DNA of 64,000 nt from an uncultured Nitrososphaerota archaeon (GCA_963799845.1 CAWCYI010000004.1:448001-512000); one strand, 5' to 3'; numbered from the stretch's first letter, positions 1 through 64,000 are shown. Notes: generated by a model not told the origin, from the letters alone. Translations and numbers: made by a program.

Positions 1-459
1 GCGTCTCTTTCGGCTGGCGCGGTCGGGGGCTGCGAGCTGGCTCTGGAAACGATGATAGATTGGGCTCGAGAACATCCGAAATTGGGGTCCATGCAATCGA
101 TCCAGTGGATGATTGCGGACACTGCAATCGACGCGCATGTTTCTCGTCTGATGAGCTACGAGTCCCTTGAAGAAGTGGGAGTTTACTTCGACCGGTTATC
201 GAGGGGAGAGAAAATTCCGCGAACGGAGCGTGAAACGATTTCAAGACACACAGCCATGGCGAAAGCGTTCTGTTCCGAAGCGGCAACGAGATCAGTTGAA
301 AGGGCGATCCAAGTAATGGGAGCTGAGGGATACGTCGAGGGAAACGGACTCGAACGTGCCTACCGTGATTCCGTAATCGCGGAGATTTACGAGGGGACGA
401 ACGACATTCAGCGACTGGTGATAGCGCGGGATCTGATTGGTTCTGCACCTGCAAACTAG
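1..459 (+). CDS. Acyl-CoA dehydrogenase, C-terminal part (5' end outside window)
   Basis: AMAKAFCSE, AIQVMGAEGY and RAYRDSVIAEIYEGTNDIQRLVIAR match the acyl-CoA dehydrogenase C-terminal signature. Confidence 0.9.
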   Translation, partial: ASLSAGAVGGCELALETMIDWAREHPKLGSMQSIQWMIADTAIDAHVSRLMSYESLEEVGVYFDRLSRGEKIPRTERETISRHTAMAKAFCSEAATRSVERAIQVMGAEGYVEGNGLERAYRDSVIAEIYEGTNDIQRLVIARDLIGSAPAN

Positions 460-487
460 CCTTTTTGAAAGGTAAGCGTCCCTCCAG

Positions 488-1111
488 TTGACAGAGAATA
501 ATCGGATTCTGGTTTACGTCCAGGCGATACCTTCCTCATTGCCGACTTCTCTCAAACAATTTTCAGATCTTGAAACATGCGACTTTCAAATGTCGCACTC
601 GAGCAAGGTCGCACTTGCGTTTGCTACCTCGCTTGGTTTTCCGGAAATAATCGCTGCGGGGTTCTCTCCGATTCTGCAGGAGGCACTGGCTAGAGGCGGA
701 ACCGGTTACCATTCCATGCCGCTTTGCGACGATCCCCTGGAGCAAATTTCATTTTTTCCAAAAGACGAATTCTCGAACATCATCGTCGGTGAAAATCCAG
801 ATTGGGTATTCTCTGGGGCATCTCTTTGCGGAGCTATAATTGGAACGAAAGGATTCGATCTCTCCCCCGTATCGAAAAACTTACCTCAAAGATCCGTTTT
901 GGTGGTTCCGGATTCTGGGGAAGAGAGTGCCGGCGTTGATATTAGAAGGATAAATTTCTCTACTTCTTCCAGCGTCAACCCGGAAGGGATTCTTGGCGCA
1001 TCAATCTTTGCAAAATCGGAGACCAAGAGACCGGAACTTGTGATCGGATCTCCAAGCGAAATTATCTCGTTACTATCAAGACGAATCCGGAGGCTCGTGA
1101 TCGACGAATAA
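488..1111 (+). CDS. Highly divergent ETF beta-subunit-like protein
   Basis: Follows the ACAD; ILVYVQAIP start and LQEALARGGT resemble ETF-beta LREALAMGAD; weak similarity only. Confidence 0.5.
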   Translation: MTENNRILVYVQAIPSSLPTSLKQFSDLETCDFQMSHSSKVALAFATSLGFPEIIAAGFSPILQEALARGGTGYHSMPLCDDPLEQISFFPKDEFSNIIVGENPDWVFSGASLCGAIIGTKGFDLSPVSKNLPQRSVLVVPDSGEESAGVDIRRINFSTSSSVNPEGILGASIFAKSETKRPELVIGSPSEIISLLSRRIRRLVIDE

Positions 1112-1942
1112 TGATCGTCGTCTTTTGCGAGCAGGGAGGATCAAGGCTCCTCGGTAAGGCGAGAGAGCTTGCTGATGCAACAGGCGATAAATTACTGGCA
1201 CTTACTTCCGAAAGTATCCGAGGATTTGCAGCTGCGTTTGATTCATCTTGGTGCGGATGAAGTTGTCAGTTGCTCGATTGAGAACTCGAGCGATTGGATC
1301 CTTGTGATTTCTGAGGTTATTCGATCGGAATCAAATGTGAGGATGGTCATTTTTCCATCGAATTCATCCGCGAACATTCTAATGGGTATCTTATACTCCA
1401 GCGTCAAAGTAAAAATTTCTTCCTTTCTCGATGGAGCAAAAGCCATCGATGCAGACTCGATTTCAAAACAATTTGAGGACTCCTTCTTTCTGCAGAAGCG
1501 ATTGAGCCCAGACAAGACGGCACTTGTTTCTCTTAAACTAACGTCTTTCGCAGAACCATTCGAGGACGCCTCACGCTATGGAAAGATAAGATCTATCCCC
1601 AGAGTGAATTCGGAAAGGGTAATTCCTTTTCCCCTGACATCGGATTCTTCAAGCAAACTTACCGTGCTGGTCGGAAGGGGAACCAGTGAAAAGACTTTGA
1701 ATCCGGCAAAGCGCCTAGCCGAAAAATATCATGGGGAGATGAAGCCCAGTTCCGGGAAGGTAGAGGTCATCTATGGCCCTTGCATTGCCGTGGAGATATC
1801 CACAAGGCTAAGAGAATTACCGGAGTTCAAAGGGGAATTGATTTCGATTGCCGAGAAAAATCTGCCAATCGGCACTATCGCCGAAGTGGCAGTAGTTACT
1901 CCTGAACTCGATTCCGTGCTGGAAGGCTTAGCTTCAGACTAG
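1111..1942 (+). CDS. Divergent ETF alpha-subunit-like protein (frameshift near 1210)
   Basis: ATG at 1111 overlaps the upstream stop and reads MIVVFCEQGGSRLLGKARELAD; continues in the ORF-track frame as LIHLGADEV...VLVGRG...CIAVEIS. Confidence 0.6.
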
Positions 1943-2793
1943 TGGTATTCATAGAATCCCTTTCCCGTCTTTCGACCCAAGTAACCCGCCCTGACCATCC
2001 TCCGGAGCAGCGGGCTGGCGCGGTATTTGGGATCTTGAAACTCCCTGTAAAGCACTTCCATAACGTCCAACACTATATCGAGCCCCACAAAGTCTGCAAG
2101 CTCGAGGGGACCCATTGGGTGATTCATACCCAGCTTCATCACAGTGTCAATGTCTTCTCTACTCGCCACGCCCTCTTCCAGCGCAAAGATTGCCTCGTTT
2201 ATCATTGGACACAAGACTCTGTTAGAAACGAATCCAGCTGAATCTTTGACGACTACGGCTGTTTTTCCCAGCTTCGAGCTCACTTCTTGAATTGCAGCAA
2301 CGGTGTCATCCGAAGTCTGCAGGGCGCGCACTATCTCAACGAGTTTCATGAGCGGAACGGGATTGAAAAAATGCATTCCGACGACTCGCAGTGGATTCGA
2401 GACGAGGCTCGCGAGATAGGTAATTGGAATCGAAGAAGTGTTACTTGCGAGTATACAATCAGTTGAGCAGATTTTGTCAAGCCTCCGAAACACTTCGCTC
2501 TTTACTTCGATCTTCTCCAAGGCAGCTTCGACGACCAGCTCGCAATCGTTGAACTCCGGCAGATCAGGAGTCGGCCTGATTTTGGATTCAATTTGTTTTT
2601 TCTGAATTTCAGAGAGCCTACCTTTTTGAACGGATCGAGTCAAATTCTCGTCAATCCTTTTCATTCCCTTATTCACGAATTCTAGACTTACGTCGTTAAG
2701 CTTCACGTCGAAACCTCCCTGCGCAAATACCTGGGCTATTCCATGCCCCATCGATCCGGCTCCCACTACACCAACTTTTGCAACGCGCTGCAT
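1939..2793 (-). CDS. hbd: 3-hydroxybutyryl/3-hydroxyacyl-CoA dehydrogenase
   Basis: VVGAGSMGHGIA, ASNTSS, GMHFFNP, HPMGPLELADFVGLD, GRKTGKGFY. Confidence 0.95.
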   Translation of the reverse strand: MQRVAKVGVVGAGSMGHGIAQVFAQGGFDVKLNDVSLEFVNKGMKRIDENLTRSVQKGRLSEIQKKQIESKIRPTPDLPEFNDCELVVEAALEKIEVKSEVFRRLDKICSTDCILASNTSSIPITYLASLVSNPLRVVGMHFFNPVPLMKLVEIVRALQTSDDTVAAIQEVSSKLGKTAVVVKDSAGFVSNRVLCPMINEAIFALEEGVASREDIDTVMKLGMNHPMGPLELADFVGLDIVLDVMEVLYREFQDPKYRASPLLRRMVRAGYLGRKTGKGFYEYH

Positions 2794-2899
2794 TCTTGTT
2801 TATCGGGCATTAGGGATCTAGGGTGGAGATTTCACTCTTTTGACTTAGCTATAATAGCAGGATTAGAAATGATCTTGCAATCGGGAGTTTTTCGAGACT

Positions 2900-3946
2900 A
2901 TGCTTTACTTTGTTGGATTAGGGATCGAACAGTCACTGTCGGTAAAATCGGTGAACGAATTACGCACATGCGAAGTTGTGTACCTCGAAAGCTATACTTC
3001 CCCAAGTGTCAATGGTGAAACGATCTCCCAGATTTCGAATCTGCTAGGTCCTGCAAGAGTTGAAGTGGTAAAGCGGGAGTTGGTGGAAGATGGAAGAAAA
3101 ATTCTGGAAATCTCAAAACGTACTGATGTCGCCTTACTCTGTTCCGGCGACCCGATGGTTGCGACGACCCATCAGGAGCTCAGGACTAGGGCTGTCAGAG
3201 AGGGAATTACCACCAAGATAATTCACGGCTCGTCGATACTTTGCTCGGTTGGCGGAGAACTCGGGCTGCACTCCTACAATTTCGGCCGCGTGGTAACGAT
3301 GACAAGGGAGCCTATGCAATACACCGCTTACAACACAATTTTTGATAATCTCTTTCGGGGACTGCACACGACTATCCTTTTGGAATGGAACGAAACTCAA
3401 AATTTCTTCCTAGGTCCGGCTTCGGCAACTAAGAGTCTCGAAGATGCGGAGAGAGATCTTAGGCAAGAGATTTTGGATTCGTCGACCCTGATCCTGGTCG
3501 CCTCCAGACTGGGTTCTGATTCAGCGAAAATATGGGCGCTGACTCTTGATGGGCTGAAGAGAATGGACCTCGGGCCCCCACCTCACGTTCTCGTTATACC
3601 TGGGAGATTACACTTTACGGAGCTCGAGGCTCTGGGTGCATTATTCGGTCGAAGCGTAGATTCTTTTCCGGACAATTCCAAGCGAATACTAAGATTATCG
3701 AGGAGAATGGTGGAGAAATATACAAAGAAGACCATGATCGCCCTTGCCGGAGCAAAGAAAGCGTCCGAATCCTCTGATCGGAAAATAAATTTCGCGGATA
3801 TCTTCGAAAATGTGGAATGCTACACCAGGGACTCGGAGCGATTCCTGAACGAGGGCAGAGACGAACTTGCCGTACTAAGCATAGGCTATGCGGAGGGCCT
3901 TCTGGACTCTCTCAGGTTTGGTGGCCAGCTGGAATTCGACTGGTAA
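2900..3946 (+). CDS. dph5: Diphthine synthase with C-terminal DUF357-like domain
   Basis: MLYFVGLG, YLESYTS, GDPMVATTH, GLHSYNFG, GLHT; C-terminal YTRDSERF...YAEGLLDSLR. Confidence 0.93.
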   Translation: MLYFVGLGIEQSLSVKSVNELRTCEVVYLESYTSPSVNGETISQISNLLGPARVEVVKRELVEDGRKILEISKRTDVALLCSGDPMVATTHQELRTRAVREGITTKIIHGSSILCSVGGELGLHSYNFGRVVTMTREPMQYTAYNTIFDNLFRGLHTTILLEWNETQNFFLGPASATKSLEDAERDLRQEILDSSTLILVASRLGSDSAKIWALTLDGLKRMDLGPPPHVLVIPGRLHFTELEALGALFGRSVDSFPDNSKRILRLSRRMVEKYTKKTMIALAGAKKASESSDRKINFADIFENVECYTRDSERFLNEGRDELAVLSIGYAEGLLDSLRFGGQLEFDW

Positions 3947-3949
3947 ATT

Positions 3950-4924
3950 TTACCTGAATTGTATGAGATACATCAAGAGAAGAGCCCCAAGTCCCAAAAG
4001 AATTGGAACCGGGAGACCCGGCGCAACCTCCCTGTTTCTGAACACATAGAACGATAAAACCAGTCCAATGTCTAGAACGACCATAACGACGAAGAACGCC
4101 AGCACGCTTACGAGAATCAGAGCGATCGCAGGAACCATCGTATAGAATGCAATGTCGGCCATCCCGATTTCGATTTTTCCGAAATTTATAGTCAGGAGTC
4201 CAAAGTCTGGCCACTTGCCCAGCCTAGATTTCCTGATCGGCTTTGATTGCTCCTTCGGCTTTGCGTCACTCTCCTTCTTCACTTGGCTCTCCGCATCTCC
4301 GACCTGCTTCACCAGTTTCCCCAGGCGGCCGTAATAGATTGCGTAGATGTCGAACACTGAATAGACAGTGGGCACAATCCAATTTAGAGGAGCTTGCAGC
4401 AGGATCGGAAACGAGCTACCGAGCTCCAAAGCAAGGAAGAGCGCAAGAAGGTTTACGATCTTGGGGTAACCGCGGGCCGCCGCCACAATCGTAATGACCG
4501 ACGCAACAATGCCCGCGACAACTGGTAGAATAGAATACAGCCCCGCGATAAATGAAAAATACAGAAGAGTCACGTTGAAGATCAAGAACACGCTGATCAC
4601 TATCGAAAACCACTTCATCCGCTTTCTTCTGTAGAGGAAAGCGAGCATAGAAACGACCGCGATGTTCGCTATCACGAATACCGCCGCAAGAAGTAGAGAC
4701 GGATCTAACCCATTCCCTGCCGGATTAACAAACTGAGGTGTGGTACTCGGGACCGATATGCTCTGATTCAATTGCGTTGGAACGACGACAACCTGAGAGG
4801 GAGAGCTGGGATTTGTCCCAGCGATCCCTGTTGCGACGCGAAGGAGCGTTAACAGAGAAATGATCTGGAATAATATGGAAAATCCGAGGAGAAGCGCCTC
4901 GCTACGATCTATGATTTGCTTCAG
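3950..4924 (-). CDS. Presenilin/SPP-like (GxGD clan) intramembrane aspartyl protease
   Basis: Multi-TM; VFDIYAIY, IGMADIAFY and APGLP motifs; frame stays open upstream of the ORF-track start (4771), so the start is uncertain. Confidence 0.75.
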   Translation of the reverse strand: MKQIIDRSEALLLGFSILFQIISLLTLLRVATGIAGTNPSSPSQVVVVPTQLNQSISVPSTTPQFVNPAGNGLDPSLLLAAVFVIANIAVVSMLAFLYRRKRMKWFSIVISVFLIFNVTLLYFSFIAGLYSILPVVAGIVASVITIVAAARGYPKIVNLLALFLALELGSSFPILLQAPLNWIVPTVYSVFDIYAIYYGRLGKLVKQVGDAESQVKKESDAKPKEQSKPIRKSRLGKWPDFGLLTINFGKIEIGMADIAFYTMVPAIALILVSVLAFFVVMVVLDIGLVLSFYVFRNREVAPGLPVPILLGLGALLLMYLIQFR

Positions 4925-4962
4925 CTGACTTCCCTTCTGGAAATAATTTCTTCGGGAGACTC

Positions 4963-6225
4963 TTAACGATTGTTGAGTGGTACTAGTGGAAGATCTTTCA
5001 TTTTATTGATCTCGTGGTAAAGAGAAATGAGGTAGACGAACGAAAAGAGGGTGAACAGGAGCCCGCTAGCTACCATTATTCCGTATCGCAATTCACCAAG
5101 TTTCCCACTCACAAACATAGTGTCGAGGATTTCGTAATGGATAGAGAGTGGCTCAAGAAATCTTGTAAAGTACGTGTTGTTTGCGATCAGGAAAGCAAGC
5201 GAGGATATCCAAACTGCGTGGAATAGGCCTCTTCTTCTCTTTGACTCCATAACGTAATAGTCTACAAGCCCGAGTCCAAGAAAGTAGATCGTGTACTGCT
5301 CGTTCACGATGGATTTTGTAAGAAAGAATACAAGCGTCACAAATAGAAGCGAGAGACTGACGTTCCGAGTAATGTTTTCTTTTCCTCGAACTCTGAGAGT
5401 ACAGAAGATCGAAGCAATCAACACGGCTGGGATCCAAAGGTAAGCCAAAGTACCTAACAAATTTAGGATGGCAGGAGAAATATTGCGATAAGCATTGTAT
5501 ACGGAGAGGACAACCCAGTAGTTCATGCTATTTCCGATTTTATTTACGACGTTGACTCCGACTCCCTGAAGCTGCGACAACTTCCACTTCGTGAAAAAAA
5601 GATAGGGCAGGAGAGCAAAGAAGATGGATGATCCGACGGAGACAATAAAAAAAGTCGCTATTTTTGTCTTTGAGGTTTGGACTAATGCCAAGATTGGAAA
5701 ATAGATTAGAGGGATGACCTTGAGGAGAAAGCCAAGTGCCTCCATCAGTGCGCTTTTCTTGGTTTCATTCAAGACAAGGATTGAACCAAGCACCAGAACC
5801 ATTATGATTTGGTCGAACATGCCCCAGACGGAAGAGATGATTATCGTGAAGGGGCAGAGCATCCAGAATGAAAACGCTCTAACTCCAGATTCAACATTTT
5901 TCAAATCCGAGATCATCCCCATCAGCAAATAACCCGTTAGCAAATCCGCGATTATCATTGGCTGCTTCACGATGTAGTAGTAGACAAACCGGTCATTTAT
6001 TCCGGACAAGAGATAGATCTTGTATAGTCCCGCCTGAAAGAAAGCCCAAGTCGGAGGATACCCGATCCAGGTCATGTACTGAGCTCCCGGAAAACTAAGA
6101 TTCGGTATCGGGGCGGTGATAGAATATGGATCATTCCCACGCGAAACGTAATACCCGATTCGGAGCCAAAGCTCAAAGTCGAACGGATGGCCAGTGAACG
6201 GAGCCAGCACCTCTCGAATCGTCAA
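4963..6225 (-). CDS. GT-C fold membrane glycosyltransferase (PIG-M/GT87-like)
   Basis: GHPFD, GYPP, VKQPMIIAD, SSVWGMFDQI, VNEQY; many TM helices. Confidence 0.75.
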   Translation of the reverse strand: MTIREVLAPFTGHPFDFELWLRIGYYVSRGNDPYSITAPIPNLSFPGAQYMTWIGYPPTWAFFQAGLYKIYLLSGINDRFVYYYIVKQPMIIADLLTGYLLMGMISDLKNVESGVRAFSFWMLCPFTIIISSVWGMFDQIIMVLVLGSILVLNETKKSALMEALGFLLKVIPLIYFPILALVQTSKTKIATFFIVSVGSSIFFALLPYLFFTKWKLSQLQGVGVNVVNKIGNSMNYWVVLSVYNAYRNISPAILNLLGTLAYLWIPAVLIASIFCTLRVRGKENITRNVSLSLLFVTLVFFLTKSIVNEQYTIYFLGLGLVDYYVMESKRRRGLFHAVWISSLAFLIANNTYFTRFLEPLSIHYEILDTMFVSGKLGELRYGIMVASGLLFTLFSFVYLISLYHEINKMKDLPLVPLNNR

Positions 6226-6382
6226 ACCCGCAACGAGTGCAAGAGTGATCTTTGAACCTGTTTTCAGTCCCGAGGCTACCTTCTTTTGGACAAAAGTGCG
6301 GGTCTAGTTCGAAATAGGCACTGTTAAGCTTTTTATCGAGTCGGCAATCTTTTGCATGCTCAGATTCTGGAAAAGTTTTTTA

Positions 6383-6394
6383 CTACAGCAGTAG
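6383..6394. promoter_or_regulatory. Putative BlaI-type operator CTAC-AGCA-GTAG
   Basis: Palindrome containing TACAgcAGTA, one mismatch to the TACAnnTGTA BlaI/MecI/CopY box; upstream of TATA-like TTTAAA (~6408) and the BlaI-like gene. Confidence 0.45.
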
Positions 6395-6443
6395 GAGATA
6401 TCCAAGATTTAAACTGTCACCAGGAACCACACCAACTAAGCAG

Positions 6444-6827
6444 TTGGAAATAATCGGGGAATTAGAGTCTGACGTCCTTGAGGTATTGAAGACACGTGGC
6501 CAGGGGACGGCCGCAGATGTTATGGAAGTGTTGCAAGGAAAAAGAGAGATCGCCTACACGACCGTGAGCACTACTCTCGATAGGCTGTACAAAAAGAGGC
6601 TCGTCGAGAGAAAGGTGTTGCCCGGTCCGGGAGGAACGAAATACCTCTTTTCGCTAGGAAAGGACGAAAAACTGAAACGGAAAATAGTGGAATCTACTAT
6701 CGATAGGCTAACGAGTGCTTTCGGAGAAACAGCATATTCTGCCATTTATCGAAAATTGGACTCGCTTCCTGAAAGTGAGCTTGATCGGTTGAAAAAGCAG
6801 GTTGACAAAGCGCGGAGGAAAAAGTGA
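6444..6827 (+). CDS. BlaI/MecI/CopY-family transcriptional repressor
   Basis: GELESDVLEVL...IAYTTVSTTLDRLYKK winged-helix signature. Confidence 0.9.
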   Translation: MEIIGELESDVLEVLKTRGQGTAADVMEVLQGKREIAYTTVSTTLDRLYKKRLVERKVLPGPGGTKYLFSLGKDEKLKRKIVESTIDRLTSAFGETAYSAIYRKLDSLPESELDRLKKQVDKARRKK

Positions 6828-6833
6828 TCCCTA

Positions 6834-7799
6834 ATGCTACATTGGAACCCAAGCTTGCTTGACATTCTTGGGGACTATTTCAGGACGAGCTTTGTCGTTG
6901 CTGGTATCGCGGTAGCTGCCGTTGCTCTTGTTGCGTCAATATCGGTCTTCGTCTTCGCTCGAAATCATAACACAAAAAGTTTGTCTCTACTTACCACGAT
7001 GGGAATTTCTTCGTCTCTTTGGATTTTTATTTTTTCCAGTCTTGCGCTTTGCGTCGGTCTGGTGAAGGAGTACGCTCGTTCGCCCGATGGAACTATTCTA
7101 AACGTGGCCAGACTGGCGCTTCTTCCGACACTAGTTCTCGGCCCGGTTGCATTCTACTTTCTTAGGAAGCGAGCTGTCAAACAAGTCTATCCATTCTTCA
7201 CTCTTGCAATTAAAGGGGATAATTCGGGAACAGACTCTCTTCGAAGAAGAACCTCTTCCCTATTTTCTAATCTCATATCCGGTTCAAGACTATCGGGAAT
7301 TGGTCTTTCGATAGTTCCTGCTCTAACCAATTTACCCGTCTCTGCTGCTCTAGACTGGAAGGGTGAAAAAATTGTTGCCATTTCGGTAAGGACAATTGAA
7401 ACTCTGGACGACGATGAGCTGAAAGCGGTGCTTGCCCACGAAATAGGTCACATCGCACACAGAGATTCCCTTCGCAAAACTATGGCGACCGCATACAAGA
7501 CTGCATTTGTCTTTGATCCGGTTGCCCGTTTCGTAGAAGCTGCAGTTTACAGAGACGGTGAGTTGTATGCTGACGAGTACTCAGCAGAGTTGACTGGCAA
7601 GCCTGCCGCTCTCGCCTCGGCATTGATCAAAATTTACGAGTCATTACGCTCATCTCCCTCCTTAATTCCAAATACCACAGGGCTTTCACTATTGATGAAG
7701 GATCACGATTCCGGTCTATTCAGCAAGCAGCCTTCATTGACGCTCAGGATTAAGAGGCTTCTGGAAATGGAACGGCGTATGCAGGCGGGTTCTTTCTAA
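6834..7799 (+). CDS. M56/M48 membrane zinc metalloprotease (BlaR-like, no penicillin-binding domain)
   Basis: Three N-terminal TMs; AVLAHEIGH, ELYADEYS, ALASALIKI; 6 bp after the BlaI-like gene. Confidence 0.85.
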   Translation: MLHWNPSLLDILGDYFRTSFVVAGIAVAAVALVASISVFVFARNHNTKSLSLLTTMGISSSLWIFIFSSLALCVGLVKEYARSPDGTILNVARLALLPTLVLGPVAFYFLRKRAVKQVYPFFTLAIKGDNSGTDSLRRRTSSLFSNLISGSRLSGIGLSIVPALTNLPVSAALDWKGEKIVAISVRTIETLDDDELKAVLAHEIGHIAHRDSLRKTMATAYKTAFVFDPVARFVEAAVYRDGELYADEYSAELTGKPAALASALIKIYESLRSSPSLIPNTTGLSLLMKDHDSGLFSKQPSLTLRIKRLLEMERRMQAGSF

Positions 7800-7963
7800 G
7801 ACAGGAAAAGCGTTTACTGAAGGAAAAATATGTTACGAGTGCTATAGTAGCAAAAAAAATCCTTTTTGAAATAAGTATATTTACAGCCTATTTGCTAGAC
7901 CAATCCCCTTGAGGACTAGACGTCAATCTAATTCTAGCTCTCATTGAATAAATAGAAAAAAGT

Positions 7964-8902
7964 GTGGATGCAATGCTCGCGCTGCGTCGAATTCAATCGT
8001 TCACGATTGGGATCTGCGCAAGCGATATTGCTGAAAACTTGCCCCGCCTTCTTGAATTGATCCAGTCTGAGAGATTTCCGGAAGATTATCTATTGGAGCG
8101 AGTGGTTATAGTTGCAAGTGGTTGTTCTAAAGCTGCTCTAGACGATGCTCATGCATTCGCCAGATCTGATCGCCGGGTCATTTTATTTGAGGAGCCGATC
8201 AGAAAAGGAAAGGCGGATGCAGTAAACAAGATCATTCAAAACTCGGTAGGAAGCTATCTTGTCTTCATAAACTCCGACGCGCTACCCGACAAGGGCTCTA
8301 TATTCCAACTCCTTTCGGCGATTGAAAAGGACGAGTCGATTGGACTCGTGTCCGGTCGGCCCTCCTTTAGTCAGAGAAGCAGCGCTACATCGCTCATCGA
8401 ACAACTAATGTGGAACGTGCACATCGACTGTTCCTTCAAATTAAATCACATGAATGAAAGCAACCATGGAAGCGATGAGATGATGGTTGTAAGAACTGAC
8501 CTACTCCAGAAACTTCCTATCGGACTGGTAAACGACGGAGCATACATTGCGGGAAAGGCAAGGCTTCGAGGATATTCGATCAAATTTTGCCCCGAAGCAA
8601 CTGTACAGATAGATGTGCCCGCAAGAACGATCGACTTGATAAGACAACGACAAAGGATTATTTTTGGTCACTTTCAAGTCTGGAGGATGACCGGGAAGTC
8701 TCCAAAGACAGTAGAATCGCTCTTGCTCAGTTCTCCTTTTTTCAGTCTGGCAATAGTGGTTCGAGCGGTAGCGAGAACCCCTAGATTTATCAAAGTGATT
8801 CCCTTGGCGTTCATCGTTGAGGTTATTTCGATAGCTCAAGGCTTGAAGGATGCCATTTCATCGACGAAGAAACATGGAGTTTGGGAGAGATATGGAAACT
8901 GA
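7964..8902 (+). CDS. Glycosyltransferase family 2
   Basis: VVIVASGCS, RKGKADAVN, FINSD, VNDGAY, QRQRI. Confidence 0.85.
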   Translation: MDAMLALRRIQSFTIGICASDIAENLPRLLELIQSERFPEDYLLERVVIVASGCSKAALDDAHAFARSDRRVILFEEPIRKGKADAVNKIIQNSVGSYLVFINSDALPDKGSIFQLLSAIEKDESIGLVSGRPSFSQRSSATSLIEQLMWNVHIDCSFKLNHMNESNHGSDEMMVVRTDLLQKLPIGLVNDGAYIAGKARLRGYSIKFCPEATVQIDVPARTIDLIRQRQRIIFGHFQVWRMTGKSPKTVESLLLSSPFFSLAIVVRAVARTPRFIKVIPLAFIVEVISIAQGLKDAISSTKKHGVWERYGN

Positions 8903-9851
8903 AAACCCACAGATATCGCCAATATTGAACGAAAAAACTCTCTTGAATATGAAACTCTTTTGTGATGTTGCCAAGGCGAACGGCGCTTCGGTTTCACTCA
9001 AGGAGTTGATTGAATTAACCTCGATAGATTTTACCGAACAGCAGCTTGCGCAATCGTGGAACGATTACGAAATTCTTTCTTCCCGCTTTAGAATTGCGTC
9101 GGGAATTGTTCTGGAATCACTTGTCGAAGATGATCCAAACAGCGCCAAACTAACTCTTAGAAAGACGGAGGAGATTTCGGAGAATTTCCAAAGAGCGATT
9201 TCCAACATTTCTTTCGCGACCCGATTTGGCTCGTTTCTTGGATCTGATAGCTTCAAGGTTCTTTCGATCAGCGGCTCAACGTCTTATCTCTCGGCTTCGA
9301 AAACGGACGACCTCGATTTCTTCTGCATCTCGGAGTCCGGTAGGATGTGGAAAAGTTTTGTCAAGTCTCTAATTCTCGCGAGATCGTTCCGACTGCTGCA
9401 AAAGGATTCGCCTTGGTTGTGCCTCAGCTACGTTGCCGACGAACAGTTTGCAAAGCGCGAATTTGCCAGCAGTCGCGACGGATTATTTGCAAGAGATGCA
9501 ATTTCCGCCCGAGTTATTCATGGAGAAGAGTACTACTCGAATCTTCTTAGAGAAAATTCTTGGATGGCCGAATACTTTCCAAAGTTATACAGCCTGCAAA
9601 TAGCCAAATCTTCGAACGCGGTGAAAGCGATGAAGAGAGATTCTACTTTTGCTAGGATTGTCAATTTGTTTCTTTATTACACAGCTGGATCTTACATCAA
9701 GCTAAAATCGTATCTTCTAAACAGAAAGTTTTCCAGAGATCGGAAAATTTCCTCCCTCTTCAAATTGAGGATCGGTGTAGACCACTGCGTCTACGAATCT
9801 CAGGATTACCTGAGACTCCGAAAAATGTACGCAGCGTTTAGAGCATCGTAG
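8892..9851 (+). CDS. Pol-beta superfamily nucleotidyltransferase-like protein
   Basis: ISGSTSY...DDLDFF (GS + DxD); likely start at ATG 8892 overlapping the GT2 stop. Confidence 0.55.
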   Translation: METENPQISPILNEKTLLNMKLFCDVAKANGASVSLKELIELTSIDFTEQQLAQSWNDYEILSSRFRIASGIVLESLVEDDPNSAKLTLRKTEEISENFQRAISNISFATRFGSFLGSDSFKVLSISGSTSYLSASKTDDLDFFCISESGRMWKSFVKSLILARSFRLLQKDSPWLCLSYVADEQFAKREFASSRDGLFARDAISARVIHGEEYYSNLLRENSWMAEYFPKLYSLQIAKSSNAVKAMKRDSTFARIVNLFLYYTAGSYIKLKSYLLNRKFSRDRKISSLFKLRIGVDHCVYESQDYLRLRKMYAAFRAS

Positions 9852-9852
9852 A

Positions 9853-10512
9853 CTATTGCTTTACTGTGATCGCTCCCTTCATCCATCCCGGATGGAAGGT
9901 ACAATAATATGGATATACTCCAGGGGTGTTGAAGGTATATTCGAAAGTTTGGCCCGGACCGAGAGCGCCGGAGTTGAAGGAAATGGAATCGCCCTGATCC
10001 GATGTCACAGTGTGATCCGCGGTATCCTTGTTCGTCCACTGGACCGTGTTATTCGTCCCAATGACAACAGTAACGTTCTGCGGTGAAAACGTGATTTGGT
10101 TGGCGACACCGCTTTGAATTGCAGAACCTGGGAGAATAACCAGAAGCGTTCCGGGAGGAGGCCCCTTCGTCGTAGCGGAAGGAGTCAGAACGAGTCCGGT
10201 AAAAACCACTCCAACGCTCAGTATTAACAGAAAACCGATGAAGACTTTCGCTGTGTAACCTGGAGATGGAAGTCCATCCTTGAATAGACCCGCAGGGAGC
10301 AGTATAAACCCGATAATCATCATGTAACCCGAAATATTTTGCATCTCTTGGAACGAAGCAATTGTAGCTCTGGGATCGCACGGGGCGCCGAAAAGGTATG
10401 GATTCCCCCCGGCCGGGTTGCAGGGAATCCCTCCGAAGAAGTACCAGGCTAATTGTCCACCTATACCAACAACCAGCATGAACAGACTGATGTAGAAGAG
10501 GTCCTTGTCCAA
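9853..10512 (-). CDS. Membrane-anchored plastocyanin/azurin-family cupredoxin
   Basis: Three TMs, then WTNKDTADHTVT and YYCTFHPGWMKG (H, C, H, M type-1 Cu ligands). Confidence 0.9.
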   Translation of the reverse strand: MDKDLFYISLFMLVVGIGGQLAWYFFGGIPCNPAGGNPYLFGAPCDPRATIASFQEMQNISGYMMIIGFILLPAGLFKDGLPSPGYTAKVFIGFLLILSVGVVFTGLVLTPSATTKGPPPGTLLVILPGSAIQSGVANQITFSPQNVTVVIGTNNTVQWTNKDTADHTVTSDQGDSISFNSGALGPGQTFEYTFNTPGVYPYYCTFHPGWMKGAITVKQ

Positions 10513-10515
10513 TTT

Positions 10516-12315
10516 CTAAGCTACCTCTTTGCTCTTTGGAATCTGATTGAGCGAACCAATTCTTGAGCTGGGTGGAGAAACTCCTGCCAGTGCCCCAGAA
10601 CCAAGCTCTGTCGCGTTTTCAACATCGGCCGCATGCACCATCGGGGCAGGGACTAGCATAGGCATTGCCTCTTCAAGAGTTGCGGGAGTTACGACCGGCT
10701 TTAGCAGCGTGGGACCGGTCAATGTCTTCAAAAGATTCCATATGAAAGGAATCTGTGCCGCAGCCACGACAATGGCGAAAAAGAATGCAATGTCAAGGTA
10801 TAGCTGGTAATTCAACGTAATAGTGAATGGTAGTAACGGGTTGATTGGCGCAAACTGTCTCCTCGCTACTCCCAGATATCCCATCGCCGTGAAAATAAAG
10901 GCCAGACCAAATCCTCCTACGACACTACCCCAGAAGTGAATTTCCCCAAGTGTCTTGCTGTACCATTGCTTCGAAGAAATTTCGGGTAGGATCCAGTAAA
11001 GAACTCCGAAGCCAGCAAAGACTATACCATCTAGACCATTAAAGTGAAAGTGACCCACCACGGCATAGGTGTTGTGAAGGTAAACGTCAAGCGAAGCATT
11101 TCCTTGCTCCACACCCCCGATCCCGCCAATAATCCATCCGAATATGCTTGCCAGCAGGAATTTCGCAGTTAGGTTCCACTCGTACTTGGATCTCCAGATC
11201 AGGGCAAGTAAAGTAAAAACAGAAATTCCGGATGCAATCCCGATAACCATTGACATGTTCTGGGACATGAACTGCAACGCAAACGGCTGAGATGTATCCA
11301 TGAATAAGTGGTGGCTGTAAACTCCCACTCCCGTAATCAAGAGAAGAGGCCATGGTGCTTTCGCCCATCTGCTACTCGAGAAGTTTCTCTTGGAGAGAAT
11401 TGGAATCAGAGTGTAGTACATTCCAATCAGAGGGAAGAACGCATAGTAGACAATTGGGTGGTAGTTTATCCAAAGAAAGTTCTTCGCAACCAGGTTGTTG
11501 AGGAATGTTGGATTGTTCAGCGACTCCCACGCGCCGTCAGCCAGTAAAGTTAGGAAAGGCGGCGCGGATACGATCATGTCGATTGTAGTTACGACGCAAG
11601 CTATGATTGCAGGCGGATAACTGAAAATCCTGGATCGAACCGCTTTTGGCATGTAAGCGTCAAAGCCGATTGATCCGGCAAACTTTGCGGACATTGAATG
11701 ATTGAATCCAGGCTTCAGGTTGTATTCGTCCTGATACTTGTTGGAGAACACTGTTCCCAAAACGATGTACGTGAAAACGAAAAGAGACACATTCGTGATC
11801 ATCATTCCGGCGAAAAATAGTAAATCTTGGGCGAGTCCCCAAGGAGCAGTCCCCGCCGGGCCGCCGTGGAATGGTAACGGGAACAGGAAATACCATCCAG
11901 GGCCGAAACCGAGAGCGGTTGAAAGCCAGACGAGATAAAACCCGATCGTAAATAGGAAAAATACAACAGGGAGAAGCTTCTCGCCGTACAGTTTTCGTTT
12001 CATATACTTCGGAATGGCGTATGCAATCAGGCCGTACGTAAAGGGAAATTGCCAACCGACGAACATTCCCAGCCCGTGAGCCGTCAGCAGCTGGCCGAAC
12101 ACCTGTGGGGTGCCGAGAGGGCCAATCGAAGATGCGGCGCCTGCTTGATCAGTCCTCATGAAAAGGGCGAGCGTGCCTGCAATGATGAAGTTTAGAAATG
12201 AAAGATAGAGCAGACGCCGCGACCACTTTCGCGTGAAGGGAGTGAGCGCTTCATTGACCGTACTTTCAGGCTTTGCAATAGTTTGAGTTGATGGACTTGT
12301 GCTCAAATTTTTCAC
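10516..12315 (-). CDS. coxA: Heme-copper oxidase subunit I (B-family/ba3-like)
   Basis: TAHG, NYHPIVY, SHHLF, GHFHF give all six His ligands plus the cross-linked Tyr. Confidence 0.9.
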   Translation of the reverse strand: MKNLSTSPSTQTIAKPESTVNEALTPFTRKWSRRLLYLSFLNFIIAGTLALFMRTDQAGAASSIGPLGTPQVFGQLLTAHGLGMFVGWQFPFTYGLIAYAIPKYMKRKLYGEKLLPVVFFLFTIGFYLVWLSTALGFGPGWYFLFPLPFHGGPAGTAPWGLAQDLLFFAGMMITNVSLFVFTYIVLGTVFSNKYQDEYNLKPGFNHSMSAKFAGSIGFDAYMPKAVRSRIFSYPPAIIACVVTTIDMIVSAPPFLTLLADGAWESLNNPTFLNNLVAKNFLWINYHPIVYYAFFPLIGMYYTLIPILSKRNFSSSRWAKAPWPLLLITGVGVYSHHLFMDTSQPFALQFMSQNMSMVIGIASGISVFTLLALIWRSKYEWNLTAKFLLASIFGWIIGGIGGVEQGNASLDVYLHNTYAVVGHFHFNGLDGIVFAGFGVLYWILPEISSKQWYSKTLGEIHFWGSVVGGFGLAFIFTAMGYLGVARRQFAPINPLLPFTITLNYQLYLDIAFFFAIVVAAAQIPFIWNLLKTLTGPTLLKPVVTPATLEEAMPMLVPAPMVHAADVENATELGSGALAGVSPPSSRIGSLNQIPKSKEVA

Positions 12316-12909
12316 CTATGATGAAGTAACATTGAACTGGCTTATCATATCCGTATGACCATACCCGCAGAACTCAAGACAGCGTATGTAATAGATTCCC
12401 GGACTCGTGAATTGGTACATTATGTTATTGTAATATTGCGGCATTACCTGTACTTGAAAAATTATTGCTCCTGCTGCATCGTAGACTCCGAAACCGTGTG
12501 TAACGTCTAAACTGGTCACGTTAAAGAAAACGGTACTTCCAACCGGTATGGGGAAGTTAGGGACGCAAGGAGATCCCCACCTGGGAGACGGCGTTAGACA
12601 CCAGGCAAACTGCTGTGCCTGGACATCGACGATCATGTTAGGTTTGATATTGCTGTGTCTATAAGGATACGGCAGGTAAGCCAGAGTTGAAACGCTAAAC
12701 ACAATGAAGATTATCACAATGATAACGACCCAGTGCTTTTCGTATTTTGCCAGCGCGTGGCTATCGCTCTCCTCGGGATGCCTCGTTGAGTAAATCACTG
12801 CGATAATGGCGACCGCGGCAATCAGCGTGCCCATAACAAAGATTATCGTTAGATAGGTAATGTTCATGCCCACGCTTGCGGGGAATATCCCAAGAGTGGC
12901 GACGCTCAA
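12316..12909 (-). CDS. coxB: Heme-copper oxidase subunit II (CuA)
   Basis: Two TMs; DVTHGF and CLEFCGYGHTDM CuA motif. Confidence 0.92.
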   Translation of the reverse strand: MSVATLGIFPASVGMNITYLTIIFVMGTLIAAVAIIAVIYSTRHPEESDSHALAKYEKHWVVIIVIIFIVFSVSTLAYLPYPYRHSNIKPNMIVDVQAQQFAWCLTPSPRWGSPCVPNFPIPVGSTVFFNVTSLDVTHGFGVYDAAGAIIFQVQVMPQYYNNIMYQFTSPGIYYIRCLEFCGYGHTDMISQFNVTSS

Positions 12910-13130
12910 AGCTGCATGCCCCTCTCAACTTACGCACTATAAATGTTATGTTGGGAAACCATTTTGGAAAAAATTATTCAAAAATAGTCTCGCCAAGAAA
13001 CAATTCGTGCTGATTTACAGTCCACTATTTGCGTCAGATTTTCTGGAGTAGATTGATTCTATGTTTCAATGATTTCTCATGTTCCAAATACGAGGCTCCT
13101 CGGATGTGTTTTTGATGGAACCATCAGCTG

Positions 13131-13598
13131 CTAACTTTGAGCTGCTAAAACGATCACGGTTCCTTTCATCCATGTGTGGTATGAGCAGTGGTAGTTGTAC
13201 GTGCCCGGAGAGGAAAAAACAAAGGTGTAGTTTGAACCTGGCGAAATGTTGCCTGAATCAAACACGTTAGTGTTTGAAGTCGCGGTATGAAATGCATAAT
13301 CCTCATTTGTCCAAGTTACACTGTTGTTCACGCCTATCTCGACTGTAATGGTGGACGGAGAGAAACCTTCGGAAGAATTTGTTCCCGCGCCGTTTTGGAT
13401 TACGACTGTCACCGTCTTTCCCGTGAAGAGAACACTGGACGTCGTACTGATTGACGCGGCAGATTCTCTGATAGATTGGGTCAGCCCGGCAGTAAGAGAA
13501 ACTCCGACGAGGACAACAAGCAGCACTCCGATCAATGTCCGCCCTACTTGGGAAGAAGATCTGGAATCCTCTTGAGAATTATTTCCCAAAAATCTCAC
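13131..13598 (-). CDS. Plastocyanin-like blue copper protein
   Basis: N-terminal TM; WTNEDYAFHTAT, YHCSYHTWMKG. Confidence 0.9.
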   Translation of the reverse strand: MRFLGNNSQEDSRSSSQVGRTLIGVLLVVLVGVSLTAGLTQSIRESAASISTTSSVLFTGKTVTVVIQNGAGTNSSEGFSPSTITVEIGVNNSVTWTNEDYAFHTATSNTNVFDSGNISPGSNYTFVFSSPGTYNYHCSYHTWMKGTVIVLAAQS

Positions 13599-13607
13599 CG
13601 TTTTCCT

Positions 13608-14543
13608 TCAGGAAGTAGAGTTCAGCCCACAGGAAGAAGCGCCGTCACCGTCGCAGTAAGCATTCGGGAGAACTATGAGATAGCCAAACATTCCGTTGGC
13701 GACGTGGTATATACACGTGAATTCGAAGACTCCCGCGTAGCTTGCCTGGAAGGCGGCGATCCCCCAAACTTCAGAGCTCGACGCGTTTGACGGAATGCTG
13801 ACGCCACTAAGATTGGCACTGCCTCCAAAGTAAACCTCGTCGGAAACTGGGATTGTGATCGGGTGCGGGTTTGAGGCGTTGCCCAGATCCGAGTGCGGGT
13901 TGGCGTTCTGTTCGGAAGCGTAATCGGAAGCTCCAAGAGCTGATAGGGAGCTTGGAGAGAGTAGACTAGAGCCAGAAACGCAGTATGATGTGGAGATCCC
14001 TGAAGATTCTTGAGCATAATTTCCATTGATGCAGCTGCTGTTAAACGTGCTTCCACTTTGCAAGAAATCAGCTGAGCCCGCGACAGTATTGTTAATCTGA
14101 AAATCGTAGGGCCCCGACGTAAGAGTGAATGTGTGCGCATCGGTGTCATTCTGAATGAACAGTATCTGCACGATGTCGCCCTGAACTACCGTGATTGTGC
14201 TGGGACAGAATCTATCCTCTCCGGAATTGTCCGTGTTGCACCAATCTATCTTTATTGGCAAAACGGTTGGTTTCTGATTAATTGAAGCGGCTGGCGGCCC
14301 TGCTTGAGTGGTCGTTGTGGTACTCGCAGAGTGAGTAACGGCCGCTATATTGTAAACAATGACTGTGGCTCCAACCCCCAGCACGAAACTAATTACTATC
14401 AGCGCGAGGGCGGCGAGAGTTGTAATCCCCGTCCTTCTTCCTCGGCTCTTACGAATGTGGTAAGAAAGAGGTACATTAGTTCGCAAAGCCCTGAAGTTAG
14501 ATGAATGGGACATAAACATTGTCGGGGATATGAAATACGTCAA
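13608..14543 (-). CDS. Membrane-anchored cupredoxin with a large insertion
   Basis: TM and Thr-rich linker; NDTDAHTF ... FTCIYHVANGMFG; true start probably downstream of 14543. Confidence 0.7.
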   Translation of the reverse strand: MTYFISPTMFMSHSSNFRALRTNVPLSYHIRKSRGRRTGITTLAALALIVISFVLGVGATVIVYNIAAVTHSASTTTTTQAGPPAASINQKPTVLPIKIDWCNTDNSGEDRFCPSTITVVQGDIVQILFIQNDTDAHTFTLTSGPYDFQINNTVAGSADFLQSGSTFNSSCINGNYAQESSGISTSYCVSGSSLLSPSSLSALGASDYASEQNANPHSDLGNASNPHPITIPVSDEVYFGGSANLSGVSIPSNASSSEVWGIAAFQASYAGVFEFTCIYHVANGMFGYLIVLPNAYCDGDGASSCGLNSTS

Positions 14544-14700
14544 ATTTTAAAGGATTTTGTTTTACACCTTTAGCGAGAAGACAATCTCTATGTCACAGTT
14601 TTTCGTTTACGATATTGCCACTGTTTTCGAGAATTTTCTCAGTGATAAAAAATCAAGAATCGCGATACTTATTTATGCGCTGAACCGAGGTTCCTCTTTA

Positions 14701-14900
14701 CCCGCGGTAGCTCAGCTTGGTAGAGCTTCCGACCTCGGATAATCAAAAGTCCCGGGGGGAGACGCTGTAGAGATCCTCGGCTCCTCAAAGAATCGTAGAG
14801 GCGCTGATCCCAACCCAGCCTATCAAGCCTACAGAAACCGGAGTGTCGTCGGTTCAAAAAGCGTGGTCAGTGAACGCGCCTGAAAGTCCGACCCGCGGGA
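14701..14900 (+). tRNA. tRNA-Tyr(GTA) with three introns: 14732-14763 (30/31), 14771-14836 (37/38), 14859-14886 (59/60)
   Basis: Acceptor CCCGCGG/CCGCGGG, D-arm GCTC/GAGC. After splicing: TCCGG-CTGTAGA-CCGGA and GTCGG-TTCAAAT-CCGAC. Central BHB helices CTTC/GGAG, CTGT/ACAG, TTCA/TGAA. Confidence 0.88.
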
Positions 14901-14901
14901 C

Positions 14902-14908
14902 TTTTTTT
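14902..14908 (+). terminator. Oligo-T terminator after tRNA-Tyr
   Basis: T-run immediately 3' of the tRNA. Confidence 0.5.
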
Positions 14909-14960
14909 CCCTGATTGCTATTGGACTATGATCTCTACGACTTTAGAGACTGCGAGGGTG

Positions 14961-16301
14961 TTAGTACCGAGTTGTCAATGTCACAAAGTAGACCCCAGAC
15001 ATTGATCCATTATTCTGAATCTCCACTACCGAATTGAAGCTTCCCGATCCTTGCTGAGGCGCAAATGTGAAAGTGAAGTTGCCCGTGAAATTGCCAACGT
15101 AACCCTTTAGATAAACGAGCGATGAGTTACTGGTTACCGATAGCCCCAGATTGATCTTACTTCCGTTCGGAATCGATACTGGGCTAGAATAATTGATCAA
15201 TTGCACCTTAACGTCCAGTGCTTTCGTCGTATTCACTGTTCCTACTTTTCCTGAAAATAGCTCTGTATACCATGGTTCGCCACTGGGTGACAAGGTACTG
15301 GTCAACATGTAACTTATGTTTCCGGCGTCCCTAATTTCCGTAGGGATAAAGTATTCAATCAAACTATTACTGACAGGGTCGAATTCTCCCATCGCGTTCC
15401 CATAGTGCTCGTTGAACCACACATTGCCGTTTTGGTCAACCCAACAAAAATAGGGAAGTGATTCGATCAGAGAATTGTTCGAAGTCGAAATCGTCTTGAA
15501 GTAGTGCGTAGTTGGATTGAACTCCGAAATAAAACTTGGGCCGTGTTGAGTCATCCATATGTTCCCGAGGGAGTCGACCGCGATCCCTACTGGTGTTGTG
15601 ATCAAACCTGTCAAGTTTTCAATTGTAAAACTGCCCTGATAGTAAGATCCGATCGAATCGGTCCCTGGGAGGGTGAACCAGACCTTCCCCGTCGAATCGG
15701 CCGTGATGCCTGATGGCTCAGGATCTCCTTTGGATGGCACTAATAGTTCATACATGGAACCGTTTGCAGCAATCTCTCCTATTTTGTTTCCTTCAAGCTC
15801 GGCAAACCAGACGTTATGATTCGTATCAATTGTTATTCCAAAAGGAAAAGCGTCTGGTGTGACCAGTTTGTGCTGCTCGAATCGATGATTATTCATATTG
15901 AAACTCCAGATCGAATTCGAAGATTCTTCAGTAAACCAGATCAAACCCAAAGAATTATCCACAGACATCCCCCAGGTCATCATACTTCCACTCTTTATTC
16001 CAGGCACACGGTATTCGTGAATTGTTCCGTTTGCCGGGATTAATTCAGCGACTGACGAATCGTTCTCCAATGTGAACCATATGTAGCCGGCAGAATCGAC
16101 GGTTATTGCGTTTGGTGAGGTTGAGGAAGATTGGGTAGGGTACTCTATGGTGTAAGCGCCTACCTGCGGTTTGGAGACGTATAGGTAACTCACCACAGTA
16201 GCAGGTTCTAGAAAATAGTACGAAAGCCCTACGACTAAAAGTGCGATAATCAGAACTCCCAGCGGGATTAGAAACCACTTCCGTCTTTTCTGTGTACTCA
16301 A
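14961..16301 (-). CDS. Vgb (virginiamycin B lyase)-like / NHL beta-propeller surface protein
   Basis: N-terminal TM; repeated P-x-G-I-x-x-D-x-x-G-x-x-W-F-x-E blades. Confidence 0.8.
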   Translation of the reverse strand: MSTQKRRKWFLIPLGVLIIALLVVGLSYYFLEPATVVSYLYVSKPQVGAYTIEYPTQSSSTSPNAITVDSAGYIWFTLENDSSVAELIPANGTIHEYRVPGIKSGSMMTWGMSVDNSLGLIWFTEESSNSIWSFNMNNHRFEQHKLVTPDAFPFGITIDTNHNVWFAELEGNKIGEIAANGSMYELLVPSKGDPEPSGITADSTGKVWFTLPGTDSIGSYYQGSFTIENLTGLITTPVGIAVDSLGNIWMTQHGPSFISEFNPTTHYFKTISTSNNSLIESLPYFCWVDQNGNVWFNEHYGNAMGEFDPVSNSLIEYFIPTEIRDAGNISYMLTSTLSPSGEPWYTELFSGKVGTVNTTKALDVKVQLINYSSPVSIPNGSKINLGLSVTSNSSLVYLKGYVGNFTGNFTFTFAPQQGSGSFNSVVEIQNNGSMSGVYFVTLTTRY

Positions 16302-16386
16302 GCGTCACACTTTATCTTAGTTGGCTGAATGTTTTGCAGCGGAACGACAGTTCGAATCCCATATTTTCCAAACCGTCGAGACGCCG

Positions 16387-18054
16387 TCACTTGCGATTCG
16401 CTCGCCTACTCGTCGGTCTTCTCCTTGAAACAAGTACTAACGAACTTACAACAACCGCCGCTAGAGCCCCACCTATCGCCGCAGCGTCAATCAACAGGGA
16501 TGGGTGGTCAGGAGAGCTTTCAACTTTCAGAGACAGGATTGTGGAATAGATGTCTCCAGTCAAGTTTGATTTTCCACTGATGGTAAGATAGTAAATCCCG
16601 GGTAAAAGACCGTTTGTCGAGATTGAAAGATTTGATACAGCTTTACCTGAAGAACTGAAGTTCAATGAAGGCGGATTAAACACGGCCGATGCATTCTGCA
16701 GATTTCCGGTGCCCGAAATTCCCGAAATATCAAGACCGATATTCTGGTTCGAGTCCGCAGAGATCATTATCGGAACGGAGATATTTCCACCGCTGGCTTC
16801 AAGCTCGGAAGTAGAGTTGCCTGTCGAAAGAATAACCGATTCATTGGAATTTGCTGGTACAAGTTCTCCAATGTTATTTCCGTCGAATTCGGTAAACCAA
16901 ACGGTTGAGTTTTCCCCGAGTGCAAGGTATAGAGTGCCGGCAATCTGGGAGCCGCAACACGGAATGGGATACTCGATCATGCTTTTTGTCGAGGGATTGA
17001 ACTCCGCAATCTTGTTACCATAATGCTCTGCGATCCAGACATCGCCATTGTTGTCTATCGCGATCCCATTCGGCAACGAGGTAGCGTAATTGGGGTTATG
17101 AGTCCGCGAAGTCCAGAATTTGTCGAGGACTTTGGAACCAATATTGTACTCGTCAAAAGAACTTACGATGTGCTCAGTGATCCAGAGTGTCTTACCATCG
17201 GGGCTGATTGCGAGCTGGCTCGGCGTCTGGAGGCTTGAGACTATCGTTTGCGCTTCGTTGTTGACTGATAGGTCAGTGGGAGGTGGGCTATTCACGATTG
17301 TAGTGAGATAACTGCTGTTCGTCGGAGCAAATTCCTGGATGCCTTTACTTGTGCCGGGTTGAAGCTCGGATGTAGTTACATATCCGATCATGTTAGAATC
17401 GGCTGCTGTAAACCAAAAGTTTCCGCTAGAATCAAACGCTATGTCAAGAGGAGCAGAGTAAAAGACTGGAAGGTCAAACGACAAAAATGTCGAATTCGTC
17501 GGAAAGAATTCGTCTATCTGATTCGAGAATTCGCACGTAAGCCAGATTGAGGACTTTGAAGCAGCGACCCCGATCGGGCCGCAGGAAAGATTTCCAGGAG
17601 CTGTTGGAATTTTGAATTCGCTTATTGTCCCCGAGACCGAGTTCAGCTCTCCCAGATTCTCTCCATTCAGCTCGGTAAACCACGGGTTTCCAGATCCGTC
17701 TACTGTGATCTGCTCGAGCAACGAATTAGGAGTAGGCACGTTAAACTCTTTGAAGGTTTTAGATTGGGGATTGAACATGCCGATCTGGTTTGATCCCGCC
17801 TCGGCAACCCAGACTCTTCCGGAAGCATCGACTGAAATGCCCCAAGGCTGAGAGGAATTTTTTGGTAGCGGGAACTGCACTATCCTGTAATTCTGCATCC
17901 CAAATGTTTGCGAGCTTGCAGTGACCATCAGGGATACCACACTAGGAGAAAAAAGAATTATCGTTGCCACGGAGACAACTATTATCGCTAGGACAAAGGT
18001 CGGGAGAATCCTGTCACTCTGAATTCTCAAATCCGGATAGTTTCCAAATCGCAT
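16387..18054 (-). CDS. Vgb-like beta-propeller protein with C-terminal TM anchor
   Basis: Same blade repeats (PWGISVDASGRVWVAE etc.); C-terminal TM and basic tail. Confidence 0.8.
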   Translation of the reverse strand: MRFGNYPDLRIQSDRILPTFVLAIIVVSVATIILFSPSVVSLMVTASSQTFGMQNYRIVQFPLPKNSSQPWGISVDASGRVWVAEAGSNQIGMFNPQSKTFKEFNVPTPNSLLEQITVDGSGNPWFTELNGENLGELNSVSGTISEFKIPTAPGNLSCGPIGVAASKSSIWLTCEFSNQIDEFFPTNSTFLSFDLPVFYSAPLDIAFDSSGNFWFTAADSNMIGYVTTSELQPGTSKGIQEFAPTNSSYLTTIVNSPPPTDLSVNNEAQTIVSSLQTPSQLAISPDGKTLWITEHIVSSFDEYNIGSKVLDKFWTSRTHNPNYATSLPNGIAIDNNGDVWIAEHYGNKIAEFNPSTKSMIEYPIPCCGSQIAGTLYLALGENSTVWFTEFDGNNIGELVPANSNESVILSTGNSTSELEASGGNISVPIMISADSNQNIGLDISGISGTGNLQNASAVFNPPSLNFSSSGKAVSNLSISTNGLLPGIYYLTISGKSNLTGDIYSTILSLKVESSPDHPSLLIDAAAIGGALAAVVVSSLVLVSRRRPTSRRANRK

Positions 18055-18112
18055 ACCGATTTTGCGTTTAAGAATTTTCGGGTTAAGTTCATGCGGCTTA
18101 ATCGTTCACCTT

Positions 18113-18742
18113 TTACGCTAGATTTCCCGACTCTTCTATCCTCTTTCTCAAGCCCAATTTCACTTCCGGCCATTCTTCCTTGGTTATCGAATACACCATC
18201 GTGTCGCGGATGGATCCATCCGATCTGAACCTGTGGTTTCTGAGCCTACCTTCAAATTTAGCCCCCAATTTCAAAATTGCTCGCTGCGAGTGAATGTTGT
18301 TATCGTCTGTCTTTAGTTGGACCCGAACTGCCCCCCAGTCCTCGAAGGCATGTTTCAAAAGCAGAAATTTACACTCCGGGTTGACGACGGTGCCTCGCAC
18401 TCTTGGAGAGTACCACGTCCATCCTATCTCGGTTCCCTTCTGCTTCGGCTGAGTGTCCATGTACCTCGTACTCCCAATTATCTTGTTAGTAGTCAGATCC
18501 CGGACGACGAAGGCGAATTCTTCGCCCCTTGCCTGAGCTGCTAGTGTCGCTTCGATCCACGATTCAACTGATTCCAGACCGTCGAGTTTTACCGACATCC
18601 AAGCCCAGTCAGAACCCTTTCCAGCTTCAACAATGTCAGGAGCAAATTGGTGAGAGATCGGCTCGAGCCTCGCGTACTTCCCTTGCAAAGTAATTGGTCC
18701 GAGCTTCTTACTTGCAATATCCATTTCCAATTTTTCATCCAT
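18113..18742 (-). CDS. GNAT (RimJ/RimL) N-acetyltransferase
   Basis: IIGSTRY, TEIGWTW, SQRAILKLGAKFEGRLR. Confidence 0.9.
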   Translation of the reverse strand: MDEKLEMDIASKKLGPITLQGKYARLEPISHQFAPDIVEAGKGSDWAWMSVKLDGLESVESWIEATLAAQARGEEFAFVVRDLTTNKIIGSTRYMDTQPKQKGTEIGWTWYSPRVRGTVVNPECKFLLLKHAFEDWGAVRVQLKTDDNNIHSQRAILKLGAKFEGRLRNHRFRSDGSIRDTMVYSITKEEWPEVKLGLRKRIEESGNLA

Positions 18743-18767
18743 GGAGGACTAGGCAACAAAACGGAAA

Positions 18768-19232
18768 TTACATCCCGGAATGTTTTGTTTTCTTGTAAAA
18801 CATTCCCGACGCCATGTCAAGTCCCTCTATGCCGAAGCTCCAAGAGACTTTCGGTGTAATCTTGAGATATTTCCCAGGACCGAACTGCCCGTCGTGATCT
18901 TCAGCTTCAGCAGTGCCGTTTACCTTGATGCATCTCGGTCTCCAGGGATCCACCGACTGGAGATCGTCGATTGTAAGCGAAACTTTCTTGTTTCCATCTT
19001 TGACATTCCTGTACTTGTGGCTTCTCACGAAAATGTCCTGGCTGTGACTTCCGACCCAAAAGTTCTGTCCGTCGAATTCTAGCCCGACCGGGACTACATC
19101 CGGCTGGCCACCTTTCGACACGGTTCCTATTCTAAGTAGTTCCTGAGATTTTATGTAATTTACTTCGGGCTCTGAAAACAACTTTCCTTCCTCTAAGCAG
19201 AATTTGATCCATAGGATATAATGATTCCACAC
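18768..19232 (-). CDS. PPOX-class F420-dependent oxidoreductase
   Basis: LRIGTV..GQPDVVPV, KYRNV, VSLTIDDLQSVDPWRPR; start likely near 19184. Confidence 0.8.
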   Translation of the reverse strand: MWNHYILWIKFCLEEGKLFSEPEVNYIKSQELLRIGTVSKGGQPDVVPVGLEFDGQNFWVGSHSQDIFVRSHKYRNVKDGNKKVSLTIDDLQSVDPWRPRCIKVNGTAEAEDHDGQFGPGKYLKITPKVSWSFGIEGLDMASGMFYKKTKHSGM

Positions 19233-19300
19233 TTGTCATGAATTCAAATGAGCACGAAATCCGGCTGTAATTGATATCGCTCTCTTTGATAAGTTCGAGC

Positions 19301-19370
19301 ACTACTATTAATATGGTAGTAAATGGGGATTTGGAGAAATGCTTTAGTAGTTCTACTATAGCGATAGTAG
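19301..19370. promoter_or_regulatory. Two CTACTAT-N4-ATRGTAG inverted repeats in a divergent promoter
   Basis: ACTACTAT-TAAT-ATGGTAGT (19301-19320) and CTACTAT-AGCG-ATAGTAG (19353-19370). Confidence 0.65.
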
Positions 19371-19407
19371 TTGTCAAACACTCGTAGCGAAGTTTACAGT
19401 GGGAATA

Positions 19408-19826
19408 TGAGCGAAAACAGAAACGGCGACGAAGAATTCCGTCGGCTTCTCTGGTTTCTTTTGGGAGGGAGCAGAGGCGGAGAAAACAGAGTGCGGATCT
19501 TGAATGCGATAAGGACAAGACCGAATAACCTGAATCAACTTTCGAAGTTGCTCGGAATAGACTACCGATCGGTCCAGCACCACATGGGGGTGCTCCTCAA
19601 GAATTCGCTTGTAATTGGCTCGGGCGAAAAGTATGGGGTGGTGTTTTCTATCCATCCGTGGCTAGAATATCATAGCGCAACTTTTGAGCAGGTCTGTCAG
19701 AAGCTCGGATATCCAGTTAATGCACCCAACACGTCTCCATTGAAAGCTAGGAAGCACGCAAGTCGAAAAGTTGGTGCAACTGTCATGCGGCAAATTTTAC
19801 CGGCAAGTGACGGACTCCACCTATAG
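19408..19826 (+). CDS. ArsR-like winged-helix regulator
   Basis: RRLLWFLLGGSRGGENRVRIL...NLNQLSKLLGIDYRSVQHHMGVL. Confidence 0.8.
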
Positions 19827-20968
19827 CGACGTTCCTGATCGGAGTTCAGCTCATCATCCTTAACTTTCAGTTCGACCTTGGTGTATCTTTCCGCCAGCAG
19901 CTCGATTGCGACTCTTGATTCCAGCCGTGCGAGCGGAGCTCCGAGGCACATGTGGATTCCGTGTCCGAACGCGATGTGGGGGTTTGGTTTTCGCTCGATG
20001 TCAAAATTCCCTGGGTTGTTGAATTTCGAACCATCTCTATTTGCAGCGCCGATCCAGGCCATCAACGAATTCCCCGCTTTCACCTGCTTTCCCGATAATT
20101 CCGTGTCCTTAATCGCAATCCGGAACATGCCGCGAACCGGAGAGCTGAAACGAAGCACTTCTTCAACTGCACTCGGGATGAGGGACTGTTTCTCATTGAG
20201 CTTTTCGAGGGACCGATAGCGAGCGAAAAGGCGGATCGCGTTTCCCAGAAGATTTGTCGTTGTCTCGTTTCCCGCGATCAGAAGAAGGATGCAAAAGCTC
20301 ACGGCTTCGCTCTCTGTGAGGCGCTGTCCGTCGACTTCGGAAGTGACTATCGACGAGATCAGGTCGGAGCGAGGACTTTTCTTGCGTTGCTCTATTATTT
20401 TTGAAAAGTATCTCTCGAGTTCGATGTGGGTTCTCCTGCGAGCCTCGGGGCTTTCTTCAGAGGAGCCGATTTCGTTGTCGGACCATTTCTTGAACCGCCT
20501 GCGGTCTTCGCCGGGAATTCCCAACATCTCGGCGATCACAGTGACAGGTAGTGGATCGGAAAAGTCCGTTACAAAATCAGTCTTGGAGACATCCAAGCCG
20601 TTCAGTAATCCGGAAGCTATCTCACGGATTCTCGGCTCAAGCAGTGAAATCGACGCCGGAGTGAATGACTTTGAGACGATGTTCCTCAGCTTGGTGTGAA
20701 AAGGAGGGTCCGTCGTAAGCATGCTTCCCATGATGTTCGCCTCTTCGGAATCTCCCGACGAGGATAATCCGTCGTATCCGCCAAATTCGGAAGAGAATGT
20801 ACTAAACTGGGTCAGGACGCGTTCGACATTATTGTAGCTAAAGACGTTCCAAGTTCCGCTTCCGCGCTCCAAAAAGATCGGCATCGAGCGAAGCATGAAC
20901 TCGTACCAGGGAGACGCGTCAAGGAACCAATCATCAGTGCCAAATTTGGGAACCTCGGACTCTTGCAT
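19783..20968 (-). CDS. Cytochrome P450 (frameshift near C-terminus)
   Basis: TTDPPFH, LIAGNETTT, EEVLR, FGHGIHMCLG; the alternate frame gives the canonical end GVRHLPVKF*. Confidence 0.95.
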
Positions 20969-21049
20969 AGTTACTCTCGACTGCAAAGCTGCGTATATTG
21001 AAATCGCTTACTCGCCACGCTTAAGAAATACAAGTCCTACCAATAATCC

Positions 21050-21632
21050 ATGAGAACAATTGAATTTATTTTCGATTTTTCCAGTCCAAATTGTTACGTC
21101 GCGCTGGCGAAAATGGACGGATCAAGAAAAGGAAGGAAATTGAGGTCGTTTATTCTCCAATATTTCTAGGCGGACTACTCAAGTCAACAAACGACGCGCC
21201 TATCCCGCTTGGGACTCTCGAGTTCAATTACATGGAGAGAAATCTGCAACGGTTGTCGCGGAAATTGGGAATAGGGTTCCATTTTTCCCACGAACGGTTT
21301 CCTGTGAATTCGCTAAAATCAATACGTGGATATTACTCTGCGAAGAGTCTAGGCAAGGATCATGACTATCTTCATCGATTGTTTCGAGCATGCTGGGCGG
21401 ATAACCTCGACATTGCAGATGAGGCGACACTAAAGGTAATCGTCGAGTTACTTGAGCTTGATTATGATTTGTACGATGAGTTTACAAACAAAAATGATAC
21501 CAAGCAAAGACTTAGGGCGGATACTCAAAAAGCGTTCGAGCGAGGCGCGTTTGGGGCGCCGACGTTTTTCCTTGATGGCGACATGTACTTGGGAGCCCGG
21601 AAGTCCTCTGGTACCTAGAAACAACGCTCTAA
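21050..21632 (+). CDS. DsbA-family / HCCA isomerase (frameshifted)
   Basis: MRTIEFIFDFSSPNCY from ATG 21050; PIFLGGL; GAFGAPTFF. Confidence 0.8.
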
Positions 21633-21633
21633 A

Positions 21634-21990
21634 TTACTTTGGGGGCCGCAGCGACGAAGTGACGACAGCTGCAAGCCCGGATGCGAGAAACGCGATCAGT
21701 ATCGTAATCCCAAGGGGAGCCACGAATCCGCCCGGAAGTCCTATGATTGCTCCGACGAGAGACGCGTTTGCAATCCTGGTAGCTGTGTCAGACAAGAAGA
21801 TTGGAATTACCGCACCGAGGGCCCCAGACAGACCGAAGTAAGCCAGGTTCGACCACCTGCTCTTCAGGAGAAAGCCCAGAAGTGCAGAAGGAGCGAAGAC
21901 GTAGTACCATAGCCCCACGTAAGACAGCGCGAAACTTGCAACAAGGTCGATGACCACAAGAGCATAGAGTCTCTCGGTTATCCGCATCAT
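21634..21990 (-). CDS. Small multi-TM hypothetical protein
   Basis: Four hydrophobic segments; overlaps the penicillin acylase stop. Confidence 0.6.
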   Translation of the reverse strand: MMRITERLYALVVIDLVASFALSYVGLWYYVFAPSALLGFLLKSRWSNLAYFGLSGALGAVIPIFLSDTATRIANASLVGAIIGLPGGFVAPLGITILIAFLASGLAAVVTSSLRPPK

Positions 21991-24554
21991 GGCGAGGAAC
22001 TGCCTCCGGGATACAGATAGTAGAAGACGCTCGGAAGACTGCTAGGGATCAACGTGTAATAGATTCCATCATTCCAGTCAGAGACGGTGTTCGAGTAGTA
22101 TTGCGTTAGGGAATTTTCGCTGAGACCGCCAGGGTAAATCCCGAACGATGAAGTGATCGGCTGACTCATGTCCGTAACCTGCCGCCAGCTCGGCCCGGTT
22201 GTCGAGTTCAGGCCGTAAGCTGCGTTCGGTGTATTGTCGTCTCCTTCGGCCGACAAGATCGGCCCGTCAAGAGCACCAAGCCCGAACAGACTGGGATCGT
22301 ACCTCATGTGAATCTCTCCCCACGCCCACGTACTCTCGGAATAATTCCCCCGGATAGACGAGAGTTGGTCTAGCGCCTCCCCGAATGCCTGCACCATCAG
22401 TATCGTTGCGTTCCGCTTTTCTCCGTTGGACGGATTGTTGAACCACTGAATCGTGGGATAGTTTACGGTCCAATTGGCGAGATCCTCAATCAGGGGCCCC
22501 TGGTCGATAGAACTCGATCCCACAAAGAAGCTCGTCCCGTAGAGTCCTTCATCCAGCGTGATGTTATAGTAACTCATGTACGGAACGAAAGTGTCGTTGA
22601 TGTATGAGTTGAGCCAAAAGTAGTAGACTGTTGCCGCAGAGGAGTTGATGTCCATGTTGCCATTCCATGAGGAAAGCGCCTGAAACTCGGCTGTAGAGCT
22701 GTAATTTGAGCCCTCCAGCGCCGTAATTAAAGGCTTGAGAAACATGTTAGACGAATAATCGTGGTCAGATAACTGCAGCAGCTCCATCGTAGAGACGTTC
22801 GGGTGCGCTGTCGAATTCAATGTCGAATATATCTGATCCGCGCGGTATCCCGATTCATAGTCCCATCCGATGTAGTATGGATAACTGGGCGACACCTGGA
22901 TCTGGTTTGCAGAGAAAACGAAACCGTTGGAAGGATTGTAGAGATGAGGCTGGTCTGCGATTGGAATCGAGCCGACCCAGTCGAAGCTGCCATTTCCAGG
23001 AAGGATCCCTCTCGGATTTCCTCTCTCGATAATCGGATAGTAGCCGTAGGTGAAAATCCCGATATTTCCCTCGCGATCTGCAACCGCCCAGTTCTGGATT
23101 CCGACCTGGAAATTGGTTAGGGCGTTTTGCGCCGAGGAGACATTTTGTGCGTAATCAAGCGAAAGCACCGCGGCGATTTCGTTGGTCGGATAGAGGCCCG
23201 TCCAGTCCATCGCAATTGTCCCGTTCCAGCCCGGAATTATCACGCCGTTTGCCGCTCGCTCTATCGACAGAATAACGGTCCTCGATCCTGCGACGGAAAT
23301 AGATTCGTTCAAGATGTCAAACTTTGTCCATGAGCCGTCGTGCATGTACTCGCTAGTGTCGGACGGGTTCAGGGTCTCGTAGTAAAAGTAGGTTGCCTGG
23401 ACATAAGAATCAGTGGAGCCCCAGGCGATGTAGGAGTTGTGTCCTAGGACTACTCCCGGAGCTCCCGGAAAAGAGACTCCGACAACATTCTCCCCTGGCC
23501 CCACGAGCTGGAAGCCAAGCCAGATTGGCGGGACCGTTATTGAAAGATGCGGATCGTTTGCGAGCAACGCACCACCTCCAGTCAAGTTCGAGCTTACAGC
23601 CCAGTCGTTGCTGCCCTTGTCGATGAATGATGGCAGCGAGTAGCGGATTGAGTCCAGCTCCGATAGGAGTGGGGAGAGAATGAGGTTTGCCTCTCGATTG
23701 TTCGAGATTGGGGTAATTGCAAATTTCGTTGTCTGATCGGGGGAGACATTCAGGTTCGGGATCGTCGGGGAGTAGAGCGAGAGATTTTGGAGGTTGCCGG
23801 TCCCTTCGTAGATCGTCGCATTAAGAGATGACGGCTCGACTGGATGCTGGACCGACCCGGGGTATGCTGGATAGAACGCGTTTATGACGTTTTGCGGCAT
23901 TTTTTCCAATGCGAAGTTGAACGAGAGAGGGTCAAACGAGGAGCTGAGTTGCCAGGTTAGCAACTGCTGGACGATGTAGGTGTCCTCCATCCTCCACGGA
24001 GCAGGAGAATATTGCAGTAGCTCGAAGAGCAATGGTAGCGTAGTCTTTGTCAGCGATGAAATGTAAAAGTTGACACCCGCGGTGTACTCGCTAACTGCAG
24101 TGTAGGCGAGGCTGGTTTTTGAGAGATTACCCACGATCTCCTGAGCAACCGGGTACATCTCAAGAGTTCTGTAGAACTCGTCGCTTCCGAGTGATGAAGA
24201 CCCCAGTATCGCGGAAAGGTTTCCCTCGGCGAGCCGTCGAGTGAAATCCATCTGGGTCAATCTGAACTTTGCTGTCAAGTACCCCTGTTCGTAGTAAAGG
24301 GCCCACGTTTCGTTTGAAGCGATCCGGATGAATCCGTTTGGGTCGATATCCGTCGCAACGCCTGCGGTCGAGCCATTTTGCGAGACTGAAAAGGAATTCT
24401 GTCCCGTTTCAACCGAGTTTGAATTAGGCGCCCAGATTCCGATCTGAGGGTTCAGTAAATTCGAAAGCGCTGGCAGCGCGCCGAGCGGCAACGCAGTCGC
24501 GCCGAGCAAAATTGCAAGTATGGCAAAAGAGACGACGAATCGGCGCCTGTACAA
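21987..24554 (-). CDS. Penicillin acylase family (Ntn hydrolase), membrane-anchored/secreted
   Basis: RLTQMDFTRR, GSNDWAVS (catalytic Ser), LLANDPHL, FSANQ, YPGGLS. Confidence 0.92.
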   Translation of the reverse strand: MYRRRFVVSFAILAILLGATALPLGALPALSNLLNPQIGIWAPNSNSVETGQNSFSVSQNGSTAGVATDIDPNGFIRIASNETWALYYEQGYLTAKFRLTQMDFTRRLAEGNLSAILGSSSLGSDEFYRTLEMYPVAQEIVGNLSKTSLAYTAVSEYTAGVNFYISSLTKTTLPLLFELLQYSPAPWRMEDTYIVQQLLTWQLSSSFDPLSFNFALEKMPQNVINAFYPAYPGSVQHPVEPSSLNATIYEGTGNLQNLSLYSPTIPNLNVSPDQTTKFAITPISNNREANLILSPLLSELDSIRYSLPSFIDKGSNDWAVSSNLTGGGALLANDPHLSITVPPIWLGFQLVGPGENVVGVSFPGAPGVVLGHNSYIAWGSTDSYVQATYFYYETLNPSDTSEYMHDGSWTKFDILNESISVAGSRTVILSIERAANGVIIPGWNGTIAMDWTGLYPTNEIAAVLSLDYAQNVSSAQNALTNFQVGIQNWAVADREGNIGIFTYGYYPIIERGNPRGILPGNGSFDWVGSIPIADQPHLYNPSNGFVFSANQIQVSPSYPYYIGWDYESGYRADQIYSTLNSTAHPNVSTMELLQLSDHDYSSNMFLKPLITALEGSNYSSTAEFQALSSWNGNMDINSSAATVYYFWLNSYINDTFVPYMSYYNITLDEGLYGTSFFVGSSSIDQGPLIEDLANWTVNYPTIQWFNNPSNGEKRNATILMVQAFGEALDQLSSIRGNYSESTWAWGEIHMRYDPSLFGLGALDGPILSAEGDDNTPNAAYGLNSTTGPSWRQVTDMSQPITSSFGIYPGGLSENSLTQYYSNTVSDWNDGIYYTLIPSSLPSVFYYLYPGGSSSP

Positions 24555-24659
24555 TTTAGTCGGATGGACAGTTCAGTCGTTCATTATTTATTGGTTGAAT
24601 TCGAATGCTTCGAGAAAGCGAAATTTTAGATCGGGCAAATCCCAAGCTACGGCGTCTGG

Positions 24660-24790
24660 AATGCTTTCCTTCGTGGCGAATCGTTCCTCATCCCAGATGT
24701 CCTCCCTTTCGTTGTAACCATACATCTTCCAGTATCCGTCTTCGTAATCTGGCAGGAACTGAATTTCATTCAACCACTCTGCGCCCGGTT
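24660..24790 (-). pseudogene. Remnant of a sulfite-oxidase-like molybdopterin oxidoreductase C-terminus
   Basis: [36 protein letters not shown] with no upstream domain. Confidence 0.5.
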
Positions 24791-24882
24791 CCTAAATTGG
24801 TTGCCACAAAAGCGCGTGGGTCTCGATTGCTAGCGGTAAGGTTACGCACTCCGAGAAATGGCCTCGCGCCTAGAAAATAGAG

Positions 24883-25236
24883 TCAATAGGCGGCAAACGT
24901 TTCAAGTTTTTTCAACTTTTTCGCAACCGGATCGATCTCGAAGCCAAGTCCTTCGAGTAAATAGACTCCCAGAACATAGGCATCGCCTCGCTCTGCGAAT
25001 ACAACTATCGAAGTGGCTCTCTCGCTGCCAACTTCTAACTCGGCTTCCCCGACACTTCTTGAGATCTCTCTGCCCTCTATCGTCTTGAACCTCCTTTTCT
25101 CAACTCTGGGTTCTATACCTAGTCGAACGAGCGAATCACTATCTATCCAAGTATATACCGATCCAGTATCCACTAGAAGATTGAAGGTCTCAGCCTTTCC
25201 ATCTCTGCCGTGAACCCGAACTTCTGCGAATGTCAA
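24883..25236 (-). CDS. Clan AA (retropepsin-like) aspartyl protease
   Basis: LLVDTGS, VLGVYLLEGLGFEIDP. Confidence 0.85.
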   Translation of the reverse strand: MTFAEVRVHGRDGKAETFNLLVDTGSVYTWIDSDSLVRLGIEPRVEKRRFKTIEGREISRSVGEAELEVGSERATSIVVFAERGDAYVLGVYLLEGLGFEIDPVAKKLKKLETFAAY

Positions 25237-25313
25237 ACGGGCTCAAAGAGAGATCTCGATACCGCGTTTAATAACTTGAATCATTAAAGGATAAAATCAT
25301 ATCAGGGAAACAA

Positions 25314-26793
25314 ATGCCAGCCAGCGAAAAAACTCAAGGGGATGAACCGAAAATCCTGGATATTCCAATCGGCATCATTGCCACAGGGATGCGAAAGGAA
25401 ACGGACTCACTTGGAGAAATCGAAGTCCCGGCAGATCATTACTGGGGCGCACAAACTCAGAGGTCTTTGATTCATTTTCCGATTGGAAACGACCGGATGC
25501 CAAAGGAAGTTTACCACGCATACGGCTACGTGAAAAAAGCTGCGGCGCTGGTCAACACTGCTGAGGGACTATTGCCGAAGTGGAAAGCAGATCTGATAGC
25601 CAAAGTCGCGGACGAGGTCATCTCAGGCAAACTGGACAGCGAGTTTCCACTTTATGTCTGGCAGACCGGTTCCGGTACCCAGTCTAACATGAACGTGAAC
25701 GAGGTGATAAGCAACCGGGCGATCCAGCTTGTTGGAGGAAAACTGGGCAGCAAGAAACCGATCCATCCTAACGACGACGTCAACATGAGTCAGTCCTCGA
25801 ATGACACGTTTCCTACGGCGATGCACATTGCGACTGTCTATGAATTTACTGATCGCCTAATTCCTGCTGTCACCGTGTTCAGGTCTGTCGTTCTAGCGAA
25901 AGCGCGCGAGTGGGTTGATATCGTGAAGATAGGCCGTACCCATTTGCAGGATGCGACCCCGTTGACTCTGGGTCAGGAGTGGTCCGGATATGCTTCACAG
26001 CTCGAAGATTCTTTGGTCTTGTTGAGGCAGGCTCTTCAGGGCCTTTACCGTCTTGCGATGGGTGGGACCGCCGTAGGGACGGGTATCAACTCACCTGAAG
26101 ATTTTGGCGAAAGATCCGCTGTCGAAATTTCTCGTCTCACCGGACATCCTTTCGTGACCGCCCAAAACAAGTTCGCCGCGATTGCCTCTCTCGACGCGAT
26201 GCTCGTTGCGAGTTCGACTTTGAAGAGCCTCGCGATCGTCATGATGAAAATGGCGAACGACCTTCGATGGCTGGGATCGGGACCGAGGGCGGGAATTCAT
26301 GAACTAATCCTGCCTGACAACGAACCGGGAAGCTCGATAATGCCGGGAAAAGTCAACCCGACACAGGAAGAAGCTTATGATCATGGTGTGCATACAGGTC
26401 ATCGGTGAGGACAATGCCGTTTCGTTCGCTGCATCTCAGGGAAACTTTGAGCTGAACACCATGCGGCCCATAATAATCAACAACGTGCTGCATAGCGCAA
26501 GAATTCTCGGGGACGCCATGACCAAGCTTCGAGAGTTCAGCATCGAGCGAATCGAACTCGATCGCGTAAGGATCGACAGGTACGTTCGAGAGTCGTTGAT
26601 GCTAGTTACGGCGTTGAGTCCGGTCATCGGGTACGACAAGGCTTCAGCTATATCCCATCGTGCGATGGTGGAAAATTTGACTCTTCGGGAAGCCGCTCTG
26701 AAGAGCGGTTACATTGGCGCTGAGGAATTCGATCGAATCGTTGATCCCCGGAAGATGGTGGGGAATCCTCACCGCGATGTTGGAATCAATTAG
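25314..26793 (+). CDS. fumC: Class II fumarate hydratase (frameshift near 26375)
   Basis: [33 protein letters not shown]; second frame [15 protein letters not shown]. Confidence 0.95.
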
Positions 26794-26852
26794 TCTGCCT
26801 GAGACTTTCGTTGTGGGAAATCAATTAAAGCAGGGCTCTAGTTCAAACCCCC

Positions 26853-27173
26853 ATGCCAAAGTATCTGTTCTCAGTAAATTACACAGCAGATGGTATGAAA
26901 GGGGTCGCTAAAGAAGGAGGATCAAAACGTCGTGAAGCTGCGGATCAGGCCGTAAAGAGTGTAGGAGGAAAGATTGAGGCTTTCTACTACGCTTTTGGTG
27001 ATCACGATGTCTACATCATCGCCGAGTTACCAGACCATGCGAGTACGGCGGCGCTTGTTGCAACTGTAAACTCAAGCGGCACTACCATGATCAAGACTAC
27101 TCCCCTCCTCACTGTGGAAGAGATTGATCAAGCCGCCAAAAAGATGACGCAGTACCGACCTCCGGGCAGGTAA
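26853..27173 (+). CDS. GYD-domain protein
   Basis: MPKYLFSVNYT..G, YYAFGDHD, YRPPG. Confidence 0.85.
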   Translation: MPKYLFSVNYTADGMKGVAKEGGSKRREAADQAVKSVGGKIEAFYYAFGDHDVYIIAELPDHASTAALVATVNSSGTTMIKTTPLLTVEEIDQAAKKMTQYRPPGR

Positions 27174-27293
27174 GCACAACATCTCCTTCTGGGTACGTCG
27201 CCCAAAGCTCTCAATTGAGAGCTAATAACAAACCAGAGGCCTCCTATTCATAAATAGTAATCCAGTTACGGGAGAACGTAGGTAAGCGACGAT

Positions 27294-27509
27294 ATGGCAA
27301 CTTGTCAATCTAGCGAGGGCTGCACAAACAGAGCGACGCACTGGGTATTGATAGAGTACAGCTGGCCCATATTGCCGAAGGAGATGCGAACGTATTTGCT
27401 ATGCAAAGAGCACTTGGCGCATGCTCAGAGAGCTGCAACGACCCAGATGTCAAAATATCCGGAAACTGGCATCAGAATAGTAGAGCACGGGGCACTAGCG
27501 ATCAACTGA
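27294..27509 (+). CDS. Small putative zinc-binding protein
   Basis: C-x5-C...C-x2-H; TATA-like ATAAATA upstream. Confidence 0.45.
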   Translation: MATCQSSEGCTNRATHWVLIEYSWPILPKEMRTYLLCKEHLAHAQRAATTQMSKYPETGIRIVEHGALAIN

Positions 27510-27757
27510 ATTGGGCAACTCTCCAATCCTAAATAGTTGAATGCAGCCCAACCACACACCTAATAATCGCGGAACTCGTTATTTTCCTGCGCATTGAACT
27601 CTGATTATTCGAACGAAGTAGCCTGCTCGTCATTAGACAATCGGCAATAAGACCGGCTACCTTAGTTTTCATCTATCCGCTACAAGCGAATAGATTTTTG
27701 CCGCGGAGCTTTATTTGCGAACAATCTCGAGCGAGATTCAGGGCTTCTGCGAGATGT

Positions 27758-29419
27758 CTAGTCGCCCATGCCGCCGTAGCCGCCCATTCCACCTGGTGGA
27801 GGGCCGGCCGGGCCTTTTGACTTGCCTGAAGACAGGACATCGTCCACGCGCAGTATCATGCTGGAAGCTTCGGTTGCTGCCCTAATTATCTCCTCTTTCA
27901 CTGCGAGTGGTTCAACGACTTCATCCATCATGTCTGCCACCTTTCCCGAGCGCGCATTGATGCCGAACCAAATCTTGCCCTGAGCGTGCTTTGCTCTTAG
28001 CTCGACTTGGACGTCGATTGTCTCCATCCCTGCGTTCTCCGCAAGCGTCAGGGGGATCGATTCGAGAGCATCGGCGTACTTCAACACAGCCAGTTGTTCC
28101 CTTCCTGGAAGCTTCGTAGCATAATCTCTCAACCTCGATGCGACTTCGGCTTCCGGAGCTCCTCCACCGGCAACAATCGCGGGTTCTTCCAAAACATCCT
28201 TCACGACCATGACCGCGTCGTGGAGACTTCTTTCTGCCTCATCCACGACTCGTTGCGATCCGCCGCGGACGAGTATCGTCACTGCTTTGGGGTTCTTGCA
28301 TCCTTCGATGAATACCCACTTGTCATTTTCCACTTTTCTCTCCTCCACGAGCTTCGCGAATCCTAGGTCCTTCACGGACAGATCATCAAGATTTGTTACA
28401 GTTCTCGCACCGGTAGCTTTCGCAAGGCGGGTCATGTCGCTCTCTTTGGCTCTTCTGACCGTCAGTATCCCCTTCTTTGCGAGCAAACTCTGAGCGATAT
28501 CGTCAATCCCCTTCTGGCAGATGAGGACGTTAGCACCCGAGGATTCTATCTTTTCAACCATCGATTCGAGCATTGTATTTTCTTCGTCAAGAAAGCCCTG
28601 CATCTGTTTGGGCGTGTTGATTCTGATCTCGGCCGAGAATTCCGTCTTTTCAATTTCGAGCGGCGAAAGAATCAGGGCGATCTTCGCATTCTCAATCCTC
28701 TTCGGCATGCCAGGGTGGACTACTTCCTTGTCCAGGATGATGCCCTTGATCAATCTCGTATCGCTGGACGAACCGCCGGCCTTCTTCTCTACTTTGATAT
28801 TGTCAATGTCAACCTTGTAAGTGCCGTCGTCATTTTTCTCAGCAACCAGCAGCATTCCATCGACCACGACGGAAGCGAGCTCCTTACCGATGTCGGAGAC
28901 CAGTTTTGTCTGCATGCTAGTTTCTGCTATCCGCTCGAGAGTTTTCCTGTCATCTGGCTGTACTTTCACGGCTATCTCCTTCAGGATTTCAAGCGCTTTT
29001 TCTTCAGCTTTAGAATAACCGTCAACGATAACCGTCGGGTGGACGTCCTTCTTGATCAGTTCTTCCGCGTTTTCAAGCAGTGCACCTGCGAGTACTACCG
29101 CGGAGGTGGTACCGTCCCCAACTTCACTGTCGGTTGTCTTTGAGATTTCGACCAGCATTTTCGCGGCCGGATGCTGCACGTCAATCTCTTTGAGAATCGT
29201 TGCCCCGTCATTTGTGATCGTGACGTCGCCCAAACTGTCAACGAGCATCTTGTCCATGCCTCTTGGACCAAGGCTCGACTTTACAATCTCGGCGATCAAC
29301 TTCGCCGCGAAGATGTTGTTGGTCTGGGCGTCTCGACCCTTTGTTTGAGACGAACCCTCCTTCAAAATTAAGACCTGTTGACCTGAAGACGTAGTAGCTG
29401 GAGTAAGAGTTGCAGACAT
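27758..29419 (-). CDS. ths: Thermosome (group II chaperonin) subunit
   Basis: [28 protein letters not shown]-rich tail. Confidence 0.97.
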
Positions 29420-29534
29420 TTGATAACACTGTACAACAGAGCCGCCGGCTTAAAAAGCGAACTACAGGACGGAGCTTTTTGGACTGGTAATTCGGTCGGA
29501 AGACTCACTGGAAAGTCATCCCGCTGTCATTTCT

Positions 29535-29813
29535 TCAATAATTTCTTCCGGTAAGCTGATTTCTAGATTGTCTACCTCTTTTGTCTCTCTTTGTCATTTC
29601 TTCAAGGTAGGCGACTCCTTGCGGCGTTATTTCGTATTTCTCGTTTTGCAGATTGAGGTATTGGTCTGTAACCATGGCGTCAAGAGTTTCGGCACATCTC
29701 TTACGTGACATCTTCGTAATCGACGTTATCTTGTTCCTAGTCAGTCCATTACGAATGGTCAAGATTTTCAGTATCTTCTTTTCGTGGACAGTTTGCGAGG
29801 TCTTCGTCCTCAT
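29535..29813 (-). CDS. Winged-helix DNA-binding protein
   Basis: Basic, HTH-like; YEITPQGVAYL wing. Confidence 0.6.
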   Translation of the reverse strand: MRTKTSQTVHEKKILKILTIRNGLTRNKITSITKMSRKRCAETLDAMVTDQYLNLQNEKYEITPQGVAYLEEMTKRDKRGRQSRNQLTGRNY

Positions 29814-29922
29814 CTGTTAAGCACCCAATTTGAGCAGCTCGAAAATTATCAAGTCACGGTTTTGTAGTGATATATCGATTACTCGAACGAACGGCTGGCT
29901 GAAAACGTGGGGCGTCTAGAAT

Positions 29923-30111
29923 TCAACTCGTGTTCGAGATCAAGGCTTTCCATGTCACAAAGTGTTTGCAATTGGAGCAGGGCGTGGAATATCCCGGACT
30001 TGGATTTTCCGCAAGAGGTTCTTTCGCGACCTGGACTAGCCTAGAGAAAGCCGTTTTGCAGATGCACGAGCATGTTCGTTCCTGCTTCTCGATGTCACAG
30101 TGCTTGCACAA
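29923..30111 (-). CDS. Small Cys-rich protein
   Basis: CKHC, CSCIC, CSNCKH. Confidence 0.4.
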   Translation of the reverse strand: MCKHCDIEKQERTCSCICKTAFSRLVQVAKEPLAENPSPGYSTPCSNCKHFVTWKALISNTS

Positions 30112-30275
30112 TTATGATAACACCGTCAGCATGAATATTCTCAGAGCTGATATTTACAGCCCTAACACGATTCTCAATAATGATACTGAAGGAGAAAATC
30201 AAGTGCTCGAATATTTGTATCTAGATGAACTCCCGTCAAAACAAATTAAACACTCTCCTAATGAAGAGGGATTGC

Positions 30276-31291
30276 ATGCTGTTTCGCAATCTTGGAAGAA
30301 ATTGTGGATTGAAAGTCTCTCCTATCTGTCTGGGTACGCAATATTTTGGGACTTCAATCGAAGAGCCAGAAGCAATAAAGATTTTCAATCATGCAATCAA
30401 TTCCGGCATCAATTTTGTCGATACTGCAGATATCTACGGTGGCGGTGAGTCAGAAATCGTCGTCGGGAAGGCGATCCAAGGAAGACGCGAAGACATTGTT
30501 CTTGCCACCAAAGTTTTTGATCGACGGGTGACGGGCCGAACGATGGAGGCCTCAGTAGGTATCACATCCTAGGCGGATTAGAAAAGAGCCTGGAGCGCCT
30601 GAAGACCGATTACATCGATATTTACCTGCTTCACGACCCTGACTATCTTACGCCGATCGAGGAAACTCTTCGCACGCTGGATATGTGCGTGAAGGACGGA
30701 AAGATTCGATACATCGGTTGCTGCAATTTTTATTCATGGCTTCTCATGGAGGCGTTGGCGAAAAGCGAGGGGTTGAATCTCGAAAAGTTCGTCTGCACCC
30801 AGCCATTGTACAACATCGTCAACAGGGACATCGAGGTGGAACTCCTGCCTCTATGTGAGAAATATGGAATCGGAGTTACATGCTACAGTCCGCTGGCTCG
30901 CGGTGTCCTCGCGGCAAAGTATCATTCTGGAGAGGAACCGCCCCCGGACTCGAGAGCAGGCAAGGGGAATAAAAGACTCTTTGAGACAGAATGGCGCGAA
31001 GAAAGTTTTCGAGTCGCCGACAAGCTCAAGGAGATCGCCAGTTCGCATGGAAGTACGGTCACTCAATTTGCTCTCGGATGGGTTCTCGCAAATCCTTCGA
31101 TTACTTCTGCGATAATTGGGCCAAGAAATTTAGAGCAGTTGAAGGACAACCTGGGGGCTCTGGATTTGACGATTACTCGGGAGGACGAAAAACTGGTCAA
31201 CGAACTCGTTACACCAGGAGAGCACACCGACAGAGAATTCAACAATCCAGATTATCCGGTGAGGGGCCGGCCGATCGTTAAAGAAAAATAG
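30276..31291 (+). CDS. Aldo/keto reductase (frameshift near 30530)
   Basis: GLKVSPICLGT, DTADIYG, LATK, GKIRYIG, YSPLARG. Confidence 0.92.
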
Positions 31292-31336
31292 AAAAGACCG
31301 CCGTTTGACGACGTTCCATTCTCAGGTTGGAATGAG

Positions 31337-32332
31337 TTGTCGAAGAAAATCACATTCGGAATCGTATTGCCCACGAGGGGCGTCCTGTTCTCAGGTTCAG
31401 ATCCTAGAAAGGACGTTATCGGACTTTCGAGGTTGACCGAAGAGTACGGTTACGATGGAGTGTGGGCTGGCGACAGCATTCTCGCAAAGCCTCGGTTGGA
31501 TTCGATTTCCGTTCTCTCCGCGGTAGCTGGAGCAACTGAGAGGCTTAAACTGGGAACTTCGTGTTTTGCAAGCTTTCCATTGAGGCATCCGATACTTCTT
31601 GGATATCAGTGGGCGACGCTTGACCAGCTTTCCGGCGGGAGGACTATACTCGTCGTCTGTCAGGGGACTCCGACGGGGCATGGCCCGATCTACAGGAATG
31701 AGTACGACGCGTTCGGAATTTCGCCGAAGGACAAGGTGGAGAGGATAGAGGAGGGCATCGAGATCTTGCGAAAGATATGGAGCGAAGACAATGTATCTTA
31801 CAACGGGAAGATCTTCAAGTTCAAGGACGTGACGGTGCAGCCAAAGCCCGCGCAGAAAAATTGTCCGATCTGGATCGCGTCGAACCCGCGCTCCACCGGC
31901 GAGCTTGAAGGTCCACCCGGAAATATCGAGGCAAACTTTGACCGGGTGGGCAAGTACGCAGATGGCTGGATGACGACGATGGTCAGCCCGGATGAATTCA
32001 GGGAAGATCTCGACAAGGTGCTCACCTGCGTATCGAAGTACAAAAAGCCCAAGGACGAGTTCAAGGCTTCTCTTTACCACAATGTCAACATGGATGAGAA
32101 CAAGAGCAAGGCGAAAGAAGAGTCTGCAGATTTCCTTCAAAAATACTATCGGGAAGATCCGTCGGGAATTCTGGATCTCTGGGTAGCGTTTGGAAACAGA
32201 AACGACGTCTCCAAGAAACTGGAAGCTTACATAACGGCAGGAGTTCAGGACTTTAACATCAGGTTCGTCGCCTGGGACCAGATTACCCAGCTGAAGAAAT
32301 TCAGTACTGAAGTACTGCCCTCTTTCAACTAG
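31337..32332 (+). CDS. LLM-class flavin/F420-dependent oxidoreductase
   Basis: YDGVWAGD, TERLKLGT, TLDQLSGGR, YADGW. Confidence 0.9.
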   Translation: MSKKITFGIVLPTRGVLFSGSDPRKDVIGLSRLTEEYGYDGVWAGDSILAKPRLDSISVLSAVAGATERLKLGTSCFASFPLRHPILLGYQWATLDQLSGGRTILVVCQGTPTGHGPIYRNEYDAFGISPKDKVERIEEGIEILRKIWSEDNVSYNGKIFKFKDVTVQPKPAQKNCPIWIASNPRSTGELEGPPGNIEANFDRVGKYADGWMTTMVSPDEFREDLDKVLTCVSKYKKPKDEFKASLYHNVNMDENKSKAKEESADFLQKYYREDPSGILDLWVAFGNRNDVSKKLEAYITAGVQDFNIRFVAWDQITQLKKFSTEVLPSFN

Positions 32333-32405
32333 AATCTAGGAAACGCGAAATGTCGGCCCAAAGACAGCAGAACGACACCGATCTACTTCAACTCGGAGCG
32401 TCCGT

Positions 32406-33635
32406 CTACCAGTGGACTAGCTCGTAAGGTGTTAGGGACTCGACTCCGCGGCTCGTTACGAGAATAGTGTCTTCGATCACAGCAGTCCCAAAATCCAGGA
32501 TGTGAGCCATCGGCTCGAATGCGAAAGACATGTTTTCCTTCAATACGACGTCCGGCAATCCGAGAGAGGGAAGTTCGAAAAATGAAGTTGCAATTGCGTG
32601 GTGTACTATCAGACCGAGATACATCCGATCCTCGAATTTCGTTCGGAGTCCGGATTTTTCTTCAAGCTCGTGAGCCTTGGCGACAATCTCGGACATTTTC
32701 CTTCCTGGTTTCATCATCGAAGTCAAAACGCTGTAAGCGCTCAGTATCACGTCGAGAACCTGTCTTTGCTCATTATTTGCCCCGCCTAGGACGACCGACC
32801 TTGACATGTCGATTTGATAACCAAATTTCATCGCCCCCATATCCAGATAGATCATATCGCCGGTCTGTATTTTTCTCGCGGTCGGATAGCTGTGCTTCAA
32901 TCCGCCTCTCGGCCCAGAGTTTACGATAGTCTGGAAACTACGGTCGTGTGCGCCTCTCTCAAACATCACCCTGTATGCAGTGGCCGCAATCTCGTTTTCC
33001 GTCATCCCGGATGAAATTGATTCGATGGCTACTTTCATAGCCAAGGCGGTGATCGCACCTATTTCCCGCTGCAGATTTATTTCGAGATCGCTGCGGATGC
33101 TTTTCATGGTAAGAAATTCTAGCCATAGATTTACCCATTCAATCTCATGTACATTTTTGAGGCGTTCCCAGATCATGATGGGAATATTGTCGAAACCGAC
33201 GACTCCGACTCTTTTGGATTTATTGTCCGATAGGATGTGATCCAAAACATCTGCGAATCGATTCAGATCGTTCGGAACGGGAATAAAGTCGTGGATCCAG
33301 GTCAACCACGCGTAGGAATTTATCGGCTCGCCGTGAAGGATTGCATCGGTAACAAGCGTTGGATCTCCCTCTTTTGAAACAACTATTGCAGCCCTTCCCA
33401 ACGGGATAAAGTTCGAAGCGTATACCAGATCGCCGTAATCTGAAGAGTTGCCGAAGATGAGCACCGAGTCCAATTTATTTCGTGACATTATCTCTCGAAG
33501 AAGTTTCACCCGCCTATCATATTCTGACATGGGGAACGGGAGGTCGAGATATTTTTTCCTCGTCTCCCAATCATAAGGAACCTGAGAACTGTATGTGGTT
33601 TGATACTCTCCAGTCATCCTGGAACAGACCTTCAA
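32406..33635 (-). CDS. M24 (Xaa-Pro/creatinase) family peptidase
   Basis: IRSDLEI, LDMG...YQIDMSR, HHAIA, FEP, IEDTILVT. Confidence 0.85.
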   Translation of the reverse strand: MKVCSRMTGEYQTTYSSQVPYDWETRKKYLDLPFPMSEYDRRVKLLREIMSRNKLDSVLIFGNSSDYGDLVYASNFIPLGRAAIVVSKEGDPTLVTDAILHGEPINSYAWLTWIHDFIPVPNDLNRFADVLDHILSDNKSKRVGVVGFDNIPIMIWERLKNVHEIEWVNLWLEFLTMKSIRSDLEINLQREIGAITALAMKVAIESISSGMTENEIAATAYRVMFERGAHDRSFQTIVNSGPRGGLKHSYPTARKIQTGDMIYLDMGAMKFGYQIDMSRSVVLGGANNEQRQVLDVILSAYSVLTSMMKPGRKMSEIVAKAHELEEKSGLRTKFEDRMYLGLIVHHAIATSFFELPSLGLPDVVLKENMSFAFEPMAHILDFGTAVIEDTILVTSRGVESLTPYELVHW

Positions 33636-33676
33636 TAGGATGCTTAAATCAATGCGTCATAACGTTTTGAATTCAG

Positions 33677-34537
33677 GTGTTTGTCGCAACGAAGATTGAT
33701 CACGTGTCAATAGCGTGGAGCAACTTAACTTTTTTGCAGGATGCCTTTGAAAGTGTTGGCCTGAAAACTGACTACGGTGGCGTTCATTCCAGTGGCGCTA
33801 CCCACATGTCTCTTCTTGCGTTCAACGACGGGTCTTACATCGAACTAATCTCAGTCGTAAAACCGGGCAGCCCTTCGCCGTCATGGGGCAGGCAGATCGC
33901 CGAGAATGGAGGGCCGTGCGCCTGGGCTGTTCGGGTCGATGATCTTGCTTCCGAAGTTCAGCGAATAAAGAGTCTCGGAATTCCAACGATTGGACCCGAT
34001 GATTACTATCGAGAGCGTCCCGATGGAGTCTTGGTGGAATGGGAGCTTGCATTCATCGGAGACGCGGGACCCGGTGCGACGCTGCCCTTCCTGATAAAGG
34101 ACAAGACGCCGAGAGAATACCGGGTAAAGCCCTCACCTAGCGTCTCATCCTCCGAGCTCACCGGAGTAACGAAAGTGATCCTCGGAGTAAGAGATCTCGA
34201 AAGAGAAGTGAAATTATTTCACAAGGTGTATGGCTGGAAAGAGCCGGTCAGGAACAATAATCTCACGGGGGACTTTCGAGGATTAATTGTTGCCGATTTT
34301 GAAGACTCTCCCGTGGTAATCGCCTCCCCCCAGAAGGAAGATTCGTGGCTTTCGAAAAGGTTAGGGCAGTTTGGAGATTCCCCGTGCGCTTTTCTGATAG
34401 GTACATCTTCCCTGCCCCAGACGCGCATGCGCTACAATCTGAAGGAGGAGCAACCTTGGATTCGGGAGAGCTCAAGGGTCGCCTGGATGCCTAGCTCAAA
34501 GCTTGGCGGAATAAGACTCGGGTTCACAGACGGCTGA
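33677..34537 (+). CDS. VOC/Glyoxalase_3 family protein
   Basis: IDHV, GGVH, GSYIEL, RERPDG...W, LPFLI.D.TPR. Confidence 0.85.
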   Translation: MFVATKIDHVSIAWSNLTFLQDAFESVGLKTDYGGVHSSGATHMSLLAFNDGSYIELISVVKPGSPSPSWGRQIAENGGPCAWAVRVDDLASEVQRIKSLGIPTIGPDDYYRERPDGVLVEWELAFIGDAGPGATLPFLIKDKTPREYRVKPSPSVSSSELTGVTKVILGVRDLEREVKLFHKVYGWKEPVRNNNLTGDFRGLIVADFEDSPVVIASPQKEDSWLSKRLGQFGDSPCAFLIGTSSLPQTRMRYNLKEEQPWIRESSRVAWMPSSKLGGIRLGFTDG

Positions 34538-34550
34538 TTTTTCGGCGTCT

Positions 34551-36179
34551 TTACTCCGGCGGGATTTCTCTCTGGAGTAGGCTCAAGTCGATCCCCTGAC
34601 TCTTCCTGACGAAGTAAGATATAGAATAGATTACCGCGCCGAGGACGAAAGTCGCAATGACGCCAGCGAAAAGTGTCTCCACGAACGTGGCGCCCCCGAT
34701 CAGCGGCTTGATGATAGCATAGATCGTTACGATGCAAACTAGTACACTTATCGCTCCCAAGATCGTGATCAACGGGATTCCACCAATCTTGCGCTTCGCG
34801 GTTGGATCAGATGCGTCGAAAACATCCTTTCTTCTGTACGGATAGACAACCGCAATCACAGCAACCACGAGAAAGACGAGAAACTGACCTGCTGTCCCAT
34901 AGTTAAACAGTGAAGACAGGAGACTGAACTGGAAAATGGAAAAGTAGGTGTATATTATTCCGACCACCGTCATCACAATTACTGCGTAGATGGGAGTCCT
35001 AGTTCTCGAGTTTATGCTGGCAAATGTTGCCGGAACTACTCTGTCAAATGACCATGCAAAGAGGTTTCTGCTCAGAGTAAAAAAAATCGAAATATTCATG
35101 ACTTCTGCTGTGAGGCCAAAACCTATGTTAAACATGGAAACAAGGACAGGATTTCTAGTCCAGAAAATTGACAGCCCCGAGGCAAGAGGCGGCGTTCCTG
35201 CTAGGAAAGGATAATTGCCGTAACCGTTGATCCACATCCCCGCCATTGAATTGACGAATTTTGGTCCTTCTCCGAAATACTCGACTGCGATCATGATGGT
35301 TATGAAAGTTGCGAAGATTATTGTGCCACCGAATTGAGCCAGAATCTGCGATTTGCGGTTTTGCTTCACCTCGCCTGCAAAATATGCAGAAGAGTTGAAT
35401 CCCAGGAAAGCGAGAAGACCAAGAGCGGCCGCGTAAAGTGTTGAACTGCTAAACAGAGGAGGCACTCCGTTATACGCGCCGAACTGCTGCTGACCGACTG
35501 ATATCACCTGATTATACGTCATATTCGAACCTGAGTAGGCGTTGAAGTTGTTTGCAAAAGTAGTACTTCCTGCCGACAGGACTGTAGCGATGAAAATCAC
35601 CCCGATTATTATCGAAATAAACGCCCAATATTTCACGACATTCGCAGCCAGTTTCGTGCTTGCGATCACGATCAGTCCCGCTATTACGATGAAAACAGCC
35701 GCGATCCAGAATGCATCTCCTGTAGATTGGAGACTATTTGCAATGCTGATGTAATTGGAGTTGTTCCCGAGTATGCCCAGGTCGTAGAACATTTCGCCAA
35801 ACGACCACTGCCCGATCCAGGGTGCAACAGACCCTACCACGGACAGAACGATCAGGGTAAGAGCGAAATTGGACACGAAGCCTATGCCGGGATTTGCGAC
35901 TCTGCTTACCCAGACATAATCTCCACCTGTTCTGGGGATTCCAATGGAAAATAGAATGTAGACTCCAGCAACGGGTAAGACTAACAAGAACCCGATGAGC
36001 GGACCGATGAGCGGATTGGCATCCGGATAGAATGCCGGAGTAAACGCGACGACGTTGAAGACGTACAACAAACCCATCTGGGTGACACACATACCGAGCG
36101 CTTCCAACCCGGAAATCTGCCGGACAAGGCCCGTCGCCTGCCTGACAAAAATCGTCTTATCTGATCCGCTAGTAGACAA
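34551..36179 (-). CDS. APC-family amino acid/polyamine permease
   Basis: FVRQATGLVR, PRTGGDYVWVSR, AGEVK, FAWSFDR. Confidence 0.9.
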   Translation of the reverse strand: MSTSGSDKTIFVRQATGLVRQISGLEALGMCVTQMGLLYVFNVVAFTPAFYPDANPLIGPLIGFLLVLPVAGVYILFSIGIPRTGGDYVWVSRVANPGIGFVSNFALTLIVLSVVGSVAPWIGQWSFGEMFYDLGILGNNSNYISIANSLQSTGDAFWIAAVFIVIAGLIVIASTKLAANVVKYWAFISIIIGVIFIATVLSAGSTTFANNFNAYSGSNMTYNQVISVGQQQFGAYNGVPPLFSSSTLYAAALGLLAFLGFNSSAYFAGEVKQNRKSQILAQFGGTIIFATFITIMIAVEYFGEGPKFVNSMAGMWINGYGNYPFLAGTPPLASGLSIFWTRNPVLVSMFNIGFGLTAEVMNISIFFTLSRNLFAWSFDRVVPATFASINSRTRTPIYAVIVMTVVGIIYTYFSIFQFSLLSSLFNYGTAGQFLVFLVVAVIAVVYPYRRKDVFDASDPTAKRKIGGIPLITILGAISVLVCIVTIYAIIKPLIGGATFVETLFAGVIATFVLGAVIYSISYFVRKSQGIDLSLLQREIPPE

Positions 36180-36319
36180 ATTTGACGAATCCGACCGGGA
36201 CGGCGGATATATTAGAGTTATTTTGCTGCACGTAGAACAGACATTACCCGCAGGAACGGCGTGGAGTTCTCGCGGACCGGGGCATTCTTAAATCTCCAAG
36301 GCCAACCCGCGAACTCACT

Positions 36320-38008
36320 TTGGCACAATCTCCTGATCAAGCCGAGTACGAGGTTCATCTTGAATTCGGCGTAAAGCAAGAAATGCGCGACGGAGTGAGA
36401 CTTTCCTCCGATATCTTCAGGCCAGCTGGTACTAAAGAAAGGTTTCCTGTCATCGTAACACGTTCCCCTTACCAGACTGTTGCAGGATTTCAGAAGAGGA
36501 TGTCTGACGAAGCAAAATTCTACGCCAGCCGCGGCTACGTTTACGTCATCCAGGATTGTCGCGGCAAAAACGATTCCGAAGGAGAATACCATCCGTTCTT
36601 CGATGATCCCACCGACGGATTTGACACGTTGAATTGGTGTGCGAAACAGGAGTGGTCAAACGGATCGATTGGCACCACGGGTGCTTCCTACCTTGCGTGG
36701 AACCAGTGGGGTACTGCGGCACTAAACCCGCCGGGCCTAAAGGCGATGATCTGCACGGTGGCGTTGCCCGATCCAGTACTTAACGTTCCATTTCAGAATG
36801 GCACGCTCGTCCTATGGATGTCAGAGTGGCTTGCGATGGTGGAAGGAAAGAGAAACACGGATACGTCGATTTTCGATTCTCTGAAGATATACGATCACCT
36901 GCCGCTTGCGACGATCGACGAGAAGTTCGGCAGAAAATCTAAGACATGGAAGAATTGGATTGGACACCCGTCGGCAGATGCTTACTGGAAAAAATCATTT
37001 TATCAGGACAAGTTCGATCGGATCGATGTTCCCGTTCTTCACATATCGGGATGGTACGACGATGACGTAATTGGAACGCACATCAATTATGTGAGGATGA
37101 CTGAGCTGTCTCCCTCAGAACGATCGAGAGAAAATCAGAAACTAATCATCGGTCCTTGGCCGCATCATGTAAATTTCTCAAGACAGCTAGGGCCGATTGA
37201 CTTCGGGGACAGCGCGATGGTAGATCTTCAAAGAATCAAACTTGAATGGTTTGATCACTGGCTCAAGGGCGTCGACAACGGGATTACTAGCGAACCCAAG
37301 GTTGACATTTTTACTATGGGAAAGAACCAGTGGCAGAAGGCTGAAGAATGGCCGTTCAAAGACATCGCCTATACGAAGTACTTTCTCCATTCTGGCGGTA
37401 AGGCGAACACTTCTTTCGGCGACGGTACGTTATCAGTGGAGCAACCTTCAGTGGACGAAAACATTGATGCTTTCACATACGATCCCATGAACCCGTGCCC
37501 AAACATATTTGATTCATCGATTACCCCTGCCGAGGGCCCGTATGACCAGAGGCCGATCGAATTGCGCGATGATGTGCTCGTGTACTCCACATCTCCCCTT
37601 GAATCAGACACCGAAGTCTCAGGGCCGGTTCATGCGGTTCTGTATGCGGCGACCTCCGCGCGTGATACGGACTTTTGGGCACAGCTCACCGATGTATTTC
37701 CAAACGGATTCTCAATGCACCTAACCGAAGGTATCATTCGCGGAAGGTACCACGGATCGCTAGAGACTCCTGAATTGTTAGTGCCAGAGAAAATCTATGA
37801 ATTCAAGATTGATCTATGGGTTACAAGCAACCTCTTTCTGAAGGGTCACAAGATCAGGCTTGATGTTTCGAGCAGCTCTTTCCCAAAGTACGATCGAAAT
37901 CCGAATACGGGGCACGAATTTGGAATGGATGCCGAGACCATCCCTGCAAATCAGCGGATCTATCACAATTCTAAATTTCCCTCGCATCTTGTCTTGTCAA
38001 TTGTCTAA
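36320..38008 (+). CDS. CocE/NonD family hydrolase
   Basis: MRDGVRL, QDCRG, GASYLA, GWYD, IGPWPH, FPKYDRNPNTG. Confidence 0.93.
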   Translation: MAQSPDQAEYEVHLEFGVKQEMRDGVRLSSDIFRPAGTKERFPVIVTRSPYQTVAGFQKRMSDEAKFYASRGYVYVIQDCRGKNDSEGEYHPFFDDPTDGFDTLNWCAKQEWSNGSIGTTGASYLAWNQWGTAALNPPGLKAMICTVALPDPVLNVPFQNGTLVLWMSEWLAMVEGKRNTDTSIFDSLKIYDHLPLATIDEKFGRKSKTWKNWIGHPSADAYWKKSFYQDKFDRIDVPVLHISGWYDDDVIGTHINYVRMTELSPSERSRENQKLIIGPWPHHVNFSRQLGPIDFGDSAMVDLQRIKLEWFDHWLKGVDNGITSEPKVDIFTMGKNQWQKAEEWPFKDIAYTKYFLHSGGKANTSFGDGTLSVEQPSVDENIDAFTYDPMNPCPNIFDSSITPAEGPYDQRPIELRDDVLVYSTSPLESDTEVSGPVHAVLYAATSARDTDFWAQLTDVFPNGFSMHLTEGIIRGRYHGSLETPELLVPEKIYEFKIDLWVTSNLFLKGHKIRLDVSSSSFPKYDRNPNTGHEFGMDAETIPANQRIYHNSKFPSHLVLSIV

Positions 38009-38037
38009 GTATAGAAGCGACGCAAGAAAGCGTTTTT

Positions 38038-39983
38038 TCAGGATTTTCTTTCGTACCTACGGAATATTTCTTGCAATCGAGGATCTGTCCTAGCTTTTGT
38101 TGCCATTGGCGAATACTTCAGGACTGAAATGGAAATCGTGTGATTCTCACCCGCCCTCCTCATTGCTTCAAAGAAATTATCGAGGTCTCCGAGAGCGCAG
38201 TAAATCAACCCAATGCCATTGATTGCCACGAAACCCTCCTCAGAAGATTTCTGAAGAACCTTGATCATTTGGATTGCTTTTTCTCGCTGGCCTTCGACGG
38301 CAGCCAGATACCCCTCCCAAAAATCATTTTCCTGATTAGCTGGATTTAGCTTTCGCAGAGTCTGTATTATGCTCCGGGCTTTCTCGTAATCTTCTTTGTA
38401 GATGTAGTAATCCATCATGCTGTCATAGGTCATGTATGGAGCAAACTTCAGTGCAGTTTCCCAAATTTCCAGTGCCTCAGATTCCCTGCCCGACCAAAAA
38501 TACTCGTCCCCGAGGCTTGTCATATTCCATGGCTCGAGTGGATCGAGCTGGTAGGCTTTCTCCCTCAGCCTCACAGATTCGTCGAGATCCCCTCCAACCA
38601 TCATGACACCCGCGAGGTTGGAGTAGGCGTCCGCTAGGTTTGGGTTGATTTCGATTGCCCGTCGGGCCTCCTTCTCGGAAGCGTTCATGTTGTCCTCCAT
38701 CTGCTCAACTGTCGAGAGCGCCGAATGTGCCTCGGCTAGCATATCGTTGATTGCAAGCGCCTTTCGAAGTAATGCTCTGGAGTTATCGATCGCCTGTTGG
38801 AAAGGAATATGGGCGTACATTGCGAGAGAATAATAGCATCCCGCCTGCCCCACATACGCTCTGGCAAACTTTGGATCTCTCTGGATCGCCTTCTCAAACA
38901 GATTGAGAGCATCCCTCAAGGCACTTTCAGCCGTTTCGTGCGATAATTGCTTCGCTTGGAGAAAATACGTGTAAGCTACAATATCTTCAGTGTCCTTTTC
39001 TTCATGCGAAACAGGTCGCACATTCAGACCGAGGCTGGTTGCGATCGATCCAGTCACGTTCTGGGCTATGTCGTCCTGAATCGCGAATATGTCGTCCAGA
39101 TCTTTATCATATCTCGAAGACCACAGGCGACTTTCAGATTTTACATCGATGAGAAAGACAGTGGCTCGGATCTTGTTTCCGACCTTTCTGACGCTTCCTT
39201 CGATGACGGTTCCGACCTGGAGCTCCCTCCCTATTTCCGAAATCTTCTTGTCTTTGTTTTTGTAGCTCATCGAAGACGTTCGCGCGATCACTTCGAGCGG
39301 TTTCACCTGCGACAGCCGATCAATCAGCTCCTCAGTAAGACCGTCCGCGAGGTACCCGTCGTTTGCGTCCGGGCTCATGTTTGTGAACGGTAAAACTGCG
39401 ATTCGTCTTCCTGTGTCGTGATCTAAGGACTGTGAACCATCCCGGTTCCAGGGCATCACCACTTTGTAGACTTCAATCGACTGGCTGATATTCTTCAATG
39501 ATACATTCCCCATGCTCTCGATTGGTACCCGGATCTTGTTTAGAATGAGATCGTAGACCTGGCGAGTCAGACAGATGCCATCGACCTCCGCAAGTTGTTG
39601 AATCCTCGACGCTATGTTAACGGCGTCTCCAAAGACATCGCCCCCCTTGTGAACGATATCTCCAACATGAATGCCGATTCGAAGTCGGATCTTCCATTCA
39701 TCCGCCGATGAGAGATTGTAGTCATGAAGAAACTCTTGAATCTCCATTGCACACTGCGTCGTGTCGAGAGCGCTTTCAAATTCGACGAGAAAAGAGTCTC
39801 CAATCGTTTTGATTTCCCTACCTCTTTGCTTCTGGAAAAACGGCCTCATGAGTTTGTTGTGTCTTTCAAGCACCCTGAGTGCCTGATCTTCGTCTGACTG
39901 GGCGAGAGCGGTATATCCCACAATATCCGTAAACATTATGCAAGCAAGAGATCTTCGGCTCGCACCGAGATCGGATCACTCAT
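38038..39983 (-). CDS. Class III adenylate cyclase - TolB-N-like - TPR protein
   Basis: FTDIVG, KTIGD, DVFGDAVNIASR; RIAVLPFTNMSPD...DGLTEE; TPRs. Start near 39983 needs a frameshift; in-frame ATG at 39936. Confidence 0.9.
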
Positions 39984-40361
39984 TGGCTTCCTAATATCAA
40001 AGAGACTAATCTTTATGATTAATCTCCGCACCGATTCATTGTTGTAACAATGGTAGAGGACGTTAGAGAGTTGGGAACAATAGTTCTATGCTTTTTACGC
40101 AATCTTGTAGAGAATGACTAATGAAGAAAGGTGCCACAGATCTCGCGGGAAAAGGGTTGGCAAACTTATAGAATTTGTCCTGGTCACGTCTGGGCGACGA
40201 GCACATGTTGAATCGTGTTTTTTTGGCTTCGGCGAAAGATCTCCTTTCATTTTGCCAAATCTTTACAAATAGGCTCCGGATTCTTCTCGAAAAATAAGCC
40301 TCTACAGATTCTATCTGGATTATAATTGGACGCAGGAATGGAACTTAACGATTGGGTGAAG

Positions 40362-40476
40362 CGCCCAGGCCGGGATTTGAACCCGGGTCGCGAGAGTGAC
40401 ACTTGAGGCTACCGATATAGCAGTCTCACATACTAACCTATTTTTACGACCGCGAACGTCTCTATACTACCTGGGC
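40362..40476 (-). tRNA. tRNA-Asp(GTC) with two introns: 40442-40461 (15/16) and 40402-40422 (32/33)
   Basis: Acceptor GCCCAGG/CCTGGGC; T-arm CCGGG-TTCAAAT-CCCGG; spliced anticodon arm TGAGA-CTGTCAC-TCTCG; BHB helix TGAG/CTCA. Confidence 0.87.
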
Positions 40477-40601
40477 AAGAGAGGACGGTTGGGGAGACAC
40501 GCTTCCAACTCTGAATTTAACCCTTTTCGCTCATGGGACAAAACTTTTGATACTGCCAAAGAACGCAGGATGATTTCCGTTAACGTCCGGCAGTTGAGAT
40601 C

Positions 40602-41324
40602 ATGAGCTATGATTTTGCACCGCTTTCGCTGAACGCGGACTCTACTTCTATCCTACTCGTTCTCGCGATAGCTCCCTCGATATACCTGCTGTGGTTTTTC
40701 TACAACTCGGACCGCTACAAGCACGAGTCCAAGAAACTGCTCGCCGTGACGTTCGCACTCGGTGCCCTCATGATCCTCCCGGCAATATTCCTAGAACTTT
40801 TTGCCAAAATACTCTTTCCAGAAGGCACGACTCTTCTGGGAGTTTTCGTTTACTTTCTTCTTGAAGTCGCGCTGTTCGAGGAGGGTCTGAAATTCTTTGC
40901 CGTCAGAATCTACGCTTACAATTCGAAGATGTTCAACGAGCCGATGGACGGTCTCATTCTGGGTGTCGCCGCCGCGTTGGGGTTTGCAACCGTCGAGAAT
41001 ATTTTTTACGTCCTCAGCTCCGGAATTCTAACCGCGCTTGTTAGGGCGATTATCAGCGTCCCATCGCACGCCCTTTTTGGAGCGGTGATCGGCTTTTATC
41101 TCGGGGAGGCGAAATTTCATAAGAAACCTCTTCTTGCTCTGAAGGGACTCGCTGCTGCGATCTTTCTCCACGCAATGTTTGACACCATTGCAACCGTTGT
41201 CCCTTCCATCATCGGGATCGTGGCGCTGGTTGCATTTGTCCTCGTGCTGTACTACAGGGTCGTAAAGGGCGAGGAGAGGACGGCAGAGGCGGAATCTCCG
41301 TTCAGGCGGAGCGGACCCCTGTGA
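40602..41324 (+). CDS. prsW: PrsW-family intramembrane metalloprotease
   Basis: LFEEGLKF, GFATVEN, SHALF, LHAMFD. Confidence 0.9.
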   Translation: MSYDFAPLSLNADSTSILLVLAIAPSIYLLWFFYNSDRYKHESKKLLAVTFALGALMILPAIFLELFAKILFPEGTTLLGVFVYFLLEVALFEEGLKFFAVRIYAYNSKMFNEPMDGLILGVAAALGFATVENIFYVLSSGILTALVRAIISVPSHALFGAVIGFYLGEAKFHKKPLLALKGLAAAIFLHAMFDTIATVVPSIIGIVALVAFVLVLYYRVVKGEERTAEAESPFRRSGPL

Positions 41325-41470
41325 TTTTATTCTGGTAACATTTTTCATATTATTCCGTCTCTATTATCTTGCTTCAGCTGCCATTAATCGTCGCCAAAGA
41401 TTTTGTTTGAATCTGCCGATTGCTTAATATTGCATCTGGCTCAAGTTCGGCTGTACGAACTAGAGTAAAT

Positions 41471-41580
41471 GGGCCTCTAGCTCAGCCAGGTAGAGCACTG
41501 GTGTTTATCGCGACCCAAAGTTGCGTAGACTGGTGAGACTTTTAATCCAGGGGTCTGGGGTCCGAATCCCCAGAGGCCCG
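41471..41580 (+). tRNA. tRNA-Lys(TTT) with a 30/31 intron (41502-41537)
   Basis: Acceptor GGGCCTC/GAGGCCC; spliced CTGGA-CTTTTAA-TCCAG; BHB helix CACT/GGTG; T-loop TCCGAAT. Confidence 0.87.
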
Positions 41581-41581
41581 C

Positions 41582-42148
41582 TCAAGTCTTCATATCGCTT
41601 GAAATCCTCTGAATCCCTTTTTCAATATCGGCTACCTTGCTGATTCTTGAAATAGGTTCGTAAAATTCTCGTTCCAGATATCTTGCTACTTGTCCTTTGG
41701 GAAGTCCCTCAATTACTAAAGCATCTTGAATTGAATTTTCAATATTGCGCTTAGTTAATTTTGGTGGCTCATATCCATCCGAAAGGTCTAGTTCGAGAGA
41801 ACTTAACGGGGCGCCTAATTTTCGAACTCGTCCTAATTCCTTGATGAACGCTTTTCCGTGGCCGTTCTTAGTTAGCCACCAAAGTTTCGCGTGAACCATT
41901 TCATGAGTCATAGTCTGGAGTGTTCCATTCTTAGAAACACCGGAACGAAGAAAGATCTTCCTATCTCTGACAGAACAATATCCGGCACTCAAATGAGCAA
42001 AATTCTTACATTTCGAACCAATGAGAATCTTGTACTGAGGCAACGTTCCTTGAAAATATTTCTCGTTAAACGACTGGAATATTTTCTCAAGGGAGAAGTC
42101 TCGACGACAGGTATTCAAGAAAAAAGGATTCTCAAGAGATTCTCTCAT
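41582..42148 (-). CDS. SprT-like zinc metalloprotease
   Basis: FNEKYFQG.LP, THEMVH, GHGKAF. Confidence 0.8.
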   Translation of the reverse strand: MRESLENPFFLNTCRRDFSLEKIFQSFNEKYFQGTLPQYKILIGSKCKNFAHLSAGYCSVRDRKIFLRSGVSKNGTLQTMTHEMVHAKLWWLTKNGHGKAFIKELGRVRKLGAPLSSLELDLSDGYEPPKLTKRNIENSIQDALVIEGLPKGQVARYLEREFYEPISRISKVADIEKGIQRISSDMKT

Positions 42149-42198
42149 TTCATTCTCCTTATTTCGTTTCTCAACCAGGTATCGGACGGCTTCCTCGA

Positions 42199-42399
42199 TT
42201 ACTTGTCGCTACAACAAACAGTCATAGTGCAACAAGTGTGTTGGGCCGGACACTGATAACAGATGCATCCACATTCTTTGCAACGGCGATTCCTGGAGTT
42301 TTGTTTCGTAGATGTAACGGGCCTTCCGTCGACGATGATCAGTTCTGCATAAGCTTCTGATTCTCCGTTCTTTTGTGAACTTTCAAGCATTGCGGTCAT
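42199..42399 (-). CDS. Small Cys-rich protein
   Basis: CKECGCICYQC...CCTMTVCC. Confidence 0.4.
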   Translation of the reverse strand: MTAMLESSQKNGESEAYAELIIVDGRPVTSTKQNSRNRRCKECGCICYQCPAQHTCCTMTVCCSDK

Positions 42400-42667
42400 T
42401 TCTTATTCAGGTGAGTCCTTCGTGTATCCGATTTAGCGTCTTCTAAGGATTCCTAGCCTTTCAACTTGCCATATCCTTCTGGGGACTTTTACCAATGGCC
42501 AGGCACTAGTTCGGAACGGGAATTCCAGTTGCGCAAAAGACCGGTTTAATTTCATGCTTGAATTTGATCGCAAAAGATCGAACAAGTCGGCAAGATATTA
42601 AATATGAAAATGAGGTTCAATACGATGTCACGGGAATGCCCCAAACATATAGCCCGAGATTCACAAA

Positions 42668-43169
42668 CTATACTTCCGAGAAATTCTTTGACCGTTCCGT
42701 TGGCACAACATCAACAATTTGTTGGGTAATCACTGCGAAAAGTGGCAAATTTGTTTGATCAAAGTGTCCCGTAATTCTTCGAATTTGAGTGACTACGCTC
42801 CGGGCGCGCAACGTATGTCCATCCTTCAAATAATACTCGTTCCACGGTTCGGAATTCGTCAAAGTCTCTTCCAGCGTTGATTGCAATTTAGACCAATCAA
42901 CTGGAGTGTTTGTCATAGTAGAATTACCTGTCTCTTTCTCACTCGCAACCACACGTGTCTGATTATTCCATGTAATACAGTAGACTGGCATCCCATTTGG
43001 ATTGAGTTTGTTTGTTGTAAATATCTGCGGCATCCCGAGAAAGCAAACCGTCACTCCACTCCTTCAGCTCGTATTTGTTCCATTCAACTTTATGGATGTC
43101 ATAGTCAAGCAATCCAGTTATTGAGGCACCTTCTGGTAAACCCTGCATTTGTGGAAAAGGCATAGTCAA
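42668..43169 (-). CDS. Hypothetical protein(s) with two copies of a WNxYxLKDG-type domain (frameshift near 43060)
   Basis: EWNKYELKE...NPNGMPVY and EPWNEYYLKDG...DQTNLPLF. Confidence 0.5.
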
Positions 43170-43385
43170 ATCAAAAGAATAATTTCAGTAAAAAGTAGTT
43201 TGGTTCAGTAGAGATCCCAAAAGAAATAATAGATTCCGCAAGCCTTCAGCTGGGTTGTCCAAATCTGATGTTTTTGGATGAAATTGTGATGTATCTCATA
43301 GCTTTCTCCTAAAGATGAAGATCAAAATGACATATCAATAAAAAGTAGTCTGGGAGTTTTCCCAAATCATAAGGACATCTTCTAA

Positions 43386-44331
43386 TTGAAAATTGTAGTT
43401 ATGGGCAGCGGGGGTCTTGGTGGATACTTCGGCTTCCGTCTCGCGCGTGCTGGCAATGAGGTTCATTTCATAGCACGTGGAGAGCGCCTCGACGCGATGC
43501 GCAAAAACGGGTTGCGTTTGATCACCAGCGATGAAGATTCCACTATTCAGGTTAAGGCATCCGAGAACCCCAAAGATGCTGGAGCTGCCGAACTCGTCTT
43601 ATTCTGCGTCAAAACCTATGACACAATCAGCGCAACAAAATCGATTTTGCCCATTTTGGAACGCAGCAGCACCGTTCTTACTCTTCAAAACGGCATCGAA
43701 AATTTCGATCAGATTCTCGGATGTAGTTGGGACGGATCGAGTTGTTCCCGGGACTGCTCTTATAGGAAGTGAGGTTCAGGCTCCCGGCGTAATACATGTA
43801 ATGACTCAGATAAGAAAAGTCGTATTCGGAGAAATTACCGGACAAAAGACTGCAAGGGCTGAAAGAATTAATGATGTGTTCAGATCAGCCGGTATTGACT
43901 CGGAAATCACGAGCGAAATTTCCAAACTTCTCTGGCAAAAGATGGTATGGTTTTGTGGTTTCGCCGGAATGTGTTCTATCATTCGGTTGCCTGTGGGAAA
44001 ACTCATGTCTTACCCCGAAACCCGGGAAATGTTCAAACAGATCATGGAAGAAGTCGATGAAGTGGCAAAAGCCAAAGGGGTTGATGTCGGACGCGATTAT
44101 ATTCAGAATCGAATAGATTTCGCAGATCATTTGGAAAAGAATGGAACACCTTCGATGATGCGTGATCTCTTGGCAGGACGAAAGCTCGAACTCGACGCTC
44201 TAAACGGGACTGTGATTAGAATGGGAAAGGAACAAGGGATTGCGACGCCGATGAACTGGGCAGTTTACAGTGCACTGAAACCGTACGTGACGCCCCGCGT
44301 AGCTTCTGTTGGCGGAATAGGAGAGGACTGA
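43386..44331 (+). CDS. panE: 2-dehydropantoate 2-reductase (frameshift near 43720)
   Basis: MKIVVMGSGGLGG, VKTYD, LQNG, WQK, PSMMRDLLAGRKLELD. Confidence 0.9.
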
Positions 44332-44441
44332 ACTTACTGGTGGATTTCTAGTCAAAATCAAGTTCAATTTCCAACCTTTCAAACGATGTAAAATCATAAT
44401 AGCGCGCGCGCGCGTTTCGCCGTCAAGCCGCGCTCTTTGAT

Positions 44442-46787
44442 TTGGACGACCCTCAATCCTCCGCATCTCCCACTGGCGAGCAAGCAGCTGTTAGTCTAGT
44501 TCGCGAATTACACAAGATCGAACTTTCAAATTATCGAGTCGTCGGCGGAATTGTAAGATACGACGAGTCCGCGAGAAATATTCTCAAGGATACAAAGCAG
44601 CGGATAGTCACAAGTCTAACTTCACAGACTCGAGGCCGAGACAACTACCTCATCTGGGCACCACCGGGCAGCGGCAAAAGTTTCTTTGTTCAGGAGATAG
44701 CAAAATCTCTCGGCGATAAAATAGACTACACTGAACTGAACCTAGCGCAGCTGGATGAGCAGAAGTTCAGAAGCGAACTTTCTAAGATCGAGAAATCCAA
44801 TAAGCCCCGCTTGTGCTTCATGGACGAAGTAGACTCCAAATCGTCTGAAGCGTGGCCGTACGAAGCTCTCCTCCCATATCTTGAACCGCCTGATAGGAAC
44901 ACCATCAGGACATGCTTCATCCTTGCTGGCAGTAGTGGTAATTCCCTTTCGGAGATGAAGGAGAGGATTGCCAAACGTCCAAAGGGAGTTGATCTCTTGA
45001 GTCGAATACCGGCTCGCAATGAATCAGCTATTCCGGGATTAGCTTTGGGCGACAGGATCCTTGTCGCATCAACCCAATTCTTGCGAGCTTCAAGCGAAAA
45101 GGGACGGCAGACCGATGAAGTCGAAAAGCTGGTGCTCTACTATATCGCTCTTAATCCAAAATTGAACAGCGCACGTCAAATCCGAGACCTTGCAATTCAT
45201 TGTATCGAACGCATGCCCAGAGGCGAAGAAAGGATCAAGTTCGATTATCTTTTCGATGCCGGAGACTCTGAGAACAAGGAATTTTGGAACACTGCGGGGA
45301 CGCTGAGAAACGAATTTGTCAACACGTTTGTAAGATTAGAAGACGATCAAGCTGTTTTCAAAGGCTCAAGCCCACAGCAAGGGATTTCGAGATTTGATGA
45401 GAAACGTGTGTTCGAAACGCCCCTAGAGAAAAACCGTATCGCAGTTCTGCCGTTTGCCAACATCAGTCCAGATCCCAAAGACGAGTATTTTGCGGACGGG
45501 ATGACTGAGGAAATAATCTCAACGCTCTCAAAAATACGTGGACTGAAAGTCATCTCCCGTACTTCAGTCTTGAGGTACAAACAAACTAACAAGAGTCTCT
45601 CAGAAATCGCAAGAGAACTGAATGTTGGCGCTATACTGGAAGGGAGTGTCAGGAAGGCGGCAGATGAGTTGCGAATTACAGCGCAGTTGATCGACGTGGA
45701 TAATGACGAGCATCTGTGGTCTCAAGATTATGACAGAAAATTCGAGAATGTGTTTTCACTGCAGAAAGAGATCGCGCAAAAAGTCGCTGATTCTCTCCAG
45801 ATTACAATTCTATCCAAAGAGAGCAAGGAGTTAGGAAAGAAACCAACCCAGAATATGGAAGCATACAGTCTTTACTTGAAAGGTCGCTCTCACCGGCACC
45901 GATGGAATCTTGATTCTTTCAAAAGAACAATAGATTATTGTGAGCAGGCTATTCAAAAAGACCCAAATTACGCCCAAGCCTACGCTGAGATTGCCAATTG
46001 TTACTCCATCATTGGTGTCAGAGAACTGCTCCCATCGAATGAGGCTTTCGCAGGCCGAGAAGTTTGCTGAAAAGGCAATCCAATTGGATCCTTCCCTTCC
46101 GGAATCTTATCTCGCACGCGGTCTGGTTCTGCTTTTACACAAATGGGATTTCCGACGTGCGGAAATAGAAATCAGAGGATCTCTTGAATTTAATCCTAGC
46201 CTGGTTGATGGTCATTTATATCTCGCGCAGCTGCTGGTGTGGAGCAGAAGATTTGGCGAAGCCGTTTTGGAAAGCAAACGCGCTTTGGAACTGGATCCGA
46301 TGTCAGCATGGACATGCTCATGGGCAGGCGAGATGCTTCTGTTTTCTCACCAAATTGACGAAGCTATAGAATTGTCGAGAAATGCCATCGAACTAGATCC
46401 GAAGTCGGCTTTGGCGCGACACAATTTGGGCCTTGCTTATGTTATGAAAGGAATGATCGAGAAAGGAATTTCTGAACTCAAAAAGCTAGAAGCCACGCCT
46501 TTCTCGCCTACGCCTATGGCAAAGCTGGAAAGATCAATGAAGTGAAGAACATTCTCGCAGACCTGTTCAGGATGAGGGAAAAAGGCTACAGGTCAGAAGT
46601 AGCAATTGCTGCAGCCTACTTGGGTTTAGGTGAAAAGGACAAGTCCATAGAGTGGTTAGAGAGGGCTTACGAGCAGCACGTGGGTCATTTTCCTGATGTG
46701 AACGCTCAGCCCATTTTCGACGACCTTCGCTCTGATCCAAGGTTTCAGGCTCTGATGAAGAAGATTGGATTTCCAGACGCAGTCTGA
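44442..46787 (+). CDS. AAA+ ATPase - TolB-N-like - TPR protein, copy A (frameshifts near 46050 and 46500)
   Basis: WAPPGSGKS, CFMDEVD, DLLSRI, SARQIR; RIAVLPFANISPDPKDEYFADGMTEE; TPRs; DLRSDPRFQAL end. Confidence 0.85.
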
Positions 46788-46901
46788 TACTAAATTGATT
46801 TTTCGAAAGGAATTTGCACAGAATTAGTTGGAATGCCAGATTATATCCTGGTCGTTCAATCCCAACATTGCCATCTTGCAATATATGAAATGGCTACTTT
46901 T

Positions 46902-47936
46902 TCAGCGAAAGTGTCGTGCGTGAACCCTCCGATCCTTCGTTCTTTCGCTGAATGTCTCGAAGCCGAGTTTGGCCGCCCCAAGCAGGCAAACGTCCGGATT
47001 CAGCACGAGGTAGACCGGGATGTCCGTCAGAAGTTCGCTCTGGCGCCCTTTCCTCGTTAGTGCCTCCACAAACTTCCCGTCCTCCAGCACGGGTCTGATT
47101 CGCGCGGGGATTCCCCCAGCAATGTAGACGCCGTTAGTCGCGAAGACTTTCAACGCGAGGTTGCTCGCTTCGGCTCCCATTATCGCCACAAACGTGTCGA
47201 GGGACTTTTCGCACAACTCGCAGCGCACTCCACCGAGCGCGGCCTTGACGATGATCGGGACCGGGTCGTCAGCCCCGGTTATCATTCTTGAAAGTTCAGC
47301 GTGTCGCTCTCGCGCGTCCACGATTTTGTGGTAGAATGTGTGAATCTCTTTTAGCCCGGGTCCCGAGCACACCCGTTCGTAACTAACGTGGTCAAGCTTT
47401 TGTTGCATGTACTTCAAAAGCTCAATTTGGACCGTGTCCCTAGGTGCGAAGTCGCAGTGCCCTCCCTCGGAGGCGAACGCGCGATACTTTTTTCCATCCC
47501 AGGTTAGGAAGGCTTCCCCGAGTCCCGTTCCCGGGGCAATCACCGCAATAGTCCCGCGTTGAACCGGCTTGCCCTCGTTGAGGACTAGATAGTCCACCTT
47601 CGGATTCAGAAAAGGTATAAACGAAGCCGTGGCGACCAAATCGTTGACCAGCAGCACGGAAGAAATTCCAAGGACGCGTCTGATCTGCCTTTCGCTTATC
47701 ACCCAGGGCAAATTGGTTATCGAAGATTTTCCCCCGATGACGGGGCCTGCAACGGCGAAGCACGCCTGGTCGATCGAGTACTTGTTTTTGGACAGGAACT
47801 CGAAAAGGAGAGATTCGATGTCTTCGAACTTTGGGCTGGAGAATGTCTTTTGCGCCAGTGGTTTGCGCAAGTTTCGCTTCGATGAAAAAACGGCGATGGA
47901 AGTCTTCGTTCCGCCCACGTCTCCCGCCAAGATCAT
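46902..47936 (-). CDS. glk: Glucokinase (bacterial type)
   Basis: LAGDVGGT, AVAGP, LVND, PGTGLGEA, SEGGH, YERVCSG. Confidence 0.93.
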   Translation of the reverse strand: MILAGDVGGTKTSIAVFSSKRNLRKPLAQKTFSSPKFEDIESLLFEFLSKNKYSIDQACFAVAGPVIGGKSSITNLPWVISERQIRRVLGISSVLLVNDLVATASFIPFLNPKVDYLVLNEGKPVQRGTIAVIAPGTGLGEAFLTWDGKKYRAFASEGGHCDFAPRDTVQIELLKYMQQKLDHVSYERVCSGPGLKEIHTFYHKIVDARERHAELSRMITGADDPVPIIVKAALGGVRCELCEKSLDTFVAIMGAEASNLALKVFATNGVYIAGGIPARIRPVLEDGKFVEALTRKGRQSELLTDIPVYLVLNPDVCLLGAAKLGFETFSERTKDRRVHARHFR

Positions 47937-48045
47937 TTTCGAGTAACCATCCCTTCGACTTTTTACGTTGGGTAGTTCCCAGTTTGCGGAAATAATTTTT
48001 CGACGCCTCTTAGGACTGATTTGTTTTCAGTCCTCAATGTTGAGG

Positions 48046-48834
48046 TCATACATCTGCCTGGCCGACGACTTGCCGCATCGATTCCACGTACTTGTAATGG
48101 TCCTTTCTTTTGAGCTTCTCCGCCGCCGCTTCGTCGAGGAATGCAGTGACCCTTGGATGGAGTTGGAGCGCGCTCGCGGTTATTTCCGAAGTAATGGGCC
48201 CTTCCAAAGCCAGCCTTACCGCATCCGACTTTTCCACGCCGCTAGCGAGGAGAACGATGTGGCGTGACTCGAGGATCGTCCCGACCCCCATCGTGATCGC
48301 AAATCGCGGCACCTCGTCGAGACTCCTGAAGAACCTCGCGTTGTCGGAAATCGTTTCTTGGGCTAGCGTCTTGAGCCTCGTTCTTGATCCGAGCGATGAA
48401 CCGGGCTCGTTGAATGCGATGTGCCCGTCGCGCCCGATGCCAAGCAGCTGGATGTCTATCCCGCCGGCTTCTCTTATGGAGGCTTCGTACTCGGAGCAGG
48501 ACGCCTCGATGTCCTTTACGAGTCCCCCTGGGATGTGCACGTTTTTGGGATCGATGTTCACATGCCTGAGCAGATTTTCGTCCATGAAGTAACGGTAGCT
48601 CTGGGGATGGTCCGGCGCGAGGCCGTAGTACTCATCTAGGTTGAAAGTGCGCACTCCTGCAAAGTCGAGGCCTTCTTCCCTATGCATTCGCGCGAGCTCG
48701 CGGTATATCCCCAGCGGTGTGCTGCCGGTAGCGAGGCCGAGGACGGAGTCGGGCTTCCGTCTTAATTGGGCTGCGATGAGCTTAGCCGCAGCGTTACTCA
48801 TTTCAAAGTAGCTCGGCGCGATCCGGACTCTCAA
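48046..48834 (-). CDS. nagB: Glucosamine-6-phosphate deaminase
   Basis: LGLATGSTP, FNLDEY, GIGRDGHIAFNEPG, ASALQLH. Confidence 0.95.
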   Translation of the reverse strand: MRVRIAPSYFEMSNAAAKLIAAQLRRKPDSVLGLATGSTPLGIYRELARMHREEGLDFAGVRTFNLDEYYGLAPDHPQSYRYFMDENLLRHVNIDPKNVHIPGGLVKDIEASCSEYEASIREAGGIDIQLLGIGRDGHIAFNEPGSSLGSRTRLKTLAQETISDNARFFRSLDEVPRFAITMGVGTILESRHIVLLASGVEKSDAVRLALEGPITSEITASALQLHPRVTAFLDEAAAEKLKRKDHYKYVESMRQVVGQADV

Positions 48835-49001
48835 ATTCGATCTCTTAATCCAGTGTGTCGTGCGGATTAAACTTTATCCGACTACATTGGAAATCTACCG
48901 ATTCTCTTCTCCTCTCTATCCGTGCGTACCAATAAATAGACACGCACGCAGAGAAAAAAAATCAAAAAAAGATAGAAGGAGAGAGTAAAAACTCCTCCTA
49001 C

Positions 49002-49275
49002 CTAGAGCGCGAAGATCTTTGCTTGAATTTCATTCATGTCTGGCGCACCTTCAGCAGTGAGCTCAAATCTCCCCTTCTTACCATTCAGCCACGAAAGTCT
49101 TGGGGAGGTTGTCATGAAGGTAATTTCGCCCTCACCCTTGTTCGTAGTCGGGCCAGTCATCCTTCCAGTTCCATGACCGATTCCCAGGATTATATCTCCT
49201 TCGTTTGTTGAGTCCACGAACTTCGTCTCCCAATCATACGCACCGCTCGTCTTGAAATTGAATAGGGAGATTGTA
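49002..49275 (-). pseudogene. Probably 5'-truncated hypothetical gene
   Basis: Coding-like C-terminus (GHGTG...FMTTSPRLSWLN) that begins abruptly at a (CG)n tract. Confidence 0.4.
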
Positions 49276-49571
49276 CGCGCGCGCGCTTTTGCCAGTGACA
49301 AATATTTAACGCAAGTGATTTTCAAGGTTTCTTTTTTCCCGAAAAGTGCGGAATTCAACTTCTGCTCTCTGAAGGATCAATTGTTAGTTTTGGTGGAATG
49401 GGAACGATGACGTTGAGTCCATAAGGCGGGGTTTGGACTCTGGTAACATTATAGTGTGTTGTACAGAGATGTTTTACTTCGAGTGTTGAGTGCTAAAGTT
49501 TTGCCTGTTGGTTCTAAATTACCCAATGATTCATGGAATCAACAATAGAAAACACGGCAGCTAATTCGATA

Positions 49572-49865
49572 TTAGTACCCTTGATCTCTTGGTTCTTTTT
49601 CTCCTTGCTTTCTTCTCACTTCTTCTTCATCCATCTTGGCGCCGAGCCAAGCAGAGCTGACATAAGAGCCTGTTTGCTTGGATGGAGATAATGGTTCTAG
49701 CTTATTTTCATCATCTTTCCTTGAATGAGGGAGAAAACCCAAAACAGCTAGACAGATTACGCCGCCAATGATATAGAAGATGCCGAGCGGCGAATATAAC
49801 ACGAAGCAAGCTATGACTGCAATAACGCCTATCGCAAGCTTGAGTAAGAATTTCGTTTCGCCCAC
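49572..49865 (-). CDS. Small two-TM hypothetical protein
   Basis: Two hydrophobic helices and a charged tail. Confidence 0.45.
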   Translation of the reverse strand: MGETKFLLKLAIGVIAVIACFVLYSPLGIFYIIGGVICLAVLGFLPHSRKDDENKLEPLSPSKQTGSYVSSAWLGAKMDEEEVRRKQGEKEPRDQGY

Positions 49866-49931
49866 CCGAATGATAAGATTGTAAGTCCCTCGTTTTACGC
49901 TTTGTCCATTTGAAGATGGTTCTCTCGTCTC

Positions 49932-50669
49932 TTATGCTATGGACTCGTTGATGTATCCATAGCTGAATCCACTGATTCCTATCAATTCTCCGACAGCACC
50001 GTAAACGTAACCACAACTGGCTTCGTAGACATTGGAATACGCGGAGATGATAATGTGTTGCGTATCTTGATTTACGATCAGAGCGGCGAATTGACACAGT
50101 CCAGAAACACTCAGGACATCATAACTCCCCGAATTGGGAGAGACATTGAAACTGTACTTCACGAAGAACTTTTCATCGGAATTGTTACCAAAATGAAGCT
50201 GGCTCGGTTGAGCAGTGATTGTGATGTTTGGAGCGCAGCAATCCCAACCAGACGGCAGTGTCTGGGTCAAGATCTCCGCACTAACATTAACATTGGACAC
50301 ACCAAGCGCGTCTGGCGATGGATTTTTAGTGTATTGAACGCAGAGGCTCGCCGTTGAACTGGAACTTGAATTTATCGCAAGAACTAACAGCCGAATAGTA
50401 GAGCTATTGGGATTATTATTCACAGATGTCCAATTCAGATTGGTTCCAAGGTTAGAATTGGATGAGCAATTTTCACTCGTGGGCGAATTCGTCAGAGTTA
50501 GTGATGTAGTGCCGACAGAACCCGTGTAGGACAAAGTTACTGTTAAACTAGAAAGGGAAGTTGTGTGGTTTGCAGTTGCCAAGTACCCCACACCAAAGGC
50601 GGCGACGATAATCAGAAGGAGAAGAACCACTACCTTCGTGGTTCGCCCGATTGCGTACAATTTCGACAT
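49932..50669 (-). CDS. Membrane-anchored Ser/Thr-rich secreted protein
   Basis: N-terminal TM, S/T/N-rich, several Cys. Confidence 0.6.
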   Translation of the reverse strand: MSKLYAIGRTTKVVVLLLLIIVAAFGVGYLATANHTTSLSSLTVTLSYTGSVGTTSLTLTNSPTSENCSSNSNLGTNLNWTSVNNNPNSSTIRLLVLAINSSSSSTASLCVQYTKNPSPDALGVSNVNVSAEILTQTLPSGWDCCAPNITITAQPSQLHFGNNSDEKFFVKYSFNVSPNSGSYDVLSVSGLCQFAALIVNQDTQHIIISAYSNVYEASCGYVYGAVGELIGISGFSYGYINESIA

Positions 50670-50860
50670 TGTTACTTGATTCTCGTTTGCACTGAATATA
50701 TTACCTGATTACAATTGTCAATTTTGAGAATCGGACACATGGGTTCAAGTTCAGGAAATACTACGACAAGAGTTAACCCAACTAACAATTTGACATTGAC
50801 ATCGAGCCTGCTGAATCCTTAAGGATGGAATGAAGAATTGAATTTCAAGACCTTCCTGCC

Positions 50861-51874
50861 ATGAGTTCTATTGACCCATCTCCCTACATTTCTCTGGCAT
50901 TTCTCTTCGGCATCGCGGCACAATTTCGTGCAATGGACGGATATTCGTTCTTGCGGAGAGTGATTGCGATATTTGAAAGGAAGATTGGAATACTCTACAC
51001 TGTAGTGATTGTTACTTCGCTTTTCTCACCCTTCATCCTCAACGATGTAGTTGTCATTATCCTTACTCCCGTGATTATTAGATATGCCAAGCAATTCAAG
51101 GTCGATATTGCCCCGCTCTTGATTGCGGAAATTACATTCACAAACATTGCGAGTTCCCTGACTCCTCTTGGCAATCCACAAAACATTTTGCTGTGGAGCA
51201 CATCCAAGATAACTTTTCAACAATTTGTAATTGGGACGTGGTTGCCGCTTGCAATTTCAGGAATCTTAGCCACAATAATTCTTTTACCGTTCAGGAAACA
51301 GTTTGGTGATGCAAAGGAATTTCCGACAACCGCAGGCTCAAAAATTCCTGCAATCTATTTAGGAATCGTGATACTGTCAATTGTTCTGTCTGACCTTTTT
51401 GGACTAGCACCCTACATTTCCCTTGGAATCGGTTTCCTATTGGGATTCTTGTTTACGTCTCGCTCACTGAAACAAGTCGTCAGAGAATACGACCTAAAGA
51501 GCCTCCTTATCCTGTATGGGTTCGTTGGTTCAGTTACTCTCGTCTCGATTGTGATCGGGCCTGCCTTGAGTGGCTATGCATCACCTGTTGGTCAGGGCAC
51601 CCAACCATATTCTGCCCTGTTTATGGGAATCCTGTCGAATTTAGTTAGTAATGTTCCTGCAACACAACTAGTTCTGAGTGTTACTTCGATTTCACCACAC
51701 ATTGTACCTAAGATTGCGGTCGAGGCAGGACTCGCAGGCAACATAGACCCAATTGCATCTTTTGCAAATTTGCTAGTTCTGTTAATGGTAAGTCGAGCGG
51801 GTTTCTCGGTAAGAAAAACAATCATGTTACAATTTTTGATTGGCACTATTTCCTTTCTGCCTGCGTTTCTTTGA
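50861..51874 (+). CDS. ArsB/NhaD/SLC13-type anion permease
   Basis: FILND, NIASSLTPLGNPQN, VSNVPA, ASFAN. Confidence 0.85.
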   Translation: MSSIDPSPYISLAFLFGIAAQFRAMDGYSFLRRVIAIFERKIGILYTVVIVTSLFSPFILNDVVVIILTPVIIRYAKQFKVDIAPLLIAEITFTNIASSLTPLGNPQNILLWSTSKITFQQFVIGTWLPLAISGILATIILLPFRKQFGDAKEFPTTAGSKIPAIYLGIVILSIVLSDLFGLAPYISLGIGFLLGFLFTSRSLKQVVREYDLKSLLILYGFVGSVTLVSIVIGPALSGYASPVGQGTQPYSALFMGILSNLVSNVPATQLVLSVTSISPHIVPKIAVEAGLAGNIDPIASFANLLVLLMVSRAGFSVRKTIMLQFLIGTISFLPAFL

Positions 51875-52069
51875 GACTTTCATCGGATTTTCATTGAAGA
51901 GACAAGGACTATCGAAGAGGCATTTGATCGGCCAGAGACCCCTCGCATCTTCCAGATGCTCGGTGGTGCGCGCTGGCAAGACTAGGTGATTCGGCCTTGC
52001 AAGTTCGTCTACCGAGAGTGGTTTATTTAGAAGTTCATAAGTGAAGGCCTAGGTCTTCTCAAGTTCCTA

Positions 52070-52633
52070 ATGACGGATCCCCGAAAAATAATTCTGAGGA
52101 TGCTGTGTAAGACTTCGGATAATTTCACAGAAACAGAACTGGGACAGGTGCATTTTTGCGGGAGCTTTGCGAGTTGTATGAAAGCAGAAATCGAGTTTGC
52201 TTGTGTGCATGACATTGACATCCTTGTTGATGGGCCGAATATGGCAGCTAGATTTTGGGACTTCTTGGATAGTTTACTCGAACAAGGGTTGCGGTCTTTC
52301 AATAACAGCGAGCACCCAAAAAGCGTTAGAAATTGGAAAACTTGCAATGAGGGAAATTTTTTACACCCAACGTTGCTTACATTGAATTGTAGCCTAATTG
52401 GTCACAAAGAACAGCAACTTGACATCTTCATTGCGGATGCAGCGTTGGGTATTCCTTACTTGGAAAAATGGATGTGGGACGGAGGCAGAAAGGTGGAACC
52501 GTTTGCAACGAGTGAGCACAGAAGGAGCTTTTTGAAAAACCTTCCACTCAATCAAATTAGTTTCTCGACGGCGCTACGAAAGGTCAAAGACTTCTTAGAT
52601 TCGCAGAGAGAAGAATCATTGTGGATAAGGTAA
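52070..52633 (+). CDS. Nucleotidyltransferase-like hypothetical protein
   Basis: FCGSFA...HDIDILV...LDIF. Confidence 0.45.
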   Translation: MTDPRKIILRMLCKTSDNFTETELGQVHFCGSFASCMKAEIEFACVHDIDILVDGPNMAARFWDFLDSLLEQGLRSFNNSEHPKSVRNWKTCNEGNFLHPTLLTLNCSLIGHKEQQLDIFIADAALGIPYLEKWMWDGGRKVEPFATSEHRRSFLKNLPLNQISFSTALRKVKDFLDSQREESLWIR

Positions 52634-53572
52634 CTAAGCAATTGTTCGATGAGATGTGGAGAGCTGGGTTTATTCCAGGCGGCTGATGAGACTTTAGCTG
52701 ATCTGTATCTGGACTTGCGCGTACCCGTAAAGCCCAGTTGCATTTGTGACGCCGATTTGCATTGTGTATTTTCCTTCGACTCATTCAGCGGAAATTTTGA
52801 ACTTCGGTAGTTATCCATTCTTTCAAAGCTAAGGTCAGATTAATTTTGAAAGGCCGTTTACTGGTATCAAGTTGTATCGCTACCAGACCTGGCAAGATGG
52901 CTTTGAACGCAGAATCGTACAAGCTTGTGTCGTTATCCATTGGAATCATAAGAAGCCCAAAGTTTCTCGCAGCTCTGTTGATCCAATTTTGAGTTCTCCT
53001 ATCAACAAAAACTACCGATTTTCGACAGATGATTTGAAATGTCAAGCACGACAGTTTTGATTTCCGACCTGTCTTTCCCAGGCCGATCCAACAATTTGAT
53101 CAATTGTTTCGCCGAATCAGTTAGTAGGTTTTTTTCTTTCAAAACTATCTCTATTTGTCTCAGACGCATCTGATCCTGATCTGGCAGTTTGGACATTCAC
53201 GTCATTCCTCTATCGCAAAGTCCATCTCGTCTCATTATGTAGTAGGAGTACTTACTGTAACTACAGTTTTGTACTTCTGGTTACAGCATCCATAATATGT
53301 CTCGATATATCCAATCTCGCAATGCCCAGAATTCTCGTGAATAGAGAAACTTTCGAGAACAGCGCAGTTTTTCAAAGATTTTGCTGGTCTATTCGCGACT
53401 CGACGACACAAAGCATGTTGGAAGAATTAGCCATTGAGTTCATTAGACGAGAATCAGATAATCTGACAGGAGGTCAGTGCAAGGCCTTGGAAACTTGCTT
53501 TGTTCAAAGAACGCTTTTACCTGTGTCGAATGAAGCAGCACCTGCCCCTGTCTAGTCGTAACTATCCGTAGC

Positions 53573-53866
53573 TTATTTCAGCTCTACGATGAGGGCTCTT
53601 CCAGTCGTTCCCATGCTTTCAACAGAATGAGATTCCGCATCGTACCAAGCTATCTCTCCCTTCTTCATACTCCGACTCTGAGCCTTACCGCCTGGCGGTG
53701 TAGACTTGTATTTTAGCGGGGTAATAGCATACGCGAAATATTTTGGATGGGAGTGCATATCGATTTTCAAGCCCTTCTTCCAGTTGAGTTCGATCACCCG
53801 AACGTTATCATTCTCTAGGAGTACTTTCGAATATTTGGACGCTGCTTTGTGAACATCTTGTGACAT
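53573..53866 (-). CDS. Small cupin-like protein
   Basis: KVLLENDNVRV, MHSHP, SHSVE, IVELK. Confidence 0.75.
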   Translation of the reverse strand: MSQDVHKAASKYSKVLLENDNVRVIELNWKKGLKIDMHSHPKYFAYAITPLKYKSTPPGGKAQSRSMKKGEIAWYDAESHSVESMGTTGRALIVELK

Positions 53867-53930
53867 GTGTTTGGGAATCAGGCTGGGGCGATATAAGCCC
53901 TATCATTGTTTCAAAACGCGTAGTTATGGC

Positions 53931-56306
53931 CTATTGGCCCGTCACATACTGAGAAATCTCGGAAATGAATTGAGACTTTGCTCGACTAGATGTAAAGAGG
54001 TAGAGTTCCTTCTTGCACCTGGTTAGGGCAACGTAAAACAGCCGCCTTTCCTCTTCAAGTTTGTCCACCTTCTCATCCTGACTCTTTCTGGCAATTTCGA
54101 GTAACTTTTCTCCTTTGATCTCCGATGGAAATCCAAACTCTCCCTTGATGCAACCTAGAAGCAACACATACTCCGCTTCTCGTCCCTTTGACCGATGAGT
54201 CGTCAGGAACTCCAAGTCAATCTCCTCACTATTTGGAAACTCGACAGCAAGCCGATTCAGCTGATCACGATACCTAGAAAGAACTAGGATTCTCTCGCCA
54301 GAAGCTCTCTTGAGGAGTAATCGGTTTAGCAGATCCTTCACAGCATTTAATTCCCAATTTTGGTACTCCTTTGAAGTAAGATTTTCTGGCATCTTCACCA
54401 AAACAATCTGACAAGATAGATTGGACTTCGCTGTAACATCCTTTCGCATTTGGAATCTGTTGAGTGAAATCAGATGGTTAGAAGCCTCCACTACGTTCTT
54501 TGGGCACCTATAATTCGTTCCGATGAAGCTTTTCTCGGGAAAGGCGAAGTGACTATCAAAATTCAAAATGTTCTGAATATTTGATCCAGCAAACGAGAAG
54601 ATGTTCTGCCAATCATCACCAACGCAGAATAGATGAGAGTCCTTACCTCCAACGATGCACTTGATCAACTCAAGCTGATTGTCTGTAATATCTTGAAACT
54701 CATCTATCAGGACATATGGGTACTTGTGTGCTAGGTCTTCCCTGTTCTTTCTTGCGACCTCAAGTGCGAGAATAATCATGTCGTTGAAGTCGATCGCATC
54801 TTTTAATTTCAGTTGCGATTCGTATTCTTCCCACACAGGAATGACGAAAGAGAGAAATGCTTTCTGTCGTCTGTTCAATTTCATTGTTTCTTCCCTTCGG
54901 GAAATATCTTCGATTCTGAAGCCGTTTGACTTTGCCGTACTGATGAACGAGAATGTCAATATTTCAAGCGGATCATTTTTTGGAAGAAGGCTGTACACTT
55001 TACTCACCACTTCATTCGTGTTGAGCTCGCTTAACACAACTCCATGTTCTTCGAGTAACTTTTTCAAATCTCGAAGGAGCGTTCCCTCAATCCATTGATA
55101 ATGGAACGTCTCAATCAGTGAATGTTTATGCTTCGCAAACTGCCCCCGTGACCACTCCATGCGCCTCTGGTATCGTTCCGATGGATCTTCAGAATTATCC
55201 TTGTCACCATATGCAAACCATTCAGGTACTTTTCCCTCTCTGTCAACCCCTCGATGCTCAATCCAGACATCATAGTCTAAAAGGTGAAAATCAGGAGCAT
55301 AAGTTCGATAATTTTTATTCATGTCTGCCCAAGTGACAGGATCGGCATGCTTGAATTGAACTTGATTGATAAAGAGAAAATTTGCGATGTCACGCTCCGC
55401 GACGGAATCGACACGTTCTGAACTGAGAGTCGTATATCTTTGGTTCCTCACGTACTCGTAGTACTTTTGTGGATCTGGAAAGCTCTCTGCTTCTAGCTCG
55501 TCGTTTTGGTACTCTATTGCAAACTGGAGCATTGACAGAACGAAATCGCGGTTGCTGGATAGTTGTTTGAGAGAAGTACGAATGATTTCATGTTGATCAC
55601 CCTCTTTAGCCACACCATTTCTGAATTTGTGAGAATCTTTTGCGAGCTCTCGCCCAAAAGAATGGAGTGTCCTGATGTTAAAGCCAGAAATTCCATACTT
55701 ATTCGAGAGACGTTCCTGCATTTCACTTGCAGCCACTGTAGTGTATGCTAGAGCTAGAATGTTGTTCGGTGGAATTCCTCTTTCGACTAGGAATGCAAGT
55801 CGTGCAGTCAAAACTCTTGTCTTTCCAGAGCCCGCCGCACCAACAACTAGGCTGTGGGCGTCGTCTTTCACCACTGGTTCAATCTGCTGCGGATCCAGAG
55901 AAGCTTTTGAAAAGAAATCGGCGTGCGTTGCTGTCATCATCTTGACGTAATTCTTCATGTAAGATTGTAAAAAAGAAATGAGCGACTCGATCCTTTTCGT
56001 AGATGAGAGGGCCAATTGTTTTTCCTTTTTTGAAAGGAGTAGACGAAAAATTAGAGCATGACTGGCGTGGTCTGCCATCTCTTTCAAGGATTTCCGAACA
56101 TCTAATCGCATCTTTCCATTCAGATATTGATTGAACGAGAGATAATCGGTTAGCTCTAAGTTAAGCTGGTCAAGTTCTCCAGCGATGTTCTTTACCGATT
56201 TTGCAAGTCTTAATCTGAATACGACGATCCCGACAAGAACGAATACGGCGATTAGGAATGAAACGATAAGAATTATTCCTGTTGAGCTCGAAAATGGAGG
56301 GTCCAA
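53931..56306 (-). CDS. UvrD-family helicase (helicase IV-like) with N-terminal TM and nuclease-like insert
   Basis: GAAGSGKT, LIDEFQD, VGDDWQNIF, NYRC, THRSKGRE, EERRLFYVALTR. Confidence 0.9.
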   Translation of the reverse strand: MDPPFSSSTGIILIVSFLIAVFVLVGIVVFRLRLAKSVKNIAGELDQLNLELTDYLSFNQYLNGKMRLDVRKSLKEMADHASHALIFRLLLSKKEKQLALSSTKRIESLISFLQSYMKNYVKMMTATHADFFSKASLDPQQIEPVVKDDAHSLVVGAAGSGKTRVLTARLAFLVERGIPPNNILALAYTTVAASEMQERLSNKYGISGFNIRTLHSFGRELAKDSHKFRNGVAKEGDQHEIIRTSLKQLSSNRDFVLSMLQFAIEYQNDELEAESFPDPQKYYEYVRNQRYTTLSSERVDSVAERDIANFLFINQVQFKHADPVTWADMNKNYRTYAPDFHLLDYDVWIEHRGVDREGKVPEWFAYGDKDNSEDPSERYQRRMEWSRGQFAKHKHSLIETFHYQWIEGTLLRDLKKLLEEHGVVLSELNTNEVVSKVYSLLPKNDPLEILTFSFISTAKSNGFRIEDISRREETMKLNRRQKAFLSFVIPVWEEYESQLKLKDAIDFNDMIILALEVARKNREDLAHKYPYVLIDEFQDITDNQLELIKCIVGGKDSHLFCVGDDWQNIFSFAGSNIQNILNFDSHFAFPEKSFIGTNYRCPKNVVEASNHLISLNRFQMRKDVTAKSNLSCQIVLVKMPENLTSKEYQNWELNAVKDLLNRLLLKRASGERILVLSRYRDQLNRLAVEFPNSEEIDLEFLTTHRSKGREAEYVLLLGCIKGEFGFPSEIKGEKLLEIARKSQDEKVDKLEEERRLFYVALTRCKKELYLFTSSRAKSQFISEISQYVTGQ

Positions 56307-56486
56307 AGACGAATTTTATGCAATTTCCTGTAGATACTTTAAGGTGCTCAGTGCGAGGATAATACAAACATAGTCAGTCAGAAAGACCCCCAGAGTGAAA
56401 AGAAGAATTTCCGCTCAGTGCTTTACTTTCATGACACATTCTACAGTCTAAAAGCTTTTGAATTGAACCCATATGGTCAACAATGA

Positions 56487-56912
56487 ATGACCAGGGCTGA
56501 AGATGTAATCAATAGGGTTGTGGAGTTTGCAAACAAGCATGACCTCGATTCCTCGGTTGCATTATTTGACCCTGACGTCATCTGTTGGAATCCCATCAGT
56601 CAAGAGATCAAGGGGAGAGAAGCTCGTCGAAAAGTTATCGAAATAGCACTCAAGGCAATTCCCGATCTACAATGGCAAATTAAAACTGTATTAGTTCAAG
56701 GCGACTCGGCAGTTTTCGAAGCTTTGGAGTCAGGTACATTCACTGGCCTTCTTGAATTGCCAAATGGAAATATTCAGCCTACGAAAAAGTCGTATAGACT
56801 ACCATTCATCGCATTCTTGCGAATAAACAATGTTGGCCTAATCGTAGAGTATCGTAATTATTGGGATAATCTTTCCTTTATCCGTCAGCTTGGTATTGAG
56901 CTTAGAGCATAA
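56487..56912 (+). CDS. SnoaL/NTF2-like ester cyclase family protein
   Basis: KAIPDL, GTFTG, IVEYRNYWD...QLG. Confidence 0.85.
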   Translation: MTRAEDVINRVVEFANKHDLDSSVALFDPDVICWNPISQEIKGREARRKVIEIALKAIPDLQWQIKTVLVQGDSAVFEALESGTFTGLLELPNGNIQPTKKSYRLPFIAFLRINNVGLIVEYRNYWDNLSFIRQLGIELRA

Positions 56913-57095
56913 CGAACTTGAGGAAGCGGTCAGAGACCAAAAAAAAGTTAGATTCTAGAACGCTGGTCATCCATTGGGTCAGGAAAAATCCTGAGAAGAA
57001 AACTCTAGAGCAAAAACTCGATTCTGCGAGTATCCAAGCAAATACAACAATGAGAAGGACCAACCTGCTTTATCCTTTTTTCGAGAATTTGCTAA

Positions 57096-57861
57096 TTGCC
57101 TGGAAATAAGATCAAAACTGGTTGCACTGGTTGGAGTTACGAAGATTGGGTCGGTCCCTTCTATCCTCTCGGATCAAAACCAACTGAATACTTGCCCTTC
57201 TATTCTAGTGTCTTCGACATTGTCGAGATTGACACTACTTTCTACTCGAGTCCCAATGAGTGGCTGGTCAATCGCTGGATGGAGGTGACTCCCCCGAATT
57301 TTTCATTCACGGCCAAGATCCCGCAGACAATAACGCACGAAAGAAGATTCAGAGCCTACGACACGGAACTGTCAAACTTTCTCTCCGCTTTGCAACCACT
57401 GCGCCCCAAGTTGAAATGTATACTCGCTCAGATGCCTCCGTCTTTCAACTACAGAGATGATTTCGAAGCGCTAGCCGAATTTGTCAATGACGACAAGAAA
57501 ACGCGCGGAGATGTCAGGCTCGCAGTCGAGCTGAAGAAATACTTCGTTTTTCAGAGACGAGACGTTCGACCTTCTCTGGGAAAACGGGGTGTGCTTTGTG
57601 TGGTCTGCCAATCAGTACACGCGTGACTTTCTCGCCAGGGTCACGGCGGACTTTCTCTATGTGAGGTTCATTGGCGACAGACAGCTCACGAAATTCGATA
57701 GAATCCAGTTGAACAGAACAGTGTTACTCGAGGAATGCTGGAGGAGATTGAGCTCAGCACTTGACTCTGTGAATGAGGCTTTCGTATTTTCAAACAATCA
57801 TTTCGCGGGCTTTGCCCCTGACACCATAAGGGAGTTTAGGAAGATCGCGAATCTTGAGTAA
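57096..57861 (+). CDS. DUF72 family protein (frameshift near 57535)
   Basis: GCTGWSYEDWVGPFYP, VEIDTTFY, QMPPSF, LYVRFIG, FSNNHFAGFAP. Confidence 0.9.
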
Positions 57862-58015
57862 GTTAACCAGGCGGCTCGGTAATTTGAAACGGATATTCTT
57901 GCTCAGTTCTGTGGCGAGATGACAGCTGAAACTGATCCTTATGACGAGAATGATGAATCCTTTTTCTGTGCTGCCTTAGGAGATTCTAAAAAACCAAGAA
58001 GCTGGTTTTCTATTC

Positions 58016-60403
58016 TTAGCTATTTTTGAGCCCTATTCGCTTTAGTAACTTTTCGAATCGCTCGTCAGAGCGAATATTATCAAGCGGGAGACCTCCCCTA
58101 ACAATTATGTACATATACGTAGATCTTTCCGTGTATGCTCTTTCTAACCATTCGAACGCTTTGTCTTTATCACCGAGCCCAGAAAAAGCACATGCCCAGG
58201 TGAACGCGCTAACATGTGGATAGTTGTTGCTGTCCTGCAGTTCCTCGACAATCTTCCTTGCTTCGGTAACTCGGCCTGCTTTTGTTAGTGCATACGCAAG
58301 ATCTAATTGGTTATACGCGTCCTTCCCCTGGCTGAGTTCGATAGCCTTCTGAATTTCTACAATTCCTTCACTAAGCATTCCTTTTTGCACATACGTTAAT
58401 CCAAGATTATCATGTGCATTTGCGACAGCAGGATCTAGACTTATTGCTTTCTTGAATTGTTCTATTGCCTCGTCGTAATGGCCAGCATACATTAGCGCGC
58501 TCGCTGCCACAGTCAGAGTTACTGTTGACAAGGGATCCAATTCTAGAGACCTCTTGATCTCTGTAAATGCTTCGGGAAATTTACTTTCATCGCCGTGGTA
58601 GATCGTCCAGATTGCATGATAGACATATGCCCTAGCAAAACTCGGGTTCAGCTCAATAGACCGACGGAATTCATATTCAGCGCCGTCGAAATCCCAGTCA
58701 TAATTCAGATGTATCTGAGCCATCGACAGATGAGCGTCAGCCAGCATATTGTCGATTTCTAATGCTCTGGCAGCGAATTGCTTTGCTTTCAGTCCTGCTT
58801 CATCTCTCGTTATATAACTCCAGGCACCTAAGTACCAATAAGAGTCAGCGAGCCCGACAAAGGCCAAAGAGAAGAACGAATCTTGTTCTATAGCTAGTTG
58901 GAAGTATTCTATTGCAGTTTCAAATTCCTTTCCAGCAAGTTTGTTGAAATGGAACCTTCCTTTGAGATATAGAGTGTATGCTTCCTGGCTTTTTGTCGGG
59001 ATCTTTTCGAGGCTTTCTTCCTCTTTCGGCAAAAGTTTGACTTTCAGGGCTTTTGCAACGCTTGTTGAAATTTCGCTTTGGATTGCGAATACGTCCTGAA
59101 GCTCTCTGTCATAGGTTTCTGACCAAAGGTGTTCATCTGCCTTCGAATCTATCAATTGAACAGTGATTCTCAACCTGTTCCCAACTTTTCGAACACTTCC
59201 TTCAAGCAAATTCTCAGCCTGTAATTCCTGTCCAATCTCTGTAGTATTCTTGCTCGTTGCCTTATACCGCATAATCGAAGTTCTTGAAATTACTCTCAGT
59301 CCATGTATCTTCGATATTGAAGAGATCAGCTCCTCCGTCATTCCGTCTGCGAAGTACTCATCTTTAGGATCAGGGCTGATGTTTGCGAACGGTAGAACTG
59401 CGATGCGGTTTTTTCCATAGGTGGTTTCTTTGCTCGTGCGGTTTTCTTCGATTCTAGATGTTTCCCGTTTCGCACTTGAGCCACTGAGCACGACTTGATC
59501 GTCTTCCAACCTTACAAACGAGTTCACAAATTCGTTTCTTAGCGATCCCGCTCTAACCCAAAATTCCTTGTTCTCAGGATTACCAGCATCAAAGAGATAA
59601 TCGAATTTGATTCGCTCTTCGCCTGCGGGCATCCTTTCAATACAACGGACAGCGAGCTGACGAATCTGACGTGCGCTCTTTAGTTTGGGATTTAGTGCCA
59701 CGTAATATAGCACAAGTTTTTCGACTTCATCGATCTGACGGCCATACTCCCTTGCTGCGCTCAAGAATTGAGTTGAAACGACTAGAAGTCTATCACCCAG
59801 ACCAAGACCTTCTATCACGAATTCGTTGTCTGGTGGGATCCTACTCAGGAGGTCTATTCCCTTAGGGCGCTTCGCAATATTGTCTTTCATGCCATCAAGA
59901 GAATTTCCAGAGCTACCTGCGAGAATGAAGCAAGTGCGTACTGTTCTTCGGTTGATGGGTGGCTCAAGCGAAGGAAGGAGAGCTTCGTACGGCCATGATT
60001 CCGTTGGTTTCGAATCCACTTCGTCGATGAAGCACAGACGAGGTTTATCCAGTCTGTCTATTTCGAGTACCTCTCTTCGGAAATCTTGTTCGCTCATTTG
60101 AGCCAAGTTAAGCTCCCGATAGAGAATATGATCGCCCATCGACCTCGCAATTTCTTGGATGAAAAATGACTTCCCGCTTCCAGGTGGTGCCCAAATCAGG
60201 TAATTATCACATCCAAAAGGTTGCGAGCTGAGGCTCGAAACGATTCTTTGTTTCGTATCTTTCATCGAATTTCTCGCGGGCTCGTCGTACCTTACAATTC
60301 CACCGACAACTCGGAATCTAGAAAGATCTAAAGTATCGAGTCCTCTGATTAAGGAAATGGCGTTTTGTTCCTCAGAATCGTAATGAGAACCTGAGGAGTT
60401 CAT
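58016..60403 (-). CDS. AAA+ ATPase - TolB-N-like - TPR protein, copy B (intact ORF)
   Basis: WAPPGSGKS, CFIDEVD, DLLSRI, SARQIR; RIAVLPF hub; TPRs. Confidence 0.88.
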   Translation of the reverse strand: MNSSGSHYDSEEQNAISLIRGLDTLDLSRFRVVGGIVRYDEPARNSMKDTKQRIVSSLSSQPFGCDNYLIWAPPGSGKSFFIQEIARSMGDHILYRELNLAQMSEQDFRREVLEIDRLDKPRLCFIDEVDSKPTESWPYEALLPSLEPPINRRTVRTCFILAGSSGNSLDGMKDNIAKRPKGIDLLSRIPPDNEFVIEGLGLGDRLLVVSTQFLSAAREYGRQIDEVEKLVLYYVALNPKLKSARQIRQLAVRCIERMPAGEERIKFDYLFDAGNPENKEFWVRAGSLRNEFVNSFVRLEDDQVVLSGSSAKRETSRIEENRTSKETTYGKNRIAVLPFANISPDPKDEYFADGMTEELISSISKIHGLRVISRTSIMRYKATSKNTTEIGQELQAENLLEGSVRKVGNRLRITVQLIDSKADEHLWSETYDRELQDVFAIQSEISTSVAKALKVKLLPKEEESLEKIPTKSQEAYTLYLKGRFHFNKLAGKEFETAIEYFQLAIEQDSFFSLAFVGLADSYWYLGAWSYITRDEAGLKAKQFAARALEIDNMLADAHLSMAQIHLNYDWDFDGAEYEFRRSIELNPSFARAYVYHAIWTIYHGDESKFPEAFTEIKRSLELDPLSTVTLTVAASALMYAGHYDEAIEQFKKAISLDPAVANAHDNLGLTYVQKGMLSEGIVEIQKAIELSQGKDAYNQLDLAYALTKAGRVTEARKIVEELQDSNNYPHVSAFTWACAFSGLGDKDKAFEWLERAYTERSTYMYIIVRGGLPLDNIRSDERFEKLLKRIGLKNS

Positions 60404-60476
60404 TTCGACAATAGTCCTGAAATAATTTGATTAATATGGCTTAATTTGCATCATTACCCAGCCTTTTCCGATCTTA

Positions 60477-61712
60477 TCATGAATGCTGAGTTTTCGAGTC
60501 TTCTGATTTAGTAGGGAGACCTAGTTTCACCGCTCGATTCGGTGCTAAGAAGAAGAGTATTGGAAGCAGAACAATCGCGGTCACGCCAGTCAATGTAAAT
60601 GCAAAAGTGTATCCTTGCGTCACCGAAACAATTCCAAATAATATTGTAAAGCCGCTGGTAAAGACCAGTTGAACCGAATTTATGACCCCGATTCCTAGTG
60701 TTACTGATTCACTCTTGCTTTCTTCGAGATACGCGGGTATCATGAACATAACTGAACTTGCGACTCCGTAAAGGAATCCAGCTATTGCGTATAATCCCCA
60801 CAAGAATAATACCTCCAGATGCGGTAGAAGGAGGTAGCACAATCCGATGAGAAACGTGAACAACGCCAGGATCGTCCTTCTATCGTAGCCTCTCTCACCG
60901 ACCCAACCTCCAATTATGCCGCCAGGTATGGTGAAGAAGAGGCCTAATCCTAGGATTTCAGCTGCCGTGTCGATGCCCCAGAGTGGATGGACTTGACTAA
61001 AGTATTGGGCGAGGAAATCGGAGCCGATGTATCCACCCGCTGCGAAACCAGCAAGACCAAGAGAGATAGCCCATATCGATTTCGAGCCAAGGACCCGACG
61101 AGCCTGCGACCAAACAACTGATGACAAATCGTGTTGTTCGTTAACTTTGTTGGCGGGAAGAATTACTAGACTCAGGATGGTTGTCACAAGAATTATTCCC
61201 CCGCTAAGTTGAAACGGCGCACCCCAACCATATGCCAGACCTAGAACTGCGCCAGCTAAAAGGCCTACGATTCCGCCAGCGCCGTTTGTGATCCCGAAAA
61301 AAATTCCGATCAGTTTCCCCTTTTGTCCCTCGGAGTAGTACGAGGAGAGCAGACTGTAAGCCGAGCCACTGGACAAGGCTGCGCCCGCTCCCGTTACAAA
61401 CCGCAGAAGAGCGAGTTCTAGAATGTTGATAGAGTATCCAGATAGGAGAGTGGTTGCTCCCATTAAACCGAGTCCAACTAGATAGATCTCTTTGGTTCCC
61501 CACTTTATAGCTCCGAATCCAGATGGAATCTGGAATATCCCAAATCCCCCTAGAAAAGCTCCCAACATGAGCCCAAGCTGAGAAGTATTCACTTTGTACG
61601 CCTCACCGATCAACGGAACTATAGGGGCGATCTCGACGGAAACAAACGTGACTAAAGCTCCGCCGAGTATGAGGACTGCCGCGGACAATGCGCGACGATT
61701 GGAGAGAGTCAA
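60477..61712 (-). CDS. MFS transporter
   Basis: About 12 TMs; LLRFVTGAGAA; GGWVGERGYDRR. Confidence 0.9.
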   Translation of the reverse strand: MTLSNRRALSAAVLILGGALVTFVSVEIAPIVPLIGEAYKVNTSQLGLMLGAFLGGFGIFQIPSGFGAIKWGTKEIYLVGLGLMGATTLLSGYSINILELALLRFVTGAGAALSSGSAYSLLSSYYSEGQKGKLIGIFFGITNGAGGIVGLLAGAVLGLAYGWGAPFQLSGGIILVTTILSLVILPANKVNEQHDLSSVVWSQARRVLGSKSIWAISLGLAGFAAGGYIGSDFLAQYFSQVHPLWGIDTAAEILGLGLFFTIPGGIIGGWVGERGYDRRTILALFTFLIGLCYLLLPHLEVLFLWGLYAIAGFLYGVASSVMFMIPAYLEESKSESVTLGIGVINSVQLVFTSGFTILFGIVSVTQGYTFAFTLTGVTAIVLLPILFFLAPNRAVKLGLPTKSEDSKTQHS

Positions 61713-61763
61713 TACAACCCATCAAGAGCTAAAATATTCAATGACGGCCTTTTTCACAACTAA

Positions 61764-64000
61764 TCATTCTGCATCGGGAAAACCAATTTTCTTCAGCAAT
61801 GCCTGAAACCTTGGATCTGACCGAAAGTCCTCGAAAGCAGGATCGCTATTGATACTCGGAAGAGAGCTAAGATGATACTCATAAGCTCTCTCCAGCCACT
61901 CCATTGCCTTGTCCTTTTCACCTAAGCTCACGTAAACTCCAGCAATAGCTGCTTCTGACCTGTAGCCTTGTTCCTTCATTCTCAGCAAATCGGCAAGAAT
62001 GTTCTTCGCTTCATCGATTTTTCCAGCTTTTGCGTACGCCCAAGCAAGATTGCTTATTTTTGTCACATCTTCCCACCAGACATTTCTATGCCTATTTTGA
62101 TTTCAGAAATTCCTTCCTCAATCATTCCCTTCATGATGTATGCACAGCCCAGAACGTCATGCGCTAAAGCAGAATTCGGGTCTAGCTCGATAGCATTTCT
62201 GAACAAAACTATTGCTTCGTCAATTCGGCGAGATTGCAAAAGATAGCCACCTGCCATTGTGCACGTCCAAGCTGACAGCGGATCTCAGCTCCAAAGCGCG
62301 GTGGCATTCCAAAATGGCTTCGTCAAATCTCCTGCTAAACACGAGAACCTCTGCGAGATCGATGTGACCATCCACCGAGCTGGGATTAAGTTCGAGCGCT
62401 CGTCTCAATTCGATTTCAGCAGCTCGAAGATCCCATTTTTCTGCAAGTAAGAGCCATCCTAGCGCAAGGTGAGATTCAGGAAGGGACGGATCCAATTGGG
62501 TTGCTTTATCAGCAAACATCTTCGCTTGTGGCAGGGCTTCATTCGATGGCAGAAATTCAAACCAACTAAAGGCAGTGTAACATTTGGCCATCACCGAATA
62601 GGCTTGAGCGTAGTTCGGATCTTTCTGAATTGCTTGTTCGCAGTAAAATATCGTTCTTTTGAGGGAATCAAAAGTCAGTCGATGCATGTAAGATCGGCCC
62701 TTCAAGTATAGAGTATAAGCTTCCAGGTTCAGCGTTGGTCTCTTTCCTAATTCTTTGCTCTGCTTCGCGAGAATTGTAATCTGAAGAGAATCAGCGACCT
62801 TTTGGGCGATCTCCGCTTGCAGTGAAAACACGTTCTCGCATTTTCTATTATAATCTTGAGACCACAAATGCTCGTCGTTTTCCACATCAATTAGTTGCGC
62901 CGTAATTCGCAGATCGTCGCCTGCTTTCCTGACACTTCCTTCCAATACCGCCCCAACATTCAGTTCCTTGGCGATTTCGGAGAGATGCTTGTTCGTTTGC
63001 TTATAGCCCAAAACAGAAGTACGGGAGATGACTCTTAGCCCTCGAATTTTAGATAACGTAGAAATTAGTTCCTCGGTCATGCCATCCGCAAAGTACTCGT
63101 CCTTAGGATCAGGGCTGATATTTGCGAAGGGCAGCACGGCGATACGATTTTTTCCGTAGGTTGTTTCTTTGGTTGCAAGCTTTTCGTCAATTCTAGAATT
63201 CTCCAGATTCATAGTTGAGGGTCTGAAAACGATTTGATCATCCTCTAATCTTACAAACGTGTTGACAAACTCGTTTCTCAATTGACCTGTTCTGGTCCAA
63301 AACTCCTTGTTTTCGAGATCGCCCGCATCGAAAAGATAATCGAACTTTATTCTCTCTTCTCCCTTGGGCATGCGCTCGATACATCGAACAGCTCAGCTGT
63401 CGAATTTGACGGGCACTTTTCAGTCGGGGATTCGAAGCTACGTAGTAAAGCACCAATTTTTCGACTTCATCGATACGCCGTTCATGCTCAACTGCTGCAT
63501 TGAGAAATTGGGTGGAGACTACGAGAAGTCGATCCCCCAGTCCTAAACCCTCAATCACGAACTCGTTCCCTGGTGGAATCCTACTCAGAAGATCAGTACC
63601 TTTAGGGCGTTTTGTAATATTTTCATTCATACCTGCTAGAGAATTTCCAGAACTTCCTGCCAGAACGAAGCATGTTCGGACAGTTTTTCTATTTGCAGGT
63701 GGCTCAAGTGAAGGTAGAAGGGCCTCATACGGCCATGATTCACCTGGTTTGGAGTCCACTTCATCAATGAAGCACAGACGAGGTTTATCCAATTTTTCTA
63801 TTTCAAATAAAGCTCTGCGGAAATCTTGCTCACTCATCTGAGCCAAATTAAGCTCCCTGTAGAGAATATGGTCGCCCATAGACCTCGCAATTTCTTGGAT
63901 GAAAAATGACTTCCCGCTTCCAGGTGGTGCCCAAATCAGATAATTGTCGCATCCGAAGGGCTGCGAACTTAGACTGGAAACAATCCTTTGTTTTGTATCT
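61764..64000 (-). CDS. AAA+ ATPase - TolB-N-like - TPR protein, copy C (5' end outside window; about three frameshifts)
   Basis: Window end reads DTKQRIVSSLSSQPFGCDNYLIWAPPGSGKS; ORFs 63238-63879, 62220-63371, 62063-62257 and 61764-62066 join into one paralog. Confidence 0.85.

Follow-up and report, generated by a model that had tools for sequence, protein, structure and literature searches.

A mobile AAA+ cassette in place of a class III cyclase on a putative TolB-N-like/TPR sensor chassis of an uncultured archaeon

The closest described counterparts of the genes reported here are cyclase/TolB-like/TPR proteins, named "putative peptide modification system cyclase" in TIGR04510 and "TolB-like protein / TadD" by JGI, which have the same rear chassis in the same domain order. 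A chassis of similar build occurs in CadC, a sensor of pH and cadaverine, whose periplasmic sensor domain (3LY7, 3LY8, 3LY9 and 3LYA) is built from an alpha/beta subdomain that packs against one of helical repeats. In the sigma-54 activators (NtrC4, NtrX, DmpR, FleQ and NifA), ring assembly of a AAA+ output is gated by a fused sensor, a mode of action that we propose for the cassette described here. STAND/NLR NTPases with TPR sensors follow a related logic of repeat sensor plus oligomerising NTPase, and the cyclase-STAND-TPR proteins of actinobacteria are, we assume, of the Rv0386 type. One gene of the locus analysed here, together with 11 further paralogues in the genome, is of the cyclase/TolB-like/TPR kind, whereas other genes on the same chassis carry an ATPase cassette in place of the cyclase.

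Within the window (the whole stretch of 64,000 nucleotides that was analysed, from an uncultured soil archaeon of the Nitrososphaerota), four genes share this chassis (Table 1). Translations and a motif scan place the block RIAVLPF.N.SPD...Y.ADG.TEE, followed by TPRs, in all four, as a preliminary description had proposed. The C-terminal end that the same description called DPRF/DERF-like is, in the intact AAA+ copy, a TPR end-of-group domain (NF047558, residues 737-788, 54.5 bits against a cut-off of 32). The motifs APPGSGKS, CFIDE or CFMDE, F(I/V)LAGS, DLLSRI and SARQIR were found in the translations of all three AAA+ copies, and the domains of the three proposed AAA+ genes are real; only one of the three is a single open frame, however, and the other two are disrupted. 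The intact 795-residue protein matches Pfam AAA (PF00004) with 24.0 bits (cut-off 21.2). It is predicted to lack a membrane segment, with a maximum Kyte-Doolittle score of 1.19 in 19-residue windows and none above 1.6 (an MFS control reaches 2.33), and the same prediction holds for the cyclase protein, whose maximum is 1.29.

Table 1. Coordinates of the chassis genes and their parts, numbered from the first nucleotide of the window
Feature	Position	Strand	Basis
Class III cyclase/TolB-N-like/TPR gene, 632 aa from first in-frame ATG	38038..39936	-	PF00211
5' end problem of the cyclase gene	39937..39983	-	Sequence; stop-to-stop frame T00 (38041-39975); paralogue comparison
Copy A, AAA+/TolB-N/TPR paralogue, disrupted	44442..46788	+	Frame map; indel table; contig records
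Intact AAA+/TolB-N-like/TPR gene, 795 aa	58016..60403	-	One open frame; Pfam AAA and TPR families
TPR solenoid and TPR end-of-group domain, residues ~459-795 of the intact protein	58019..59029	-	Pfam TPR; NF047558; model; Foldseek
TolB-N-like alpha/beta domain, residues ~333-453 of the intact protein	59045..59407	-	Begins with RIAVLPF.N.SPD; AF2 model; CadC match
AAA+ cassette, residues ~10-303 of the intact protein	59495..60376	-	AF2 model; VIA; conserved columns; homologue match limits
Copy B, AAA+/TolB-N/TPR paralogue, disrupted	61764..64000, past window end to ~64107	-	Frame map; indels; contigs

The cyclase gene bears out the earlier assignment to class III. PF00211 matches residues 1-157 over profile positions 12-179 with 74 bits (cut-off 21.9), and FTD, IGD, the Lys before IGD, GDVFG and N-x3-R are legible in the translation; we take these to be the metal-binding Asp pair, the substrate-specifying Lys/Asp and the Asn/Arg. 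The ATG at 39983 that was first proposed as its start lies in another reading frame than the cyclase. Upstream, the frame of the cyclase stays open to 39975 but contains no start codon before the Met at 39936, which falls inside the conserved AIMFTD strand; the Pfam match, too, begins at profile position 12. Upstream of this Met the frame resembles the strand of the paralogues (..RRSLACIMFTD here versus ..RRLAAIMFTD..), and the missing start codon could be an assembly error. Membership in the TIGR04510 equivalog was rejected for the window proteins, which share its architecture alone: the cyclase gene scores 77.5 bits and the AAA+ gene 59.3 bits, both below the cut-off of 400. Against NF058673 the cyclase scores 67.1 bits (cut-off 800), over its cyclase part only.

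The disruptions in copies A and B were checked against Illumina-derived contigs from four runs of one study, with corrections applied in a script. Four indel errors of the assembly were found in 19.6 kb of the window, at 46479, 57533, 62286 and 63394. As assembled, copy A shifts frame at ~46046-46051 and again near 46485-46503. The second shift stems from an error of the assembly, which lacks an A after 46479, and the first is backed by the Illumina contigs (X1 record 1 and X2 record 10 agree with the window), leaving segments of 555 and 284 residues in two frames. Copy B runs through at least three frames as assembled; its apparent frameshifts at 62286 and 63394 are assembly errors, and one near 62060, at a GGG run, survives correction, giving a 711-residue segment followed by a 112-residue segment in another frame. 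At this last site X4 record 31 (62005-62170, no gaps) agrees with the window, at a depth of only 2.9. Five of the seven AAA+ copies in the genome are broken as assembled, two of which remain broken after read correction. Such a proportion is odd for an important output, but the assembly is error-prone, and one relative (G004) has seven long matches that are free of stops.

Both parts of the chassis are recovered in an AF2 model of residues 332-795 (pLDDT 91.7), in which the strands and helices of the TolB-N-like domain occupy model positions 2-121 and the TPR part is all-helical; Foldseek returns TPR proteins for the latter. The model aligns with the CadC sensor domain (3ly7/8/9/a) at a TMt of 0.58-0.62 and an rmsd of 5.5-6.5 over ~350 columns that span both the alpha/beta and the helical parts. 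Matches below cut-off in NCBIfam for the chassis of the intact protein are to CadC (26.6 bits, residues 348-508), HilA/EilA and TIGR04510. The label "TolB-like" is taken from JGI names of homologues, and in our scans Pfam finds solely FlgO, in the two broken window copies and with 19.9-20.8 bits, below the cut-off of 22.6.

Compared with the intact copy, the paralogues are 74-87% identical in the AAA+ part, 54-92% in TolB-N and 30-93% in the TPRs, and chance need not be considered. The proposed pairing of variable TPRs with a conserved ATPase is found in five of six paralogues (AAA+ 74-85%, TolB-N 54-64%, TPRs 30-40%) and fails in the sixth, copy F, where the gradient is reversed (AAA+ 86.7%, TPRs 93.0%).

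The preliminary description had also suggested that cyclase and AAA+ fronts are interchangeable on one chassis, which the whole genome supports: a strict motif search finds 22 TolB-N/TPR frames, 12 with a cyclase front and 6 with a AAA+ front. The AAA+ module itself occurs at seven places, all on one contig (C4) and all as TolB-N/TPR forms, the seventh having lost the TolB-N motif region.

The front domain had been proposed to be AAA+ from its motifs, and structural comparison agrees. A confident AF2 model of the cassette, the front ~290 residues (pLDDT 91.3, pTM 0.85), has an alpha-beta-alpha core followed by a helical lid. Foldseek returns at least 500 matches at E<=0.001, the top rows all being AAA+ (best E 4e-9; TMq of the top matches 0.41-0.50). 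The top 50 VIA-align entries are likewise all AAA+, with alignments spanning cassette residues 31-280 and Z falling from 15.5 (3dzd_B, rmsd 3.5, 215 residues aligned) to 13.1 at rank 50. Walker A (PPGSGKS, with K78) and Walker B (CFIDE, with D127 and E128) are both present. Across 40 family sequences with 30-73% identity to the query, G77, K78, D127 and E128 never vary, and conservation is at least 90% for R188, R245, R257, W137, G163 and S164. R188 in DLLSRI is a candidate Arg finger and R245 in SARQIR a candidate sensor 2, each at the position expected from the secondary structure of the model. In the mechanism proposed below, the cassette would hydrolyse ATP in trans.

No AAA+ clade and no Pfam, NCBIfam or PADLOC family claims the cassette, whose C-terminal piece, ending in FV..ED, is specific to its own family. 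By sequence it comes closest to the classical AAA proteins Cdc48/p97 and Vps4 (E as low as 4.6e-11); the top Foldseek matches include Spastin, Msp1, Lon and Vps4, and a WPY motif, presumably at the pore-loop-2 position, is conserved after Walker B in the family alignments. Together with the PF00004 match, these resemblances would suit a conventional protein-remodelling ATPase, an unfoldase or disaggregase for which the TolB-N/TPR part is the substrate adaptor. We nevertheless consider such a role improbable. The similarity to Cdc48 and Vps4 is confined to the segment bounded by Walker A and Walker B (profile positions 163-226), and VIA Z values of 14.0-15.5 extend over sigma-54 activators, Rix7, FtsH, ORC, RFC and ClpA, with no preference for the classical clade. 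The aromatic-hydrophobic-Gly pore-loop-1 motif after strand beta-2 is absent from the cassette, both in alignment with the Cdc48 profile, where the family is 7 residues short and reads NLAQMS, and in the model, in which just 5 residues lead from the pore-loop-1 strand to the next helix.

We instead favour, with a probability of about 0.5, a reading in which the cassette is a sensor-gated, oligomerisation-dependent ATPase output for signalling that acts on a putative target. Both the AAA+ and the cyclase proteins would be two-part signalling proteins, soluble and located in the cytoplasm. The rear would be a sensor chassis of conserved plan, with a TolB-N-like domain packed on a solenoid of variable TPRs in a CadC-like fold, and the front an exchangeable output, either a class III adenylate cyclase or the self-contained AAA+ cassette. 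When the TolB-N/TPR part binds a ligand or a partner protein, the oligomeric state might change, upon which the AAA+ cassettes would assemble and R188 of one subunit would complete the ATP site of the adjacent one. With ATP bound or being hydrolysed, the assembly would then act on its putative target, or might serve as an assembly platform, in either case without threading a polypeptide. This assembly would parallel the dimerisation that presumably activates the cyclase of the sister proteins.

The cassette is a discrete, mobile unit. It is represented by 460 clusters at E<=1e-3 (213 at <=1e-30) among 1.84 billion proteins, and all cluster matches cover query residues ~10-301, regardless of the end at which the module is placed. 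In a set of 265 proteins (150 cluster representatives and a homologue listing rich in near-duplicates), the module is C-terminal in 165, N-terminal in 55, alone in 16, internal in 4 and partial in 25. The AAA+-TolB-N-TPR fusion, first taken to define an archaeal family, cannot be so delimited, given that a TolB-N probe matches 21 of the 150 representatives and 12 of 79 proteins from genome loci, and that module-bearing loci include Gaiellaceae as well as Thermoplasmata.

Cyclase and cassette are swapped on three chassis, the module either replacing or accompanying the cyclase. Besides the TolB-N/TPR chassis there are two unrelated ones elsewhere. One is an alpha/beta hydrolase, present in 39 of the 79 module-bearing proteins from genome loci; it shares 26-42% identity with the hydrolase in L052_03, a hydrolase-cyclase protein encoded nearby. 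The third chassis is STAND plus TPRs, where cassette-STAND-TPR proteins (P0133, L045, L093) exist alongside cassette-cyclase-STAND (L091) and cyclase-STAND-TPR-cassette (P0185) forms. Proteins that carry module and cyclase on a single chain number 3 among the 150 representatives and 5 among the 79 genome proteins; in these, the module could be a regulator and not a second output. Standing in for a cyclase accounts for a minority of contexts, because 112 of the 150 representatives have partners outside the classes of our four probes, and Pfam searches of 19 representatives also found methyltransferase, asparaginase, KaiC-like ATPase and PNP_UDP phosphorylase partners.

This breadth might also be explained if the cassette were a regulatory or adaptor domain, one that senses the cellular nucleotide state or that co-assembles homotypically into mixed rings, joining sensors (TPR, STAND) with enzymes (hydrolase, asparaginase, methyltransferase). 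Consistent with an adaptor, conservation of the cassette is unusually strong, with 43-52% identity across archaea and Chloroflexota, and its partners vary freely, the partner label changing at least 66 times on a 211-row tree. Those partners are both sensor-like (TPR, STAND, HEAT) and enzymatic (alpha/beta hydrolase, asparaginase, methyltransferase, PNP_UDP phosphorylase), some of them are cyclases on the same chain, and several genomes combine different architectures, as with L045, L048 and L060 on contigs of DATEGA01, or with the TolB-N/TPR forms and a 351-residue form (L021) of a Nitrososphaerales MAG. We regard a regulatory or adaptor role as unlikely, however, in view of a fully conserved catalytic set that exceeds the needs of a passive adaptor and of the exclusively TolB-N/TPR forms at all seven places in this genome. 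Nor are the expected paired sensor/effector neighbourhoods seen: cassette genes lie side by side in just 1 of 80 loci, and there both are TolB-N/TPR forms.

The preferred signalling role has also to be weighed against immunity, since a defence role had been suggested. Under this alternative the proteins would be NLR-like sensors whose TPRs recognise invader proteins, and whose cassette oligomerises and is, or recruits, a toxic effector, for example one that drains ATP, leading to abortive infection. Variable TPRs on a conserved ATPase would fit, as would a tandem cluster of paralogues with several broken copies, reminiscent of fast-turnover receptor families, and a patchy distribution among relatives (the cassette is present in 5 of 41 genomes, this one counted). 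The cassette is moreover N-terminal in NACHT, NB-ARC and nSTAND proteins, one of which also has a PNP_UDP phosphorylase domain, a known effector in NLR-like immune systems. Nonetheless, we judge an immune role to be quite unlikely, as neither the defence models nor the neighbourhoods gave any support for it. PADLOC 2.0 gives no significant defence match for the 795-residue protein, only MkoA (E 0.0037, 13.6 bits, 45 residues), and a weak PycC match for the window cyclase (E 7.4e-5, 20 bits). Window neighbours identified by Pfam are glucokinase, PrsW, SprT-like, CitMHS, MFS, SnoaL and DUF72 proteins, and a sugar-phosphate deaminase, read from its translation, also adjoins; a UvrD-like helicase 1.7 kb away is the sole exception to this housekeeping setting. 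Across 80 module loci, malic enzyme, an ABC ATPase, a metallo-beta-lactamase-fold protein, a halogenase and hydrolase-cyclase recur as neighbours, but no neighbour cluster is kept in more than 7, and none gives a hint of a target. Signalling fits better with the sister proteins on the same chassis, which are ordinary class III cyclases and occur in all 12 other genomes from the family.

Set beside the known systems, the chassis is only 12-15% identical in sequence to CadC, and the window proteins differ in that their TPR solenoid is much longer and that they have a TPR end domain. Unlike the periplasmic domain of CadC, it is predicted to be cytoplasmic, because the window proteins lack a membrane segment, and its outputs are a cyclase or an ATPase where that of CadC is a winged-helix DNA-binding domain. 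Sigma-54 activators have the highest VIA Z to the cassette (14.4-15.5), although a lead of less than 1 Z over other AAA+ clades amounts to a tie, and are 12-21% identical to it. Assignment as a sigma-54 activator (bEBP) was rejected on this small structural lead and on the lack of a readable GAFTGA-type loop in the window AAA+ translations; archaea, to our knowledge, lack sigma-54. A place among classical AAA unfoldases of the Cdc48, Vps4 or FtsH type was likewise rejected, on pore loop 1. The 795-residue protein is not a STAND/NLR NTPase either, as it has no NACHT or NB-ARC match in Pfam and AAA_22 reaches only 17.2 bits (cut-off 27). The preliminary idea of an NLR-like logic without STAND may serve as an analogy; the lack of STAND holds for this protein but does not extend to the cassette, which is often fused to STAND and TPR proteins (P0122, P0133, P0153, P0154, P0185, L045, L091 and L093) as an extra domain beside STAND, not as a form of it. 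Cyclase and cassette also alternate on a second chassis, that of the LipJ-type alpha/beta hydrolase-cyclase proteins (NF058673), none of which occurs in the window or the genome. That the exchange of a cyclase for this ATPase cassette recurs in many other microbes points to an unstudied signalling output.

The main new result of this analysis is that a class III cyclase and a AAA+ module of ∼290 residues, here called the cassette, take each other's place on three different chassis. The preliminary description had proposed interchangeable outputs on a single chassis, and this proposal is strengthened and extended by the two additional ones. On the first chassis, composed of a TolB-N-like alpha/beta domain and a TPR solenoid, the front is either cyclase or cassette, in the source genome (G000) and its genus. 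The second chassis, an alpha/beta hydrolase, is present in 39 of the 79 cassette proteins encoded in 80 genome loci, and shares 26–42% identity with its counterpart in L052_03, a hydrolase-cyclase protein that, together with its relatives, adjoins a cassette gene in five loci. The hydrolase nucleophile motif G.S.G is found in 31 of 40 cases, but is not placed in a conserved column. On the third chassis, the cassette is joined to STAND and TPRs in four proteins (P0133, L045, L093 and L085), and to cyclase and STAND in L091 and also, by BLAST, in L089 and L092. Still longer combinations are cyclase+STAND+TPR+cassette (P0185), cyclase+hydrolase+cassette (L067) and cassette+hydrolase+cyclase+STAND+TPR (L048). 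Cyclase and cassette share one polypeptide in 3 of the 150 best cluster representatives and in 5 of the 79 genome proteins. Contexts with a cyclase are a minority of cassette contexts, and 112 of the 150 best representatives have partners outside the classes of the four probes.

An AF2 model of the front domain (residues 1–330 of the intact AAA protein, with 40 aligned relatives) has a pLDDT of 91.3 and a pTM of 0.85. Its top Foldseek matches in the PDB are all AAA+ ATPases, among them spastin, RuvB, MgsA, Lon, Msp1, Vps4 and clamp-loader gamma (best E 4e-9, TMq 0.41–0.50, identity 13–18%). The 50 top rows of an all-against-all VIA-align search are AAA+ proteins as well, with Z values from 15.5 (NtrC4, rmsd 3.5, 215 residues) down to 13.1 at rank 50. 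No AAA+ clade stands out among the matches listed by either program; sigma-54 activators, Rix7, FtsH, ORC, RFC, ClpA and others lie within ∼1.5 Z units in VIA-align. In a profile search against PDB sequences, similarity (to Cdc48/p97 and Vps4; best E 4.6e-11) is confined to the segment spanning Walker A and Walker B. G77, K78, D127 and E128 are invariant in the 40 relatives, which are 30–73% identical, and at least 90% of them retain R188, R245, R257, W137, G163 and S164. The model, the structure matches and the conserved residues thus dispose of the possibility that the N-terminal domain does not fold as AAA+. We conclude that the front is a AAA+ domain which, judging by its residues and predicted fold, has the full catalytic set and lacks a threading loop. 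In a profile alignment, the cassette family has seven residues fewer than classical AAA at pore loop 1, where it reads NLAQMS. The missing loop argues against threading, and it is very unlikely that the cassette is a conventional remodeller for which the TPRs serve as adaptor.

The rear part (residues 332–795) is modelled with a pLDDT of 91.7 and a pTM of 0.90 as an alpha/beta domain (at model residues 2–121) followed by ∼20 helices. Besides generic TPR proteins, Foldseek matches the CadC periplasmic sensor domain (3LY7/8/9/A) across both of these parts (E 4.9e-7 to 1.6e-6, TMt 0.58–0.62, rmsd 5.5–6.5, ∼350 columns). Matches below the NCBIfam cut-offs are to CadC, HilA/EilA and TIGR04510. By analogy to a known sensor, the likeness to CadC supports the earlier reading of this part as a sensor chassis. 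The 795-residue protein has many TPR family matches, and a TPR end-of-group domain (NF047558) at 54.5 bits versus a cut-off of 32. The Kyte-Doolittle maxima over 19 residues are 1.19 for the AAA protein and 1.29 for the cyclase protein, whereas two membrane proteins encoded in the window, used as controls, reach 2.33 and 3.44; lacking a hydrophobic stretch, both proteins are therefore wholly cytoplasmic.

Class III cyclases must dimerize to be active, and AAA+ ATPases must form oligomers in which an Arg is supplied in trans. The pairing of a self-associating front with a binding-type rear suggests sensor-gated assembly, a reading of the AAA-TolB-N-TPR proteins to which we give a probability of about 0.5. 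Binding at the TolB-N/TPR part would alter the oligomeric state, upon which the cassettes would assemble and then bind or hydrolyze ATP, and the assembly would act on a putative target or form a platform; that a ligand is sensed, that it gates assembly and that ATP is hydrolyzed in trans are likewise proposals. A wider proposal, which we regard as tentative and somewhat doubtful, is that the cassette is a new type of signalling output found throughout prokaryotes, an equivalent of the class III cyclase that works as an ATPase and is switched on when TolB-N/TPR, alpha/beta hydrolase or STAND+TPR sensors drive its assembly. The AAA-TolB-N-TPR proteins would then be signalosome-forming receptors with NLR-like logic but without STAND, each variable TPR set having its own ligand.

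When residues 1–330 were searched against 1.84 billion cluster representatives, 460 matches were obtained at E≤1e-3 and 213 at ≤1e-30, and all 460 cover query residues ∼10–301. Among 265 fetched proteins (150 representatives plus a listing rich in near-duplicates), the full module is C-terminal in 165, N-terminal in 55, alone in 16 and internal in 4, with 25 partial. The partner pieces of the best 150 of the 460 representatives fall into many unrelated clusters, the largest being a ∼920-residue unannotated piece (28), TolB-N/TPR (23), STAND+TPR (11) and alpha/beta hydrolase (5). The ∼920-residue partner, as in P0256, is N-terminal, and apart from a second P-loop (residues 241–323 of that protein) it gives no Pfam signal. 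Pfam scans of 19 representatives and 9 genome proteins yield the architectures hydrolase+cassette, cassette+NACHT+FGE-sulfatase, cassette+nSTAND+TPR, PNP_UDP+cassette+NB-ARC+TPR, KaiC-like+cassette, methyltransferase+cassette, cassette+asparaginase and TPR+cassette. In a FastTree phylogeny of 211 cassettes, the partner label changes 66 times, given a possible minimum of 6 and a shuffled mean of 133, and partners have therefore been swapped many times. Most TolB-N fusions are nonetheless of common origin, since 28 of the 32 TolB-N forms lie within one starred clade of 42 rows in this tree. Cassettes occur in archaea of soil and sediment and in bacteria, namely in Nitrososphaerales, Thermoplasmata, Bathyarchaeota, Chloroflexota, Deltaproteobacteria and Actinomycetota. 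TolB-N/TPR fusions are found in archaea and bacteria alike, and the earlier idea of an archaeal family is not borne out. A recurrent 358-residue form of the cassette (L056, L057, L069, L071 and others; Anaerolineales, Chloroflexota) carries a 75-residue N-terminal extension without a Pfam match; in four loci a conserved 99-residue protein, also without a Pfam match, is encoded just or nearly upstream of it.

The source genome (4.6 Mb in 9 contigs, with an archaeal SSU fragment) contains 46 matches to the 795-residue protein. Twenty-two TolB-N/TPR frames satisfy a strict motif scan; of these, 12 have a cyclase front (51–65% identical to the window cyclase), 6 a AAA front and a few no front domain. 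An open frame of 986 residues, at C6:962731–965688 on the reverse strand of another contig, holds two TolB-N/TPR units in tandem without a cyclase or AAA front. The AAA module is present at seven places, all on contig C4 (of which the window is 448001–512000), in clusters at 492–512 kb, 1242–1249 kb and 1993–1999 kb. Only the copies at C4:506019–508403 and C4:1996228–1998582 are intact as assembled; the other five show TAG, frameshifts or a deletion of residues 156–365, the read check described below having covered the window copies. Five of the six paralogues are 74–85% identical to the intact window copy in the AAA module, 54–64% in TolB-N and 30–40% in the TPRs. The copy at C4:1996228–1998582 has the opposite gradient (86.7%, 92.3% and 93.0%), a pattern that suggests exchange of segments between copies, and gene conversion or a mosaic origin.

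Distribution was tallied over 41 genomes, the source genome and 40 relatives (the unpublished G001 is counted in, with 0 and 2 matches, and is used for no other claim). The TolB-N chassis is present in 15 of them, including all 12 further members of the source genome's family (1–25 matches each, versus ∼31 in the source genome itself) and 2 of 2 genomes of one other family. The ∼31 matches in one genome make for an exceptionally large set of putative cytoplasmic sensors. The AAA cassette is restricted to 5 of the 41 genomes (G000, G004, G003, G007 and G037); G004 has nine matches, of which seven are long, stop-free and 70–86% identical. The closest cassette relatives, at 74–83% identity, come from Nitrososphaerales MAGs.

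The ORF listing and translations of the window confirm four genes in which a RIAVLPF.N.SPD...Y.ADG.TEE block is followed by TPRs, and contain every AAA motif that had been quoted. The preliminary description is thus right about domains and motifs, but two of its three AAA genes are damaged.

Features of the window discussed in the text
Feature	Position	Strand	Remarks
Cyclase/TolB-N/TPR gene	38038–39936	−	632 aa; PF00211 74 bits (cut-off 21.9)
Overlapping ORF	43386–43772		frame differs from that of next ORF
PanE C-terminal ORF	43531–44331	+	only C-terminal domain of ketopantoate reductase, residues 130–251
AAA/TolB-N/TPR copy A	from 44442	+	two frame changes as assembled
Sugar-phosphate deaminase	48046–48834		from translation alone
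UvrD-like helicase	53931–56306	−	791 aa, membrane-anchored; N-terminal segment, Kyte-Doolittle maximum 3.44 at residue 11
DUF72 gene	57096–57626	+	matches profile positions 1–140 of 217 only
Intact AAA/TolB-N/TPR gene	58016–60403	−	795 aa; sole intact AAA form in window; PF00004 24.0 bits (cut-off 21.2)
AAA/TolB-N/TPR copy B	61764 to ∼64107, past window end	−	at least three frames as assembled

The start of the cyclase gene had been placed at an ATG at 39983, which sits in a frame other than that of the cyclase. The cyclase frame is open to 39975 and reads there like the conserved first strand of its paralogues; in the window assembly its first in-frame start is a Met inside this strand, at 39936, with none upstream. 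A break of the frame exactly at this Met was ruled out, as the frame runs on upstream and matches the paralogues.

The stretch 44400–64000 was checked against contigs from four Illumina-type soil-metagenome runs of one study (X1–X4), the best-matching of which is possibly the source sample of the genome. The window differs from these contigs by single-base indels at 46479, 57533, 62286 and 63394 (four in 19.6 kb), each with AGCT within a few bases. We take the indels to be assembly errors because three of the four coincide with frame changes of the paralogues. Together they look like a systematic long-read assembly error, and any tie to a methylated motif would be guesswork. Apparent frameshifts elsewhere in the genome therefore require read support.

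After correction of the three gene-internal errors by script, one frameshift is left in copy A (∼46050; segments of 555 and 284 residues) and one in copy B (∼62060, at a GGG run; 711 and 112 residues). Illumina contigs match the window at both sites (X1 record 1 and X2 record 10 for copy A; X4 record 31, with a depth of only 2.9, for copy B). An assembly artefact is therefore rejected for these two sites; the three broken copies outside the window may be artefacts. Downstream of both sites the frames are open and homologous, which means either that the lesions arose recently or that the genes are split. One X2 contig matches the window to the copy A site at 46051 and continues with 255 bases of other sequence; it may cross a junction between paralogues, derive from a deletion variant or be an assembly chimera.

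Pfam identifies further neighbours in the window as a PrsW protease, a SprT-like protein, a PanE C-terminal piece, glucokinase, a CitMHS transporter, SnoaL, DUF72 and an MFS transporter. The region 43386–44331, where two ORFs overlap in different frames, may be another frameshifted gene or an assembly error. The DUF72 gene ends near the error at 57533, and is therefore probably truncated by it and not a real pseudogene. The UvrD-like helicase lies within a stretch of lower GC (0.43–0.44, 52–58 kb), and is matched in PADLOC by the DRT-associated helicase (E 8.7e-55) and GajB (E 3.7e-53).

Clustering of the neighbours in 80 related loci, gathered with an 8-row alignment, finds none conserved in more than seven; apart from the hydrolase-cyclase, the recurrent ones are metabolic or transport genes. 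Neither an operon partner nor a defence island is seen in the window or these loci, and PADLOC gives nothing significant for the AAA protein. A defence role, as first supposed, is accordingly not supported, and we consider it rather improbable that the proteins are NLR-like immune receptors. The cassette could instead be a regulator or a homotypic adaptor, which seems unlikely, if somewhat less so. A paired sensor/effector neighbourhood of the kind expected for an adaptor domain occurs in 0 of the 80 loci, and in the only double-cassette locus among them (L015) both genes are alike in kind.

No named family for the cassette exists in Pfam (beyond generic AAA), NCBIfam or PADLOC, and ESM Atlas returns only unnamed or generic 'AAA' clusters (best, 0.97, a 357-residue Chloroflexota 'hypothetical protein' cluster). 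No description of the cassette or of a AAA/TolB/TPR fusion was found in the literature searched, with PMC8195603 and PMC2447327 among the papers that came up. The three mentions of AAA+ in PMC8195603 relate to MoxR, to a Clp-like ATPase and to how STAND arose, and none to this module. Across the literature searched and four family libraries, we found no characterized family with this architecture. We regard the cassette as a new AAA+ family, and its range of architectures as likewise new. Its homologues are named after partner domains alone ('alpha/beta fold hydrolase', 'tetratricopeptide repeat protein', 'TolB-like protein'), so that the cassette is invisible to annotation-based surveys.

The action of a signalling protein is set by its output domain. 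The known outputs of prokaryotes comprise DNA-binding domains, kinases, cyclases, GGDEF/EAL and sigma-54 AAA+ domains, a set that has grown little. To this set the cassette would add an output or a switch element: compact, with a predicted full catalytic set, mobile between protein ends and partners, and repeatedly a stand-in for a cyclase.

Several known systems resemble these proteins in part. Cyclase/TolB-like/TPR proteins have the chassis in common with the AAA forms, and LipJ-type hydrolase-cyclases provide the second chassis on which cyclase and cassette alternate. The CadC sensor domain shares the fold of the rear chassis, but is periplasmic, whereas the chassis of the window proteins is cytoplasmic. 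STAND/NLR proteins have a common logic and are frequent fusion partners of the cassette, although the window protein is not a member. Sigma-54 activators offer a proposed likeness in working, but the cassette does not belong to them.
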